Assembly (NCBI GenBank): GCA_019058445.1
Contig: JAHPZA010000010.1
Location: 224,001 to 288,000 of the forward strand
Source of the DNA: Promethearchaeota archaeon
Lineage (GTDB): Archaea > Asgardarchaeota > Lokiarchaeia > Sigyniarchaeales > SOKP01
DNA: 64,000 bases
Reading direction: 5' to 3'
Below, in pieces: positions 1 through 64,000 of the stretch. A model generated the notes under the pieces. It saw only the letters and a program-made list of their open reading frames with translations, was not told the origin of the DNA and made no database searches. Numbering within the stretch: position 1 is the stretch's first letter; every line of letters starts with the position of its first letter. Both the position numbers and the translations under genes were made by a program.

Positions 1-783
1 CTTTGTGAAGAAATGGCGAATCAACGGATAACTGGATTTCAAGCAAATAGAGGGTGTCCTTTCAGATGTACATATTGCGCTGAAAGATGTATTACCGGTA
101 TTATTAACAGGAATAATCCGATTAGATCGAGGAATTTGCCCGACCTTTTAAATGAAATTGAATTTGTTGAGAATAAATATAATTTGGACTATTTTAAATT
201 TGTTGATGCAACTTTTGATGTATCATCGAAATATGTTACTGATTTTTGCAAGGAAAAAATAAAAAGAGATTTGACTATTGAATGGGAGTGCATGATTCAT
301 GCTAGTATTGCTAAAGAAGAAATGTTTCCATGGTTAAAAAAGGCAAATTGCAATCAAATCAATGTTGGCTGTGAGAGTGGTAGTCCAAAGATTTTAAAAG
401 AAATTAGAAAAGGGGTTTCAGTCGATAAGATAATTAAAGTTTTTGATTGGGGTAAAAAATACGGAATAAAACGACGAGCATTTTTTTTAATAGGTACTCC
501 TTCAGAAACATTAGAGGATATTAAACTAACAGAGAAGCTTATAGAAAGAATAGATCCTGATTTTTTAGGTGTTACAATATTATGTCCATACCCTGGAAGT
601 GATTATTATAATCATGAGAAAATGAAAGATATTGATTGGTCCTTTACTGATGAGTATTCTAATGATTTTTGGCATACAGAATATTTTTCCAATCAAGATC
701 TAAAAAATATTCAAAAAGAGTTAACAGACAAATTTAAAGAAAGATTAGTCTGGCACCAAACAAAAATATTAGGAAATGAATGA
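1..783 (+). CDS. Radical SAM protein, B12-binding (class B) type, 5' truncated
   Basis: Frame is open from base 1. RGCPFRCTYC (CxxxCxxC), GCESGS and FLIGTPSET motifs are typical of B12-binding radical SAM C-terminal halves. Confidence 0.85.
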   Translation, partial: LCEEMANQRITGFQANRGCPFRCTYCAERCITGIINRNNPIRSRNLPDLLNEIEFVENKYNLDYFKFVDATFDVSSKYVTDFCKEKIKRDLTIEWECMIHASIAKEEMFPWLKKANCNQINVGCESGSPKILKEIRKGVSVDKIIKVFDWGKKYGIKRRAFFLIGTPSETLEDIKLTEKLIERIDPDFLGVTILCPYPGSDYYNHEKMKDIDWSFTDEYSNDFWHTEYFSNQDLKNIQKELTDKFKERLVWHQTKILGNE

Positions 784-864
784 AGAAAAATTAATAAAAA
801 ATGAGTATTCCCTATTTTAAATTAAAAATTTTATGCTAATTATAATAAATGCACTGAATGAAAG

Positions 865-1638
865 ATGAATTCACAAATTTTGAATAATTCAAATAAGAAT
901 CAGAAGTTATTAGTAATCACTCGATGTGATGAGAAAATTAAGCCTGTAACAGACATAACTCATCCAATTATAAAAAAATTTGCTAAAGATTGGAATGCAG
1001 ATTTTTTGAAACTCGAGGAATATGTGGATTGTCCTGATGATGGCAAATACCATTATAGGATTTTAGAGTTTTATGATTTATTAGAGAAATATGATAGAAT
1101 ATTACATATAGACTCGGATATACTTATAAACAAAAACTGTCCAAATGTCTTTAAAATTGTACCTGAAAATAAAATTGGAACGATTTATGAAGATAAAGGA
1201 AGCAGAACTGAAGCCAGACGCAAGTTAATAATTGAAATTCAAGAAGCTTTTGGAGATGTAGGTTGGAAATCAGGATATATAAATACAGGTTTTTTTTTAG
1301 TTTCCAAGCAACATCAAAAAATATTTGAAAAAATAAATGGTAAGCTATGGATGGATATTGGTTGGGACGATGTTCATTTAGGTTATAATGTCCACAAATA
1401 TAACTTTGAGGTTTATGAATTACCCTATCAATTCAATCATATGACTATGTTTTCAGAACCGTGGAATGGAAATGCAAACCGTTTTGATTCTTATATCATA
1501 CACTATGCTGGTAAGGGAATTTTTGATATAAAAAAATTTAGAAAGTTTACACCAAAAGCAAGAATAAAACAAATTAAACGGGATTTTAAAAAAATTTATG
1601 GAAAGAATAAAAATAAATCACTTAAATTGAAACAATAA
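865..1638 (+). CDS. GT8-like (GT-A fold) glycosyltransferase
   Basis: RILHIDSDILI (DxD), YINTGFF and IIHYAG motifs. Confidence 0.75.
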   Translation: MNSQILNNSNKNQKLLVITRCDEKIKPVTDITHPIIKKFAKDWNADFLKLEEYVDCPDDGKYHYRILEFYDLLEKYDRILHIDSDILINKNCPNVFKIVPENKIGTIYEDKGSRTEARRKLIIEIQEAFGDVGWKSGYINTGFFLVSKQHQKIFEKINGKLWMDIGWDDVHLGYNVHKYNFEVYELPYQFNHMTMFSEPWNGNANRFDSYIIHYAGKGIFDIKKFRKFTPKARIKQIKRDFKKIYGKNKNKSLKLKQ

Positions 1639-1700
1639 AAAACTAAAAATATTTGTGTCTATATTAAATTTTTAAATATATCATTGATGAGGGTAAAATT

Positions 1701-2294
1701 TTGGATGATCACAAATTGAATTTGAAAGATATTGCCATAATTGATGCACTTCCTGTTTATAATACTGATAATTTAATATTGGAAGTCGGGTGTGGACAAG
1801 GGGGGATAGATTTTCGTTTAATGGAAATGGGATATAAAGTTTATGCTACTGACTACAAAAGACATGATACTTGGGAGGATATTGAGAATGAAAAAGGATT
1901 TATAAAATTTTTTGAGGCAAATATTTATGATCTTAAATCATTTCATGATATCAAAGCGCCAGTTGTTATTTGTAGTGAAGTTTTAGAGCATCTGACTGAT
2001 TATAAGATAGCATTAAAGAATTTACTTAAATTAGCTCAAGTAAGATTAATTATAACTATTCCTCATGAAGAATCTTTCGGGGGAAGGTTTGCCCCTCCTC
2101 CAGAAGGGCATTGTAATTTTTGGAGTGATACACGAAAATTTTGGAAATATAAAAAAGTTAGTGAATTTCATAAATTATGTCACCCTTTTAGTGTAGCGAT
2201 ATCTAAAATTAGAACAAAAGCTAAGGATGTACAGATGAAGCAATATTGTTATTTAATTGTAGTAGATATGACTCAAAACCTAATATATGATTGA
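1701..2294 (+). CDS. Class I SAM-dependent methyltransferase
   Basis: ILEVGCGQG motif I and CSEVLEHL. TTG start after GAGGGT. Confidence 0.85.
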   Translation: MDDHKLNLKDIAIIDALPVYNTDNLILEVGCGQGGIDFRLMEMGYKVYATDYKRHDTWEDIENEKGFIKFFEANIYDLKSFHDIKAPVVICSEVLEHLTDYKIALKNLLKLAQVRLIITIPHEESFGGRFAPPPEGHCNFWSDTRKFWKYKKVSEFHKLCHPFSVAISKIRTKAKDVQMKQYCYLIVVDMTQNLIYD

Positions 2295-2418
2295 AGTTAT
2301 GGATTTTTTTATTATATTGATTAACTTCAATTTAAAATCATAAATTTTCATTTATAAATATCAATTTGAAATGATCCTTTTTGTATCTGGTTATAATAAG
2401 TTAAATTCATCAAGATAC

Positions 2419-3420
2419 TTAATGGAAATAGTCTCTAAAAAAGCGAATAACCCTTTCTCTTATATTGGAAATACTGAAGTAATAATTTATCTGTACTAAT
2501 TTTTTTTTTATATTAAACTTCTTTTTTTTAACGATTAATTCTTTCATTATTATGAGATAGTTCTTATAATTTGGTTTCTTCTTCATATAAACCCTAAAGT
2601 CAGAGATCTTTTTTAAGGGACTATTCTCTATAATTTCTGGATGAACACCTTGAAATGTAAAGAGTCCATGTCCATTTTTTTCAATACATGAATCATCATT
2701 AAGAAAAAATCTATATTTTCCGGTTATCTCCTCATTTTTTTTCATCCAAAAATCTTCATGTAATTTATCAAATTTTTTATAAATTTTAAAGTACCAAGTA
2801 ATTTTATCATAAAATTCACTGGATAGCCAATAAATCATTTTTAATGGCTCCCCAGTTAAGAAACTGTAATGAAACATTGGATTTGTCTCAAGTAATTCAA
2901 CTTCTTTTTTTCCGATGGGATGGAAATGCTGAGTAGGGGTAAAATAACAATTTTTTGTTTTTATTTTGAATAATCTAATATTACTCGCTTCAAAATAATA
3001 ATTAAAATTTATACAAAAATAACGATTTCTTAAATAGATAACATCAAAATCTTCATTAGAATTGAGGAAATTATAGATCTCTTCTAAAGATTCCTTAGAA
3101 TAAAATTCATCTGAATCCAAAATCCAGATTACATTATTCTTCTCAATATTTTGACTAACTTCAAGCATTTTATTTAGAGTAGAACACTTATTCCCATCTA
3201 CATTTTTTTTTGGATCACATATAGCGGGGATAAATTTAACTTTCTCGTTTTTTAAGTATTTTTGAGCTTTCTCAAATGTTCTATCTTCTATACCTTTAAA
3301 ATAAGGACTAAATGCTCCAATACTGATAATTAATTCATCTACTAATTGTAGGGCTTGGTCTATTGAATATTCAATCCAATCTTCACATGCCCAAGCAGTA
3401 AATAAACCTATTGTCTTCAT
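2419..3420 (-). CDS. GT-A fold (GT2-like) glycosyltransferase
   Basis: N-terminal EDWIEYSI..VDELII and WILDSDEFY (DxD) motif. Confidence 0.65.
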   Translation of the reverse strand: MKTIGLFTAWACEDWIEYSIDQALQLVDELIISIGAFSPYFKGIEDRTFEKAQKYLKNEKVKFIPAICDPKKNVDGNKCSTLNKMLEVSQNIEKNNVIWILDSDEFYSKESLEEIYNFLNSNEDFDVIYLRNRYFCINFNYYFEASNIRLFKIKTKNCYFTPTQHFHPIGKKEVELLETNPMFHYSFLTGEPLKMIYWLSSEFYDKITWYFKIYKKFDKLHEDFWMKKNEEITGKYRFFLNDDSCIEKNGHGLFTFQGVHPEIIENSPLKKISDFRVYMKKKPNYKNYLIIMKELIVKKKKFNIKKKLVQINYYFSISNIRERVIRFFRDYFH

Positions 3421-3868
3421 TCTAAAGTATTTTCTTTTCTCAACTATTTATCTTAAATTATTCTAAATTAAACGGTAAAAATAGATGTTTTTATTGATAT
3501 AAAGAGTATAGACTATTATAAAAATTTGCTTTTAAGATAATATTTGCAATATTCAATTGGAGTAATAAGTTTTATTGAAATTTAAAAATTACAGTAAATT
3601 TATAATTAATGAATTAAGGTTTAATGATTTAGAAAGATTCATCTACCTAATTCAGGAGAAATAAATGATGCTGTACTAGTTGAAAGGAATAAAAATAAAT
3701 AAGACTTAAGAGTTTTTCTAAAATCTAACAGTTAAAATATCACTTCTTAGACTTATAATAAAAATTGAAAGCGTTAATTTTAAGGTTATAAAATTATTCT
3801 ACTGAAATCCTATTTTGATAAAGTTTTTTAAAAAGATTTTTTAATTTGAAATCATTTTATGAATAGGA

Positions 3869-5023
3869 ATGATTCGTACAGATTGCCTATATTATATTGG
3901 TCAAAAGCCATGCCATTTTCACAAGGAATACAAAGTAGAATGTAATGATCAATGTACTTACTATAAAAAGATTGGATTACGAATTTTAATTATAAAGAAA
4001 GCTGCTCTCGGAGATGTGTTAAGAACTACACCAATACTACATTCAATTAAAAAAAAATATGGTGAAAATACTCATATCACTTGGTTAACAGATCCATCAT
4101 CTTATGACTTATTAAAATTTAATAATTTGATTGACCGAGTTTATAAATTTGATTTTAAATCTGTTCTTATTTTGGAAATTGAAAAATTTGATATAATGTT
4201 TAATTTAGATAAGGATCATGAGGCTATAGCTTTAGCAAGTAAGATTATAGCAAAAAATAAATATGGTTTTACCATGAATAAATATGGTAATTTGGAAACA
4301 TTTAATAGGACAGGTAAATATGCTCTTGAATTGGGAATTTCTGATACCATAAATATGAAGAATGAAAAAACATATCAAGAAATTATATGCGAATTTTCTG
4401 AATTACCTTATTCAAACAACTTTAAATATATTTTAAATATTCCTGAAAAAACTAAAATATTAGATAAATTAATAAATAGAAATAAAATTCCTAATGATGC
4501 CAAAATAATTGGATTAAATACTGGGGCAGGTCAATGGGCTTTAACGAGAAGATGGGGAAAAGAGAATTTTACAGAATTAGGTATAATGTTAATAAAAGAA
4601 AAAAAATATACTATTCTCTTATTTGGAGCGGAATCAGAAAAGGAAATTAATGAATATATTTATAGCACAATCCAAAATTCCTTACCAGAAAATTTGAAAT
4701 CCTGTATTATCGATACTGGCATTAATAACTCTGTTTTAGAATTTGCTTGTCTTGTTTCTTTAACAGATGTTCTTTTCACAGCAAATACATTAGGGTTACA
4801 TTTTGCGATAGCCTTTGAAATTCCCTCTGTTTCAATTTACGGCCCTTTAAATCCAAATGAAATTGATTTATATGGAACAGGCATTAAGATAATTGCTAAA
4901 TCACCATGTTTAGGATGTTATAGACAATCGTGCAATTACCATACTTTTTGTTTATCTACGATAAGACCTGAATTTGTTTATGAAAAAATTATAGAATTAT
5001 TAGAAAATAAGAAAGTAAATTAA
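3869..5023 (+). CDS. GT9 family (ADP-heptose:LPS heptosyltransferase-like) glycosyltransferase
   Basis: ILIIKKAALGDVLRTTP, IGLNTGAG..RRW and TANTLGLHFAIA..PSVSIYGP motifs. Cys-rich N- and C-termini. Confidence 0.88.
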   Translation: MIRTDCLYYIGQKPCHFHKEYKVECNDQCTYYKKIGLRILIIKKAALGDVLRTTPILHSIKKKYGENTHITWLTDPSSYDLLKFNNLIDRVYKFDFKSVLILEIEKFDIMFNLDKDHEAIALASKIIAKNKYGFTMNKYGNLETFNRTGKYALELGISDTINMKNEKTYQEIICEFSELPYSNNFKYILNIPEKTKILDKLINRNKIPNDAKIIGLNTGAGQWALTRRWGKENFTELGIMLIKEKKYTILLFGAESEKEINEYIYSTIQNSLPENLKSCIIDTGINNSVLEFACLVSLTDVLFTANTLGLHFAIAFEIPSVSIYGPLNPNEIDLYGTGIKIIAKSPCLGCYRQSCNYHTFCLSTIRPEFVYEKIIELLENKKVN

Positions 5024-5040
5024 TATTGTGTTTTTGGGTA

Positions 5041-5922
5041 ATGAAAGTTTTTAATATTTCTGGAACTATAGGAGACACTTATGCTGCATGTTGCAAACTA
5101 AACGATTTGAAAGAACCCATCAAAATATTTCATATTCAACCATATCCACAATTTAACAATATCATTCGGAAGATTTATGCTTTAATTCCTAACATTATTG
5201 AGGTAAACATTTTAAATACAGATGATTATTCTAAATTTGACCCCAAAATTCCGATGATTGATGCTCATTGTAAACGGCATCCAGTTGACCCTGATTATAT
5301 AAAAATGAATTTTTTTCCTAATTTTGAATTTGAATCAAATGAAAAATTTAATTTTGAATTTCCTTACATAGTTCTTCAACCAAAAGCAGGTCGAACCGAA
5401 CAGTTAAGAGAAATGAGATTAAAAACAGTTAAGAAGATAATAAAGAACTCAAAATATAAGGTGGTATTAGTTGGTACTTCAAAAAAATATGAGAATGTTG
5501 ATAATTGCATCAATTTGATAAATAAAACTACCTTATTTGAAGCATTAAATATTATTAAAAATTCTAGATATTTTATTGGACTTTTTGGAATTATGACGAT
5601 GGTTGCATTGAGTCATAGAATTAACTGTAATTATATCTATAATGATGATCTTGAAATGAAAGCTATGATTTATAACATGCCATGGGAAAAATATAGCCAT
5701 AAAAAAATATCATTAGAAGACTATTTGAAAAGTGGTTATTCCATCAGGAGAAAAATAAAAACCCTGTTTTTTGAGTTTTTAAATATAATACTTAAAATGA
5801 GACATCGTATTTCAATAAAAAATTTATTTCAACCTCTAAAAGTACTTTCAATTTTAAATAATGATAACCAAAATCCTCGGATCCGCTTAATATTGAATTT
5901 TTTTATGGAAGAAAAAAAATAA
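5041..5922 (+). CDS. Divergent GT9-like glycosyltransferase
   Basis: GTIGDT, YIVLQPKAG and NLINKTTLFEALNIIKNSRYFIG motifs. ATG at 5041 preferred over TTG at 5026. Confidence 0.65.
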   Translation: MKVFNISGTIGDTYAACCKLNDLKEPIKIFHIQPYPQFNNIIRKIYALIPNIIEVNILNTDDYSKFDPKIPMIDAHCKRHPVDPDYIKMNFFPNFEFESNEKFNFEFPYIVLQPKAGRTEQLREMRLKTVKKIIKNSKYKVVLVGTSKKYENVDNCINLINKTTLFEALNIIKNSRYFIGLFGIMTMVALSHRINCNYIYNDDLEMKAMIYNMPWEKYSHKKISLEDYLKSGYSIRRKIKTLFFEFLNIILKMRHRISIKNLFQPLKVLSILNNDNQNPRIRLILNFFMEEKK

Positions 5923-5981
5923 AAAGAAAAAATTAAAAAATTTTTATCTATGGCTTTTATTATTTTAATAAAAATTTGGGT

Positions 5982-6899
5982 TTAAATATATCTCAAAAAT
6001 AAATCTTCAAGGTTTAAATCTATTTCTTTAACTTTTAAAATGTGATACTTACTTAAAGCTAAAAGAAGATCTTTATAATAATCTCTGCTTTTAATTTGGA
6101 TAATTAGCTTCTGTTTATCATCCACAATATCAGAAATAAAATCTAGATGACTCAAATCGCTTTTTAAATCATCTCTATTTTTAAGAACTTCTACTTCAAT
6201 TTTAATTGCTGATTTACTTATCTGTTTAACCTCCTCTTGAGATCCTATCATTATTATATTTCCTTTATTAATGAATGCGACACGGTCGCATAATTTCTCA
6301 ACTACACTCATATTATGGCTTGTTAGAAAGATTAAACCTTTAAAGTCTTTTAATTTTTTAATGATAAATGCTCTTGTTTTTATATCTAAACCTAGTGTTG
6401 GTTCATCTAAAATTAGAATTTTACGATCTAATAGTATACTTCTAAATAATGCAAGTTTCATCTTCATTCCATTAGAATAATTTTCAACATACTGGTTAAG
6501 CCAACCATCTAATCCAAAATCTTTAACAGAGTTAAGAATTTTTTCTTTATAATTTGGAACGCCATATAATTTACAAAAAAATTTTAAGTTATCATAACCA
6601 GTTATTCTAAAATAGAGCATTTGATGATCCATCATAAGAGATATTCTTGATTTAGCAAAATTAGGCTCTTTAATTACATTATAGCCGTCAATAATAGCGT
6701 ATCCGCTTGTAGGTTGTTGTAATGTGGTTAAGATTTGAATTAAAGTTGTTTTTCCTGAACCATTTGGTCCTAATAATCCAAAAATTTCACCTTCTTTAAT
6801 TTTTAGATTAATATCATTTAGTGCTTTAATTGTCCTGTTTTGTCCTTTTAATTTATAGATTTTTGATAAATTAAAGGTTTCAATTATATTTTCTACCAT
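5982..6899 (-). CDS. ABC transporter ATP-binding protein (ABC-2/DrrA-NodI type)
   Basis: Walker A GPNGSGKT, signature YSNGMK, Walker B ILILDEPT, H-loop TSHNM. Confidence 0.93.
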   Translation of the reverse strand: MVENIIETFNLSKIYKLKGQNRTIKALNDINLKIKEGEIFGLLGPNGSGKTTLIQILTTLQQPTSGYAIIDGYNVIKEPNFAKSRISLMMDHQMLYFRITGYDNLKFFCKLYGVPNYKEKILNSVKDFGLDGWLNQYVENYSNGMKMKLALFRSILLDRKILILDEPTLGLDIKTRAFIIKKLKDFKGLIFLTSHNMSVVEKLCDRVAFINKGNIIMIGSQEEVKQISKSAIKIEVEVLKNRDDLKSDLSHLDFISDIVDDKQKLIIQIKSRDYYKDLLLALSKYHILKVKEIDLNLEDLFLRYI

Positions 6900-6904
6900 T
6901 TTTA

Positions 6905-7726
6905 TTAGTATCCTACAATCCCGAATTTTTTATAGACTTTGTTAAATATAATAACACCAATTAAAGGAAACGTAATTGCGCATAGAACTAAAATTAAAAA
7001 ATGAAAAGGATGTGATGAAATAGAAAATATTATATTATCTTCAATCCACGCTAACCGCAAAATATCAAAGATATAGTAAAGGGGATTTAAACTAATTATA
7101 TCTTGAATTCTACTAGGAAATAATTCATATGGATATGAAATGCAGCTAACCACGAAGAAAAGACCAATAGCAAATGTAAATAAGCTAGATAAATTTTCTT
7201 TAGATATAGAAAATATACCAATAAAAAGACCAATTCCACTAAACACAAGTATAATAAGAATATATATTCCTAGTACAAATAGAACCGTAAGAAGCGAAAT
7301 AGGATAATAAATATAGCATATTATAAAAAAAATAGTAAATGGTATAGAGATTGTAATTAAAAAGGAAAGAAGATGCCCCAATAATAAACTAGATCGACGG
7401 AATGGAGCGATAATAAGGGCAGGTAAAGTTTGCCAATATTTTTCACGTAGTAAATGACCAGGAAGGGCTGTAATTATCCTTTGTAATAATAAAATATTTA
7501 AAGCTATAAATTGATAAACAAGAAAATTATTTTTAGTCCAAGGCCCATAATTTTCGTTAAGGGTAAAAAATTTATCCATTAAAATTATTGGCATTATTAG
7601 CCCTAAAATGGGTGCTAAAAAAGTAAGGAAAAGGGCGATTTTAACTCTCATATCTAGCTTTAAATTTTTTTCCGTTATCGCAAAAATTTTAGAAATGCCT
7701 TCCTTAATAGCTCTGGATGATATCAT
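6905..7726 (-). CDS. ABC-2 type transporter permease
   Basis: About 6 TM segments, REKYWQTL..LIIAP and LNPLYY motifs. Its stop lies 5 bp upstream of the ATPase start. Confidence 0.88.
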   Translation of the reverse strand: MISSRAIKEGISKIFAITEKNLKLDMRVKIALFLTFLAPILGLIMPIILMDKFFTLNENYGPWTKNNFLVYQFIALNILLLQRIITALPGHLLREKYWQTLPALIIAPFRRSSLLLGHLLSFLITISIPFTIFFIICYIYYPISLLTVLFVLGIYILIILVFSGIGLFIGIFSISKENLSSLFTFAIGLFFVVSCISYPYELFPSRIQDIISLNPLYYIFDILRLAWIEDNIIFSISSHPFHFLILVLCAITFPLIGVIIFNKVYKKFGIVGY

Positions 7727-8054
7727 TATTTTAGATAAAATCTTTTTCTAACTGTTAAAATAATTTCAGTTCTTAATCAATATTAATAAATAACTGAATT
7801 AATATTTTCCGAAAATAATGGAATCCTAAATTTAAAAACCTTAAATCTTCTTACAATGACTTATAATACTAATATTTTGTAACACTTAGGTTTTAGGAAG
7901 TTTTGAATATATAGGAATCAGTTCAAATGATCCTTCTTATAAAAAGATTATTTTGAAAAAATTTAATTCTTACAAGAAATAATAAAATTAATAAAATTAA
8001 CATTAATAATAAATTTAATTTACTCATATCTAGTAATAACAAGTGTAATTATCG

Positions 8055-8993
8055 ATGATGGAAAAAGATTCTAAAATTTATGTTGCAGGTCATAAAGGAT
8101 TAGTAGGTTCTGCTATTACAAGAATTTTAAAGAAGCAGAACTATTCTAATCTATTAGCAAAAACCCACAAAGAATTAGAATTAACAGATCAACATGCTGT
8201 TAATAGTTTTTTTAAGAGAACAAGTCCGGAATTTGTTTTTTTAGCTGCTGCAAAAGTAGGTGGAATTTTAGCTAATAGTACATATCCAGCGCAATTCATT
8301 TATAGTAATTTAGAAATTCAAAATAATATCATTCATGCTTGTTATGAATATAATGTTAAAAAATTGTTATTTCTTGGAAGCTCATGTATCTATCCAAAAT
8401 TTGCTCCTCAGCCAATTCCTGAAGACGCGCTTCTCGCTGGAAAATTAGAGCCTACAAATGAAGCATATGCGGTTGCAAAAATTGCGGGTATAATAATGTG
8501 TCAATCATATAATAAAGAATATAATACTAATTTCATTAGTGTTATGCCTACTAATCTTTATGGTCCAAATGACCATTATGATTTATATAATTCTCATGTA
8601 TTACCCGCTACAATAAGAAAAGTACATGAAGCCAAAAAAAAGAAGTTAAAGTTTGTTGAAATATGGGGAACAGGTAAAGTAAAACGAGAATTTCTTTATA
8701 TTGATGATTTAGCTGAAGCGTGCATTTTTTTGATGAATAATTATAATGATAGTGAAATAATAAATATAGGGACAGGAAAAGATGTATCCATTAAAGAACT
8801 TTATGAGATAACTAAAGAAGTTATTGGTTATAAAGGAGAGTTCCGATTTGATACATCTAAACCAGATGGAACTCCTAGAAAATTATTAAATGTGGATAAA
8901 ATAAATAAACTCGGATGGAGAGCAAAAATTGATCTTAAAACAGGAATAAAATTAACCTATGATGATTATTTACTTCGATTTGATTCGACTTAA
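8055..8993 (+). CDS. fcl: GDP-L-fucose synthase (GDP-4-keto-6-deoxymannose epimerase/reductase)
   Basis: [42 protein letters not shown] and KPDGTPRK motifs. Confidence 0.93.
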
Positions 8994-9060
8994 TTAGTTA
9001 GGTATTTTGATATAAATATTTTCTTAAATTTTAATGATGTATTATTGAGAATAAGAATTT

Positions 9061-10215
9061 ATGCCCAAAATTCATTTATCTTGTCAATACAAGTACAACG
9101 GAAAGAGTAGAACCGATTTAACACCAAATCAAAAAAAAATTAAAAAGAAAATAATTTCAGATTTTAAGAATGGAGTTATTAAATGGGAAAAAAATAAATG
9201 CAGATGTTCGGCGAATAACGATTTAATCGTCGCAAATAAGGATCGTCTCGGATTTAAGCTGAGAATTGTTTTATGTAAAGAATGTGGTTTGGTACGAGCA
9301 GATCCCCGAATTTCGGAGAAAGACATTGGATTATTTTATGAAAAATATTATAGAAAATTATTTACATATGGTATAAATGAGAAAATTCAGGAAGAAATTC
9401 TCTTAAACAATTTTAATGGTGAATTAAAAAGAGGAAGGGACATTTTATTTAATTTTGTTAAAAAGCACACGCCATTAACCAATGGAGTAGTATTCGATTT
9501 TGGAGCGGGAACGGGAGGAATGTTAAAAGTCTTTAAAGATGCTGGTTTTGAAACGTTTGGAGTGGATCTAAATGAAAATTATTTAGATTATGGGAGAAAA
9601 ATGGGCTTAAATTTAAAAAAGGGTAGTATAGATGAATTGAAAAGTTTTCATAAAAAAGCTGATTTAGTTATTGCATCTCATATTATAGAGCATTTACATA
9701 GAATTGATATTTATTTAAAAAAAATCTGGGAATGTTTAAAGGATAATGGTTATTTATATGTGGAACTCCCCGGAATCTTTAATCAGAGGGATTTTTCAGA
9801 ATTTTTTGTAATAGAACATTTATATTATTTTACATTAAAAAATCTAAAAAAAATCTTAGGAGAAAATAGATTTCATTTTATTGCAGGTAATGAAATAATT
9901 AGAGCATTATTTCAAAAATCGTCGCAAAAATATAACTTAAAAATTACAAAGCAACATATTAATGATATCTTAGTTTTTTTTAGAATAGGTGATATTCCTA
10001 TACCAATAAATGGTTTAAATCTTATTAAGAATAAGAAAAAGTTAAAGAATAAAATTATACTGATTACTGTTTCAATACTCTATAAAACAAGGTTTGTTAA
10101 TATAATAGTCCAATTGAAAAATATATTCCTTAACTTGCAGTTAAATAAATTATATGTATTTAAATTATTTCTTAAACAATTTTTTTCTTATGCTAGCCCC
10201 AGAATAAATGAATAG
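9061..10215 (+). CDS. SAM-dependent methyltransferase with N-terminal Zn-ribbon
   Basis: CRC...CKECGL, VFDFGAGTG and SHIIEHL motifs. Confidence 0.85.
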   Translation: MPKIHLSCQYKYNGKSRTDLTPNQKKIKKKIISDFKNGVIKWEKNKCRCSANNDLIVANKDRLGFKLRIVLCKECGLVRADPRISEKDIGLFYEKYYRKLFTYGINEKIQEEILLNNFNGELKRGRDILFNFVKKHTPLTNGVVFDFGAGTGGMLKVFKDAGFETFGVDLNENYLDYGRKMGLNLKKGSIDELKSFHKKADLVIASHIIEHLHRIDIYLKKIWECLKDNGYLYVELPGIFNQRDFSEFFVIEHLYYFTLKNLKKILGENRFHFIAGNEIIRALFQKSSQKYNLKITKQHINDILVFFRIGDIPIPINGLNLIKNKKKLKNKIILITVSILYKTRFVNIIVQLKNIFLNLQLNKLYVFKLFLKQFFSYASPRINE

Positions 10216-10267
10216 ACTGGAAATTTTTACATATTAAAGTATAGAAAAAGTTGAATGGAATACGATT

Positions 10268-11455
10268 CTAAAATATTTGTTTTGAGGATACAAGGGTTTT
10301 AATACTATCTTTAATCTTATATTCTTCTATATGAAGATCTTTTTTCAGAAGAGAGCGAAGAGATCTGCCTCTTCGAGTGTAGATTTTGAGTTTTCTTCCA
10401 ATACAGTCATCTATAGTGTGGATAATATCAAATAAGGTAACTTTTTCATTACAAATGCTCCCTCCAAATTTATTTTCAGGGAATTTTACAAGCAATGGAA
10501 TTTCTTTTTGTATTTCATAGCCTCCACTATGAAAAAAACGGACAAAATCCCATTTAGAAAGGTATATTTCTTTTAATTTAGGAAGAAATCTAAAACCTTT
10601 CTTAGATATTATCTTATTATAATTATTATAAAAACTTCTCTTAATATAGCAATATAAATTATGAAATCTTTTTGTAAAATGTTTTCCAATATCCCCTAAT
10701 CCTTCACCATGATCAGAAGTAATTATAATTAAAGATTCATCATATATGCGATTCTTTTTTAAAATTTCAATAAATTCTCTAATATAATTATCTACTATTT
10801 CGTATATTCTTTGAGTATATACTTTTTTTACAAATTTTTCAGTTAAATCCTTATTCATCACTCTCTTTATTAAATTAATGCCAAGTTCTTTATAACTCTG
10901 ACCTGTGATTTTATTTTCTAAATGAGAGTTTATAAGATAATTATGATGGGTGTTCCAGAAATGTAAGAATACAAAATTTTTAGTTTCATTGATATTACTT
11001 AAACTTTTTTTCCAAATTTCTGGTATTCCATTTTTAACATCATCAGCGCTTCCATTATAATCTTCAAGTGAATTTCCAAAATGGCTTCTATTCCATACAT
11101 ATTTAGGATTAATTCCTAAATCATTGATGATATCCCCACGATAAGGTATTTGATTATTTAAATTAAGTTGAATGGAATCTTTAAGAGGATATGCTAAAAT
11201 AATTGATCCATTACAGAAAGATCTTATATTATATCCATTTTTCTTTAATTGAATGGGAAAATTCTCATTTTTAGATTTTCCAAAATAATCACCATAAAAA
11301 ATTGTATAGTGAGAAAGACATGTTGAAGTGTATAAGGAATAGCAATTATTAAATCCGACAAAGTCCTTTTCCAATTCTCTTAATTTATTTTTTATTGTAT
11401 CGAAAAAGAAATCCCGCCTAACACTATCAAGAACTAATAAAAATATGTTTTTCAT
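10268..11455 (-). CDS. Alkaline phosphatase/sulfatase-like superfamily hydrolase or transferase
   Basis: LVLDSVRRD, TSTCLSH, FLHFWNTH, ITSDHGEGLG and IPLLVKFP motifs. Confidence 0.8.
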   Translation of the reverse strand: MKNIFLLVLDSVRRDFFFDTIKNKLRELEKDFVGFNNCYSLYTSTCLSHYTIFYGDYFGKSKNENFPIQLKKNGYNIRSFCNGSIILAYPLKDSIQLNLNNQIPYRGDIINDLGINPKYVWNRSHFGNSLEDYNGSADDVKNGIPEIWKKSLSNINETKNFVFLHFWNTHHNYLINSHLENKITGQSYKELGINLIKRVMNKDLTEKFVKKVYTQRIYEIVDNYIREFIEILKKNRIYDESLIIITSDHGEGLGDIGKHFTKRFHNLYCYIKRSFYNNYNKIISKKGFRFLPKLKEIYLSKWDFVRFFHSGGYEIQKEIPLLVKFPENKFGGSICNEKVTLFDIIHTIDDCIGRKLKIYTRRGRSLRSLLKKDLHIEEYKIKDSIKTLVSSKQIF

Positions 11456-11666
11456 TTAAGAATACTACTTTCATTAACGCAATTAGATGTTAATTTATAT
11501 AAGATATAATACAATTAAGAGTTTTCTTATTATGTTTAGGCTAAAATTATTAATTGGAAAAAATCAATTAATCTTTCTGATAACTTAATATCTGGCAAAA
11601 TAATTAATTAAAGATTGAACTTAAAAAAAATAATCAATATGTTTTATCAGATTTCTCATAAGTAAA

Positions 11667-12857
11667 TTAGGAAGATAATTCAATTATCATTTCACATTTT
11701 TTTTTAAAAGTTTGATTTTTTGCTTTATTATATGCGTTTTCTATTAATTTTTTTTGAAGTTCAGTGTTATTCACTAATAAATTAATTTTTTCACATAAAT
11801 CAATAGGATCGTCTGGTTTAACGAAGAGACATTCATTATTATTACATATATCTATATTCCTTCCTATTTTAGTTGCTATGAAAGGGGTTTTAGAAGCCAT
11901 ATATTCAATAATTTTTACAGGAGACATAAAATCTAAGGTGGGACAATTTGAATTAAAAGTAGCCAATAGTACATCCGCTGCTTTTAAGTAATATGGGACG
12001 ATCCTTTTTTGTCTCATTCCTAAAAAATGTACATCAGATTTAATTTTTTTGTGAAGTAAAAATTTTTTCCATTTGTTATTATTTCTATTATTTCCACCAA
12101 TGAAGTAAAAAGAGAATTTTTTTTTATTTAGAATTTCAGAAGCGTATAAAATAGTATCAATACCCCTATCATCCTGTAAAGTTCCTGAATACAGTATGAT
12201 GATTTTATTAAGAGATAAATTTAGTTTTTTTCTTATTTTTATCTTGTCGTAATTAATCGAATCAAATCTAGCGATATCTATAGCATTGTCCATAAATTTG
12301 ATTTTTTTTTCAGGGAATCCGAAATTTATGAGTTTTTGTTTCAAAAAATCATTTAAAGTTAAAATTCCTCTGAAACTATCATTGTCTTTAATTTGTATCA
12401 AATAATCGGCTTCATAAATGTTTCTATATCCATGTATATCGATGATAGTATGGATTTTACTATTAATAAGTTTATAAGCTGCCTTAAAGGTATCCCTACA
12501 AATAACTAAGTCAAATCTATTTTTTATACAATAATCACTTACTTCAATTTCAGGATCTATACGATTATGTAGTTTTGGAAATAAAGTTAAAAAATTAATG
12601 ATCCCGCGAAATAATTTTAATTTTCTAAAATAATACAAAAAAGAACCTTTGAAGTATTTAATCTTAATTTTGTAATTAAGATCAAAAAATCTATGGATAT
12701 CACCTATTTTACTTTTCCATAGATCATTTTTCAATTCTTTTATACCTAAAACTTCAACTTCATGATTGAGATTATAAAGACCTTGAGCCAAACTTAAAGT
12801 ATTAATAATATCGGCACTAGGAGTTGGGATTGCTTTCTTTATAATAGCAATTTTCAT
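11667..12857 (-). CDS. GT4 glycosyltransferase
   Basis: ILYSGT..DRG and SPVKIIEYMAS motifs. Confidence 0.88.
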   Translation of the reverse strand: MKIAIIKKAIPTPSADIINTLSLAQGLYNLNHEVEVLGIKELKNDLWKSKIGDIHRFFDLNYKIKIKYFKGSFLYYFRKLKLFRGIINFLTLFPKLHNRIDPEIEVSDYCIKNRFDLVICRDTFKAAYKLINSKIHTIIDIHGYRNIYEADYLIQIKDNDSFRGILTLNDFLKQKLINFGFPEKKIKFMDNAIDIARFDSINYDKIKIRKKLNLSLNKIIILYSGTLQDDRGIDTILYASEILNKKKFSFYFIGGNNRNNNKWKKFLLHKKIKSDVHFLGMRQKRIVPYYLKAADVLLATFNSNCPTLDFMSPVKIIEYMASKTPFIATKIGRNIDICNNNECLFVKPDDPIDLCEKINLLVNNTELQKKLIENAYNKAKNQTFKKKCEMIIELSS

Positions 12858-13063
12858 GATTCTCTTAGTTAAATATAGCCAAACTGTTTTAATATATTAA
12901 TACTCAATAATTTATTATTAAAAAATATTGCTGAATACAAATTTTTACATAAATAAGCGTCTAAATTGAAGTTATTATTTAAATGGATTAAATATAATAT
13001 CAATATCGCTAATGGGTTTAATTAATAAAAAATTTTTATTTAAAATTTAAAGAACCAATCTAT

Positions 13064-14206
13064 TTAAGGTAATGTTAAAATTTTTTTATATATTTTAAGG
13101 TAATATTGTTTTGTTATCTTCTCCCAGCTATAGTCCTTTATTGATTCTAAAGCATTATGAATAATTTTTTCTCTTACATCTTTGTTTTCTATTATTTTTG
13201 TTGAGTATTCAAAAAGTTGATTAATATCATCGATATTTGTTATAAATCCATTAATGCTATTATTAATAACTTCTGGAGCCATCCCAACTTTGGTTGTTAT
13301 TACTGGTACTCCTGTTGCCATAGACTCTAATAATGCTAAAGGACCTCCTTCTACTCTGGAAGTTATTAAATAAAGATCCAATACATTATAACAATAAACC
13401 ATGTCCTTATAGTTATTTAAAAAAATATGTGTATAGGGAATATGGTATTCATCTAATCTTTTTTTAACAAAAATCCTACCGGGTCCTGTGAGTAGCACAT
13501 GAATATCAAATTGTTCACTTAAACGTTTCAAAACTTCACATAAAATATCTGGTCCTTTTCTTTCTACAGGGGTTCCATTTTTCCAGCAATCTTGTTGGAA
13601 GGACCCAATTATAATCTTGTTATGAGGTAAATTAAAATTTTTTTTTATTTTTATTCTTAAATCATTATTAAATCTTTTAAATTTTGAAAGATCAACGCCT
13701 AATGGAATAAGTATAATTTTACTTTCCTCAAAACCATATTCAATTAATTTCTGTTTTGCTATGTTATTTGAAGTATGTATTAAATCTAACTTCTGATTAA
13801 GATAATATAAAATTGATTTAATATTATCATATGAAGGAATATGGTATAAAGTTAGTATATTCTTATTTGATTTTCTCATTCCCAAAATTGAGTTATCTCT
13901 TATTAAACATGTGATCTCTCCATAGTGAATAATTTTATTTCTAGCGAAATATTGTGATGCAATTTCGGCGTTTATCGAATATAATTTCCGCAAATAATAT
14001 GTGATGTAATTTCCAACCCATTCGATTGCCCAATTAGCCTCTTCGACCAAATAAATTAATTTAGCTTTGAAAGAGAGTATAATCCGCTTTAAAATCCTTA
14101 ATGATACTATTTTCTTTTTTAAAAGAATAAAATCAATTATTTTAATTATAATGTCTAAAGAATGATTAATAATACCCGTTTTTAAGTGGACAATCTTTAA
14201 GTACAT
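13064..14206 (-). CDS. GT4 glycosyltransferase
   Basis: IPLGVD, RKGPD and SRVEGGPLALLESMATG motifs. Confidence 0.9.
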   Translation of the reverse strand: MYLKIVHLKTGIINHSLDIIIKIIDFILLKKKIVSLRILKRIILSFKAKLIYLVEEANWAIEWVGNYITYYLRKLYSINAEIASQYFARNKIIHYGEITCLIRDNSILGMRKSNKNILTLYHIPSYDNIKSILYYLNQKLDLIHTSNNIAKQKLIEYGFEESKIILIPLGVDLSKFKRFNNDLRIKIKKNFNLPHNKIIIGSFQQDCWKNGTPVERKGPDILCEVLKRLSEQFDIHVLLTGPGRIFVKKRLDEYHIPYTHIFLNNYKDMVYCYNVLDLYLITSRVEGGPLALLESMATGVPVITTKVGMAPEVINNSINGFITNIDDINQLFEYSTKIIENKDVREKIIHNALESIKDYSWEKITKQYYLKIYKKILTLP

Positions 14207-14502
14207 CTATTATTTTACCATATATTTAACTAAGATAAGAGGATTATAAGTTTAATTTGATCCCTAATAATTATGACTAAAATTTCTATTCTAATTATTC
14301 TGATTAACTTACTAATAAAAAATCTACTTTAGTTCTTAAAGTTTCATAAATTAAAAACAGTATATGAATATTTAGTGGTTAGATATGCTTGATGAAATGG
14401 ATTTAGTACGAAATTTTCAATTAAATTTAATATGGAGAGAATTTTACATAACATAATTTTGATATATCTTTTCATTTCTCTTAAAAAAGTCTGATTTTCA
14501 AA

Positions 14503-15711
14503 TTGAACAAAAAAGTACTTTACTTTATTTACAAAGATCGCCATCCTGCCTTTAGATTACTCTATGAAAAACCCCCAATTAATATTAAGAACATTTTTAA
14601 AGAAAATATTAATGATATATCTTTTGAATCAAAAACTTCTGAAAACCAGTTTAGCAAGAGGTCTAGTCTCAAAAATTTAAAAATTACGATTAAAAACCTA
14701 TTCTCTGGATTATTCAATTTATTAAAACTACCCATTATCATTCCGGTCTTACCATCGAGAAGAATTTCTTATGATTATATATTTAGCGATAAACTAGTGG
14801 TGAGTAAAAAACCATTTATATGTTATGTTGATTATATTGGGAATTTAGTCAATTGGAATGATTTATTATTAAAATCAACTCTATGTTTAAGTATAATTAA
14901 GAAATTTTTTTTAAGTAAACGCTGTAAATATGTCTTTAATTGGAGTAAGTCGGCAAAAAATCAACTAATTCAGGTTTTGAACATACCTAAAAGCAAACAA
15001 CATAAATTTAAAACAATTTATCCCTCGATTGAAGGAAAAGTTAAAAGTGTGAGAAATGATAATTTAGTCCGGTTATTATTTATTTCTTCTGTCGCTAAAT
15101 TTGACAAAAATTTCAATTTTTATATGAAAGGTGGAAAATTAGTTTTGCAATCCTATGAAAAATTAAAATCAAAATACAATAATCTTCAATTAACGTATAT
15201 AGGTTATATTCCAGAAGAATATAAGCATTTTGAGCAACTTCCCGATGTGGATTTTTATCCAAGAGTATCTTATGCACATTTAATGGAATTATATAGTAAT
15301 ACCGATATTTTTTTATTTCCAACTTATGCAGATGTTTTCGGTTTCACTTTTATAGAGGCTATGGCTTATGGATTGCCAATCATTTGCATAAATAATAATT
15401 CAACAGCTCCAGAATTAGTAATAGATAATAAAACCGGATTTGTTGTTGAAACATCCCAGAAATTTCTATACTTTCCCTTATCAAAGTATTGTCCCGACTG
15501 GATATCTAAGATGAGGTATTACGATAACCTTAGGAATTATGACGATTCAAGAGGTTTGAATAATTTTATTGAAAAATTGGAGCTTTTAATAGTAAACAAA
15601 GAGTTAAGAGAGGAATTAGGAAGAAATGGTCGAGAAAGAGTTGTTAATGGAATATTTTCATTAGAATATAGAAATAAAAAATTATTTAATTTATTCAACA
15701 ATTCAAATTAG
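14503..15711 (+). CDS. GT4 glycosyltransferase
   Basis: MKGG and FPTYADVFGFTFIEAMAYGLP motifs. Confidence 0.88.
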   Translation: MNKKVLYFIYKDRHPAFRLLYEKPPINIKNIFKENINDISFESKTSENQFSKRSSLKNLKITIKNLFSGLFNLLKLPIIIPVLPSRRISYDYIFSDKLVVSKKPFICYVDYIGNLVNWNDLLLKSTLCLSIIKKFFLSKRCKYVFNWSKSAKNQLIQVLNIPKSKQHKFKTIYPSIEGKVKSVRNDNLVRLLFISSVAKFDKNFNFYMKGGKLVLQSYEKLKSKYNNLQLTYIGYIPEEYKHFEQLPDVDFYPRVSYAHLMELYSNTDIFLFPTYADVFGFTFIEAMAYGLPIICINNNSTAPELVIDNKTGFVVETSQKFLYFPLSKYCPDWISKMRYYDNLRNYDDSRGLNNFIEKLELLIVNKELREELGRNGRERVVNGIFSLEYRNKKLFNLFNNSN

Positions 15712-15733
15712 GTTTCTTCATCTGAATTATCAT

Positions 15734-16540
15734 TTAATAGCATTCACATAGAATCATGATAAAGTCATGATACAAAAATGAAGCTAATTTAGGAGAAAAA
15801 CGAAATAAATTTAAGGAGATGGTATTTAATAATATATCTTTGAAATTCATATTTTTTCTATAATAGGGTGTATTCGATAAAAATTCGAAAACATTCGTGA
15901 AATTATACTCCAAGATAGTACCAGCATAGGATTCAATTTGGTGTTTTAAATTGTAAAAGTTATAAAAATTAATATGTCCTGAGTTTTGAGTAAAGAATTG
16001 TTTTCTTTCTTCTTTTTTCAGAAAATTCCAAATTCTGTAGTAGAAATTATCTTCTATAGGTACTTTAAATATAATAAATTCTGAGATCCGCTTAAGTTCT
16101 TTAAGGGCAAGGTGAGGTTTAGGAATATGTTCTAAAACGTCAATCATCAGGCAAAGATTTATTTCTTTATTCTCTAAGGATGTATTGCGAATATCCTCAT
16201 TTAAAGCTTTTTTCAAATCAGGATTTCTCTTCTTTTGAACCTCGAGAATTTCAGGACTTAAATCTAAGGCATATTTTTTTACAGAGATTTGATAATATCT
16301 TTCAATATAAACTGATACTCCTTTCAGGATTAATCCTGCCCCGCCTCCAACATCTAAAAGGGTAATATTATCCTTTTTATAATTATTCATAAATTTATCT
16401 ATAAACGGAATGATCTTTTTTAGCTTCCATGGTGAGTCAAATTCATGAAGTTTCGGAATCTTTTTAAGATACCCGTCTTCAATATAAAGCTTTTTTATTA
16501 AATCCTCTAACTCATTTTCATTCCTATCTGAAAAATTCAT
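15734..16540 (-). CDS. Class I SAM-dependent methyltransferase
   Basis: LLDVGGGAG, DVLEHIP and GHINFY motifs. Confidence 0.87.
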   Translation of the reverse strand: MNFSDRNENELEDLIKKLYIEDGYLKKIPKLHEFDSPWKLKKIIPFIDKFMNNYKKDNITLLDVGGGAGLILKGVSVYIERYYQISVKKYALDLSPEILEVQKKRNPDLKKALNEDIRNTSLENKEINLCLMIDVLEHIPKPHLALKELKRISEFIIFKVPIEDNFYYRIWNFLKKEERKQFFTQNSGHINFYNFYNLKHQIESYAGTILEYNFTNVFEFLSNTPYYRKNMNFKDILLNTISLNLFRFSPKLASFLYHDFIMILCECY

Positions 16541-16722
16541 ATATTTACAATTAGTTAATTATCTAATAAATGAATTATTCATTTCTACTTTTACCTCTTC
16601 ATCATAAAACCTAAAAAAATCAAAAAATAATATGCTATTAAAATTTTCTAAAATACCTAAATAGAAAAGATTATTTGAAACTCTGTATTTATATATAGAA
16701 ATTATAGATTAAATGATTCTTC

Positions 16723-17667
16723 TTGATTAAAAAGTTAACAGAATTTGGATACGAGAAATATAAGAAAATTCGATATAAAATGAATAAGGTAATTGTGAAA
16801 AGAAAGTCAAGACATATCGAATTGGATGATATTATTACTGATTTAAAAAATATGGGTTTAAAACAAGGAGATATTTTATTGGTACATAGCTCATTGAAAA
16901 AAATAGGTTTTGTGAAAGGTGGTCCTAAAACAGTTATAGATGCGATGATAAAACTTCTTGGTCCAGAAGGTACCCTTGTTATTCCAACATTTCCATTACA
17001 TAAAACCATGTACGAGTTATGCACAATGGACAAGTATATATTTGATTACAAAACTACTCCGACAGGCTTAGGTGCAATTCCCGCAGAATTTCTGAAGTAT
17101 GAAGGTATTTATAGAAGTATTCATCCAACACATTCTATTTCTGCTATCGGAAGATATGCGAAACAAATTACTGAAACACATCATTTAGGTAATAAAACAT
17201 ATGGTGAAAATTCACCATGGGCAAAAGTTATTGAATTAGGCGGAAAAATTCTAGGAATTGGAATTGATTTAGCATGGACTACCCAGTATCACCATGTTGA
17301 AGATATAATGGGAGATGAATTTCCAGTTAAAGTAAAAATTGATGAAATCTTTAAGGTTAAATGTAAAATGGATAATGATGAGTTAATCGATGTAGCTGTA
17401 CAACCCTTAGATCCAGAGGTAGCAAAAACTAGGATAGAGAAGAACCCATTTATCAATAAATATTTCTGGGAAATATATGAAAAATTAGCGATTTTAAATA
17501 TAGGACAAATAGGAGAAGCTTCCTCCTGGTGGGTAGATGCAGATAGATTTTGTGAGATGTTAAAAGTATTAGCAAAGTTAGGAATAACAATATATTCAAC
17601 AGAAAAAGAGATAAAAAGCAAAAATCTTTACCCATATGAAATAATTAAAAATAAATTAATTGAATAA
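16723..17667 (+). CDS. AAC(3)-family (Antibiotic_NAT) N-acyltransferase
   Basis: GDILLVHSSL, GTLVIPTF, RSIHPTHSISAIG and TQYHHVE motifs. Confidence 0.88.
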   Translation: MIKKLTEFGYEKYKKIRYKMNKVIVKRKSRHIELDDIITDLKNMGLKQGDILLVHSSLKKIGFVKGGPKTVIDAMIKLLGPEGTLVIPTFPLHKTMYELCTMDKYIFDYKTTPTGLGAIPAEFLKYEGIYRSIHPTHSISAIGRYAKQITETHHLGNKTYGENSPWAKVIELGGKILGIGIDLAWTTQYHHVEDIMGDEFPVKVKIDEIFKVKCKMDNDELIDVAVQPLDPEVAKTRIEKNPFINKYFWEIYEKLAILNIGQIGEASSWWVDADRFCEMLKVLAKLGITIYSTEKEIKSKNLYPYEIIKNKLIE

Positions 17668-17714
17668 TCAGATATTTAATACTTTTTAAAATGAGGATAC
17701 TTAGGTGAACTGCC

Positions 17715-18404
17715 ATGAAAATTATGATAGCAGGAGCGAGTGGAGGAATTGGTCAATACTTGACTAAGGAATTTGATAGAGAAGAAAACGAATTAATACT
17801 AACATATAATACATCAAAAGAAAGGATTTATAAGACTGCTAAAGCACGATCTACTATTTTCAAATGTGATTTTACAAGAAAGGCAGAAGTTATAGATATT
17901 TTTTCTAAAATTGAATCACTAGATGTACTTATTAATGTAATGGGGTATGTAGAAAATAATTTAATATGCAAAATGGAAGAAAAAGAATGGGATCGGGTAA
18001 TCGACTCAAATCTAAAGACAGTCTTTTTTTCTTGTAGATATGGAGTTGAAAAAATAGTTGAATATGGGCATATAATTAATGTTTCAAGTGTTTTAGGATG
18101 TACAGGAATGATTGGTGCCACAAATTATGCAGCATCTAAAGGGGGGGTAGAATCTTTCACGAAATCATTTGCATTAGAATGCCTTCATGATAGAAAAGTT
18201 TTTGTTAATGCCATTGCTTTAGGATATTTTAAAATTGGAATGGGTTTAAATTTAAATGCAAAAATAGAACAAATGACTAAAGAAAGGATTCCTTTAAAGA
18301 TGTTTGGAGAGCCAGAGGAGATTTTTAAATTGATAAAATATATTATCTCATCCAGGTATTTAGCAGGGCAAATAATTCATTTAAATGGTGGTTTAAGAGT
18401 ATAA
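17715..18404 (+). CDS. SDR oxidoreductase, FabG-like
   Basis: GASGGIG, NVSS and YAASK motifs. AGGTGA RBS upstream. Confidence 0.88.
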   Translation: MKIMIAGASGGIGQYLTKEFDREENELILTYNTSKERIYKTAKARSTIFKCDFTRKAEVIDIFSKIESLDVLINVMGYVENNLICKMEEKEWDRVIDSNLKTVFFSCRYGVEKIVEYGHIINVSSVLGCTGMIGATNYAASKGGVESFTKSFALECLHDRKVFVNAIALGYFKIGMGLNLNAKIEQMTKERIPLKMFGEPEEIFKLIKYIISSRYLAGQIIHLNGGLRV

Positions 18405-18427
18405 ATTTTAAGGTATTTAAAATTTTT

Positions 18428-19591
18428 TTAGTTTTTATCTGATAATATTTTTAATTCTAACATTAAAGCATCGCAAAAGAATTTAGTAGCCCAATTAGGA
18501 AAACTAAACATGTTATAAAAACCCCATACAGGATCCGAACCTTTTATAGCACCATCAATGTCTTTCCATCTTGGATCTAAAACTTGAGTTGATTTTAGAT
18601 AACGATTTAACTTTATCGCATTAAGTAAGAGGGTTTTATCTTTATAAATTTGATATAATTTTAGCCATATAATAGATAATTGAGCATCTCCAGTTAAACA
18701 ACTGTAAAAATCTGTACTTTGCCAGTTCGAATCAAAAGTAGCTGGCAAAAAACTTGATTTTTCATATGCTTCTAATAATTTTAAAGAAGCATTTAGAGCC
18801 ATTTTCTTATATTCAATATTATCTAAAATGATACCGGATTCTAGAAATCCTCTAATAGCATAAGAGATAGTATGCAAAAGAGGATTTTGACTTTTTTTAA
18901 ATGCATTATTATAAAACCAATGATTTGTATTTGATTGTTTCAGTGCCCAATTCAAATTTTTGATTGCGCATTCTCGATATTTTTCTGAATTAGTCATCAA
19001 AAATAATTCTAACAAAGCCCAAGCTACTCTAACATTATAAGTATGAGGAAGATTATTGAAACAGTGAGTTGTCCAATTACCGTCTTTATCCTGAACTTTG
19101 ATTAAAAAATCCCCAGCTTTAATAGCTGAATCTAGATATCTTTTATCTTTTAATTCCTTATAGGATCTAACTAATCCTAAAATTACTTGTCCAGTATTAA
19201 ATATTGTAGTTTTTTTTGATTTTGTAATAACATCACCTTGAAATCCTCCATCATCTAATTGTAAGGAACATTCCCAATCGGCAATTTCTTTGCAAATCCT
19301 TACATATTTTTTTTCTTTTGTCAAGTGATAATAATCAAAGAGTGTAGGGATAATATATCCAGACGTTTCAGGGTAGGAAGCCCCCCAACCGAATAATAAA
19401 GAATAGCTTGATGACACTCCTCCATCCTCAGTCATATTTTGAGCTTTAACTATCCAATCTATTGCTTTGTTAAGATGGTATTGAGAGGAGTATATTTTCC
19501 TCTTTGATTTTACCACATCAATAAAAAACAATTTGGGTAATAAATAACAACGACTTAATACCCCTTTATAAAAAACTCTTTTAAACTCCAT
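18428..19591 (-). CDS. (alpha/alpha)-barrel protein, prenyltransferase/squalene-oxidase-repeat-like, function unknown
   Basis: Repeated W/L-x-x-Q-x-x-DGG/DGNW units, SYPETSGYIIPT and NWATKFF. Confidence 0.6.
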   Translation of the reverse strand: MEFKRVFYKGVLSRCYLLPKLFFIDVVKSKRKIYSSQYHLNKAIDWIVKAQNMTEDGGVSSSYSLLFGWGASYPETSGYIIPTLFDYYHLTKEKKYVRICKEIADWECSLQLDDGGFQGDVITKSKKTTIFNTGQVILGLVRSYKELKDKRYLDSAIKAGDFLIKVQDKDGNWTTHCFNNLPHTYNVRVAWALLELFLMTNSEKYRECAIKNLNWALKQSNTNHWFYNNAFKKSQNPLLHTISYAIRGFLESGIILDNIEYKKMALNASLKLLEAYEKSSFLPATFDSNWQSTDFYSCLTGDAQLSIIWLKLYQIYKDKTLLLNAIKLNRYLKSTQVLDPRWKDIDGAIKGSDPVWGFYNMFSFPNWATKFFCDALMLELKILSDKN

Positions 19592-19841
19592 AGAATAGTT
19601 AAATCCTTTATCAGTAATTTTTATAAAAACCTAAGTTTAGAATCCCAAATTAAATTTACCGATTCTTAGAGTTTTGTCGAATAAGCCTCATTCGATTGAT
19701 CTAGTCTTTTAAATGAAAGAAATCTACTTTTTTATAGCAATATATTTTAAGAAATTTTTTTTTTTTAACCAATATTCTAGCAATAATAAAAAAACATCTT
19801 AAAACTTAATATTTCGAAAAACTTTATATCTTAGTAAAAAA

Positions 19842-21683
19842 ATGTGCGGTATATGCGGTTTTAATTTTGAAAATAAGGCGCTAATCAAACAGATGTGTAC
19901 TTTAATTGAGCATAGAGGTCCGGATGATGAGGGATATTATATAGACTCTGCTGTTTCGATTGGTATGAGAAGATTATCCATCATAGATTTAAATACAGGG
20001 AATCAACCTCAGCATAACGAAAATAATGATATGTGGATCGTTTTTAATGGTGAAATTTATAATTTTAGAGAATTAGGAGAACATTTAGAAGAAAAGGGAC
20101 ATAAGTTTTATACAAAATCAGATACAGAAGTTATTTTGCATTCATATGAGGAATGGGGTAAGGATTGTGTTAAAAAACTAAGGGGACAATTTTCTTTTTG
20201 TATATATGATGCAAATAAGGGGTTATTATTTTTGGCTAGAGATCATATGGGATTAAAACCGCTTTATTACTATATTGACGATGAGAAATTCATTTTTAGC
20301 TCTGAAATTAAAAGTATATTAACACACAGTATAGAAAGAAAAATCAATTTTAAGGCATTAGACTTTTATCTCTCGCTTCGATATGTCCCTTTCAATCTTA
20401 CTCTATTTGATGGAGTTTTCAAGCTACCACCGGCTAGCTATATGATTTTTAATTTGAAAACTAAACAGATTAATGTAAAAAAGTATTGGGATATAAACTT
20501 TGATACTTTTAACAACAAATCCATTGATGTATTGGCAAAAGAACTACAGATTTTAATTGAAGATAGCGTTAAAGTAAGACTTATTAGTGACGTTCCTCTA
20601 GGAGCATTTTTATCAGGGGGGTTAGATTCTTCCGCAGTTGTAGCATTTATGTCAAAGTATATGAATTCTCCCGTTAAAACATTTTCTGTACGGTTTGAAG
20701 AGGGCGCTCCAATAGACGAATCAAAATACTCTCAATTCGTTGCGGACTATTACAACACAGATCATACGGAATTGCTCGTAAGATTTCCAAGTTATAATTT
20801 ATTACCAGAATTAATATGGCACCTTGATGATTTAATTGCCGATGCTGCGATAATTCCTGTTTACCTAATGGCGAAATATGCCAAAGAAAAAATGACTGTT
20901 GCTTTAACTGGAGACGGAGCAGATGAGGTATTTGCAGGATATTCATCAGAATACCGAGCTCAGAGATATGAATTATTTAAATATATACCTCAGAATCTTC
21001 TTGATTTTTCTTTAAAATTTTATGATCATATCCCATTTCATAAAATGCAACTCTTTCTCTCTTACCTTTATTCCTCTAAAAGTGAAATGGACCGTTATTT
21101 TAGATTTATTTTAAAAGTTCCAGATGAAGAAAAAAGGAATATGATCCCATTTAAAACTATTAACATGAAACAATTGATTACAGACAAGCTTCCACGAAAT
21201 TTGGACCTAGTTAATAAATTCTCTTTATGGGATTTAAAATATCAATTACCAAGTCAGTATAATATGAAAATAGATAAAATGACAATGGCCGCATCATTAG
21301 AAGCTAGAACTCCTTTACTGGATCAAAAAATTATTAGTTTTTCGACAACTATCCCGTCAGAGCTAAAATTTAACGGTAAGATAGATAAATATATCTTTAG
21401 ACTCGCTATGAGAGATATTTTACCATCCACTATTTTAAAAAGGAAGAAAACTGGTTTTGGTACCCCCGTAAGTTTTTGGCTAAGAAAAGGCTTAAAAGAA
21501 GTTTCAGGTTCTATTTTAGAAAGCCTAGAAAAAAGAAAAATCTTAAAATCTAGATATATCAAAGTGGTTAAAAGAAATCGATCGAATCACTTATATATGG
21601 ATAGAGCCTGGAATCTTATCATGTTTGAATTATGGTATGAGACATTCTTAGAAAATGATGCAGTGAAACCAATTAAGTTTTAA
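19842..21683 (+). CDS. asnB: Asparagine synthase (glutamine-hydrolysing)-like amidotransferase
   Basis: MCGICG, HRGPDD, RRLSIID, FNGEIYN, LSGGLDSS and TGDGADE motifs. Confidence 0.93.
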   Translation: MCGICGFNFENKALIKQMCTLIEHRGPDDEGYYIDSAVSIGMRRLSIIDLNTGNQPQHNENNDMWIVFNGEIYNFRELGEHLEEKGHKFYTKSDTEVILHSYEEWGKDCVKKLRGQFSFCIYDANKGLLFLARDHMGLKPLYYYIDDEKFIFSSEIKSILTHSIERKINFKALDFYLSLRYVPFNLTLFDGVFKLPPASYMIFNLKTKQINVKKYWDINFDTFNNKSIDVLAKELQILIEDSVKVRLISDVPLGAFLSGGLDSSAVVAFMSKYMNSPVKTFSVRFEEGAPIDESKYSQFVADYYNTDHTELLVRFPSYNLLPELIWHLDDLIADAAIIPVYLMAKYAKEKMTVALTGDGADEVFAGYSSEYRAQRYELFKYIPQNLLDFSLKFYDHIPFHKMQLFLSYLYSSKSEMDRYFRFILKVPDEEKRNMIPFKTINMKQLITDKLPRNLDLVNKFSLWDLKYQLPSQYNMKIDKMTMAASLEARTPLLDQKIISFSTTIPSELKFNGKIDKYIFRLAMRDILPSTILKRKKTGFGTPVSFWLRKGLKEVSGSILESLEKRKILKSRYIKVVKRNRSNHLYMDRAWNLIMFELWYETFLENDAVKPIKF

Positions 21684-21764
21684 AAATATACACTCTCAAA
21701 AATAATGTTAAAATGAAAGGATCAATTTAATCTATTTAATATTGATTGATTTTATTAAAGTAGT

Positions 21765-23195
21765 ATGAAAATTTTAATATTAAATCTGCCAAGATATAAG
21801 AATTTTTCAGTGACTAGGGAAGGACGTTGTGAATTAACATTAAATCATCGTGTTGATACCCCGGCAACTCTTTTAATCATCGCAGCTTTATTAAAAGAAA
21901 AAAATTATGATTTTGACTTTATTGATGCTAATGGATTAAATTTAAGCTATTATCATATTTTAAATCAAATAAAAAGTCAAAGGTATGATATTATTGTCTT
22001 TACATTTGTATCGAGTATTATTGATCATGAATTAAAATTTTGTGATCTTGTAAAAAAAATAAATCCTTCATGTGTTACTATTGGATATTCATGGTGGGCA
22101 AGAAATTATGGGAAGGAAATCTTAAACGAATACCCTAGCTTAGATATCCTGATAATGGAAGATCCATTCTCGATCATAGAGGATTTAGTCGCTCATTTAA
22201 CTGGATATCGCGACTTGAGTAATGTAAATGGGATTGCATTCAGAGATTTCAACAACAATATAAAAGTTAATTCAGAATTAAAATCAAGAAAAAATTTTGA
22301 TGATTTACCTTTACCTGCGTATGAATTACTAGACACCTTTGAACCTTACTATATCTATTCCCCTTTAATGAAACCTTATGCATTGATTTATTCTGGTAGA
22401 GGGTGTCCCTTTGGGTGTAAATATTGTAATGTAGCGAGAACCAAATATAGTGGGAGATCTGCGAAAAATATTATAAAAGAGTTAAAACTGTTGAAAAAAC
22501 TTGGAAAAATTAAATATGTGTGGTTTTTTGATGAAATTTTTCCGATGAAACGAAAGAGAATTGTAGAAATTTGTCAAAGAATGATCAAAGAAAAAATAAA
22601 AATCAAATGGTTATGCGATTCAAGAGCAGATTTAGTTGATAGAGAACTGCTACAATTAATGAAAAGGGCAGGGTGCATTGGAATTTCCTACGGTATTGAA
22701 TCTGGAAGTCAAACAATATTAGATAATATGAATAAAGGCATTAAAGTAGAACAAGCTAAAAAAGCTTTAAAATGGACAAGAAAAGCTCATATTCCCATTC
22801 AATTAAATCTGATTTTTGGATATATCGGAGAAACTAGAAAGACATTGAAAGAAACTGAGATGTTTGTACGGGAGACACTTCCAGAATTCATACAAGTTAA
22901 CCCAATGTTAGCTTTGACTGACACAGAATTTATAAATTTAGCCATAAAAAGCGGATGGTTAAGTGAAAATATAGATTGGAAAACTAATTTAACAGTACCA
23001 TATAAAAAACTTAATAATTATAAACCTTATGAACTATCTCTGTGGAAGGAGATAGTATATTTAAACAAAATATTGCACAGTGATATAAAATGGTGGATTA
23101 CCATTATCAAAACTTTAATTTGGAATCCAAAGTTGATTTTACCTATTATTGGAATTTTTCTAAAGAAATCTGAATCAATTAACTTATTTCTATGA
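21765..23195 (+). CDS. B12-binding radical SAM protein (class B)
   Basis: N-terminal cobalamin-binding-like domain, RGCPFGCKYC and GIESGS. Confidence 0.88.
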   Translation: MKILILNLPRYKNFSVTREGRCELTLNHRVDTPATLLIIAALLKEKNYDFDFIDANGLNLSYYHILNQIKSQRYDIIVFTFVSSIIDHELKFCDLVKKINPSCVTIGYSWWARNYGKEILNEYPSLDILIMEDPFSIIEDLVAHLTGYRDLSNVNGIAFRDFNNNIKVNSELKSRKNFDDLPLPAYELLDTFEPYYIYSPLMKPYALIYSGRGCPFGCKYCNVARTKYSGRSAKNIIKELKLLKKLGKIKYVWFFDEIFPMKRKRIVEICQRMIKEKIKIKWLCDSRADLVDRELLQLMKRAGCIGISYGIESGSQTILDNMNKGIKVEQAKKALKWTRKAHIPIQLNLIFGYIGETRKTLKETEMFVRETLPEFIQVNPMLALTDTEFINLAIKSGWLSENIDWKTNLTVPYKKLNNYKPYELSLWKEIVYLNKILHSDIKWWITIIKTLIWNPKLILPIIGIFLKKSESINLFL

Positions 23196-23207
23196 ATTAG
23201 AATTTAA

Positions 23208-24020
23208 TTATTTAGTATCGCTTCTTTTAAATAAATACCAATTATTACCTATATCAAATCTCTGCTTTAAATTAATTAATTTATAATTCGGAAATTTAAT
23301 TTTCATATATTTTAATATTTCATTAACAGATGCAAATTCGTATGGATATCCACCAAGCCAATCAATGATATCAACTCGATAGTTCATCCCTCTTTTTTTT
23401 TTATAATTTTTCATAAATTTAATAGGATTTTTAAATCTAATCAATAATCCTCCGATATCATTTAAGATATAAGCAATCTGAATAATTTTTTTCAATATTT
23501 TAGGGGATTTGTTATAGAATTTCTTTATTTTTAGCCAGAAATTAGAACTTTTAAATCCCTCAACCTTGTTATATATGGTAAAAAATAAATATCCATTTTG
23601 ATCAACTAATTTTCCAGCATTTTCAATTGCCCGCCACATCTGACCAGTATGATGAAGCACTCCCCATGAATATACAATATCAAATTTTCCTAGATTTGAG
23701 TAAAATTCATCATTTAATATGGAGCCGCTAAGTATTTCCCATTTTTTTGGATTTTTTTCAATTTTCCAGAGATATTTACAGCACTCTACAGAAAATTGAT
23801 CAACATCAAAACTTATTATTTTATTAGCGTCGAGAAGAAAAGCGGCATATGAGAAAATTCCACTGCCACAACCTATATCTAAAAAACTTTTACCATCAAG
23901 AGTATTCATCCCTAAAAATTCAAGCATAGAAGTTTTTGCAGTTTCTATTCTTTCTTTATTGAGGAATTTCAAGAAACTCTGCCAGTTTTTACCAAATGAA
24001 AATGTAGGTTTGTCAATCAT
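23208..24020 (-). CDS. Class I SAM-dependent methyltransferase (UbiG-like)
   Basis: FSFGKNW, FLDIGCGSG, YSWGVLHHTG and DWLGGYPYE motifs. Confidence 0.88.
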   Translation of the reverse strand: MIDKPTFSFGKNWQSFLKFLNKERIETAKTSMLEFLGMNTLDGKSFLDIGCGSGIFSYAAFLLDANKIISFDVDQFSVECCKYLWKIEKNPKKWEILSGSILNDEFYSNLGKFDIVYSWGVLHHTGQMWRAIENAGKLVDQNGYLFFTIYNKVEGFKSSNFWLKIKKFYNKSPKILKKIIQIAYILNDIGGLLIRFKNPIKFMKNYKKKRGMNYRVDIIDWLGGYPYEFASVNEILKYMKIKFPNYKLINLKQRFDIGNNWYLFKRSDTK

Positions 24021-24327
24021 GTTTTTTAGGTTTATTTAAACTCAAAAATCTTATTTTTATTAAGCTAGCATAATATTAAAAACAATTAAAGATATTGTTT
24101 TCTCATATTTTAACAATATAAGTACATTAGTATTATAATGATGTGGAATATTTGATTATATTGCTCCTATTAATTCTTCCAATTGTTAACCATTCTTATC
24201 GCTAATCTTCATATTTAAGAATTAATTAATTATTTAATAGATGAATTATTTCTTCAGAAAATGCTAGTTTATGTTTTTTTAAGTAAAAAAATACAGTTCT
24301 AAATAAATTCTTCAAAATCTTTAAGAA

Positions 24328-25473
24328 ATGAAACGAAAAATACTATTTTTAATCGAAAGTTTAGAGATTGGAGGGGGAGCAGAAAGAATTACCTCAATGT
24401 TAACAAGAAAAATTTCTGAAAGATTTGAGGTATTTATTTTGACTTTAAAGCATTTTAACAAAATTTATCCATATAGTGGTACTTATTATTCTCTAAATAA
24501 TAATCAAAATTCTTCAAGAATCTTTAATTTTTTAAAATTGAGCAATATTACATATTCAATCAAAATATATAAAAATATTATATCAATTTCTCCAGACTTA
24601 ATAATATCGATTACAGATTATACAAATCTAGTGATGATTTTAACTAAAACTTTATTTCGATTAAAAATTCCTCTAATTTCTGCGATACACTGCAATCCTA
24701 GTCTTGTCTATAAAAAAAATATGCCACATTTCAATTTTTTATTAAAAATATTCTATCGGTTTAATTCAGTCAACAAAATTATATCCATATCAAAAGAGGT
24801 CGAAAATATATTAGAAAAGGAATATCATATTAGAAAAGATAAATTAAAAACAATCTATAATGGGATTGATCTCGCATATATTAAGAAAATGACAAAAGAG
24901 AACATATTAGATTTTAAAAATATCTTTTATGATAATTCTATAATAAAGTTCATTACTGTGGGAAGGTTAGATATTGTCAAAGGACATAAATATCTTATAG
25001 AAGCATTCTCAAAAGTTAAAAAGAAAATTCATAATTCAAAATTATTCATTATTGGAACTGGACCGTTAAGGGATAAATTAGACTTAGTGGTTAAAGGAAA
25101 AAAACTAGAAAACGATATAATTTTTTTAGGATTTAAGGATAATCCATTTAAATATATAGCGAAATCAGACATATTTGTCTTATCATCTATTATGGAGGGC
25201 CTCCCAATGGTTTTACTTGAAGCCTTAGCATGTGGGATTCCAATTATTTCCACGGATTGTGAAACAGGTCCAAGAGAGGTTTTAGGTAATGGACGTTATG
25301 GAATGTTAGTGAGAGTTATGGATTCAAATGATTTAGCAGATAAAATGCTATTATTAGCATGGGATAGCAAATTGAAAGAAAAATATTCGAAATTATCTTT
25401 AGAAAGAGCTAATAAGTTTGAAATTAATAAGTTTGTCAATCAATGGATTGATTTGATAAATAGCTTAATATAA
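24328..25473 (+). CDS. GT4 glycosyltransferase (PglJ/WabH-like)
   Basis: GGGAER, VGRL..KG and EGLPMVLLEALACG motifs. Confidence 0.92.
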   Translation: MKRKILFLIESLEIGGGAERITSMLTRKISERFEVFILTLKHFNKIYPYSGTYYSLNNNQNSSRIFNFLKLSNITYSIKIYKNIISISPDLIISITDYTNLVMILTKTLFRLKIPLISAIHCNPSLVYKKNMPHFNFLLKIFYRFNSVNKIISISKEVENILEKEYHIRKDKLKTIYNGIDLAYIKKMTKENILDFKNIFYDNSIIKFITVGRLDIVKGHKYLIEAFSKVKKKIHNSKLFIIGTGPLRDKLDLVVKGKKLENDIIFLGFKDNPFKYIAKSDIFVLSSIMEGLPMVLLEALACGIPIISTDCETGPREVLGNGRYGMLVRVMDSNDLADKMLLLAWDSKLKEKYSKLSLERANKFEINKFVNQWIDLINSLI

Positions 25474-25522
25474 ACTAAAAATAAATTATTTCTTAAAAAA
25501 CATGAGGATAGATTTAATTTTT

Positions 25523-26680
25523 TCATAAATTTGATTTTAAAAACCTATACATCTTATTTGATATAACTTCAATATCATAATTTAATTTAATTTCCTCTAG
25601 CGCATTATCTAAAATCTGATTTACCAGTTCACTGTTGTTTTTATAGTAGTTTAACTGCTTCAATAAATCATTCTCAATATTTAGATCATATAATAATCCT
25701 GTTACTCCATGTTCTATCAAATCTGTATTTCCTTGAACCTTTGAAGCAATTACAAAAGTTCTCGTTGCCATTGCCTCTAGAATCACATTAGATATTCCTT
25801 CTCCATATGAAGAGTTAATTAAAACGTCTAAGTTAGGATATATTTCTTCTTTTTGTTTTTCAAATCCGATTAAAAGTACATTCTCATTTAAATTGTAGTG
25901 GTGGATAAAACGTAGAATAATATCCTTTTCAGGACCCTCGCCATAAATTAGTAGTTTATCTTCAGGGTATTTAGAAAAATATTGTTTAAAGACCTGTAAT
26001 AAAAAATGTAAATTCTTGATTTTAGTCAAGCGACCTACAAAGCCAAAATTTATTCCACTATGCCTTTTTTTTTTCAATCCAATAAATCTCTTACTTTCAA
26101 TTCCATTTGATAATTTCAAGATTCTTTTTCGGGGAAAATTTAAGTTTATTAAATCTTCATACATTTTCTGATTTATAGGCCTCATAAAATTCAATCTCTT
26201 AAGTACAAACCATTTATAAAACTTAAACCAACTATAGTTGATGAGTTTAGCCATGAAATTCTGCTTCTCTGTTAGATGTACAATCCTAATATAGTTCTCG
26301 TAATCTGTTGGCATTTTCATTAAAATAGGTACTTTAAAAATAACACGGAAAATAAAGGGTGAAATTATATGGTTGTCATGCCCACTAAGATAAATTATAT
26401 TTATCCTTTCTTTCTTATGGACTTTTATCAATCGAAAAAACGACTTCAGGATAAAAGAAATAGTATCAAGTCTATAGCTTTTTAATTTGTGAAGCTGAAA
26501 AATTGTTGTTCTTTTTGTGAATGGTTCATATTCGGTATATTTAGTAATTAAAGTAATTTTTAATGGTTCAATTCTTTCAAAAGAAGGTAGCAATAATAAT
26601 AATTGATTTTGAATTCCGCCACTTAACAACTTTAATTCTTTATTTGAGTGTGTATATTCTATATAAAAACAGATATGTAT
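25523..26680 (-). CDS. GT4 glycosyltransferase, probable ATA start at 26680
   Basis: VGRL..KN and EGISNVILEAMA motifs. Paralog of 45597..46754. The N-terminal HICFYIEYTHSNK lies upstream of the track's TTG (26629). Confidence 0.88.
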   Translation of the reverse strand: MHICFYIEYTHSNKELKLLSGGIQNQLLLLLPSFERIEPLKITLITKYTEYEPFTKRTTIFQLHKLKSYRLDTISFILKSFFRLIKVHKKERINIIYLSGHDNHIISPFIFRVIFKVPILMKMPTDYENYIRIVHLTEKQNFMAKLINYSWFKFYKWFVLKRLNFMRPINQKMYEDLINLNFPRKRILKLSNGIESKRFIGLKKKRHSGINFGFVGRLTKIKNLHFLLQVFKQYFSKYPEDKLLIYGEGPEKDIILRFIHHYNLNENVLLIGFEKQKEEIYPNLDVLINSSYGEGISNVILEAMATRTFVIASKVQGNTDLIEHGVTGLLYDLNIENDLLKQLNYYKNNSELVNQILDNALEEIKLNYDIEVISNKMYRFLKSNL

Positions 26681-26779
26681 TTACATCACCTGGTTAAATT
26701 TATGGGTCTTATTTTTAGTGCTATCATTCTTTTACAGTATTCTCTTTTTTTATTAAAAAATTTAAGAAGTCTTGAGAGA

Positions 26780-28570
26780 TTAAATTCTTAAAATCTTTGT
26801 TAAATCTTCTGGATTTTTATCATTTATATACATTTCATACCACATATCAAAAAATAGGAGAATTAATATTTGAAAAGAGTAAAGTTGAAAGGGTCTTGGT
26901 TTTTTTGTAGATTTATGTTTATGTATTAAATTGCGAATATAATTGTAATCAAAAAACTTTTTTCTATTGTTAAAAAGCATAGCCTCAGCAGCATCTTCAA
27001 GACTATCTTTTACCCAAGCATGCATCGGAACAAAAAATCCTTGTTTTTTTCTTAATACAATTTCGCGGGGAAGATATTTAAGAGCTAATTTTTTTAAAAT
27101 AAACTTTCCATTAAGATTAGGTAATTTTTGTTTAACTCCCATATTTGCACTTAGTTCTACGATTCTATGATCTAAAAATGGAACCCTTGCTTCCATAGAA
27201 TGTGCCATCGTCATTTTATCAGCACGATTTAACTCCCAGTTTGGTAATTCATGCTTAATGTCGAATAAAAGCATTCTATTGAGTAGATTTTTTGGATAAT
27301 TTGATGTTCCATTTTTATAGAAAAGGTAGTCATGCAAAGTATTATCTTCTTTGAAAGAGAAATTTAATAATTCTGTTCTATTTTTTTTTTTAAAAGGAGA
27401 GTAATACCACATATAAAACCGACGCCTAAGATAATCCGGGATTGGTTTAAACATATTAGAACCTACATAGTAATTTACATAACCCGAAAAAAGTTCATCT
27501 GCACCTTCACCTGTATTGACAACAGTAACTTTCTTTCTAGCAAATTCGCTCAAAAAATATAATGGGACAATTGTTATTTCTGAATGGGGCTCGTCCATCT
27601 GCCAAATGAGTTTTGGAAGTTTTCTAGTAATATTTTTATAGTCTAAAATCAACTCATGATGATTTGTTGATAAATATTCAGCAACTTTGTGTGCATATTT
27701 AAATTCATCTGATTCATGCCCAAAACCAACAGTAAAAGTTTCGACTTTATCCTTTCGTAATTTAGAATTGATAGCAACTACCAAACTTGAATCAATTCCA
27801 CCTGAAAGAAAAGCACCTAAGGGAACATCGCTATTGAGCCTTAGTTCGATTGATGAAAATAAAAGTTTTTCTAGCATAGCAATTTGGTAATTTTCTGATT
27901 TATTTGATATTTCCCAGCTGAGATCCCAAAATTTTTTAACATTTAAAACTCCATTTTTAAAAAGAGCATAGTGTCCTGGTAAGAGTTTATTAATGCCAAC
28001 CAATATTGTTTTATTTGAGGGGATAAACCTATATTTCAAAAAGGAATTTAAACATTGTAAATTAATTTCTTTTTTTATATCATGCTGTAAAATTGCTTTA
28101 AGTTCAGAAGAAAAAATTAAATTCTGTCCATCATACATGTAATATAATGGTTTTATCCCGATTCTATCTCTAGCCAAAAATAATTCTTTCGTATTTGTGT
28201 CCCATATCGCTAAAGCAAACATGCCATTAAAGAGACTCAAACATTTGGAACCATATTCTTCATAAGCATAAAGAATAACTTCAGTATCTGAGGTTGATCT
28301 AAATTTATAACCGATTTTTTCAAGTTTTTCTCTAATTTCTTTATAGTTGTAAATTTCACCATTGTAAATAATCCATAGATTTCCCTTATTATTTGACATT
28401 GGTTGATGACCTGCTTGAGATAGATCGATTATAGATAATCGATTATGTCCTAATGAAATTCTACTATCAGTATATATGCCAACATCATCTGGACCACGAT
28501 GAATAAGAAGATCATTCATCTTTTTAATAAGTATTTTATCTTCCCATGTAAATCCAGATATTGAACACAT
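26780..28570 (-). CDS. asnB: Asparagine synthase (glutamine-hydrolysing)-like amidotransferase
   Basis: MCSISG start at 28570 behind a GGTGA RBS. HRGPDD, NRLSIID, LSGGIDSS and TGEGADE motifs. Confidence 0.93.
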   Translation of the reverse strand: MCSISGFTWEDKILIKKMNDLLIHRGPDDVGIYTDSRISLGHNRLSIIDLSQAGHQPMSNNKGNLWIIYNGEIYNYKEIREKLEKIGYKFRSTSDTEVILYAYEEYGSKCLSLFNGMFALAIWDTNTKELFLARDRIGIKPLYYMYDGQNLIFSSELKAILQHDIKKEINLQCLNSFLKYRFIPSNKTILVGINKLLPGHYALFKNGVLNVKKFWDLSWEISNKSENYQIAMLEKLLFSSIELRLNSDVPLGAFLSGGIDSSLVVAINSKLRKDKVETFTVGFGHESDEFKYAHKVAEYLSTNHHELILDYKNITRKLPKLIWQMDEPHSEITIVPLYFLSEFARKKVTVVNTGEGADELFSGYVNYYVGSNMFKPIPDYLRRRFYMWYYSPFKKKNRTELLNFSFKEDNTLHDYLFYKNGTSNYPKNLLNRMLLFDIKHELPNWELNRADKMTMAHSMEARVPFLDHRIVELSANMGVKQKLPNLNGKFILKKLALKYLPREIVLRKKQGFFVPMHAWVKDSLEDAAEAMLFNNRKKFFDYNYIRNLIHKHKSTKKPRPFQLYSFQILILLFFDMWYEMYINDKNPEDLTKILRI

Positions 28571-28759
28571 AATAATCACCAATGAATCCTTTAAGTCCTA
28601 CCTTAGATAACTAATACTTAAATGATCCTAAAGTTTAGATTTTAAATGTTTCAAGAAAAATAAGGTTTTTATATCTTTTAATAGTAAATTTTTTGTCAAA
28701 ACAAATTTTATATAATAAATAAAACAATTTTATAGATTATTTTGAAACATAAGAATTCT

Positions 28760-29881
28760 ATGAAGAAGATTGTACTATGTACATTTTCGAATCTTGGTTC
28801 AATTGTTTATGGCGATGCTATTAATGATAGCAAATTATATGACGCCATCCCTCCTTCTTATTATAAAACGGCTATATATCCAAGCTATAATAAAAAAAAT
28901 AAAATATCATTAAAGTCAATTATCGAATTTTATAGTAGATATTTGAAAGAGATTATAAGAACAAATACCATATTTATCGTTCGCGGTCCAAAATTAACGA
29001 TTTTACCAATCTTGTTAAATAAAATCTGGAAAAATAGAGTGATCTTAAGATCAGGATGTACTCCACTGATGTTTGTTGAAAGAAAAGCTTTTGCTAGAAA
29101 TCCAGAATATCAGTCAAACGAATCATTTTTTCTAAAGTGTTTTTATTATTTTGAGCCAATTTTAGAAAAATTTGCCTTAAGGAATGTAGATGATTTTATT
29201 GTAGAAAATTCACGTGCAGCAAAAATCATAACATACTATGGGGGGTCATCAAATAAAATTGAAATTATTCCGTATTATATTCAGGAGTATTTTCTAAAAA
29301 GTAGTAATCCAAAGTATGATATATCTAAGGACTGCTTGAAGATAGGTTATGTTGGTAGATTCAAAAAATATGATTTGATTATCCCAATTATTAATGCTAT
29401 TACCTTGTTAAAAAGAGAAAACTACAATATTAAATTAAATCTAATTGGAGATGGCCCCAAAAGAACAAATATTCAAAATTTAGTATTAAAAAAAGAATTA
29501 TATGATAATGTAGTATTTCTAGGGGAAAAGTCCCATAGAGAAGTATCTGATCTGGTTAACGATTTTCATTGTCTATTATTCCCAATGCTTAATAACTTGT
29601 GTCCCTCTACAATCGCGATTAAAATTCTTGAAAGTGTAATGAAAGGTAAAATCATTATTACAACTAATAGTGGCAACAATGTCTCTTTATTTCTTGATAA
29701 CAAGGATTTAATCTTAAAGTCTACTACGGATAAAGCTATTGCTGAGAAAATTAAATTAGTAATCAATAATTATCAAAAGTACAAAATTATTGCAGAAAAT
29801 CTAAGACAACATCACTCTAAATTCCGTTCGAAGTCAATTTATAGAAAATTGTTAACAGAGTTATTAAACAAAACTCATTAA
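28760..29881 (+). CDS. GT4 glycosyltransferase (divergent)
   Basis: IGYVGRF, IGDGP and IKILESVMKGK motifs. ATG at 28760 (TTG at 28742 is the alternative). Confidence 0.8.
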   Translation: MKKIVLCTFSNLGSIVYGDAINDSKLYDAIPPSYYKTAIYPSYNKKNKISLKSIIEFYSRYLKEIIRTNTIFIVRGPKLTILPILLNKIWKNRVILRSGCTPLMFVERKAFARNPEYQSNESFFLKCFYYFEPILEKFALRNVDDFIVENSRAAKIITYYGGSSNKIEIIPYYIQEYFLKSSNPKYDISKDCLKIGYVGRFKKYDLIIPIINAITLLKRENYNIKLNLIGDGPKRTNIQNLVLKKELYDNVVFLGEKSHREVSDLVNDFHCLLFPMLNNLCPSTIAIKILESVMKGKIIITTNSGNNVSLFLDNKDLILKSTTDKAIAEKIKLVINNYQKYKIIAENLRQHHSKFRSKSIYRKLLTELLNKTH

Positions 29882-29975
29882 AACCGATTATTATGCTTTA
29901 AATTTAATATTAAAATAAATTTAATTAACTTTTGATTATTGTTAAAAATAAGATTTCTGAAATTGGAATAAAACA

Positions 29976-31211
29976 ATGAGCATTAAATCTTTATTAAATA
30001 AAATCAAATCAATGCAGAACACTCAAAAAATTCAATTCTTAATAGTAAATTTAATTTGTTTTTTCGCAATTTTTCTTATATTAATCTATGGAATTCTTTT
30101 CTTAGATCCATTTTTGGAGCCTGTTAATTCAGATGATAAAGCTTATATTAGAATGGCAGAAAATATCTTTGTGCCTGTTGATGCTCCATGGAAATATCGT
30201 ATATTAACACCATTACTAGTATATTTACTTCCTTTTAATGTTATTACTGGTTTTATTATTGTAAACTTGACAAGTCTATATTTGACTTCAGTTTTAATGT
30301 TTTATTATCTTAGAAAATTTGACTTTAATTTTAAAATAAGTATTGTGGGTATGCTTCTTTTTATTTTAAATCCAATTACTCTAGGACTTCTTATAGCAAT
30401 TTGTGTAGTAGATTTATTATCTTTTTTTTTTATATTGCTGAGTTTTTATGCTTTATTTGACAAAAAAGAGAAATTATTTCTCTTCACGGTTAGTGTAGGA
30501 GTTGCTAATAGAGAAGTTATTTTAATTATGTTAATTTTTTATTTTATCTTAAAAAATACAGAATTAGACTTATTATCATCTATAAAATCAACGTTATTAA
30601 TTTCAATTATTCCTGTAGTTGTTTTCTTTTTAATACGATTTATTTATGGCTTTGATGCAAATTATTTTTCTATTGATTTAGTCGGAAATACTATCTTAAC
30701 TCATTATAGAACCTTTCAATCAAATATATTTATTCATCCATATTTAATTTATTTACCTTTCGGGATCTTTTGGTTAGTAAGTTTAATAAATTTGCGTAAA
30801 TTGGATAACATTTTTCTTAAAAAATCAATATTTTTAATTCCATTCATATTTATGCAGGCATTTATTGCCACAAATTATTCACGTCTTCTATTTATTGCAT
30901 TTCCTTTAATCATTCCAATTAGTTTATATATTTTCAAAATTAATTTTTCAAAAAAACTACTAATCTCTCTATTTGGTTTAGCCAGCATTCTTTCTGTTGT
31001 ACATTTTATAGGAGTAATTTATTTTATCCAATCAAATCCTTACTCGATACTCACAAATCCAGAAAATTATTTGTTCTATGCATTTTTTATTACCATATTT
31101 GACATTTTCTCTTGTATAGTCTTCACATTATTACTTTTAAAAAGAGAATTCTTTTTTAAAAACAATTCAATGACCAAATTAGCGATTCAAACAACCGTTG
31201 AAATAAATTAG
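29976..31211 (+). CDS. Polytopic membrane protein, putative GT-C glycosyltransferase
   Basis: About 11 TM segments. First loop SDDKAYIRMA..APWKYRILTP, plus VVD and NRE motifs. Confidence 0.55.
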   Translation: MSIKSLLNKIKSMQNTQKIQFLIVNLICFFAIFLILIYGILFLDPFLEPVNSDDKAYIRMAENIFVPVDAPWKYRILTPLLVYLLPFNVITGFIIVNLTSLYLTSVLMFYYLRKFDFNFKISIVGMLLFILNPITLGLLIAICVVDLLSFFFILLSFYALFDKKEKLFLFTVSVGVANREVILIMLIFYFILKNTELDLLSSIKSTLLISIIPVVVFFLIRFIYGFDANYFSIDLVGNTILTHYRTFQSNIFIHPYLIYLPFGIFWLVSLINLRKLDNIFLKKSIFLIPFIFMQAFIATNYSRLLFIAFPLIIPISLYIFKINFSKKLLISLFGLASILSVVHFIGVIYFIQSNPYSILTNPENYLFYAFFITIFDIFSCIVFTLLLLKREFFFKNNSMTKLAIQTTVEIN

Positions 31212-31219
31212 TCTCATCT

Positions 31220-32833
31220 TTAGGGTTTTTTTCCTCCACCTTTTTGGGAGGGAAGAAAAATCTCAATTTTTTGAACCAATTTTCTAATAAGATAATTTTT
31301 TGAATTAAGAATTGGTATAATTTTTATCATATCATTAAATTCTTTTTTTGTTATTGTTTTGGTAAAGTAAAAAATTATATAAAAAACAAGAGCAAAAACA
31401 CTGAATTTAATAGTCCCATTTATGAAGAAATTAATGTATGCTTTATCAAAATAATCAATATTTATTAAATAGTTTAAAGGATAGACAATTATAAAACTAA
31501 CCAAAAAAATGATAAAAGGCTTAAAGAAAAATACAAAATTAAGCTGTAACTCCGTTTGTTTATTGATCAGATATACACTAATAAACGTCATAAGAAATGA
31601 ACATAGTAAATAAAAGATTATTAAGGTAAAAAAATCAAAGTATAATAGAACTATTATTGTAAACACTATAGTGATAATCATTCTAATAAATTCAATCTCT
31701 GCATTAATTTTAGTGTTATTTGTCGATAATGTTAAAATCATAAGGTTATTAATAATGACCTGCGCAAACGCCATAAATAAAAATAATTGAATTGCCCTCA
31801 AAATAACAAGGTATATTTCTGAATAAATCACCACAATATAAAATTCTATATAAAAGATCATAATTCCCACGATAATACAAACAAAGATCATTAAAAATTT
31901 ATTCAATTTATAAAAAAGATTTTGATATACCTCAGAATTTTTTTCATAATCAATTTCTGAGAAGATTGAGATATATGCTTCTGGATTTGAACTTGAAAAT
32001 AACAATGCAGATGTAGCTGAAATTTGACATATCGTAATATATGTAATAAATACCACGAACTCAAATTCTAAAAATAAGATATTAACTATTAAACCAGTCA
32101 ATAATCCAAAAACATCTGCTAAAATTAAATAAGTTCCATATTTTCTATGTATATTGTAAAATTCTGATTTCTGATCAAACCCTTCTAATTCACCTTTTGC
32201 TTTAGAAGATATAAAACTTATTATTAAAATCATAGAAACAATACCAGATACAATAGTTCCTAACAGGAAAGCATAAGAAATTAGGAATATAGGTTTGTCT
32301 AATTTATAGAAATAAATTAGAAAATTAATTGTAGTTACTGTTATAGGATTTAAAATTCTGGCAAAAAAAACTGATTTGAACTTATGAAAAGCATATAAAA
32401 CGGAATCGTTAAGATCTATTAGTACTTTACATAATATCATAGGTGACATAATTAAAATCATTGAAAACAAAATGGTTCCAAAATCAGCTAATAATGTAAT
32501 CAATAAATATAATAATAAAATGAGAAATGCACTAATTAATCTTATTTTATAGACATGTATTATAAATTTTCTTCTAACTTCTTGATTGTTACTGTTAATT
32601 GATAAATGTGGGATATAATACATAATTGTTTCTTGAGCATTTGGGGGAAATAGATTACTGAGAAAAATAGCAATATTAATAAATGAAATTACTAGGATTA
32701 ATAAGGCCCATTCTTCAGGGGTCAGTAACCTTGCAAGTACAAAAGTATTTGAAATACTAAAAAAAAAAGTCAAATAAACTGTTAATAAATTAAAACTGCT
32801 ACTTTCTGCAACTTTTTTTTGTACTTTAAGCAT
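31220..32833 (-). CDS. Oligosaccharide flippase (MOP/Wzx family)
   Basis: KKVAESS...LARLLTPEEW N-terminus and 12-14 TM segments. Confidence 0.78.
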   Translation of the reverse strand: MLKVQKKVAESSSFNLLTVYLTFFFSISNTFVLARLLTPEEWALLILVISFINIAIFLSNLFPPNAQETIMYYIPHLSINSNNQEVRRKFIIHVYKIRLISAFLILLLYLLITLLADFGTILFSMILIMSPMILCKVLIDLNDSVLYAFHKFKSVFFARILNPITVTTINFLIYFYKLDKPIFLISYAFLLGTIVSGIVSMILIISFISSKAKGELEGFDQKSEFYNIHRKYGTYLILADVFGLLTGLIVNILFLEFEFVVFITYITICQISATSALLFSSSNPEAYISIFSEIDYEKNSEVYQNLFYKLNKFLMIFVCIIVGIMIFYIEFYIVVIYSEIYLVILRAIQLFLFMAFAQVIINNLMILTLSTNNTKINAEIEFIRMIITIVFTIIVLLYFDFFTLIIFYLLCSFLMTFISVYLINKQTELQLNFVFFFKPFIIFLVSFIIVYPLNYLINIDYFDKAYINFFINGTIKFSVFALVFYIIFYFTKTITKKEFNDMIKIIPILNSKNYLIRKLVQKIEIFLPSQKGGGKKP

Positions 32834-32876
32834 CTATTTTTTTTATTTTCAGTTATATTTCAATTTATATTAATCA

Positions 32877-33899
32877 TCAAAAAATTAAATTCAAAATCTT
32901 TAAAAATATTCTTAAAATTTTAACTTTACTTAAAATTCTACCTAAAATTATTGAATCCAAATTTCTATCTAGAAAATTCTTTTCAATTTTATTAGTTATA
33001 GTATTATCTTCCTTAAATCTCAGATATCTAATATTTTTAATATTTAATATGAGAAATTTATATATATTTAACCGTAATTTTAATTTGCTTGTAATAAAGG
33101 CTTGAAATAGGAGTATGAGTTCAGAAATAATAAGATACGGTATTAGACTCTTAAAATTTTTAATATTTTTATAAATTACTAAATATCGATTTCTTTCAAT
33201 ATAATAATAAGTAAAATCATTTATGCTCATATGTATCTTCTGATGAAACAATACTGATTCATTAGTAGTATATATAAGGTTTCCATTTCTAAGAGCCCTT
33301 AATGAAAAGTCAGTATCTTCATGATACATAAAAAAAATAGGATCAAATCCATTTAATTTAAGATACAAATTTCTTTTCATGAACATACTACATCCAGATG
33401 CTTTATGTGTTTTAAATGTAGCAGTTTGGTTTGGAATTTTGTGATACATCAAAGGTGAATAAGAAAAGCCTAAAAAGTGTATTTTTGCACCGTAATAATT
33501 AATAAAATGACCTGGAAAGATAATAGCTGGGCTAATGATTATTTCATGATCTTTTTTTAGCTTTTTGTATAATTTTAATAAAACAGTAAAAAAATCATTA
33601 GGAAAAGCTACATCTTGATTTGTTATGTAAATAAACTCTCCTTTAGCTTTTGAAATCGCGATATTACATGCCTGAGCAAAACCCAAATTAGTATTTTGAT
33701 TAATAAGAGTAATATTAATATCTTTTTTGAAAGAATTTATTATACCTTTGGTTGAATCTTTAGAATTATTATCAACTATTATTAATTCTATTTCAATTAA
33801 ATTATTCAAATTTTTTATTGATTGTAAATTATTATAAATCACTTCTTCCCCATTAAACGTTGGAAAAACTATTGAGATTTTAATCTGAGAGGCACTCAT
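32877..33899 (-). CDS. GT2 glycosyltransferase (WbbL/GlfT-like subgroup)
   Basis: ISIVFPTFNG, VDNNSKD, NLGFAQACN, NQD and FFMYHEDTD motifs. Confidence 0.88.
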   Translation of the reverse strand: MSASQIKISIVFPTFNGEEVIYNNLQSIKNLNNLIEIELIIVDNNSKDSTKGIINSFKKDINITLINQNTNLGFAQACNIAISKAKGEFIYITNQDVAFPNDFFTVLLKLYKKLKKDHEIIISPAIIFPGHFINYYGAKIHFLGFSYSPLMYHKIPNQTATFKTHKASGCSMFMKRNLYLKLNGFDPIFFMYHEDTDFSLRALRNGNLIYTTNESVLFHQKIHMSINDFTYYYIERNRYLVIYKNIKNFKSLIPYLIISELILLFQAFITSKLKLRLNIYKFLILNIKNIRYLRFKEDNTITNKIEKNFLDRNLDSIILGRILSKVKILRIFLKILNLIF

Positions 33900-34046
33900 C
33901 AAAAACTAGATAGTTTGAAATTCTATGAGATCTAATTATTTTGTGAAATATATTTATAAAATGATTTTAACTAAAAAACATTTTTAATAATAATTATTTT
34001 TGGATTAAATATTAATTTAGAGGATTAATATTTGGTATTCACAATA

Positions 34047-35846
34047 TTAATATTTTGTTCTGAATATAAGCGCATCATTAATTTCAATCCTCTCAAAATA
34101 CTTTTCATCTTCAAAAAGTTCTATTTTAAATTCAATATCATGGAAATCTCGACCTTCAGGATAGTTATCAATTTCAAATGCAAAAACTAATTTGGTTGAA
34201 TTTTCCTTAAGCGTTAGAAAGATATAATCGATTCTATCGAATTTATTATTGACTATTTTCTTATAAACTTCTTTAGATGAATTGCATTCAGATAATTTAA
34301 TAAGGAATTTCACTCTTTCATTATGAAGCGCGCTTGGATGAGCGAAGTATGGATTAGGTAACAAGAACAAATAAATTGGTAAAAATGCTGCTATCCTCCA
34401 TTCACTTGTTAAAAATACCTTATCCTCATAATCAAGTTCCTCGAAAATGTCTCGTATTTCTCTCATAGATTGTCTTTTTAAGGCAAGCTGATAAGAAGGA
34501 GTAACCGAAATAAAATGCCAATGAGAATAACATTGAACAGTCATTATAGATATCACAAAAAATATCTCAAATTGATATAAGTTTATTTTGATTTTATTTG
34601 ATTTTAAAATATTATTTTCTGCTAAATAATAAAAAAATCTTACGTAGGCGATACATGTGCTTATAACTAAAATATATCCCGAGATTGATATTATCCTAAT
34701 ATGCATTATGGGAAAATTAATCATTAAGCCAATAAAACCAATTAAAAACAAAATATGAACGGATAATAAAAAATTCCCAAGGATCTTCATCTCACGTGAT
34801 AAATTATACTTATGAATGATATAAACTAAACCAATTATCCATGGACTAACCATTATAATGTTTAACAAAGGATAAGTAAACATAGTACTCCATATAAATC
34901 GGTTTTGATGGCTTTCAAAACCAATAAATAAAATATCTCTTAGAATCGGTATCCAAAACCAACAACTAAATAAAATTAAAAGACATGTGATAATTAAAAT
35001 GCGTTTTAAATTATTTTTAAATTCTCGTGGGTTTTGGATTAATGATATAAGATAATATATGGGAATTAATAAAAAATAGAGAAAATAAGTACAAAAAATG
35101 ATAGATCCAATGATACCTGCGATAAAATAGTCAGATTTGTCATATTTTATCTCTTTAATATTCTCATAATAATACATAAAATATGGAAGAATAAGAAAAC
35201 CTCCGATCATATGATCTGGATCATAAATATTAACCAGAAAACTTGAAGAGATTATTGTAATAATAAGGGCTAACTTTTGATCGTATATTTTTTTCCAAAA
35301 TTCAAAAAGAATGATTGGTAAAATATATACCGTTATCAACATCCCGATTCTTACCATCTTATAAGGTGCTATATGAAAAATTATAGCAATTAAAGCTAAA
35401 CAATACCAATAAAAGGGAGCGTAATATGCCGAAAGTCCTTTATAAGCAAAATCCTGAGGAATTCCTGAATAATACATTTTAGTGATATAGGCTGTACGGT
35501 AAAAATTATCCCCTTTTAAGGCATTATATCCCCAATGTGTATTATAAAATAAAAATAAATATGCAGCAAAATTGAAGATTGAGAATAAAATAATGGTTCT
35601 TTTATAATTTACGCTATAGAAATTATTTTTGGAATTCACTTGGTTTAGAACTAAAAAAATTAAAAAAAAAGATAATGTTAAAATCAAAAGAAAAGTCGTT
35701 CTATATATGGCATTCCAGTATTGTTTAGGAAAAAATTTATAGAGCCCGATAAAGAACAAGCATCCAATCGAAGAGAAAAAAAGTTCTTGTATAAAATCTG
35801 ATTTAAGTACAGATTTTACAGAATTTCTTAATTTTTCCTTATCCAT
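34047..35846 (-). CDS. AftA-like (GT85) arabinofuranosyltransferase, GT-C fold, copy 1
   Basis: GDNFYRTAYITKM..QDFAYKGLSAYYAPFYW loop, about 12 TM segments, C-terminal VFLT..FAHPSALHNER..IDYIFL. Matches the AftA N/C motif pattern as recalled. Confidence 0.75.
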   Translation of the reverse strand: MDKEKLRNSVKSVLKSDFIQELFFSSIGCLFFIGLYKFFPKQYWNAIYRTTFLLILTLSFFLIFLVLNQVNSKNNFYSVNYKRTIILFSIFNFAAYLFLFYNTHWGYNALKGDNFYRTAYITKMYYSGIPQDFAYKGLSAYYAPFYWYCLALIAIIFHIAPYKMVRIGMLITVYILPIILFEFWKKIYDQKLALIITIISSSFLVNIYDPDHMIGGFLILPYFMYYYENIKEIKYDKSDYFIAGIIGSIIFCTYFLYFLLIPIYYLISLIQNPREFKNNLKRILIITCLLILFSCWFWIPILRDILFIGFESHQNRFIWSTMFTYPLLNIIMVSPWIIGLVYIIHKYNLSREMKILGNFLLSVHILFLIGFIGLMINFPIMHIRIISISGYILVISTCIAYVRFFYYLAENNILKSNKIKINLYQFEIFFVISIMTVQCYSHWHFISVTPSYQLALKRQSMREIRDIFEELDYEDKVFLTSEWRIAAFLPIYLFLLPNPYFAHPSALHNERVKFLIKLSECNSSKEVYKKIVNNKFDRIDYIFLTLKENSTKLVFAFEIDNYPEGRDFHDIEFKIELFEDEKYFERIEINDALIFRTKY

Positions 35847-35980
35847 ATAAATTATTTTATATAATATGATTAAAAAATTTTTATCTCAACGATTAATTTA
35901 AAAGATTTAAGCATACAAGCATACTTATATGTATATATTCATCCTTTAAAATAAATTAAATCAAAATAAATATTATTGAT

Positions 35981-37027
35981 ATGGCTAAAAGATTAAATTC
36001 AATTGATATCTTAAGAGGGATTTCAGTAATTCTTATGATATTTGGACATGTTTTTTATGCTTGGCCTATAGTTAATAACATTTTTCTGATCAATTTGTTT
36101 ATATTTATTTTCCTTTTGGCACCTCCTTTATTTTTAATTATTTCTGGTTTTAGCTTCTATCTTTTTGTAAACAACATGAAAATGAACTCTTACTCGAAAA
36201 AAAAAATTTTTATTGAAATATTAAAAAGAGCTTTATTTATATCAATTGTTACAACGATGTTTATCTTGATATTCGGATTTATTTATAATCTAAAAATATC
36301 CTTTATAATTTACTGGAGTATTTTTCAAGTTATTTCTTTATCAATGATATTATTCTGGTCAATCATTTTCATAAGACAAATTTACAGATTAATATGTTAT
36401 TTGTTTCTAATTTGTATAATTTTCTTAATAAATCTTATAATTTGTTTTTACAAAATTTACTTATTATATATTTTAATTAAAGGAGAATCTTTTTCATTCA
36501 TCCCGTGGTGCAATTTCTTTATATTTGGTCTATTAGTTAGTGATCTTTTAAATAACACTCAACAAGAGAAGATTAAAAAAATCATATTAATGTTTCTGGT
36601 TATAATTATTAATAATCTACTACTTTGGGCAATATTTTCAACTATGATAACAGATTCATTTTTCTTACATTATTTAAAATCTATAAGTTTTTTCGTTATA
36701 TCATTCGCTATATGTTATTATTATATTGATATCAAAAATTATGATACCAAATTTTCAAAATATTTGACCCAATGGGGTAGAATTGCTTTTTCTATTTACT
36801 ATATTCAATTTATACTTATTATTGGAGGAAGACTATTAATACCACTAATAATTTATGAATTAGTTTTATTTATTCCTGTTGAATTTCTTTTTTATTTAAT
36901 ATTGATATCTATATATTTGATATTGGAGATCATTATAAATATTTGGAAGAAATTTAATTATATTTACGGAATAGAATGGTTGATGAATCAAATTTCAAAA
37001 AAATCTTTATTTATAAAAAAAGATTAA
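35981..37027 (+). CDS. Transmembrane acyltransferase, DUF1624/HGSNAT-catalytic-domain-like
   Basis: RLNSIDILRGISVILMIFGH, PLFLIISG, FIPW and GIEW motifs, about 10 TM segments. Confidence 0.75.
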   Translation: MAKRLNSIDILRGISVILMIFGHVFYAWPIVNNIFLINLFIFIFLLAPPLFLIISGFSFYLFVNNMKMNSYSKKKIFIEILKRALFISIVTTMFILIFGFIYNLKISFIIYWSIFQVISLSMILFWSIIFIRQIYRLICYLFLICIIFLINLIICFYKIYLLYILIKGESFSFIPWCNFFIFGLLVSDLLNNTQQEKIKKIILMFLVIIINNLLLWAIFSTMITDSFFLHYLKSISFFVISFAICYYYIDIKNYDTKFSKYLTQWGRIAFSIYYIQFILIIGGRLLIPLIIYELVLFIPVEFLFYLILISIYLILEIIINIWKKFNYIYGIEWLMNQISKKSLFIKKD

Positions 37028-37085
37028 TCAATTACACTTATATTATAATTTGGTGATAATTAGATCATTTAAAAGTAAAGGATTT

Positions 37086-38900
37086 TTAATATTTTGTCTT
37101 ATAAATTAGTTCTCCATCAATTTCTATCCTTTCAAATAAGTTTTCATTTTCAAAAAGCTCAATATTAAATTCAATATCATAATAATCTCTACCATCGGGA
37201 AACTTCTCAATAGCTACTTGTAAAACTAATTTTGTGGAATTATCTTCCAAATCTAAATAAAAATAATCTATTGGACCAAATTTATTATCCATAATCTTAT
37301 CATAAAACTCTTTCGATGATTCGCACTCAGATAATTCAATTAAAAATTTTACTCTCTCATTATATAATGCGCTAGGGTGATTATAATAGGGATTTGGTAA
37401 TAAAAACAAATATATTTGCATGAACATGGCAACTTCCCACTTTTCTATAAGAAATACTTTATCTTCATAATCAAGCTCCTCAATTATATCTCTTACTTCT
37501 TCACTCATTGAATTTCCACTTTTGGCAGCTTTATAACCATCAGAATTGGCGATATATAATAAATTCCCTGTAGTTTGAACAATTGTTATTGAAATTAGGA
37601 GGAAAATTTCTATGTAACGAAAGTCTGCTTTAATTTTATTCTTTTTCAAAAAATCGTTCTCTTTTATAAAAATAAAAAATCTTACATAAAAAATACTTGA
37701 TGAAATCATTAAAATATATGCCGAGATTGGCATTATCCTAATATACATTAAGGAGATATTATTCATTACACAGATAAATCCTAATAAAAAATAAAAATGG
37801 ATAGCGATTAAAAGATTTCCGAGAATTCTCATATCTTGAGTTAAATTATATTTTCTTATTATGTAGACTATTCCAATTGTATTATATAAAGCGTAAATAC
37901 CAAAACCAAAATAATTTAATAAAGGATATTGAAACATTGATAAGTCAAAATAATTATTTTGATGGCTCTCAAATCCAATCAATAAAATATCTTTAGCAAG
38001 TGGAACCCAAAACCAACTACTAAATAAAAGTAATGCAACAGAAATGTAAAATAGATGTCTGAGATTTTTTCTAAATTTATTTTTATTCTGAATAAAAGAT
38101 ATTAAATAATAAATTGGAATTATTACAAAATACAAAAAATAGGTACATAATATTAAAGCTCCTAAAAAACCCCCAATTATATAGTCTTTTTTTGTAAACG
38201 TCTTATTTGTATAATTTTCAAAATAATAAATAAAATATGGAATTATAAAAAGAGATCCAAGCATGTGATCCGGTGAGTAAATATTAATAAAATAAATAGA
38301 AGACATTATTGAAATAACAAATGATATTTTTTCATCATAAATTTTTTTCCATGATTCGTATAAAATTATTGGAGAAAAAAAAATTGTAATTAACATTCCT
38401 ATTCTAAGCATTTTATAGGGTGCTATATTTAATAATATAGATAACAATGCTAAGCTATACCAATAAAGGGGAGAATAAAATGCTGAGTATCCTTTATAAG
38501 CAAAATCTTGCGGATACCCTGAATGTGCCATATGAGTAACATAAGCTGTACGATAGATATTATCCCCAGCCAATCCATTATATCCCCAATTTGTATGATA
38601 AAATAAGAATAAAAAAATAGAAAAATTAAATACGGTGAATAAAATAATATTCTTTTTATAACTTATTTTAAAGGAAGACTTATTAGAACCTATTTGGCTA
38701 ACAAATATAAAGACTAGAAAAAATGCCAAACTTAAGATTAAAATAATAGTACTTCTATAAAACTTATTCCAATAATGTTTTGGAAAAAAAAGATAAAGTA
38801 AAACAAAAAATCCACATCCAAGTGCGGAATAAAAAAGTTCTTGGACAATATCCTTTTCGAATATTGATAATAAAGAACTTTTATATTTCTTCTTTTCCAT
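37086..38900 (-). CDS. AftA-like (GT85) arabinofuranosyltransferase, copy 2
   Basis: GDNIYRTAYVTHM..QDFAYKGYSAFYSPLYW and NHPSALYNER. Colinear paralog of copy 1. Confidence 0.75.
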   Translation of the reverse strand: MEKKKYKSSLLSIFEKDIVQELFYSALGCGFFVLLYLFFPKHYWNKFYRSTIILILSLAFFLVFIFVSQIGSNKSSFKISYKKNIILFTVFNFSIFLFLFYHTNWGYNGLAGDNIYRTAYVTHMAHSGYPQDFAYKGYSAFYSPLYWYSLALLSILLNIAPYKMLRIGMLITIFFSPIILYESWKKIYDEKISFVISIMSSIYFINIYSPDHMLGSLFIIPYFIYYFENYTNKTFTKKDYIIGGFLGALILCTYFLYFVIIPIYYLISFIQNKNKFRKNLRHLFYISVALLLFSSWFWVPLAKDILLIGFESHQNNYFDLSMFQYPLLNYFGFGIYALYNTIGIVYIIRKYNLTQDMRILGNLLIAIHFYFLLGFICVMNNISLMYIRIMPISAYILMISSSIFYVRFFIFIKENDFLKKNKIKADFRYIEIFLLISITIVQTTGNLLYIANSDGYKAAKSGNSMSEEVRDIIEELDYEDKVFLIEKWEVAMFMQIYLFLLPNPYYNHPSALYNERVKFLIELSECESSKEFYDKIMDNKFGPIDYFYLDLEDNSTKLVLQVAIEKFPDGRDYYDIEFNIELFENENLFERIEIDGELIYKTKY

Positions 38901-39002
38901 ATATATGGTTTTTATTTTATATAATTAAAAAACCTTTATACTTGCACAAACTAGCTTTTGAGATCTTATGAATTTTTAAAACACTTCAAAAGAGTAAATA
39001 TA

Positions 39003-39057
39003 AATAGTAAATAACCAATAATCAATAGTAAATAACCAATAATCAATAGTAAATAAC
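39003..39057. repeat. 21-bp tandem repeat (AATAGTAAATAACCAATAATC, about 2.6 copies)
   Basis: Exact copies at 39003-39023 and 39024-39044, partial copy at 39045-39057. Confidence 0.9.
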
Positions 39058-39155
39058 TGACTATGAAAAATATCTATAATAAATCAAAAAAAAATTTTAT
39101 TTTAAAATAAAAATTTAACTAACTAATTAAAATAACGATTTAAAATAATTTAATT

Positions 39156-41702
39156 TTGAGTTTTATAAACATAAGAAAAAATATTATTTTCCTACTGTTT
39201 GTAATTTTCTTTAGTTTCCTATACTTTATATTTTTCTTATACGTCTACTTAATACCAAATAAAATAAGTCTCTCTATTGTTATAATTATTGGATATTTCA
39301 TAGTTATTTTTGCTCTTTTTTTATTTATTAATTTAAACCATGATAAGGATAAAATTACTTTATTTTCTTATAGATTTTTATCAGAAAATTCGATAAAGTT
39401 AATTTTAATTATTGCTATGTGCGTAAGTTGGTTTATTGCACCTGTTTCAAACCCTAGAGTTATTATTAATTGGGATAGAATAGGTTATTTGAATTATATT
39501 AGAGCGATTGTTTTTATTATTGGAACTATATTTATACCAGGAGCAGCTATTTATAATATTCTTTTTCCTAAAAATGATTTACATGAAAATTTTAAAGTAG
39601 AATCCTATCTCCTTAAAATTGCATTATATCCTCTCATATCTTTATCTTTTATTGGTCTCTCAGTTTTAGTAATGGATCAAGTAAGATTCGAGAGAGAAAC
39701 AATTGGGATAACCTTATTTTTCCTAATTTTAATACTATATGTTCTTGAGGTTATTTTTAAAAAAAAAAGAAAAGAAAAAATAGAATTTGAATTTAAGACA
39801 TTAAAAATTTCCAATTATTCATTTATTATTCTATTGATGGCTTTAGGAATAGCTTTAATTGCGTTAGGAATTCACTTTGCTATGCTTTATCTTATACCTG
39901 GAGATAGTTGGATAGGATTGGCACAGACCAATTATATCGCAAAATCTGATAATTCTCCAATAGAATGGGGGAGAAAATGGTCTTATTATCCGATATTTTG
40001 GTCCTATATTTCCTTTGGATTATCTTTATTATGTGGGCTTCCATATTTTAATACAAATGCCTTATTAGCTCTCTTATGTTATATCTTTCCAATATCAATA
40101 TATTTGCTAATAAAAGCTATTTTAACTAATTTAAAAGAGATCTATGCTTGTTTTTCAACCATTTTGGTTATTATCTTCTCTGGTTTATTTTACATATCTA
40201 CAGATTATGGACATGGAAAAGCACCAAGTTTTATTGTTGATTGTGAATCTTTATTCTCTTACAAAACTATGTCGTATTTATGTCTTTTTATTGCTATTGC
40301 AATTTTCTTCAGTAGTCTAAAAACCACTAAAGATATTGAAATAAGTAGCAGAATTATTCATTTACTCAATGAATCTAATTTCCAAATTTTAATTGCACTC
40401 TTTTTATTAATCAGCTATATTCTCTATATGATTCCTTTATTAGCGGGATTTATCATAATTTTTATTTATTGTACAATCTCAGAAAAAAGAATTCACAATT
40501 TTAAATTATTTTCAATTATGATATTTTATTTTAATATATTTTTTATGGGATTGGATATTCTGATGGAATTTTACTTAAGTGATTCAGCATATTTTGCAAT
40601 TGGATGGTTCTTTGAAACACTATTTATATTTAAATTCACACAATATATCCCAGCATATATTTTAGCATATTCGGTTCTGTGGCTTTTTTTCATAATCTTA
40701 AATTTAATCCAATTTAGGTTTGCTAAATCTTTAATTAAAAGATATTATAAACTTTTTAATAATTTTGATTTTACTTTTGTTTTTAAAATATTTTTAATAA
40801 TTTTTACTTTGTTTTTAGTAACAGAGCTTATTATAATTAATTTAGAAGAATTTTTTCTTAAAACCAGATTTGATAATAAGTTAATATTTTTTTACTATTT
40901 AGATAAAATTTTTTTAAATATCGGATTTATTGGAATTACAGGTGTATATTTATCCTATTATTGCTATAAGAAAAAGAAAACCATATTCTTCTTTTTAGTT
41001 TCATGGATTATTGTTATCTTTTTAATTGGTTCTCTGCTCATATTTATTAATTCAATTATGAGTTTCTCTTTTTCAATTAGATATATTAAGAGTGAAAACT
41101 TTAAATCTATGGATTATTGGTATAATCGAACATGGATATATGCAGTTATCCCCCTATGTATATTATCTTCTATAGGATTGATAAAAATAGCAAAGATAAT
41201 GAGGAATCATCCAAAATTCAAAAAAATTCTTTCTAATCCTAATAAAAGGAATATTTTAAAATTCTCATCATTATCTTTAATAATCATTTTAACATATTCA
41301 AATCTAATTATGGCTGGAATGTGGAATGGAAATGAAAATAATCGCCCAACAGATGAGGAAATTGAATTATTTAGTTGGATGTCTGAAAATATTTCTCCTG
41401 ATTCTAATTTCCTAATAGATAACGAATATATTATCCGTGTAGGTATTTTTTCAATGGTGAATGGGCGGTACTTTTTCATTAATGATTATTTTGAGTCTGA
41501 TTATAACCAAACTGAGAATATTGAACAAATTAAGGATTTAAAAGGAGATGATATTGAATATCTTTTAATACATGAAGATTATCTTTTTGGATCTTCTAAC
41601 CGATCAAGATTTATAAGAAATTATTTAATACCTTATTTTTATAATGAAACAGAACACGAGACAAATCATTATAGATTATATTATGCTCCCTATTTTGATT
41701 AA
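39156..41702 (+). CDS. Large polytopic membrane protein, putative GT-C glycosyltransferase
   Basis: Many TM segments. PGDSW..YYPIFW loop, WYNR and a soluble C-terminal domain (FSWMSEN..IEYLLI). Confidence 0.55.
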   Translation: MSFINIRKNIIFLLFVIFFSFLYFIFFLYVYLIPNKISLSIVIIIGYFIVIFALFLFINLNHDKDKITLFSYRFLSENSIKLILIIAMCVSWFIAPVSNPRVIINWDRIGYLNYIRAIVFIIGTIFIPGAAIYNILFPKNDLHENFKVESYLLKIALYPLISLSFIGLSVLVMDQVRFERETIGITLFFLILILYVLEVIFKKKRKEKIEFEFKTLKISNYSFIILLMALGIALIALGIHFAMLYLIPGDSWIGLAQTNYIAKSDNSPIEWGRKWSYYPIFWSYISFGLSLLCGLPYFNTNALLALLCYIFPISIYLLIKAILTNLKEIYACFSTILVIIFSGLFYISTDYGHGKAPSFIVDCESLFSYKTMSYLCLFIAIAIFFSSLKTTKDIEISSRIIHLLNESNFQILIALFLLISYILYMIPLLAGFIIIFIYCTISEKRIHNFKLFSIMIFYFNIFFMGLDILMEFYLSDSAYFAIGWFFETLFIFKFTQYIPAYILAYSVLWLFFIILNLIQFRFAKSLIKRYYKLFNNFDFTFVFKIFLIIFTLFLVTELIIINLEEFFLKTRFDNKLIFFYYLDKIFLNIGFIGITGVYLSYYCYKKKKTIFFFLVSWIIVIFLIGSLLIFINSIMSFSFSIRYIKSENFKSMDYWYNRTWIYAVIPLCILSSIGLIKIAKIMRNHPKFKKILSNPNKRNILKFSSLSLIIILTYSNLIMAGMWNGNENNRPTDEEIELFSWMSENISPDSNFLIDNEYIIRVGIFSMVNGRYFFINDYFESDYNQTENIEQIKDLKGDDIEYLLIHEDYLFGSSNRSRFIRNYLIPYFYNETEHETNHYRLYYAPYFD

Positions 41703-41926
41703 TCTCGAAGATAAGTGAAATTTAAATTTTTTAATTCTCTACTATTTAATACTTTAATATTTATTAGTAAGCTTTTACCTTTTTAGTTAAAGAAACGCAT
41801 ATATTTTTTAAAGACATTATATTAAAAAAAAAATTTAATTTTATGAGTAATTTTAATATATTAAAAACCAAACTTCTAAATACAAATTAGGGTAAGCATT
41901 TGTCGCATCATGTTTCTTATAATAAA

Positions 41927-42724
41927 ATGGACAAACATCTAGAACGGATTAATAAAGAAAAGGATAGTTATTTTTTATCAATCATTCTTCCGGTCTATAA
42001 TGAAGATAAGACAATTTGCTCAATTTTAAACAGTCTTCCTAATAAAGATTATATCGAAATTATTGCTATTGATGATAAATCTAACGATGATAGTATATGT
42101 GAGATTCAGAAAGCTCAAGAAAATCGTAATATAAAATTGTACAAGCATAGTAAAAATCAGGGCTATGGAAAGGCTATTTTAACAGGAATTAAAAACTCCA
42201 AGGGAAAAATTATAGTAACTATGGATGCGGATGGACAACATTCTCCTGAAGATATCTATACTTTAATTAAACCAATTTTAGATGGTGAAGCAGATTATAC
42301 TATTGGTTCAAGATATCTTGGCACTTATCATTATAAATTACCCCTCTCGACAAGATTAGGAGAATTATTTGTCGAAAAGCTCATCCAGGTTTTTTTTAGA
42401 CAAAGAATCGCAAGTAATCAAGGAGGTTTTCGAGCTATCGATCGAAAAATTATTAAAATTTTCGATAATATCCAATATCTAAATTATGCCTTTACAACTG
42501 AACTAATTATTCGAACAATTTTGTATGGATATAAAATAAAAGAATGTCCCATAAAATTAATGGATCGTGCTCATGGTAAATCAAGGATTATATTAAATAA
42601 ATTGGCTTTAAATCTATTTTCTCTTATATTGAGATATATTTTAATAAAAATAAAAATGAAAACTTCTAGAATAAATGAGATTTCTTTTAAAAAAGAGCCT
42701 CTAATTTTTAAGGAAATAGTTTAG
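41927..42724 (+). CDS. GT2 dolichol/polyprenol-phosphate glycosyltransferase (DPM1-like)
   Basis: PVYNE, DDKSND, NQGYG, MDADGQH, GSRY and GGFRA motifs. ATG at 41927 (TTG at 41900 is the alternative). Confidence 0.88.
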   Translation: MDKHLERINKEKDSYFLSIILPVYNEDKTICSILNSLPNKDYIEIIAIDDKSNDDSICEIQKAQENRNIKLYKHSKNQGYGKAILTGIKNSKGKIIVTMDADGQHSPEDIYTLIKPILDGEADYTIGSRYLGTYHYKLPLSTRLGELFVEKLIQVFFRQRIASNQGGFRAIDRKIIKIFDNIQYLNYAFTTELIIRTILYGYKIKECPIKLMDRAHGKSRIILNKLALNLFSLILRYILIKIKMKTSRINEISFKKEPLIFKEIV

Positions 42725-42748
42725 TTTTTTTTAAATCCTATTTTTAAG

Positions 42749-43264
42749 TTAGAAGTCATAATTCTTTAGATTTCTTATATCTCCAATAATTTTACTAGGA
42801 TTTCCTGTAACAATGCTATAATCTGGAATGTCTTTGACTACAACAGTACCAGCTCCTATTAATGCATATTTTCCAATATGAATCTCTGGTAGTATTGTAG
42901 AGTTTGCACCTATCTTTGCAAATTCTCCAATAGTAGGGCCAATCAGATTTTCTTTCACAGTTTTGGATTTTGGATATTTAGCATTGGTAAGAACAACATT
43001 TGGTCCAATCCAGCAATCATGTTTAAGAATAGAATATTCCGGGATAAAACAGTTAGAATGTATACGAACATTATCTTCAATTATTATATGATGTTCTATA
43101 TTAGAATGAGAACCAATACTCACATTATTACCAATCTTATTTTTTTCTCGAATAGTTACAAAATGACCCGTTTGAAAATTATCTCCAATTTCATTATCCG
43201 GATAAATTACTGTCGGTTCTCTAATAGTTGAATTTTTACCAATTTTATATTTTTTTTCTACCAA
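42749..43264 (-). CDS. Hexapeptide-repeat N-acetyltransferase (WbpD/WlbB-like)
   Basis: Left-handed beta-helix repeats, WIGPNVVLTN, IGANSTILP and GNPSK. Confidence 0.88.
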   Translation of the reverse strand: MVEKKYKIGKNSTIREPTVIYPDNEIGDNFQTGHFVTIREKNKIGNNVSIGSHSNIEHHIIIEDNVRIHSNCFIPEYSILKHDCWIGPNVVLTNAKYPKSKTVKENLIGPTIGEFAKIGANSTILPEIHIGKYALIGAGTVVVKDIPDYSIVTGNPSKIIGDIRNLKNYDF

Positions 43265-43285
43265 TTGCTTTTATCTCCATAGATA

Positions 43286-44293
43286 TTAAAAATAGATTCT
43301 TTTATTTTCTTTAATTGAATTAAATACCGCTTCGCATATTTTTATCGCTTTATATCCAACAATTCCATCTGTTTCTGGAATAGCTCGATTTTTTACACAA
43401 TGTATAAAATGTAGAATTTCTTCTCTCAATGGTTCCTTGTATTCGATTACTATTTTATTAACGGCGTTCTCCTCTATCTCTAATAATGTTTTATTTTCGA
43501 TATTTTGTTTTTTAATTTTTGTATCATAAATTACATATTCATTTGGTAATAAATAGTCAATAATTGCGCTCTTCTCCGAACCAATTATCACTAATTCTCT
43601 TTTTCTTCCATACACAGGGATATTCCAACTTTCCATCATATATGATTTTGCTCCGTTTGGAAACTCCATTGATATATTTACCATTTCTTCTACATCATCT
43701 TGATGAAATCGAGCACTATCTGCAATTAACGATATTGGATATTCTGTATTTAATAGGTAGCAAGATAAATCAAGTTCATGAACAGCTAAAGCATAAACAA
43801 CACCCATGTCTTTTCTAGGTACACCTAGCGCAAACCGATAGGTGACAATCATGTTTATTTTTCCAAATTCACCTAAATCAATACGATTTTTTAAATCTTT
43901 TACAGCAGGATGATAACGAAAAAGGTGGCCAACCATTAAAATAGTATTTTTTTTATTCGCAATTTCAACTAAATCTTTTGCCCCCTCAGAGTTTAAGGTC
44001 ATTGGTTTCTCGATAAAAACATCTTTTCCATTTTCTAAAAACTTTTTTGCGATTTTATAGTGAGTCGAAGAAGGAGTTGCAATTACAATAGCAGATATGT
44101 TGCTATCGCTCAGAATTTCTTCGATATTTGAAGTATATTCCAGATCATAATCTCCTGCTATTTGCTTGGCCCTTCCTTCATTAATATCACATAATTTCAA
44201 ATAATCTATTTCTTTTTCAATTAAAAGCGCCTTATAATTACGAACATGATTTTTGCCCCAATAACCAGTACCTATAATTGCTATACCTACTAT
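43286..44293 (-). CDS. Gfo/Idh/MocA oxidoreductase (WbpB-like), probable ATA start at 44293
   Basis: The Rossmann motif IAIIGTGYWGKNH lies upstream of the track's TTG (44200). EKPM, VGHLFRYHP and AVHELD motifs. Confidence 0.88.
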   Translation of the reverse strand: MVGIAIIGTGYWGKNHVRNYKALLIEKEIDYLKLCDINEGRAKQIAGDYDLEYTSNIEEILSDSNISAIVIATPSSTHYKIAKKFLENGKDVFIEKPMTLNSEGAKDLVEIANKKNTILMVGHLFRYHPAVKDLKNRIDLGEFGKINMIVTYRFALGVPRKDMGVVYALAVHELDLSCYLLNTEYPISLIADSARFHQDDVEEMVNISMEFPNGAKSYMMESWNIPVYGRKRELVIIGSEKSAIIDYLLPNEYVIYDTKIKKQNIENKTLLEIEENAVNKIVIEYKEPLREEILHFIHCVKNRAIPETDGIVGYKAIKICEAVFNSIKENKRIYF

Positions 44294-45390
44294 GATGATC
44301 TCCTCATGAAATTATTTATTTCTAATTTAATACGCGCTAGTTCCTCATCGTTCAAAAGGGGTGAGAGGGGTAAGGAGACTATTTTTTTAACTATTTCCTC
44401 AGTTACGGGTAATTTAGGTTGTTTCCCATATAAATCTTCAATAATAGGTTGTTTATGAACTGGAATAGGATAATAAAGACCTGTTGCAATTTTCCTCTCC
44501 TTGAAAAACTTAATAAATTCATCTCGATCTTCTAATTGAATCGTATAGACATAATAAGAACATTTGGCCCAATCTCTTTCGACAGGTAGCTTCACGTTTG
44601 AATACTGCCTTAAAAAATCATTATAAACCTGGACAATAATTCTTCTTCTTTCAATCCATTCAGATAAATGTTTTAATTGTAATTTACCTATGACTGCTTG
44701 AATTTCATTTAAACGAAAATTCAATCCTAAATTGGCATTCTCATATTTTGAAGATCGCCCATGATCTCTACGCAATTTCAAAATTTCACCGTATTTGTCA
44801 TTATTAGTTACTATCATACCTCCATCACCTCCTACTGTCATAGACTTTGATGGAAAGAAGCTAAATACACCGAGATCTCCAAGAGCTCCAACTTTTTTAT
44901 TTTTATATTCTGAGCCATGAGCTTGACAAGCATCTTCAATTACTTTGATATTTTTCTCCTTAGCAATCTCGAGTATCGGGTCCATATCGACGGGATTGCC
45001 ATACAGATGCACTGGAGTTATAACTTTGGTTTTAGATGTTATTTTTTCTTTAACATCCTCAACGTCCATGCAATACGTATCTGGATCAACATCAACAAAT
45101 ACAGGTTTTGCTTTAAAAAATGCGAGAGGTGAAGCTGTTGCGATAAAGGTATGAGAGGGTAAAATTACCTCATCACCCGGTTTTAAATTCATTTCATAAT
45201 AAGATAAGAATAAAGCAGCTGTACCTGAACTAACCCCTATAGCGTATTTTACTCCTAAATATTCTTTAAAATCATTTTCAAAAGCTTTAAGATTAGGGCC
45301 ATTTATATAATACCCCGTGTCAAGTACTTTAATGACTTCATTTCTAATTACATCATCCATGTACATTTTAACTAGCTTAATTTCTTCCAT
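44290..45390 (-). CDS. DegT/DnrJ/EryC1/StrS aminotransferase (WbpE-like)
   Basis: SSGTAAL, PVHLYG, EDACQAHG and FSFFPSK (PLP lysine) motifs. Confidence 0.94.
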   Translation of the reverse strand: MEEIKLVKMYMDDVIRNEVIKVLDTGYYINGPNLKAFENDFKEYLGVKYAIGVSSGTAALFLSYYEMNLKPGDEVILPSHTFIATASPLAFFKAKPVFVDVDPDTYCMDVEDVKEKITSKTKVITPVHLYGNPVDMDPILEIAKEKNIKVIEDACQAHGSEYKNKKVGALGDLGVFSFFPSKSMTVGGDGGMIVTNNDKYGEILKLRRDHGRSSKYENANLGLNFRLNEIQAVIGKLQLKHLSEWIERRRIIVQVYNDFLRQYSNVKLPVERDWAKCSYYVYTIQLEDRDEFIKFFKERKIATGLYYPIPVHKQPIIEDLYGKQPKLPVTEEIVKKIVSLPLSPLLNDEELARIKLEINNFMRRSS

Positions 45391-45596
45391 CTGTTAATGA
45401 CCATAAGTTTATAATTAGAGTAATTTGTAGATATATTCTCTAATATTTTAAGATATTTGAATTGTTTTAATGGGATTTATTAGTGTCCATCTTTACTTAG
45501 AAAAGAATGAGACCTAGAATTACTTTGGCTTACCCACCATTCTAAAATTAAAAAAAAGTAGTTAAAATTAATTATTAGCCTATTTTCACATTTTCT

Positions 45597-46754
45597 TTAT
45601 AAATTTGATTTTAAAAAACTATAGATTTTATTTGTAATTACATTAATATCATAAATATTTAAAATTTCATTCTTTGCATTCTCGATGAGATTTTTAATGA
45701 TTTTTGGATTATTTTTATAAAAAACTAATTGATCTAATAACTTATCTTTCTTAAATGGATTAAATAATAGTCCATTTATTTGGTTTTTAATTAAATCTTT
45801 ATTGCCAATCGCATCTGATGCAATTACTAGTGTATTTGAACTCATTGCTTCTAAATTTGCATTTGAAATACCTTGAGCAAGAGCGGGATCTATTAAAACA
45901 TCAATATTTGAATATATCTCTCTTTTATCTTTCTTATAACCACAGAGAATAATATTTTGATTTAAATTATGATCTTCAGTGAATTTCGAAATCCATTTAC
46001 TCTCTGGACCTTTCCCATATATATATAATTTATCTAAAGGATATAAGGATAAATAATCTTTAAATGCATATAATAAAATTCTTATATTTTTAATTTGAAC
46101 TAATCTTCCAACATACCCAAAATGGGAAATTTCGCGATTTTTTTTACTTAAATTATCAAAAATTCTAATATTAATACCATTAGGAATTTCTAAGATTCTT
46201 TCTTTTGGATACTTTAATTTTATCAAATCATGGAAAATTGTGTTATTTATTACTCTTATGAAATTAATTTTTCTAATTATGAATTTTTTAAAGAATTTAT
46301 ACCACGTATAATTGAGAATTCGAGTTCGAAGTTTATTTTCTTTCAGCATGGCAGTATCATTAATAAAACTAGTGAAATCTAAGGGGATCTTCATTAATAT
46401 TGGAATTTTTTTTACAATTCGAACCAAGATAATCAAAGAATAAAAATAGGTTGAATTATGAATATTAATTAGGTTAATTGGAGTTCTTTTATGAATTTTT
46501 ATGATTTTAATGGGCGATTTTAAAAGAAAATAAAGAAGATCAAGAAGAAAATTATTAAATTTGTGAATCCTGTATATTTTAATTCTATTCGATGTCGGAG
46601 TATATTCTGAATATCTTGTTATTAATGAAATATTTATATTTTTAATTTTTTCAAATGATTGAAGTAAAAGCAATATTTGATTACTAATTCCACCGACATT
46701 AAGGTTTAATTGTTTGTTGGCATGTGTATTTCCTATTATTATACATAAATGCAT
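45597..46754 (-). CDS. GT4 glycosyltransferase
   Basis: IPNGI, YVGRL..KN and QGISNANLEAMS motifs. ATG at 46754 (MHLCIII). Confidence 0.88.
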   Translation of the reverse strand: MHLCIIIGNTHANKQLNLNVGGISNQILLLLQSFEKIKNINISLITRYSEYTPTSNRIKIYRIHKFNNFLLDLLYFLLKSPIKIIKIHKRTPINLINIHNSTYFYSLIILVRIVKKIPILMKIPLDFTSFINDTAMLKENKLRTRILNYTWYKFFKKFIIRKINFIRVINNTIFHDLIKLKYPKERILEIPNGINIRIFDNLSKKNREISHFGYVGRLVQIKNIRILLYAFKDYLSLYPLDKLYIYGKGPESKWISKFTEDHNLNQNIILCGYKKDKREIYSNIDVLIDPALAQGISNANLEAMSSNTLVIASDAIGNKDLIKNQINGLLFNPFKKDKLLDQLVFYKNNPKIIKNLIENAKNEILNIYDINVITNKIYSFLKSNL

Positions 46755-46810
46755 ATATAACACTATAATAGTGAAATTGAGTAACTTAATTAAATACTAT
46801 TGGAGAATTT

Positions 46811-48418
46811 TTATTTTTTTCTAATTCTAATAATTTTTTTTTCAGTAATTGAAATCATTAATACAATTTTATTGATTAGTGGAAATTTTTCAAATGTATT
46901 TTCGAAGAAATTTAATTCGTCTACTGTAATTTGAGAGAAAAAACCAATAAGGAATAAAAATACGATTATATAAAACGAGAATGCTATTGTCAATTTCAGC
47001 AATGTAAAAAGAATGATATCTTCATATATGTAAATTCCAAGGATATTGAATATTAAATAAGTTAGAAATCCACAAACGATTGAAATTAAAAATATAATGA
47101 TAATATTATATAAATTAGAATATAATTTTTTTCCATATTTCTTTAACATCAATAAATTTCCAAAAAATACGCTGATAACCGTTCCAATTACGATTCCAAA
47201 AATTACACCTATTCCCCCATAAAAATTAATTAATATCAATGCTAAAACTAAACTTGCCAAAAAATTTAGCAATTCTAAAAGAAATACATAATTAGTTTTT
47301 TTTTGCCCATTCAAAAATGCAGGAATAGATAAATATCCGAAAGAACATAGTAAGAATATGATTAAATAAGTTGAGATAAAGGGAGATGCTTCTCTGTATT
47401 TCTCTCCAAAAATCAATGGAAAAGTATTGCCAGAAAATAAGACTAATAAAATGGTTACAGGCAAAATTAATAAAGAACAAAATTTTAAAGAAAATTGGAA
47501 AGTTTTAATTAATTTTTCTCTTTCATCTATATTATCCCAATCTTTTTTTGAAAAAATAGGAAAAAGTGTATATTTAATAGATTTTGTTAATATTCCCATA
47601 ACTGAAGCACTTACTATAGCAACATTAAAATAACTTACTTCTGTTAAAAAACCATAAATTGTTAAGATTAATATGAAGCATTGAACGTGAATGCTAATAA
47701 TTATTGAATATAAAAAAAGAGGATACCCATATCTCACCATTTCCGATAATTTTTTCCAATCTATTGATTCATTTTCAATATTTCCCTTAAAGAAGAGCTT
47801 TTTTAACAAAAACAAATAAATGATAACCACAATTAATGGCGCGAGAACGAAACCAATCATCGGACCAACTAATGTAAACCCAATTAGTATTAAAGTAAGG
47901 GTTAATACAGTTCTTAATGATGTTTGGAGGATTGTACCTATTTGAACCATTTTTGTATTTAAAGCACCCAAGAAAAAGGAATTTATTGTGTCATATAAGA
48001 TATTGGCTATAATTCCAATTGAAGATAGTTGAATTAGTAAAACCATTCGTGCATCGTTAATATTATAAATGTTTTTAGCAATATAATTTGAAAAAATAAT
48101 AATAAGTAATGTAAAGATTATGCTAATAGTGATTTTAATAATCAAGTTAATTTTTATGATATTTCTAACATCTTCATATTTCTCTTCCTTAATTTTTCTC
48201 GCGATGAAGTGAGTACTTGCATAATTTAAGCCTAATTCTGAAATTACAATCAAAATTGCCGGAATTATAAAAGCTATGGTGATGTAACTATATTCTTCAA
48301 CCGAAATTAGTCTAATCATCAATATTGTCCCTATTGATGATATTGCAGAGGACATTAAATACCCCATCATTAGAATGTAGGAATTTTGTACAAATCTATC
48401 TCTTTCTTGTTGTTCCAT
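46811..48418 (-). CDS. Oligosaccharide flippase (MOP/Wzx family)
   Basis: FVQNSYILM, RLISVEEY, ELGL and LFPIFS motifs, about 14 TM segments. Likely start MEQQERD. Confidence 0.85.
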   Translation of the reverse strand: MEQQERDRFVQNSYILMMGYLMSSAISSIGTILMIRLISVEEYSYITIAFIIPAILIVISELGLNYASTHFIARKIKEEKYEDVRNIIKINLIIKITISIIFTLLIIIFSNYIAKNIYNINDARMVLLIQLSSIGIIANILYDTINSFFLGALNTKMVQIGTILQTSLRTVLTLTLILIGFTLVGPMIGFVLAPLIVVIIYLFLLKKLFFKGNIENESIDWKKLSEMVRYGYPLFLYSIIISIHVQCFILILTIYGFLTEVSYFNVAIVSASVMGILTKSIKYTLFPIFSKKDWDNIDEREKLIKTFQFSLKFCSLLILPVTILLVLFSGNTFPLIFGEKYREASPFISTYLIIFLLCSFGYLSIPAFLNGQKKTNYVFLLELLNFLASLVLALILINFYGGIGVIFGIVIGTVISVFFGNLLMLKKYGKKLYSNLYNIIIIFLISIVCGFLTYLIFNILGIYIYEDIILFTLLKLTIAFSFYIIVFLFLIGFFSQITVDELNFFENTFEKFPLINKIVLMISITEKKIIRIRKK

Positions 48419-48589
48419 TTTAATATCAAAGTCTTTTCTAACTTTAAAACTTAAGTATTTATAAAAAATGAGACAATGCATTAAATTTTCCATAATTTTG
48501 TAGAAGAAAATTGAAAAGAATACTAAAAATAGGCTTTCTTTTTTACTTTAATTTTTTAAGTTGTTAATTTTAAAAGAGTTAAGTATTTT

Positions 48590-49786
48590 TTAGATATTAT
48601 TTATCAATTGAACTAAATCTCTATTAAAGTCTTTCATAATTTTTTCCCACCTGAATTTTTGATTAATCTTTTCAATGCCATTTTTTCCTAATTTCGTTCT
48701 TAAGCTTTTATCTTCTATTAAAATAGACAAATATTCAAATATATCTCTTTTTTTAAAATTTTTTTTTAAAACTAAACCCACATCATTATCCTTTATTATA
48801 TCTGTTGAAATTGGCGCAGTAATAAAGGGTTTCATGCATGCCATATATTCTAAACATTTTACGGGAATCATATATCGCCAAATTGCATCATGTGTTATTC
48901 TACCAATACCTATATCACTATTATTAATAAAATAAGGGATTTCATAGTGAGGTTTTATCCCAAGTAAATGCACATTATTTGTTAGATTATTATTTTGTAT
49001 ATATTTTAACAGATTTTTTTCATATATTCCACTTCCAATAATTAAAAAATGAGTTTCTTTATAAGTTTTTAAAAGTTCTGGAAGAATTTTTACAATATAT
49101 TGTAAATCATAGTCCCTAGAAATTTGACCAACAAAACTAATAATGGTATCACATCCATACTTATCTTTTAATTCCTCCTGATTCTTAAAAGGAAAGAATT
49201 CATTTACATCAATTCCATTATATTGAATTTTAAAGTTGATATTTTTTAATTTCTTAAAATGTAAAAAATATTTTTTCATTTCAGATGTAGTAACATAAAA
49301 AATATCAGAATTAAAGATAGAGTGATAAATTTTAGTATAAATTAAAGAATGAAAAATCTTAAATGGAAGAGAGAAAGTATATGTTGGAAAAAATATATCA
49401 TGTGAACGTATTACATGGGGGATTTTAAATATTTTAGATGTATATCCTCCAACTACACTAGCATAATGATAGGCATGATATTGAGATAGGACCAAATCTG
49501 CCTTGAATTTTTGTTTTAATTTTAAAATGTATTTTAATAAATTGTCAAAATGAGAAAAAATTAAATTTAAGGGGACTTTAAAAAGATTACTTGAATAATT
49601 TATATGGACATAAGAATTGGGAGCCCATTTGAAATCATTAAAATCAGATGTTTTACTAAATACACTTGGACTTAATACTAAAATATGATGCCCGAATTTA
49701 GCTAGAAATTCTACAATTTTATACGAATTAAGCGCAGCCGCTCCAATACTAGGAGGAAAACCTTGCACAAAATATAAAATTTTCAT
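48590..49786 (-). CDS. GT4 glycosyltransferase
   Basis: MKILYF..FPP, NGID and PVKCLEYMAC motifs. Confidence 0.88.
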   Translation of the reverse strand: MKILYFVQGFPPSIGAAALNSYKIVEFLAKFGHHILVLSPSVFSKTSDFNDFKWAPNSYVHINYSSNLFKVPLNLIFSHFDNLLKYILKLKQKFKADLVLSQYHAYHYASVVGGYTSKIFKIPHVIRSHDIFFPTYTFSLPFKIFHSLIYTKIYHSIFNSDIFYVTTSEMKKYFLHFKKLKNINFKIQYNGIDVNEFFPFKNQEELKDKYGCDTIISFVGQISRDYDLQYIVKILPELLKTYKETHFLIIGSGIYEKNLLKYIQNNNLTNNVHLLGIKPHYEIPYFINNSDIGIGRITHDAIWRYMIPVKCLEYMACMKPFITAPISTDIIKDNDVGLVLKKNFKKRDIFEYLSILIEDKSLRTKLGKNGIEKINQKFRWEKIMKDFNRDLVQLINNI

Positions 49787-49965
49787 ATTTTAACTAATAA
49801 ATTATGATTTTATACTTATTTTATAAAAATCTTAAAATTAATAAAATATTATTATAATTTCAAACTTAGATTATAACAATCATTAATATTTTTGTAAAGA
49901 AATAATTTGAAACTATTATTTAATAACTTTTTATCATGTATAAATAATATTTTTGGTGGATCTTA

Positions 49966-51183
49966 CTGAATATTGGCATCTTTTTTATGCACCCACCGGG
50001 TGAAAGCATGGGCTCAATTTTTCGAGTAAGAAGTCTCTGCCAAGGATTAACCAAACTATCACATAAATGTTTTATCTTTACGCCTTTCCATTATTATCAA
50101 GATTGGGGGCCTCTAGTTAAATTTTTTACAGTCCCGGTTATAACTTCAGACGGAAAAATCTCAAAAAAGCTATATAAAATAGTGAGAAAGGTATTAGATA
50201 TTCAAATTCTATCTAATATTACTGTGTTAAATCCAACTGTTTTAGATTTAACATTAATACGTATTTCTAACAGTCTTTTGAATGTTATCAAAGAATTTTC
50301 TATTGATATAGATGTAATGATAGGAGAGACTGAAATAGGCGGCTTAGTTTTAACTAAAATTAAAGATCAATTAAATTGTCCTATAATTGTTGATTATCAA
50401 AATTATTGGCCTGAAGAATTAGTTGATCATAAAATCATTAAGCGCTTTGGAAGAAAATATAATCATTTGATTACCTTAGAGAATGAAGTTATAAATAAGA
50501 CAGATATGATTTTTACAGTAAGTAATACTCTAAAGAGTTTTTTGTTAAAAAATTTTAATCAAATAGATTCATCTAAAATAAAAACAGAAATAATTGGGGG
50601 TTTCCCAGTTTTAGAAAAACCTAAAGAAAAAAGTTTACCTCCAAAAATAATAAATGCTGGAATGGTTGTCCATAGAAGCAATTTTAAATTTTTTTTTGAT
50701 TGTGTACCTTATATTTTAAAAAGTTATCCTAGTACTCAAATATATATTACAAAAAAGGGAGAGAAATTAAAAGAAACTATGAAGATGGCAAATAAAAAAC
50801 ATCTCAATATCAATTTTTATTGGAAGGACACACATCAAGAGTTTATTGAGTTATTAAGTCAATGTCATGTAGGAGTAGTTACTTCTACATATGAACTAAC
50901 AAGAAAATTTGGATTTGTAACTAAAATTTATGATTATTTTTCTGTCGGTATACCTGTTGTTGGAAATGACATAGGAGGTTGGACAAAAATAATTGAAAAA
51001 GAAAGGTTAGGAATTTTATCAACAAATGATCCTAAAGATTTAGCTGAAAAAATAATTTTTTTCATTAAAAATCCAGATATAGGATATGAGTATGGGCAAA
51101 GAGCTATTAATTTTCTAAAAAAAAAACACAATGTGGTAATCTCTGCTCAAAATATAATAAATCATATAAATAATCTTTTATAA
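49966..51183 (+). CDS. GT4 glycosyltransferase, probable CTG start at 49966
   Basis: GGTGG RBS followed by CTG-AAT-ATT-GGC-ATC, giving (M)NIGIFFMHP. TKIYDYFSVGIPVV motif. Confidence 0.8.
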   Translation: MNIGIFFMHPPGESMGSIFRVRSLCQGLTKLSHKCFIFTPFHYYQDWGPLVKFFTVPVITSDGKISKKLYKIVRKVLDIQILSNITVLNPTVLDLTLIRISNSLLNVIKEFSIDIDVMIGETEIGGLVLTKIKDQLNCPIIVDYQNYWPEELVDHKIIKRFGRKYNHLITLENEVINKTDMIFTVSNTLKSFLLKNFNQIDSSKIKTEIIGGFPVLEKPKEKSLPPKIINAGMVVHRSNFKFFFDCVPYILKSYPSTQIYITKKGEKLKETMKMANKKHLNINFYWKDTHQEFIELLSQCHVGVVTSTYELTRKFGFVTKIYDYFSVGIPVVGNDIGGWTKIIEKERLGILSTNDPKDLAEKIIFFIKNPDIGYEYGQRAINFLKKKHNVVISAQNIINHINNLL

Positions 51184-51270
51184 CAAGGTTTATATATTCT
51201 TTTAAGTTAATATACAGCAAATTATATATAAGAATTATAGAAAAATTGAATTTAAGAAAGTAACATTAAG

Positions 51271-52236
51271 TTATTTCCTAAAAAAAATTCGTCTAATCAA
51301 ATTAGAAAATACAACTTTGGGAAATAAAACGCTCGTATAATCACATTCTTTACAAATTCTTATTCTACTATTTCGTATCAATTCATTTCTTAATAGTACA
51401 TATTTTTTATTTGACCATATCTCTATTAATCTATTTTTCTTAACATCTCCCATTATTTCATTAAATAACCAATCATTACAACAAAATAGAGCTTCTCCTT
51501 TAAAATTAATGTACATTTGTTCAAAAGGGCGATTACAGAATAAATTTAGAGGTGTTGGAGTCGTTCTCCCTTCCATAAGCCCAGATCTATTCGACATCTT
51601 CTTAATACTGGGAAAAAAACGATATATTTTTATTTTTTTTTGATTAGCTGCATAACAAATAAAGGTCTTTATTTCGGATTCAACTGTATAACATTCCTCA
51701 GTTTTTACATTATTAAATTGAACCATTGAATAATCATTAATTCTTATAAAAGTCAATCCAACATTAAATAAATTGCATAATAAACCATTTGTTAAATTAG
51801 TTCCATTAGAATATAATCCAATAATCGCATTAGGACAATTTTTATTAGCTATTTGGACAAATTCTACAATTCTTTTGTCTAACAATGGTTCATTTTGTAA
51901 ATACAGCATTATTTCACCCCTGTAATTTAATTCTGAAAGTTCATGGATAATTTTGTTAAACACATCTAATGACATTTTACCATGTTCCCTCTTTATCTTA
52001 TTATTAGGACAAAATTGACAATTTAGATTGCAATAGGTTTGTGTCTGAATTTGTATAGAATGGAAAAGATCTTTGGTTTGATCAAATTTTCGATAATTTA
52101 ATTTAACAAATTCGATAAAAGGTTTAATTATTAGTTTTTTAATATTCCAATTAGAATTTTGATATAATAGATAATAGTATTTAAATAAATAATTAAGATA
52201 GATTTTATTTATAAGATTTTTAAAGAAGCTCATCAT
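51271..52236 (-). CDS. Radical SAM/SPASM (twitch) domain protein
   Basis: CNLNCQFC, NEPLLD and SNGT motifs, C-terminal CNRPF...CCND...CKEC. Confidence 0.88.
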   Translation of the reverse strand: MMSFFKNLINKIYLNYLFKYYYLLYQNSNWNIKKLIIKPFIEFVKLNYRKFDQTKDLFHSIQIQTQTYCNLNCQFCPNNKIKREHGKMSLDVFNKIIHELSELNYRGEIMLYLQNEPLLDKRIVEFVQIANKNCPNAIIGLYSNGTNLTNGLLCNLFNVGLTFIRINDYSMVQFNNVKTEECYTVESEIKTFICYAANQKKIKIYRFFPSIKKMSNRSGLMEGRTTPTPLNLFCNRPFEQMYINFKGEALFCCNDWLFNEIMGDVKKNRLIEIWSNKKYVLLRNELIRNSRIRICKECDYTSVLFPKVVFSNLIRRIFFRK

Positions 52237-52358
52237 TTTTTCAAATTTAAAATAATATATCTTTTAAATTATCTAAATAACTTAATTTTTATGGTTTTTA
52301 ATAACGTCTTTTCTTATTATTTGAGAGAATTTTTAAATTTTTAAGCATTTTTTAATGT

Positions 52359-53543
52359 ATGGATGATTTGAATACTTCTACCTTACTTTATATTACGCAA
52401 ACAAGACAAAAAAACCTTGATAAACTAATTGGACATAGATTTACTGAAGCTTTTTCATGGAGGTATTATTTTAAGAGAGTTATTGTTTTATTTTACTCAT
52501 CTACAAATAATTATCTTTTTAAAAAAATACATAGTAATACGTATACGATTGGAATACCATTTGATTTATCATCTTCAACTGGGAAAAGTATTTTTAATCT
52601 CGGGAAAAATTATTTAAATTTATTAGTATTTTTGTTTAAACTTACAAAAATAATTAAAATTGATATGATTAGATTAGAGAATATTGTTATATCGGGACCA
52701 CCAATATTCGTAATAAGTAAAATTAAAAAAATTCCACATGTTCTATGGTTAGGTGGTTATGAAAGAAAAGCAATATTCGCAAAATACAAAAAAAATTTAT
52801 TGACTTGGTTTATATCAAAAATTATTGTTATTTTTGAATCAATAATTTTCAGGAATGCTAATTTTGTTTATCCTGTATCAGATGAACTTTTAGATTTAGT
52901 AAAAAAAAGATTTGTTAAAAATGTTTTTTTAAGTCCCAATTATATAGATTTATCCCTTTTTAGTGATCACCATGAAAATGAACAAACTATAGAAAATAAG
53001 ATTTCCCTATTGTATGTTGGAAGATTTGAAGAAGAAAAAGGAATAAAAATTCTTATAAAATCAATAAAAATCTTATTAAAAGAAACTAATAATTTTGAAT
53101 TAAATTTAGTTGGTGATGGCTCACTTAAAGATTGGATAGTCAATTTTATTGAGAGAAATAATATTAAAAATATAAGACTTCTTGGATTAATAGATTATAA
53201 AGATATGCCTAATATTTATAATATGGCAGACGTGTTTATTTTACCATCAATAACAGAAGGTTCACCAGGATCGATAATTGAGGCAATGGGATGTGGAACT
53301 GCTACAATCTGCACTGCTGTTGGAGAATGTCCAAAAATAATTAAAGATGGTATTGATGGGATTATAATAGAACCAAATGATCCTCAAAAACTAGCAGAGG
53401 CAATTATATATCTTATTAATAATAGAGATTTAATTACAAAATTTAGGAAAAATGGAAGACTTTCTGCTATTAGACGGACAAAGAATTATATAAAAATACA
53501 TAAATATGTTTATGAACAAATTTTAAAAACTTTTAAGGTTTAG
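52359..53543 (+). CDS. GT4 glycosyltransferase
   Basis: YVGRFEEEKG and PSITEGSPGSIIEAMGCG motifs. Confidence 0.92.
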   Translation: MDDLNTSTLLYITQTRQKNLDKLIGHRFTEAFSWRYYFKRVIVLFYSSTNNYLFKKIHSNTYTIGIPFDLSSSTGKSIFNLGKNYLNLLVFLFKLTKIIKIDMIRLENIVISGPPIFVISKIKKIPHVLWLGGYERKAIFAKYKKNLLTWFISKIIVIFESIIFRNANFVYPVSDELLDLVKKRFVKNVFLSPNYIDLSLFSDHHENEQTIENKISLLYVGRFEEEKGIKILIKSIKILLKETNNFELNLVGDGSLKDWIVNFIERNNIKNIRLLGLIDYKDMPNIYNMADVFILPSITEGSPGSIIEAMGCGTATICTAVGECPKIIKDGIDGIIIEPNDPQKLAEAIIYLINNRDLITKFRKNGRLSAIRRTKNYIKIHKYVYEQILKTFKV

Positions 53544-53578
53544 AATTTATACAATATAATAACTGAAGGAATTCTATC

Positions 53579-55444
53579 ATGGAGTATCTTATAGGGGGAT
53601 ATATAGAAAATCCTCAACTATTGATTGAGAAAACTTTAAAATTTTTTGAGAAAAGATTTTCTCAACCTGTTGTATTTGAAGGAATCACCAAAAGTAATTC
53701 TTTTATGGGTATTATTAAAGAAAAGTCAAAAAAAACGAATGTTAATATTTGGTTTTTTGATGAGTGTAAGTTATTTAAAAGCTTATATTATAGTAAGATC
53801 CCAGAAAATATAAAAGGAAAAAAATCTGATAAGGATCATCGAATAGAATTAGCTAATTTAAAAAATGATTATATTTTTGTCAATTATGATGAACAAAAAG
53901 GAATAAAAGTTTATAAGGATATATTTGCACGTGAAAAAGTATATTATACAATAAACAAGCCATATTTATTCAGTACTTCTTTAAAATTATTAATTTTTTT
54001 ATTGGAGAAACCAAATTTCAATTATATATCATTAGGACGTTATTTAGGATCTGGTTTAAACAACGGAAATGAAACTATCTTTAAAGAAATTAACAGATTA
54101 GAACTTGGAGAGAATTTATATATTAACTCAGATAATATCAAAGTATTTAAAACTTGGATACCATCAAAAGAATTTTTTAAAATATCAAACCACACTGTAT
54201 TAGATACTCAATACTGGGTTGATTATATTTATGATACGTTAAAAGAAACCTTAGACTTACCAACTGAGCAACCAATTTTATCAATGATGAGTGGTGGTTT
54301 AGATTCAACTGTTCTTACTTCGATTTTTAAAAAAGAATACGAAACTCCTATTGAAGCATTAACAGTCTTTGTTCCTGGTTATAATGAAGAAGAAGTTGAA
54401 AAAGCAAGAGAAATAGCTGAATATATTGATATTCCTCATTTTATTAATGAAATAAAAATCAGAGATTATGAAAGTTTTATAAATACTTCTACGGAAATAT
54501 TTAATATCTTAGAAGAACCAATGGGAGGAACAGCATATTTTTCAAGATTTTCGGGATACCATGAAATTAATAAATTAGCTAAAAAAAATTCTATGATTGG
54601 TGAGGGTGCTGGTGAATCAATGAGTTACTTAAGACACCATGTCTTAAATAATTTTAAAAGAACTTCCTATTTATTTCATATACCCAGAAAAATGAGAATT
54701 CATGCTTCTAGATTATTACATCATTTTTATTATCCGTCTTTTAAGATTACTAATTTATTGAAAAATAAGAATACAATAAATTCTATTGATATTTTGCTTA
54801 ATTCTAATTTTTTAGACACTAATTCTAAATTTCAAACTTTTATGACTTCTGTTCAATTTACCCATATGGAAGATGTTTTTAAATTAACTCGTCGTAGATT
54901 AAGTTTAGATGTATATTCAGATGTGAATGTAAACATTTATAACTCTTATCCTTATAATGATTATAATAAATTTGGATATCAACTCTTATATTTAAGTCCA
55001 AATGGAGATCCTTTAATTTCTAGTGTTTTATCCAGTTATTATGATCTAAAACTATATATTCCTTTTAATTCAGATCTATCTTTTAAAAAGCTTATACCTT
55101 TACCACCTTATATTAAATTAACTGGAGAAGGTTATAGAAGTCGATATAAATGGATTGTTCGTGAAATGGCAATGAGAAAAAGACTTTTACCTGAAAAATA
55201 TTTTGAGTGGAAACCAAAGTATGGTTTAAGGCAGGAGTTTTTCAATCCAGATTCGTTCAATACTGTTAAAACCTATGCCCTTGATATAATTAAAACATTG
55301 AATCCTGAATTCTACCTTAATTTAAATAGTTTTAAAAACTTTTTTAAAAAATCAACTTTAAAGAGAATAAAACATCACTCATCTGAATATTTGAAATTTA
55401 ATATTTGGCTTGGATTTTTAGGATGGTTAGCTTCAATTTCTTAA
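53579..55444 (+). CDS. Divergent asparagine-synthase-related ATP-dependent amide ligase lacking the N-terminal Cys
   Basis: MSGGLDST PP-loop, EEPM, GEGAGE and KW..RE..LP..KPKYG motifs. N-terminus MEYLIGG lacks Cys and HRG. Confidence 0.75.
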   Translation: MEYLIGGYIENPQLLIEKTLKFFEKRFSQPVVFEGITKSNSFMGIIKEKSKKTNVNIWFFDECKLFKSLYYSKIPENIKGKKSDKDHRIELANLKNDYIFVNYDEQKGIKVYKDIFAREKVYYTINKPYLFSTSLKLLIFLLEKPNFNYISLGRYLGSGLNNGNETIFKEINRLELGENLYINSDNIKVFKTWIPSKEFFKISNHTVLDTQYWVDYIYDTLKETLDLPTEQPILSMMSGGLDSTVLTSIFKKEYETPIEALTVFVPGYNEEEVEKAREIAEYIDIPHFINEIKIRDYESFINTSTEIFNILEEPMGGTAYFSRFSGYHEINKLAKKNSMIGEGAGESMSYLRHHVLNNFKRTSYLFHIPRKMRIHASRLLHHFYYPSFKITNLLKNKNTINSIDILLNSNFLDTNSKFQTFMTSVQFTHMEDVFKLTRRRLSLDVYSDVNVNIYNSYPYNDYNKFGYQLLYLSPNGDPLISSVLSSYYDLKLYIPFNSDLSFKKLIPLPPYIKLTGEGYRSRYKWIVREMAMRKRLLPEKYFEWKPKYGLRQEFFNPDSFNTVKTYALDIIKTLNPEFYLNLNSFKNFFKKSTLKRIKHHSSEYLKFNIWLGFLGWLASIS

Positions 55445-55488
55445 TCTATTAATCTATTATTAATCCCTATAAATATAGGGTTTATATC

Positions 55489-55678
55489 TTAATTTATATC
55501 TAAATTTATTGATATATTTGAAAATTCACTAAATGAGGAAGTTTTACTAAATACTCCCGGGAATAAAACTAATACTTTATGTCCATATTTAGCAAGATAT
55601 TCAACGATTTTAAACGCATTAAGTGCTACTGCCCCAATACTTGGAGGAAAATCCATGGACTATGGATAAAATATTCAT
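55489..55678 (-). pseudogene. Frameshifted, truncated GT4 remnant (paralog of 48590..49786)
   Basis: Reads MNILSIVHGF, then an extra T, then PPSIGAVALNAFKIVEYLAKYGHKVLVLFPGVFSKTSSF..stop. The intact paralog reads MKILYFVQGFPPSIGAAALNSYKIVEFLAKFGHHILVLSPSVFSKTSDF. Confidence 0.88.
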
Positions 55679-55917
55679 TTTTTAAACCAAAGAGTATTTA
55701 TACGTTTATAGATACTAATTATTTTTAACAAAATTTAAAGTTAGTTAAATTTAAAATGTGACGAGAATTGGACAGATCTCTAGATTTTATCCTTAATTTT
55801 AAATCAAATGACTTGTCAGAAATAATTTAAAATATATTTAATTCTAAAAAGTATTTAATTTATAAAAATTAGAATAGAAATTTACCTTTAAGAAAAGAGA
55901 TTTTAGATTTAGAAATA

Positions 55918-57783
55918 ATGTCCGAAGAGAACTCGGTTATCATAAAGTCAAGTTTTCGAAATCTAAGGAAAAAAATATCCGAATTATCTCATCTCGATTT
56001 AGTTCAAGAATTTTTTTATGCTGGAATCGGGATACTCCCTTTCCTGATTTTATATAGTTTTCTTCCGAGTAGTTATTGGGAAGAACCCTACAGAAATATA
56101 ATTTGTGCCATCATAATCTTATCCTTTTTTATGGTTTTTATTATATTAAACCAACCAACCTCCCAATTAAAAGTCTTGAAGGTAAATTATAAGAGAAATA
56201 TTATTCTTTTTACAGTTTGTAATCTTGCAATTTTAACTTTCTTATTTTTTAGAACGGATTTTGGGTATTATGGTTTGTATGCAGATAATTATTATCGTAC
56301 AGCTTATGTTACTCAAATGGCTTATAGCATGTATCCTCAGGACATGGCCATTAAAGGTTATTCGGCTTTTATGGCTCCTTTGTATTGGTATATACTAGCT
56401 TTAATCGCAGTACTATTTCACATCGAACCATACAAAATGATACGAATTGGATTTCTTATCTCATACTACATATTACCGATACTCTTGTATGAGGTTTGGA
56501 AAAAGTTAGTAGACAAAAAATCATCTTTTTATATAACAGCTATTTTTTTTACCTTCATCGCTAATTTTAATGAAATAACTTGGATTGATCATTTAATTGG
56601 ATATGCATTCTTCGTTCCATTTTTTATATATTATTTTGAAAACTATAAAAATAAAGATTTTATAAAGAAAGATTATATTATCGCAGGGCTCCTCGGATCT
56701 TTACTGATATGTACTTTTTATTTATATTTTATACTAGTTCCTATTTATTTAATGATAGTTTTTATTCAAAGTAAACTAAAAAAAGAGCTCTATGAATTTA
56801 AACGGAAACTAATAAGAATTTCTCATATTACAATCTTCATTATTTTATTTAGTTTATGGTTTTGGGTCCCATTAACAATAAATATAATTCTTATAGGCTA
56901 TGAGAACCATCAAAACCTTTTTTTTCCGAATTATGCTTTAGACATGCCTTTTGAAGCTTATTTAAAATTTAATTTATTTAGTATAGTATTGATATTAGGA
57001 GTAATATTTATCTTAATGAATTACAGTACTTCAAAATTCCTGAATATTCTTGGAAATCTTATATTATCAGTCTATATCCTCTATTTATTAGGATTTGTAG
57101 GATTACTAATTGGGTTTCCTCTAGTGCATTACAGAGTTTTAGTAGTATCTCATTATGTTATTTTAATTGCTTTTAGTATATTCTATATAAAATTCTTCCA
57201 AATTTTAAGAGAAAGCAATATAATTGTCCAATTTAAGAAAAAGATTAATTTAAAAACTGTTGAGATATATATCATTATAATTATCATATTTTACCAAAAT
57301 TATGAGAATACGGTAAAACTTTATAAATCAGAAGGTTATAAACGTAGTGTTAACGAGGAAATTCCAGATGAAGTTGAGATATTTCGTGAATTAGATTATA
57401 AAGATAAAGTTTTTTTAACACAATATTATGAAGTTGCTGCATATTTACCTATTTATCTATTTGTTGTTTATAATACCCATTTTAGTCATCCTAGTGCGTT
57501 AAATAATGAAAGAATAAAGTTCTTAAAAGATTTATCCGAATGTAAGTCATCAAAAGAATTTTATGATAAAATAATGAATAATAAGTTTGGTCCCATTGAT
57601 TATTTTATTCTTGAACCTACAAATGATAATGAAACTGAATATCTATTTGATACGGCTGAAATAGAGTATTATCCAAATCGCTGGAATGTAAAAATAACTT
57701 TTGATGCAGAACTTTTTGAAAGCAGTAGTTATTTTGAGAGACATAAAATTAAAGAAGTAATTATTTATAAGACAATTTATTAA
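55918..57783 (+). CDS. AftA-like (GT85) arabinofuranosyltransferase, copy 3
   Basis: ADNYYRTAYVTQM..QDMAIKGYSAFMAPLYW, SHPSALNNER and GPIDYFIL motifs. Confidence 0.75.
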   Translation: MSEENSVIIKSSFRNLRKKISELSHLDLVQEFFYAGIGILPFLILYSFLPSSYWEEPYRNIICAIIILSFFMVFIILNQPTSQLKVLKVNYKRNIILFTVCNLAILTFLFFRTDFGYYGLYADNYYRTAYVTQMAYSMYPQDMAIKGYSAFMAPLYWYILALIAVLFHIEPYKMIRIGFLISYYILPILLYEVWKKLVDKKSSFYITAIFFTFIANFNEITWIDHLIGYAFFVPFFIYYFENYKNKDFIKKDYIIAGLLGSLLICTFYLYFILVPIYLMIVFIQSKLKKELYEFKRKLIRISHITIFIILFSLWFWVPLTINIILIGYENHQNLFFPNYALDMPFEAYLKFNLFSIVLILGVIFILMNYSTSKFLNILGNLILSVYILYLLGFVGLLIGFPLVHYRVLVVSHYVILIAFSIFYIKFFQILRESNIIVQFKKKINLKTVEIYIIIIIIFYQNYENTVKLYKSEGYKRSVNEEIPDEVEIFRELDYKDKVFLTQYYEVAAYLPIYLFVVYNTHFSHPSALNNERIKFLKDLSECKSSKEFYDKIMNNKFGPIDYFILEPTNDNETEYLFDTAEIEYYPNRWNVKITFDAELFESSSYFERHKIKEVIIYKTIY

Positions 57784-57798
57784 GAAAATATAAGCATA

Positions 57799-59802
57799 AT
57801 GTTAGTTGGTACAAAAGATTATTTCCTGAATTTTTTACTAGTTTGTCTAATCTTTTATTTATTTGTCATCTTAATCTCTGTTTTTGGATTTATTTTTATA
57901 TACTATATTCGAAAAATAAACAAGAAAGATTGGGAATTAAATTTCATAGAAACATTCATAATTAGTTTTGCCATCGGCTTATCTATATACATTTCTTATT
58001 GTTTTATATTAGATATTTTCAAATTTTATAATTTTTTCTCTGGATACTACATATTTGCTATAATTGATGCCTACTTTATTTGGTATTTAATATATCGAGG
58101 AGAAATTAATAGTAAACAGATTTCAAATTATTTTTCCTCTTTAATAAAAAAAATCAAAACCCAAACTAAACAGACAATTACACTAATCCTTATTCTAATT
58201 TTCGTATTCTGTTGGCAAATATGGGTTCAGTGGGAAATAATAACCAGTGAGTATGCCATTCCTTCCAGAGATACCTACGTTTGGCTAGGACAGTCATGGT
58301 ATTTATTAGAAAACGGTTATCTTTGGAGAGAACATATGCCACTCCATTATCCGAAAGGATATACCTTTTATCTGGCTGGACCAGAGCTAATTTATCCCGA
58401 TTGGCGTTTAGCATATTTTTATATGAAGTTTGGAGGAATACCTTTTTTTTCCTTTTATATTTTTGTTGTTTTTATTATTTTAAAGCGTTTATTCCAACTA
58501 AATTATATGATTTTCATAGGTTTATTATTAATTTTGATATCTAACTACTTATATTCTAGCTTTGATTCTTTCGTTTCATCCTCAATTCCCACTTTATTAA
58601 TTCTAATATCTTTAATTATTTTTATTTCGAAATCACCATTTTATCTTACAGGATTTTTTATATCAGTAATTTTCCTTTTTAATGCAATATTTGGATTATT
58701 TTACCTAATGATAATTATTCCATTGCTTTTTATAAAATTTTTATCTGTAAAACGAGAATATAGTAAATTTATAGTTAATTTTATTGGAAAAACAGGGATT
58801 ATCACAGTAACTTTATTGATATCCTACGTAATTCATACTATTATTGTTCAAAATGTTTCCATTTTTGATATAATATATGCATATTTATTTGAATTTGGAT
58901 ATCTAAATACTAATATCTCTAATAGAATTGTTTTAACAGGATCAACCCCTGTTATCTTACAATTTAGGTATATTTTAAGAGATTTATTTCCCCATAATGA
59001 TATTATTTCTCAATTTTTAGACATTGAAAAGAAAGTGTTATCTTATTTCTTTATATTTGTTTTAATAAGTTTGTTCTTACCTACAAAACGATTTTTTAAT
59101 AAAAAATATCGAGATTTTATTAACCTAGCAAAAATTGCAGTTTTAGTAATCATTACTTTCTACGTGGCAGAAATAATTTTTGAAGATTCTTCAAATATTT
59201 TTGCTCAAAGCATACCGTGGTTTAAGTGGAGAGCTTTAGAGGCTTTTGCTGCACCCTCAATCATTTTATGTTGTTTTGTAATTGAAAAGGTTATTGAAAA
59301 GACAAATAAGCTTACATTTTACTTGTTCAATAAAAGTAGACTATATAAAAACCTCATAAGAAATACAACAATCTCAAAATTCGTTAGAATCGAAAATATT
59401 GTGATATCTTTATTGATAATTTCAAGCTTAGCCACCCTTGTAAGTCAACAAAGGATTTATACCAGTTATTATTTTGAAAAAGATCAAATTGATACAATTT
59501 TCTACATTAAAGAAAATATTCCCGATGAATCCAAAATCTTAGTTTCGGATTTTAATGATGGCCCTAATTGTCTTTATAATTTACTAAGCACCTATAAAGT
59601 CTACAAATGGGATTTTGAATTCAGCGAAAATACATTTAATGAAACTATTGAATATATCATTGATAAGGGGATTGATTATATTTTGTTGGATTACACCATG
59701 ATTAATTCTACTGAAAAGGGTTTTTTTACCAGCTATTACTATTTTGATGATTTGTATGAAAATGATTATGATATCATTTTTGAAGTTGAAATTAAGACTT
59801 AA
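57799..59802 (+). CDS. Polytopic membrane protein, putative GT-C glycosyltransferase
   Basis: SRDTYVW..HYPKGY loop, many TM segments, C-terminal YIKENIP..IDYILL domain. Starts 15 bp after AftA-like copy 3. Confidence 0.55.
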   Translation: MLVGTKDYFLNFLLVCLIFYLFVILISVFGFIFIYYIRKINKKDWELNFIETFIISFAIGLSIYISYCFILDIFKFYNFFSGYYIFAIIDAYFIWYLIYRGEINSKQISNYFSSLIKKIKTQTKQTITLILILIFVFCWQIWVQWEIITSEYAIPSRDTYVWLGQSWYLLENGYLWREHMPLHYPKGYTFYLAGPELIYPDWRLAYFYMKFGGIPFFSFYIFVVFIILKRLFQLNYMIFIGLLLILISNYLYSSFDSFVSSSIPTLLILISLIIFISKSPFYLTGFFISVIFLFNAIFGLFYLMIIIPLLFIKFLSVKREYSKFIVNFIGKTGIITVTLLISYVIHTIIVQNVSIFDIIYAYLFEFGYLNTNISNRIVLTGSTPVILQFRYILRDLFPHNDIISQFLDIEKKVLSYFFIFVLISLFLPTKRFFNKKYRDFINLAKIAVLVIITFYVAEIIFEDSSNIFAQSIPWFKWRALEAFAAPSIILCCFVIEKVIEKTNKLTFYLFNKSRLYKNLIRNTTISKFVRIENIVISLLIISSLATLVSQQRIYTSYYFEKDQIDTIFYIKENIPDESKILVSDFNDGPNCLYNLLSTYKVYKWDFEFSENTFNETIEYIIDKGIDYILLDYTMINSTEKGFFTSYYYFDDLYENDYDIIFEVEIKT

Positions 59803-60095
59803 AAGAAGCACGGTCCCTCTTGAGTTCAATCTTATCAATTCCAACAGCAAAAAGAAATAAACTATAATTTAGTAAATAAAAAGAAAATCTTTTTTTCTAA
59901 CTTATATTGAAGTTCCCTTCTTAAAATAAAAATGAGAATAAATCCCAGAAGGAATTTTGTTTGATTTACAAATAAATATAAGATTAAATTTCCATTTGAA
60001 ATTGCAAATAAAAAAATAAATCTATGAAATAACTATTACTTTAAATAATTTTAATGAGATTTAAGATTTATTTTAATTCTTTATTTTTTTTGCTT

Positions 60096-61814
60096 TTATT
60101 TGGTATAATTCCCGTATTCTTCGACTGTATTTGGAAGATGGGGGGAAAAATCTTGTAGATTTTCGATTAAATCATCCCATTCTTCTGGATCAACCGCATA
60201 AAAAGTAACTTTACTAGAATAACATACAACATTTCTTGAGATTTTCCAAGATCCCGCCTTAATCCATTCTGAAGGGATTTCATAGCCAAAATAATTGCTT
60301 TCATAAACTATAGCAATTTTGACTCCTTTTTGCTTTGCTAATTTATAGACGGTATCTGTATCTAAATCATCATTAACAATTTCATTTGCTGAGTCAATAT
60401 CACCCAATCCCCATAGATCCACACACTCAATGTCAGAGAGATAATCGATAGCACCAATATCATTTGCAGCAACGCATTCTTCATTATAATATTCACGAAG
60501 AAAAAGACCCATTTGATACTGTTGTTCATAAATATTATTTGTCGCCTGAGGAATATCAGGTATAGTTTCGATTGCTCTATAGCTAAGAGGTGTGAAAAAA
60601 GAAATAAGGATAATAATAATCGTTAATAATCTAAAAAAACCGTATTCAAATGCTTCATTTTTTTTGAAAAGATAGTTTTTAAGTGCTTCAAATGAAAGAA
60701 ATGGGGGAATTTTGTTCGATATTGATGTAAATATTAGAACTATACCAATTGTTAGTAAATATGCGTCGTACCTGGATTCATATATGCCTCTTATACATAC
60801 AGTTGCAAAAAAAAGTTGACAGACTGAAGTAAACATAAAAATTAGAGCAAATATGGCCCGTTCATTCCATATATCTTTTGTCTTAAAGCATTTAGTATAA
60901 AATATGATTAATGCAATTATAAAAAAAATCAGTAGATGTGGAGCATAAAGATACATACCCATAGGATTAAACACTTTTAACTTATTGTCTAAGGAGGAAG
61001 AATTAAAATCTATAAGAGATCCTTTTATCACAACTGGATTTGGAAAAAAATACCATCCATAAGATAATGAAATTATCCCATAGATTATAATAGGAAGGAA
61101 GCCAAATAACGCTATGAGAAAAAAAAACCTATAATGCTTTTTGAGTAAGAAAAGGAAACAAACTATGATGATTAGAAACATCCCTTCAAATCTTATCATT
61201 GTAACTAATGGAGCCAATAATAATAATCGAAATTTATCCTTAGAAGAAAATATTTTATTTTTATTTGTATCAACATTAGAGAGCAATTGTGCTGTAATTA
61301 CTACGAAAATCAAATCTATTACATTCTGCATAGTATGTTCTAAACCAATAAAAACCAATGAGTGCAAAGGAAGAAAAAAAATAATGCACAATATTCCAAC
61401 AAAAGTAGCATAAGGGGGAAGGTGAGTTTTCATCTTTAGAATGTAATAAATCCCATAAATTAACAGATGAGCAAAAATAAGATTAATTATTAGAGGAATT
61501 AGTTCATAAGGGCCGAAAATAAGAAATAATAATGAAATTAACAAAGTATACAAAAGAGAGGATGAAGATGACGAAAATTCTTTTTTATTTACTCCCCATA
61601 CTCCATGTTGTGAAAAATTTTTTGCAATTGCCATATGAATATATGCGTCATCTAAAGAGTATATGAAATGTCCTTTATTTAGATGTAAAGAAAAAAGAAG
61701 TAATATAATCATTATTATCCAGAAAATGGCTAAATTGGAATAAAACTCCCAATTTTTTTTAATGTCCCTTAAACTATAATCCCTTTTAATATAATCTTGA
61801 GTTTGTTTAATCAA
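60096..61814 (-). CDS. GT-C glycosyltransferase, AftB (GT89)-like motif pattern
   Basis: LDDAYIH..AKNF..G..G..EFSSSSSSLLYTLL, GLE, RFEG, YG..FPNP..K and IGAI.Y....VDLWGL motifs. Confidence 0.65.
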   Translation of the reverse strand: MIKQTQDYIKRDYSLRDIKKNWEFYSNLAIFWIIMIILLLFSLHLNKGHFIYSLDDAYIHMAIAKNFSQHGVWGVNKKEFSSSSSSLLYTLLISLLFLIFGPYELIPLIINLIFAHLLIYGIYYILKMKTHLPPYATFVGILCIIFFLPLHSLVFIGLEHTMQNVIDLIFVVITAQLLSNVDTNKNKIFSSKDKFRLLLLAPLVTMIRFEGMFLIIIVCFLFLLKKHYRFFFLIALFGFLPIIIYGIISLSYGWYFFPNPVVIKGSLIDFNSSSLDNKLKVFNPMGMYLYAPHLLIFFIIALIIFYTKCFKTKDIWNERAIFALIFMFTSVCQLFFATVCIRGIYESRYDAYLLTIGIVLIFTSISNKIPPFLSFEALKNYLFKKNEAFEYGFFRLLTIIIILISFFTPLSYRAIETIPDIPQATNNIYEQQYQMGLFLREYYNEECVAANDIGAIDYLSDIECVDLWGLGDIDSANEIVNDDLDTDTVYKLAKQKGVKIAIVYESNYFGYEIPSEWIKAGSWKISRNVVCYSSKVTFYAVDPEEWDDLIENLQDFSPHLPNTVEEYGNYTK

Positions 61815-62097
61815 AAAACTTCACAACTATAGAATTTAAATTTGCGGTATCCTCATACAAAGATTCTTTTGAATTTAAAAGATTATTTATTATTTTATTT
61901 TAAACTATATCTGTTAAAATTAATATTAAATTAAATTTATTTTGTAGATGAGTATCCAGAGGGTTATTTTATAATCTGTAGTAAGAAATAAAGTAAATTT
62001 ATTAAAAATCGATTTATTATAATGTTTGGAATAATTACGTAAAAATCTATATAAAAGTTACTTTAAAATTATTTTAGAAAATATCGAGGAATTTTTA

Positions 62098-63321
62098 GTG
62101 CCACACAAAAAATATACTATGAAAAATGTACCACAGGGTAAAAAAAAGAGAGAATTATTCCAAATCTTATTTTTGGGTTTTATTTCCTTTTCACTAATTT
62201 TCTATTTTTATTATATTAGTGATACTTTGACAGTTCCAACGAACTTACCGAAAGTCTACATTACTTGTAATTCTGATATTAGTAAAAATCGTTATAGAGA
62301 ATGTGTAATTGAAGTAGAATATGATTCTACATTAGCAGATGTTAGACTAAGAGGCAATGCTAAAACAAGATACGATAAGAAAGAATACCGAGTACGACTA
62401 TATCAACCGAAATCGTTTGTAGGAATGCGTCGTGACGATGACTGGCAACTTTTTGCAATGTATGATGACTTTACATATATGAGAACTAAGTTAGCATTCG
62501 ATGTATGGCGTAGTCTGGAGCCTTCAAATCCAACGGCTATTTTACCAGACTCGGAATATGTAAATCTTTATTTAAACAATGAATACAAAGGTCTTTATTT
62601 ATTAGCAGAAAAAAATGATAGGAGATTATTCGGATTGGATCACCCAAGAAATAATACAGATTCGAGTTTAATATTTCAAGCTGAACCCTTTACACTGCTT
62701 AGAGAATATGATAAAGATGTCTGGCAACAAGACCTCCCAGATCCTGAAAATGTCAACATCATAGATGAGATATTAACTAACTTAATTTATTTTATCAATA
62801 ATACATCTAATGAGGATTTTTTTAATCCAGTTTCGGGGATTTATTCAATTTTTTATAAACAAAACTTAATAGATTTTTTTATATTTAATCTTTTCATACT
62901 TCATGGGGATTTTTGGCATCATAATTATTTTATTGTTAGAAATACTAATCCCAGTAAATTCTTTATGATTCCATGGGATTTTGATATAAGTTTTGGTCAA
63001 GCAGCTGAACATATTTATAGCGCTAATGAGAATCCAGAATCAGAAATTAGACGAGTAAATGAATTATTTCGTCGTTTACTAGATTATGAAGAATTTAGGG
63101 CAGATTGTAAAAATCGATGGATAAATCTTAGAAATAATCTTTGGACAAATGGATTTTTTGAAGATCTGATTTTAGATAATTATGAAGAAATAAAAGATAG
63201 TTTACCACTTGATTGGAATATGTGGTATTCTAAAATAGATGATAAAAATTATATAAAAATTCTAATTGAATGGATACCTGAGCGTTTAGAATATTGCGAT
63301 TCTTATTTCTCTCAATTTTAA
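62098..63321 (+). CDS. CotH kinase family protein, N-terminal membrane anchor
   Basis: One TM segment, then LRGN..KKEY, YKGLYLLAE, D.WHHNY and PWDFDISFG. Confidence 0.85.
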   Translation: MPHKKYTMKNVPQGKKKRELFQILFLGFISFSLIFYFYYISDTLTVPTNLPKVYITCNSDISKNRYRECVIEVEYDSTLADVRLRGNAKTRYDKKEYRVRLYQPKSFVGMRRDDDWQLFAMYDDFTYMRTKLAFDVWRSLEPSNPTAILPDSEYVNLYLNNEYKGLYLLAEKNDRRLFGLDHPRNNTDSSLIFQAEPFTLLREYDKDVWQQDLPDPENVNIIDEILTNLIYFINNTSNEDFFNPVSGIYSIFYKQNLIDFFIFNLFILHGDFWHHNYFIVRNTNPSKFFMIPWDFDISFGQAAEHIYSANENPESEIRRVNELFRRLLDYEEFRADCKNRWINLRNNLWTNGFFEDLILDNYEEIKDSLPLDWNMWYSKIDDKNYIKILIEWIPERLEYCDSYFSQF

Positions 63322-63361
63322 ATAAAAGAATTGCATAATTTTAACAGGTATCTCTTGATTT

Positions 63362-64000
63362 TTATATTTCTACGGAACTACTACCCTCAATTACTTTTAC
63401 ATGAGTAATATATTTGAAATTTTGAATTTCTCTTAAAAGTTGAGCCTTAGGAGTGAGTTTATCTTCAAAGATTTCTCTACTTTTTCTAAAACTCGTTAAT
63501 GAGAACAAGGGCGATTTTTGTTTAAAAGTAACGATAAAACTAAGACGATTTGTTTTCTCATCGACAGAATCAACACCTAATAAAGAATAGTATTTCAAAT
63601 AAGAGATAAAGATTGGAGTTAAGATTTTAGCATAATCTTTATCAACAGGGAAGTACATCTCTAAAATATCTTGAGCTAACCCTTTTTGACCAAATTGAGT
63701 ATAGGTCAGGAAATACATTAGACCACAGCCGACAAAGGTACCAATCATTGCTAAAGGATAAAACCTTGTGCCACAAGCCATACCAATGGCCATAACAAAG
63801 AAAATAAACCCTACATCTCTGCTATCTTTTACAGCATTTCTAAACCGAACGATAGAGAGTGCTCCGAGTAAAGTAAATGCACGAGCGATGTTTGTTCCGA
63901 TTATTAACATTACCATTGCAACAATCATTCCAATGAGTACTAAATTCTGCGTAAAAGTTTGAGAATAACTTACTCCTCTATGAGTTCCTCTATAAGTTAT
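63362..64000 (-). CDS. DUF4956 domain membrane protein, 5' truncated by window
   Basis: Frame is open to base 64000 (ITYRGTHRGVSYSQTF...). NIARAFTLLGALSIVRFR..KD.RD..F...AIGMACG motif. Confidence 0.85.
   Translation of the reverse strand: MTYRGTHRGVSYSQTFTQNLVLIGMIVAMVMLIIGTNIARAFTLLGALSIVRFRNAVKDSRDVGFIFFVMAIGMACGTRFYPLAMIGTFVGCGLMYFLTYTQFGQKGLAQDILEMYFPVDKDYAKILTPIFISYLKYYSLLGVDSVDEKTNRLSFIVTFKQKSPLFSLTSFRKSREIFEDKLTPKAQLLREIQNFKYITHVKVIEGSSSVEI

Follow-up and report, generated by a model that had tools for sequence, protein, structure and literature searches.

What does an Asgard archaeon build with a dense run of membrane glycosyltransferases related to AftA, an enzyme known from the tuberculosis cell wall, and which sugar do these enzymes transfer? 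To our knowledge, next to nothing has been learned about the surface glycans of Asgard archaea, which matter for cell-partner contact and for how eukaryotic lumenal glycosylation arose. A GT-C-rich 32-kb stretch, lying within the window (the whole 64-kb stretch of DNA that was analysed, on contig C10), offers a concrete entry point to them. A sequence-only reading had described the locus as an arabinan-type glycosylation system of probable Asgard origin. The genome is indeed that of an Asgard archaeon, and the reading was borne out in part: the assignment to the AftA family holds, the AftB identity does not, and the arabinan interpretation is weak. We consider it most likely that the module adds sugars, probably of the hexose type, to a surface glycan outside the membrane, using dolichol-phosphate sugars.

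AftA-family paralogs and their catalytic residues

The stretch belongs to a very large gene island for cell-surface glycans. All four open reading frames singled out earlier as AftA-like or AftB-like were recovered, at 34047-35846 (minus strand, 599 aa; copy 1), 37086-38900 (minus strand, 604 aa; copy 2), 55918-57783 (plus strand, 621 aa; copy 3) and 60096-61814 (minus strand, 572 aa). Identity is 57% between copies 1 and 2 and 46-47% between copy 3 and either of them. The AftA_N domain (PF12250) matched all three paralogs above its gathering cut-off of 26.7 bits (28.4, 41.6 and 34.7 bits for copies 1, 2 and 3, respectively), and a whole-genome scan with this model returned the same three proteins. 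AftA_C (PF12249; cut-off 25) scored 37.2 bits against copy 3 and 22.2 bits, below the cut-off, against copy 1, with no match reported for copy 2; the HPSAL-x-NER motif of the C-terminal domain is nevertheless kept in all three copies. By sequence, AftA was the sole match of the three paralogs among solved structures (PDB). Using phmmer, copy 3 aligned full length with M. tuberculosis AftA (Rv3792, the galactan 5-O-arabinofuranosyltransferase of CAZy family GT85; PDB 8if8) at E 9.4e-10 (residues 101-592 to 106-608), and the paralogs have the same layout of a membrane domain and a soluble C-terminal domain. The loop motif D-N-x-Y-R-T-A-Y ... P-Q-D-x-A-x-K-G-x-S-A ... P-x-Y-W and the C-terminal motifs VFL, HPSAL-x-NER and IDY were present as the sequence-only reading had described them, and their core residues are invariant across eight Asgard homologs.

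In M. tuberculosis AftA, Asp128 is the catalytic residue, located in the first long external loop and stabilised by Arg132, and Arg415 touches the phosphate of the lipid donor; mutants at D128, R132 and R415 are inactive (PMC10265970). Equivalents of all three are kept in the Asgard paralogs. In copy 3, the counterparts of D128 and R132 are D123 and R127, both invariant in eight Asgard sequences; R406 aligns with Arg415 and is invariant in the Asgard alignment, and across 26 diverse AftA-family members the catalytic Asp never varies. The Asgard genome differs in having three paralogs and in the replacement of Glu134, which coordinates a structural Ca2+, by alanine (Ala129 in copy 3). Because the E134A mutant of the M. 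tuberculosis enzyme retains most of its activity (PMC10265970), Glu134 is not a catalytic requirement. Judging from this homology, the three ~600-aa paralogs are real, intact GT-C enzymes of the AftA family (GT85-type).

Distribution and conserved neighbours

AftA-like genes are rare in Asgard archaea, occurring in 8 of 400 genomes, where their sequences form their own clade; the family is also found in Haloarcula, Chloroflexota and Bacillota. Such a patchy distribution, along with these relatives, could suggest that a bacterial gene was transferred and that the paralogs are what is left of it, decayed or without catalytic activity. However, all frames are open, the catalytic residues are invariant across Asgard homologs that are 42-74% identical, the G+C content of the paralogs matches the 25% of the genome, and synteny is kept across genera. 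This explanation is highly improbable, and the conservation already contradicts it. Given the intact relatives in a distinct Asgard clade, Haloarcula, Chloroflexota and Bacillota, the AftA studied so far appears to be one branch of a wider, little-studied family of external glycosyltransferases. Databases already label such genes; the Asgard clade is distinct and, from its conserved residues, catalytically complete.

In G173, L019, L021 and L006, orthologs of copy 2 (52-60% identity) are flanked by the same genes, and P0020 is the ortholog of copy 3 (63% identical). A membrane acyltransferase (Acyl_transf_3 / HGSNAT-like by Pfam; 35981-37027, plus strand) retains its place next to the AftA-like gene in L019, L021, L005 and L006, and may acylate the same glycan. 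A GT2 with two C-terminal membrane helices (32877-33902, minus strand; Pfam Glycos_transf_2, helices predicted at residues 252-272 and 323-341) adjoins copy 1, and in L019 and L006 an 81% identical ortholog likewise borders on the AftA-like gene. It was considered as a dedicated AftA donor synthase, a role that is unproven: orthologs of this generic GT2 are encoded by 25 of the family's 135 genomes, where their contexts vary and AftA-like genes are mostly lacking. Among bacterial members, 20 metagenome loci held only housekeeping neighbours, with no UbiA, GT2 or GtrA genes nearby, making this context uninformative.

Other GT-C enzymes, exporters and a dolichol-phosphate GT2

The 572-aa protein (60096-61814) had been proposed as AftB-like. 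It carries the motifs DDAYI, GLE, RxE, YG..PN...K and D..GL, whose residues vary little or not at all across 30 family members, and its predicted fold is confidently GT-C(A), the first juxtamembrane helix bearing the DD motif at its tip. Like AftB (Rv3805c, GT89; PDB 9dlf/9dlh), it combines a GT-C fold with a DD motif that is invariant and follows the first membrane helix, and its invariant Glu and Arg residues are spaced similarly to AftB E172, R221 and R372. However, AftB came only 26th in the structural ranking and was unmatched at E <= 10 among all PDB chains, both by phmmer with the protein itself and by hmmsearch with a 30-sequence profile of its family. We therefore rejected AftB/GT89 membership, although the motifs and the fold are as claimed. 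With no Pfam or NCBIfam match, the protein is, on the strength of its modelled fold, a GT-C glycosyltransferase of a large unnamed family.

Three further GT-C-like proteins had been suspected in the stretch, and they fared unequally. The 848-aa protein (39156-41702, plus strand), from an Asgard-only family with ~210 extra N-terminal membrane residues, is proven to be GT-C by fold. The 667-aa polytopic protein (57799-59802, plus strand), which lies 16 nt downstream of copy 3 and whose ortholog follows the copy-3 ortholog in L008, is a candidate GT-C: its nearest Atlas clusters are named PMT-domain proteins, which is a lead only, and its family profile found no match in the PDB. The 411-aa polytopic membrane protein (29976-31211, plus strand; ~10-12 hydrophobic segments) has no Pfam or NCBIfam match. 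The island encodes at least five GT-C-fold membrane glycosyltransferases, comprising the three AftA-family enzymes and the 572-aa and 848-aa enzymes, and profile-profile comparisons among the window's GT-C families revealed no detectable relation. Five or six GT-C enzymes are found within the 32-kb stretch.

The closest matches of both the 848-aa and the 572-aa proteins are oligosaccharyltransferases, the GT-C fold is common to AglB, STT3 and PglB, and the island encodes Wzx and ABC-2 exporters for lipid-linked oligosaccharides. It is conceivable on these grounds that the AftA-like proteins act en bloc, moving oligosaccharide from Dol-PP-oligosaccharide to protein, or polymerise repeat units. 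We find this improbable, because the paralogs match only AftA among solved structures by sequence, keep the AftA-specific Asp-Arg pair and the phosphate-binding Arg, and show neither a WWDxG-type oligosaccharyltransferase motif nor a Pfam match to STT3.

As for export, two flippases had been claimed. The Wzx-type oligosaccharide flippase at 46811-48493 (minus strand) is backed by Pfam (Polysacc_synt_3, 5.5e-21), whereas the 537-aa polytopic protein at 31220-32833 (minus strand; syntenic in L019 and G173) has no Pfam match and is a candidate MOP/Wzx-type flippase through its nearest Atlas clusters, which carry Polysacc_synt / Polysacc_synt_3 (score 0.99, a lead only). GtrA, a flippase for which a genome search had been proposed, is encoded by two genes elsewhere on contig C10 and by none in the 64-kb window. 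Cytoplasmic GT4 glycosyltransferases lie at 45597-46763, 48590-49786, 49987-51183 and 52359-53543, and a radical SAM/SPASM protein at 51271-52236 (all by Pfam). A hexapeptide acetyltransferase, a GFO/IDH/MocA oxidoreductase and a DegT aminotransferase (42749-45390, minus strand; Pfam) form what we take to be a WbpD/B/E-like set making an acetamido sugar nucleotide.

The predicted Dol-P glycosyltransferase proved to be well founded. The GT2 at 41900-42724 (plus strand), with one predicted C-terminal membrane helix (residues 230-249), is a polyprenyl-phosphate sugar synthase-like protein of the DPMS/AglJ/PpgS/ArnC type: its top PDB match is the P. furiosus Dol-P-Man synthase (5mlz, E 4.8e-18), with GtrB and ArnC ranking next, and its NCBIfam matches include AglJ (3e-24) and PpgS (1.7e-19). 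In both G173 and L019, its neighbours again include the 848-aa GT-C and the AftA-like gene. This arrangement recalls the Gtr systems that modify glycans of Salmonella and Shigella, which consist of a GtrA flippase, a GtrB GT2 polyprenyl-P-glucose synthase and a GtrC GT-C: a GtrB/DPMS-like GT2 with a C-terminal anchor sits beside GT-C transferases, and by analogy the same logic might apply, with decoration after export from a polyprenyl-P-monosaccharide. The carrier lipid in archaea would be dolichol, unlike in Gtr systems; the island also differs in having several GT-C enzymes, which are AftA-like or of new families, and no GtrA in the window.

The donor sugar

We know of no mycolyl-arabinogalactan wall in Asgard archaea, unlike in the host of AftA. 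The genome search did find a DPPR-synthase-like UbiA gene, located on contig C6 and not, as the window, on C10. Its product has the Rv3806c DPPR synthase as top PDB match (8j8j, E 2.2e-17), keeps the NDxRDxExDR motif, and has decaprenyl-phosphate phosphoribosyltransferase as its top NCBIfam model (153 bits, below the cut-off of 234). A PHP phosphoesterase gene directly follows, and the pair is kept in distant Asgard families too. The UbiA gene is present in all AftA-like-bearing genomes, but this co-occurrence is uninformative because DPPR-synthase-like genes occur in 230 of 400 Asgard genomes, with or without AftA-like genes, and AftA-like genes in only 8. The search for DprE1 yielded no ALO domain (PF04030) of this type in the genome, which is 92.6% complete, and this absence leaves no known route to arabinose; M. 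tuberculosis, in contrast, has this epimerase. The FAD_binding_4 protein nearest to the window was rejected as DprE1, being a GlcD-like Fe-S oxidase, and UDP-arabinopyranose mutase (RGP) was looked for and not found. Glf is encoded 31 kb upstream of the window, yet three AftA-like-bearing genomes of the same genus (G168, G173 and G174) lack it, and we rejected a galactofuranan link; the absence of one is a further difference from AftA.

GT-C family membership does not fix the sugar, since pentofuranose-using GT-C enzymes are spread over several unrelated families (PMC11127046). In the three-component pentofuranose systems, a PPPRS works with a MATE flippase and a GT136 GT-C (Kelly et al. 2024, PMC11127046). 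The Asgard case is similar in that an island GT-C adjoins the candidate MOP/MATE-superfamily flippase (31220-32833, a lead only) and the genome has a PPPRS-like UbiA enzyme and a separate phosphatase; it differs in that the PPPRS-like gene lies outside the island, with a distribution unlinked to that of the AftA-like genes, in that no auxiliary epimerase was identified, and in that the GT-C is GT85-like rather than GT136.

The sugar that the AftA-like enzymes transfer could be a pentofuranose taken from Dol-P-pentose, either ribofuranose or, following epimerisation, arabinofuranose. UbiA and PHP would make the donor from PRPP, resembling the route of mycobacterial arabinan synthesis or that of the bacterial three-component systems. 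The Rv3806c-like UbiA protein and its retained motif, the persistence of the UbiA/PHP pair, its presence in every AftA-like-bearing genome, and the fact that the sole characterised AftA-family member uses DPA all speak for this. Nevertheless, we regard it as unlikely, given the separate contigs, the unequal distributions (230 versus 8 of 400 genomes), the sub-threshold NCBIfam score, the missing DprE1-type domain, and the neighbours kept beside AftA-like genes in the Asgard loci examined, which include the DPMS-like GT2 but in no case a UbiA gene or an epimerase. Slightly more doubtful still is the specific version in which the Asgard UbiA and PHP proteins make dolichol-phosphate ribofuranose and the island AftA-family enzymes put pentofuranose on the cell surface; if true, it would be an archaeal counterpart of both mycobacterial arabinan priming and the bacterial three-component systems. 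As a counterpoint, the UbiA and phosphatase pair leaves a ribofuranosyl donor possible. The label "arabinofuranosyltransferase" that NCBI already attaches to such archaeal proteins is unsupported.

The sugar transferred is most likely a hexose or an N-acetylhexosamine, not arabinofuranose. Taken as a whole, a reasonably probable explanation is that GT-C enzymes decorate an exported glycan from Dol-P donors, with hexose or HexNAc the likely sugars; its basis is the AftA homology, the fold of two other GT-Cs, the conservation of essential residues and synteny, all of which we observed. In this scheme of decoration from dolichol-phosphate sugars, cytoplasmic GT4/GT2 enzymes would build a dolichol-linked glycan that the Wzx-type flippase or an ABC-2 transporter would export, and the DPMS/AglJ-like GT2 (41900-42724) would transfer one sugar residue from a nucleotide sugar to dolichol phosphate, yielding a donor that would then be flipped outward. 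The AftA-like enzymes might then attach single sugars to the exported glycan or glycoprotein at the outer membrane face, with the conserved Asp serving as general base, one Arg positioning this Asp and the other the phosphate; it is probably in acceptor or linkage that the three paralogs differ. Experiments are possible because a fused AftA-family member, protein UYP48012.1, is present in the cultured Ca. Lokiarchaeum ossiferum.

Three paralogs related to mycobacterial AftA

The three AftA-like genes of the window encode copy 1 (34047-35846, minus strand, 599 aa), copy 2 (37086-38900, minus strand, 604 aa) and copy 3 (55918-57783, plus strand, 621 aa). Copies 1 and 2 are 57% identical, and copy 3 shares 46-47% identity with both. 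The open reading frames exist as described in the sequence-only reading, and its motifs are present. Alignment with five Asgard homologs showed D123, N124, R127, A129, P140, D142, K146, S149, P154 and Y156 (copy 3 numbering) to be invariant, and likewise an H-P-S ... R block in the C-terminal domain. G+C content is 23-29% all across the window, so these genes do not stand out as foreign in composition.

The relationship to AftA, the mycobacterial GT85 arabinofuranosyltransferase, proposed in the same reading was also borne out. Copies 1, 2 and 3 scored 28.4, 41.6 and 34.7 bits against Pfam AftA_N, all above the gathering score of 26.7, and no other gene of the genome matched this model; copy 3 additionally matched AftA_C (37.2 bits; cut-off 25). 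Among all PDB sequences, the sole significant match of copy 3 was M. tuberculosis AftA (8if8, E = 9.4e-10), with residues 101-592 aligned to 106-608 of AftA. Previous work showed that AftA activity is abolished by D128A/N and by R132A, that the phosphate of the donor is held by R415, and that the Ca2+ ligand E134 is dispensable (PMC10265970). In the alignment with 8if8, D128, R132, R415 and E134 pair with D123, R127, R406 and A129 of copy 3, respectively. The equivalents of D123, R127 and R406 are invariant in the Asgard family, and the catalytic Asp is unchanged in 26 diverse family members. Judged by sequence, the three paralogs are relatives of AftA.

Host and distribution of the AftA-like family

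The nearest homologs, at 63-74% identity, are metagenomic, and those that are named belong to Promethearchaeota, Hodarchaeota, Hermodarchaeota and Lokiarchaeota MAGs. Together with a ribophorin I encoded in the genome, they place the host among the Asgard archaea, as had been guessed from the sequence. AftA_N is sparsely distributed, occurring in 8 of 400 genomes and 3 of 85 genera of the phylum, and in 4 of the 9 genomes of the window's own genus. A profile built from Asgard sequences and searched against 1.84 billion proteins recovered 540 cluster representatives at E <= 1e-3 (184 at E <= 1e-30). Named non-Asgard members include Calderihabitans maritimus and Risungbinella massiliensis (Bacillota), a Chloroflexota MAG, Haloarcula sp. 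CBA1127 and Micromonospora, all of which, like Asgard proteins, carry the NCBI name "arabinofuranosyltransferase".

FastTree analysis of 145 sequences placed the Asgard proteins in one clade (local support 100); the tree was quickly built and has no Corynebacteriales reference, so it gives no direction for any gene transfer. In it, copies 1 and 2 are paralogs of recent origin, and copy 3 has its ortholog in G173, a genome of the same GTDB genus as that of the window. Some members of the clade carry a fused right-handed beta-helix domain, among them a 938-aa protein (UYP48012.1) from the cultured Ca. Lokiarchaeum ossiferum that shares 34% identity with copy 3 over ~600 residues. Its gene, annotated as hypothetical, lies among GT4 genes on contig C1 of genome G138, which belongs to the same order (about 5028063-5030879; L033:11064-13880). 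A literature search found no publication on archaeal AftA-like enzymes. Here, the window contributes three copies of an uncharacterised, distinct archaeal clade of a known enzyme family, one that is already auto-annotated in public records.

Glycan genes around the paralogs

Copy-1/2-type genes are flanked on one side by genes for a membrane acyltransferase, an 848-aa GT-C and a DPMS-like GT2 (in G173 and loci L019, L021, L005 and L006), and on the other side, in L019, by a GT2 of the type encoded at 32877 and a 537-aa protein. Beside copy-3-type genes a GT4 is kept, joined in L008 by a 667-aa protein. Atlas leads make the 537-aa and 667-aa proteins a candidate MOP-flippase and a candidate GT-C, respectively. 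Of 135 genomes in the family, 25 have orthologs of the 32877-type GT2, in most cases with no AftA-like gene present, and these orthologs are often adjoined by other large polytopic proteins. The AftA-like gene thus appears to be an optional part of a recurring cassette that combines GT2 genes with a GT-C gene.

The 848-aa GT-C (39156-41702) has 44 homologs, Asgard-only where named, and a paralog (P0348) elsewhere on its contig; the family has ~210 additional membrane residues at the N-terminus, and its C-terminal globular domain resembles that of AglB. The GT2 at 41900-42724, with a single C-terminal membrane helix, best matched P. furiosus Dol-P-Man synthase in the PDB (E = 4.8e-18), followed by GtrB and ArnC; its NCBIfam matches were AglJ, PpgS and Dol-P-hexose transferase. 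The remaining genes also serve glycan biosynthesis, encoding GT4s, Wzx, an ABC-2 exporter pair, aminosugar enzymes, methyltransferases, Asn-synthase-like amidotransferases and radical SAM proteins. The ABC-2 pair (ATPase and permease, 5982-7726), of a type exporting lipid-linked polysaccharides, sits at the left end of the island. One 621-aa Asn-synthase-like protein (53579-55444), with a 67% identical counterpart in G173, has no detectable glutamine amidotransferase domain, whereas its paralogs at 19842-21683 and 26780-28582 do.

The protein at 60096-61814 (minus strand, 572 aa) had been read as AftB-like. The motifs behind that reading are present, and across 30 homologs they vary little or not at all; strongly invariant motifs of the family are DD, GLE, RxE and NDIGA. 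The structure prediction that the reading called for (AlphaFold2, pLDDT 85, pTM 0.86) gave a clear GT-C fold. The invariant E159, R208 and R348 are spaced similarly to E172, R221 and R372 of AftB, which hints that they may be equivalent. Assignment to GT89/AftB is not supported: searches of PDB sequences with the protein and with a profile of 30 sequences matched no AftB and no other GT-C at E <= 10. The protein is a GT-C enzyme of a widespread unnamed family (1836 matches, including Bacteroidota, Zixibacteria, Methanomethylovorans and Asgard), mostly named "hypothetical" and covered by neither a Pfam nor an NCBIfam model. Directly after its gene lie those for a membrane-anchored CotH kinase and a DUF4956 protein (62098-63928).

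Candidate sugar donors

The genome encodes two UbiA proteins, one of the DGGGP-synthase type. The other, on contig C6, best matched the DPPR synthase Rv3806c in the PDB (8j8j, E = 2.2e-17) and scored 153 bits against NF008977, under the cut-off of 234. Its gene is directly followed by that of a PHP phosphoesterase (pair at 1107369-1109051, minus strand; L011:8870-10552), an adjacency also found in distant Asgard families. Together the two genes represent a candidate dolichol-phosphate ribose pathway, with an AglH-like GT4 and ribophorin I encoded nearby. Across the phylum the UbiA model matched 230 of 400 genomes, including 117 of the 134 in the family, but none of four control archaea, indicating that the DPPR-synthase-like gene is not tied to AftA-like genes. 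Kelly et al. 2024 (PMC11127046) showed that GT-C enzymes adding pentofuranose share their locus with PPPRS and a MATE flippase, and in the case of Araf also with DprE1/E2 homologs; this pattern was not seen here, and the DPPR-synthase-like UbiA lies on C6 but the window on C10. Considering also that neither an ALO (DprE1) domain nor an RGP mutase was found in the 92.6%-complete genome, the most likely donor is a nucleotide-sugar-derived Dol-P-hexose or Dol-P-HexNAc, with Dol-P-ribofuranose a live minority option. Arabinofuranose is unlikely to be the transferred sugar, and the arabinan chemistry of the sequence-only reading is not supported.

A UDP-galactopyranose mutase, Glf (GLF domain, E = 2e-70), is encoded on C10 at 193138-193728; it lies 31 kb upstream of the window and makes galactofuranose synthesis by this strain probable. 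Glf occurs in just 26 of the family's 135 genomes and is lacking in all other genomes of the genus, those with AftA-like genes included. The proposed search for donor genes yielded no DprE1 domain, but did recover the DPPR-synthase-like UbiA on C6 and GtrA genes on C10. One of the latter, a GtrA-family flippase gene divergent from a GT2 gene (about 128379-129747; L023), forms a classic lipid-sugar synthase/flippase pair, and a second GtrA-like gene lies at 514474-514779.
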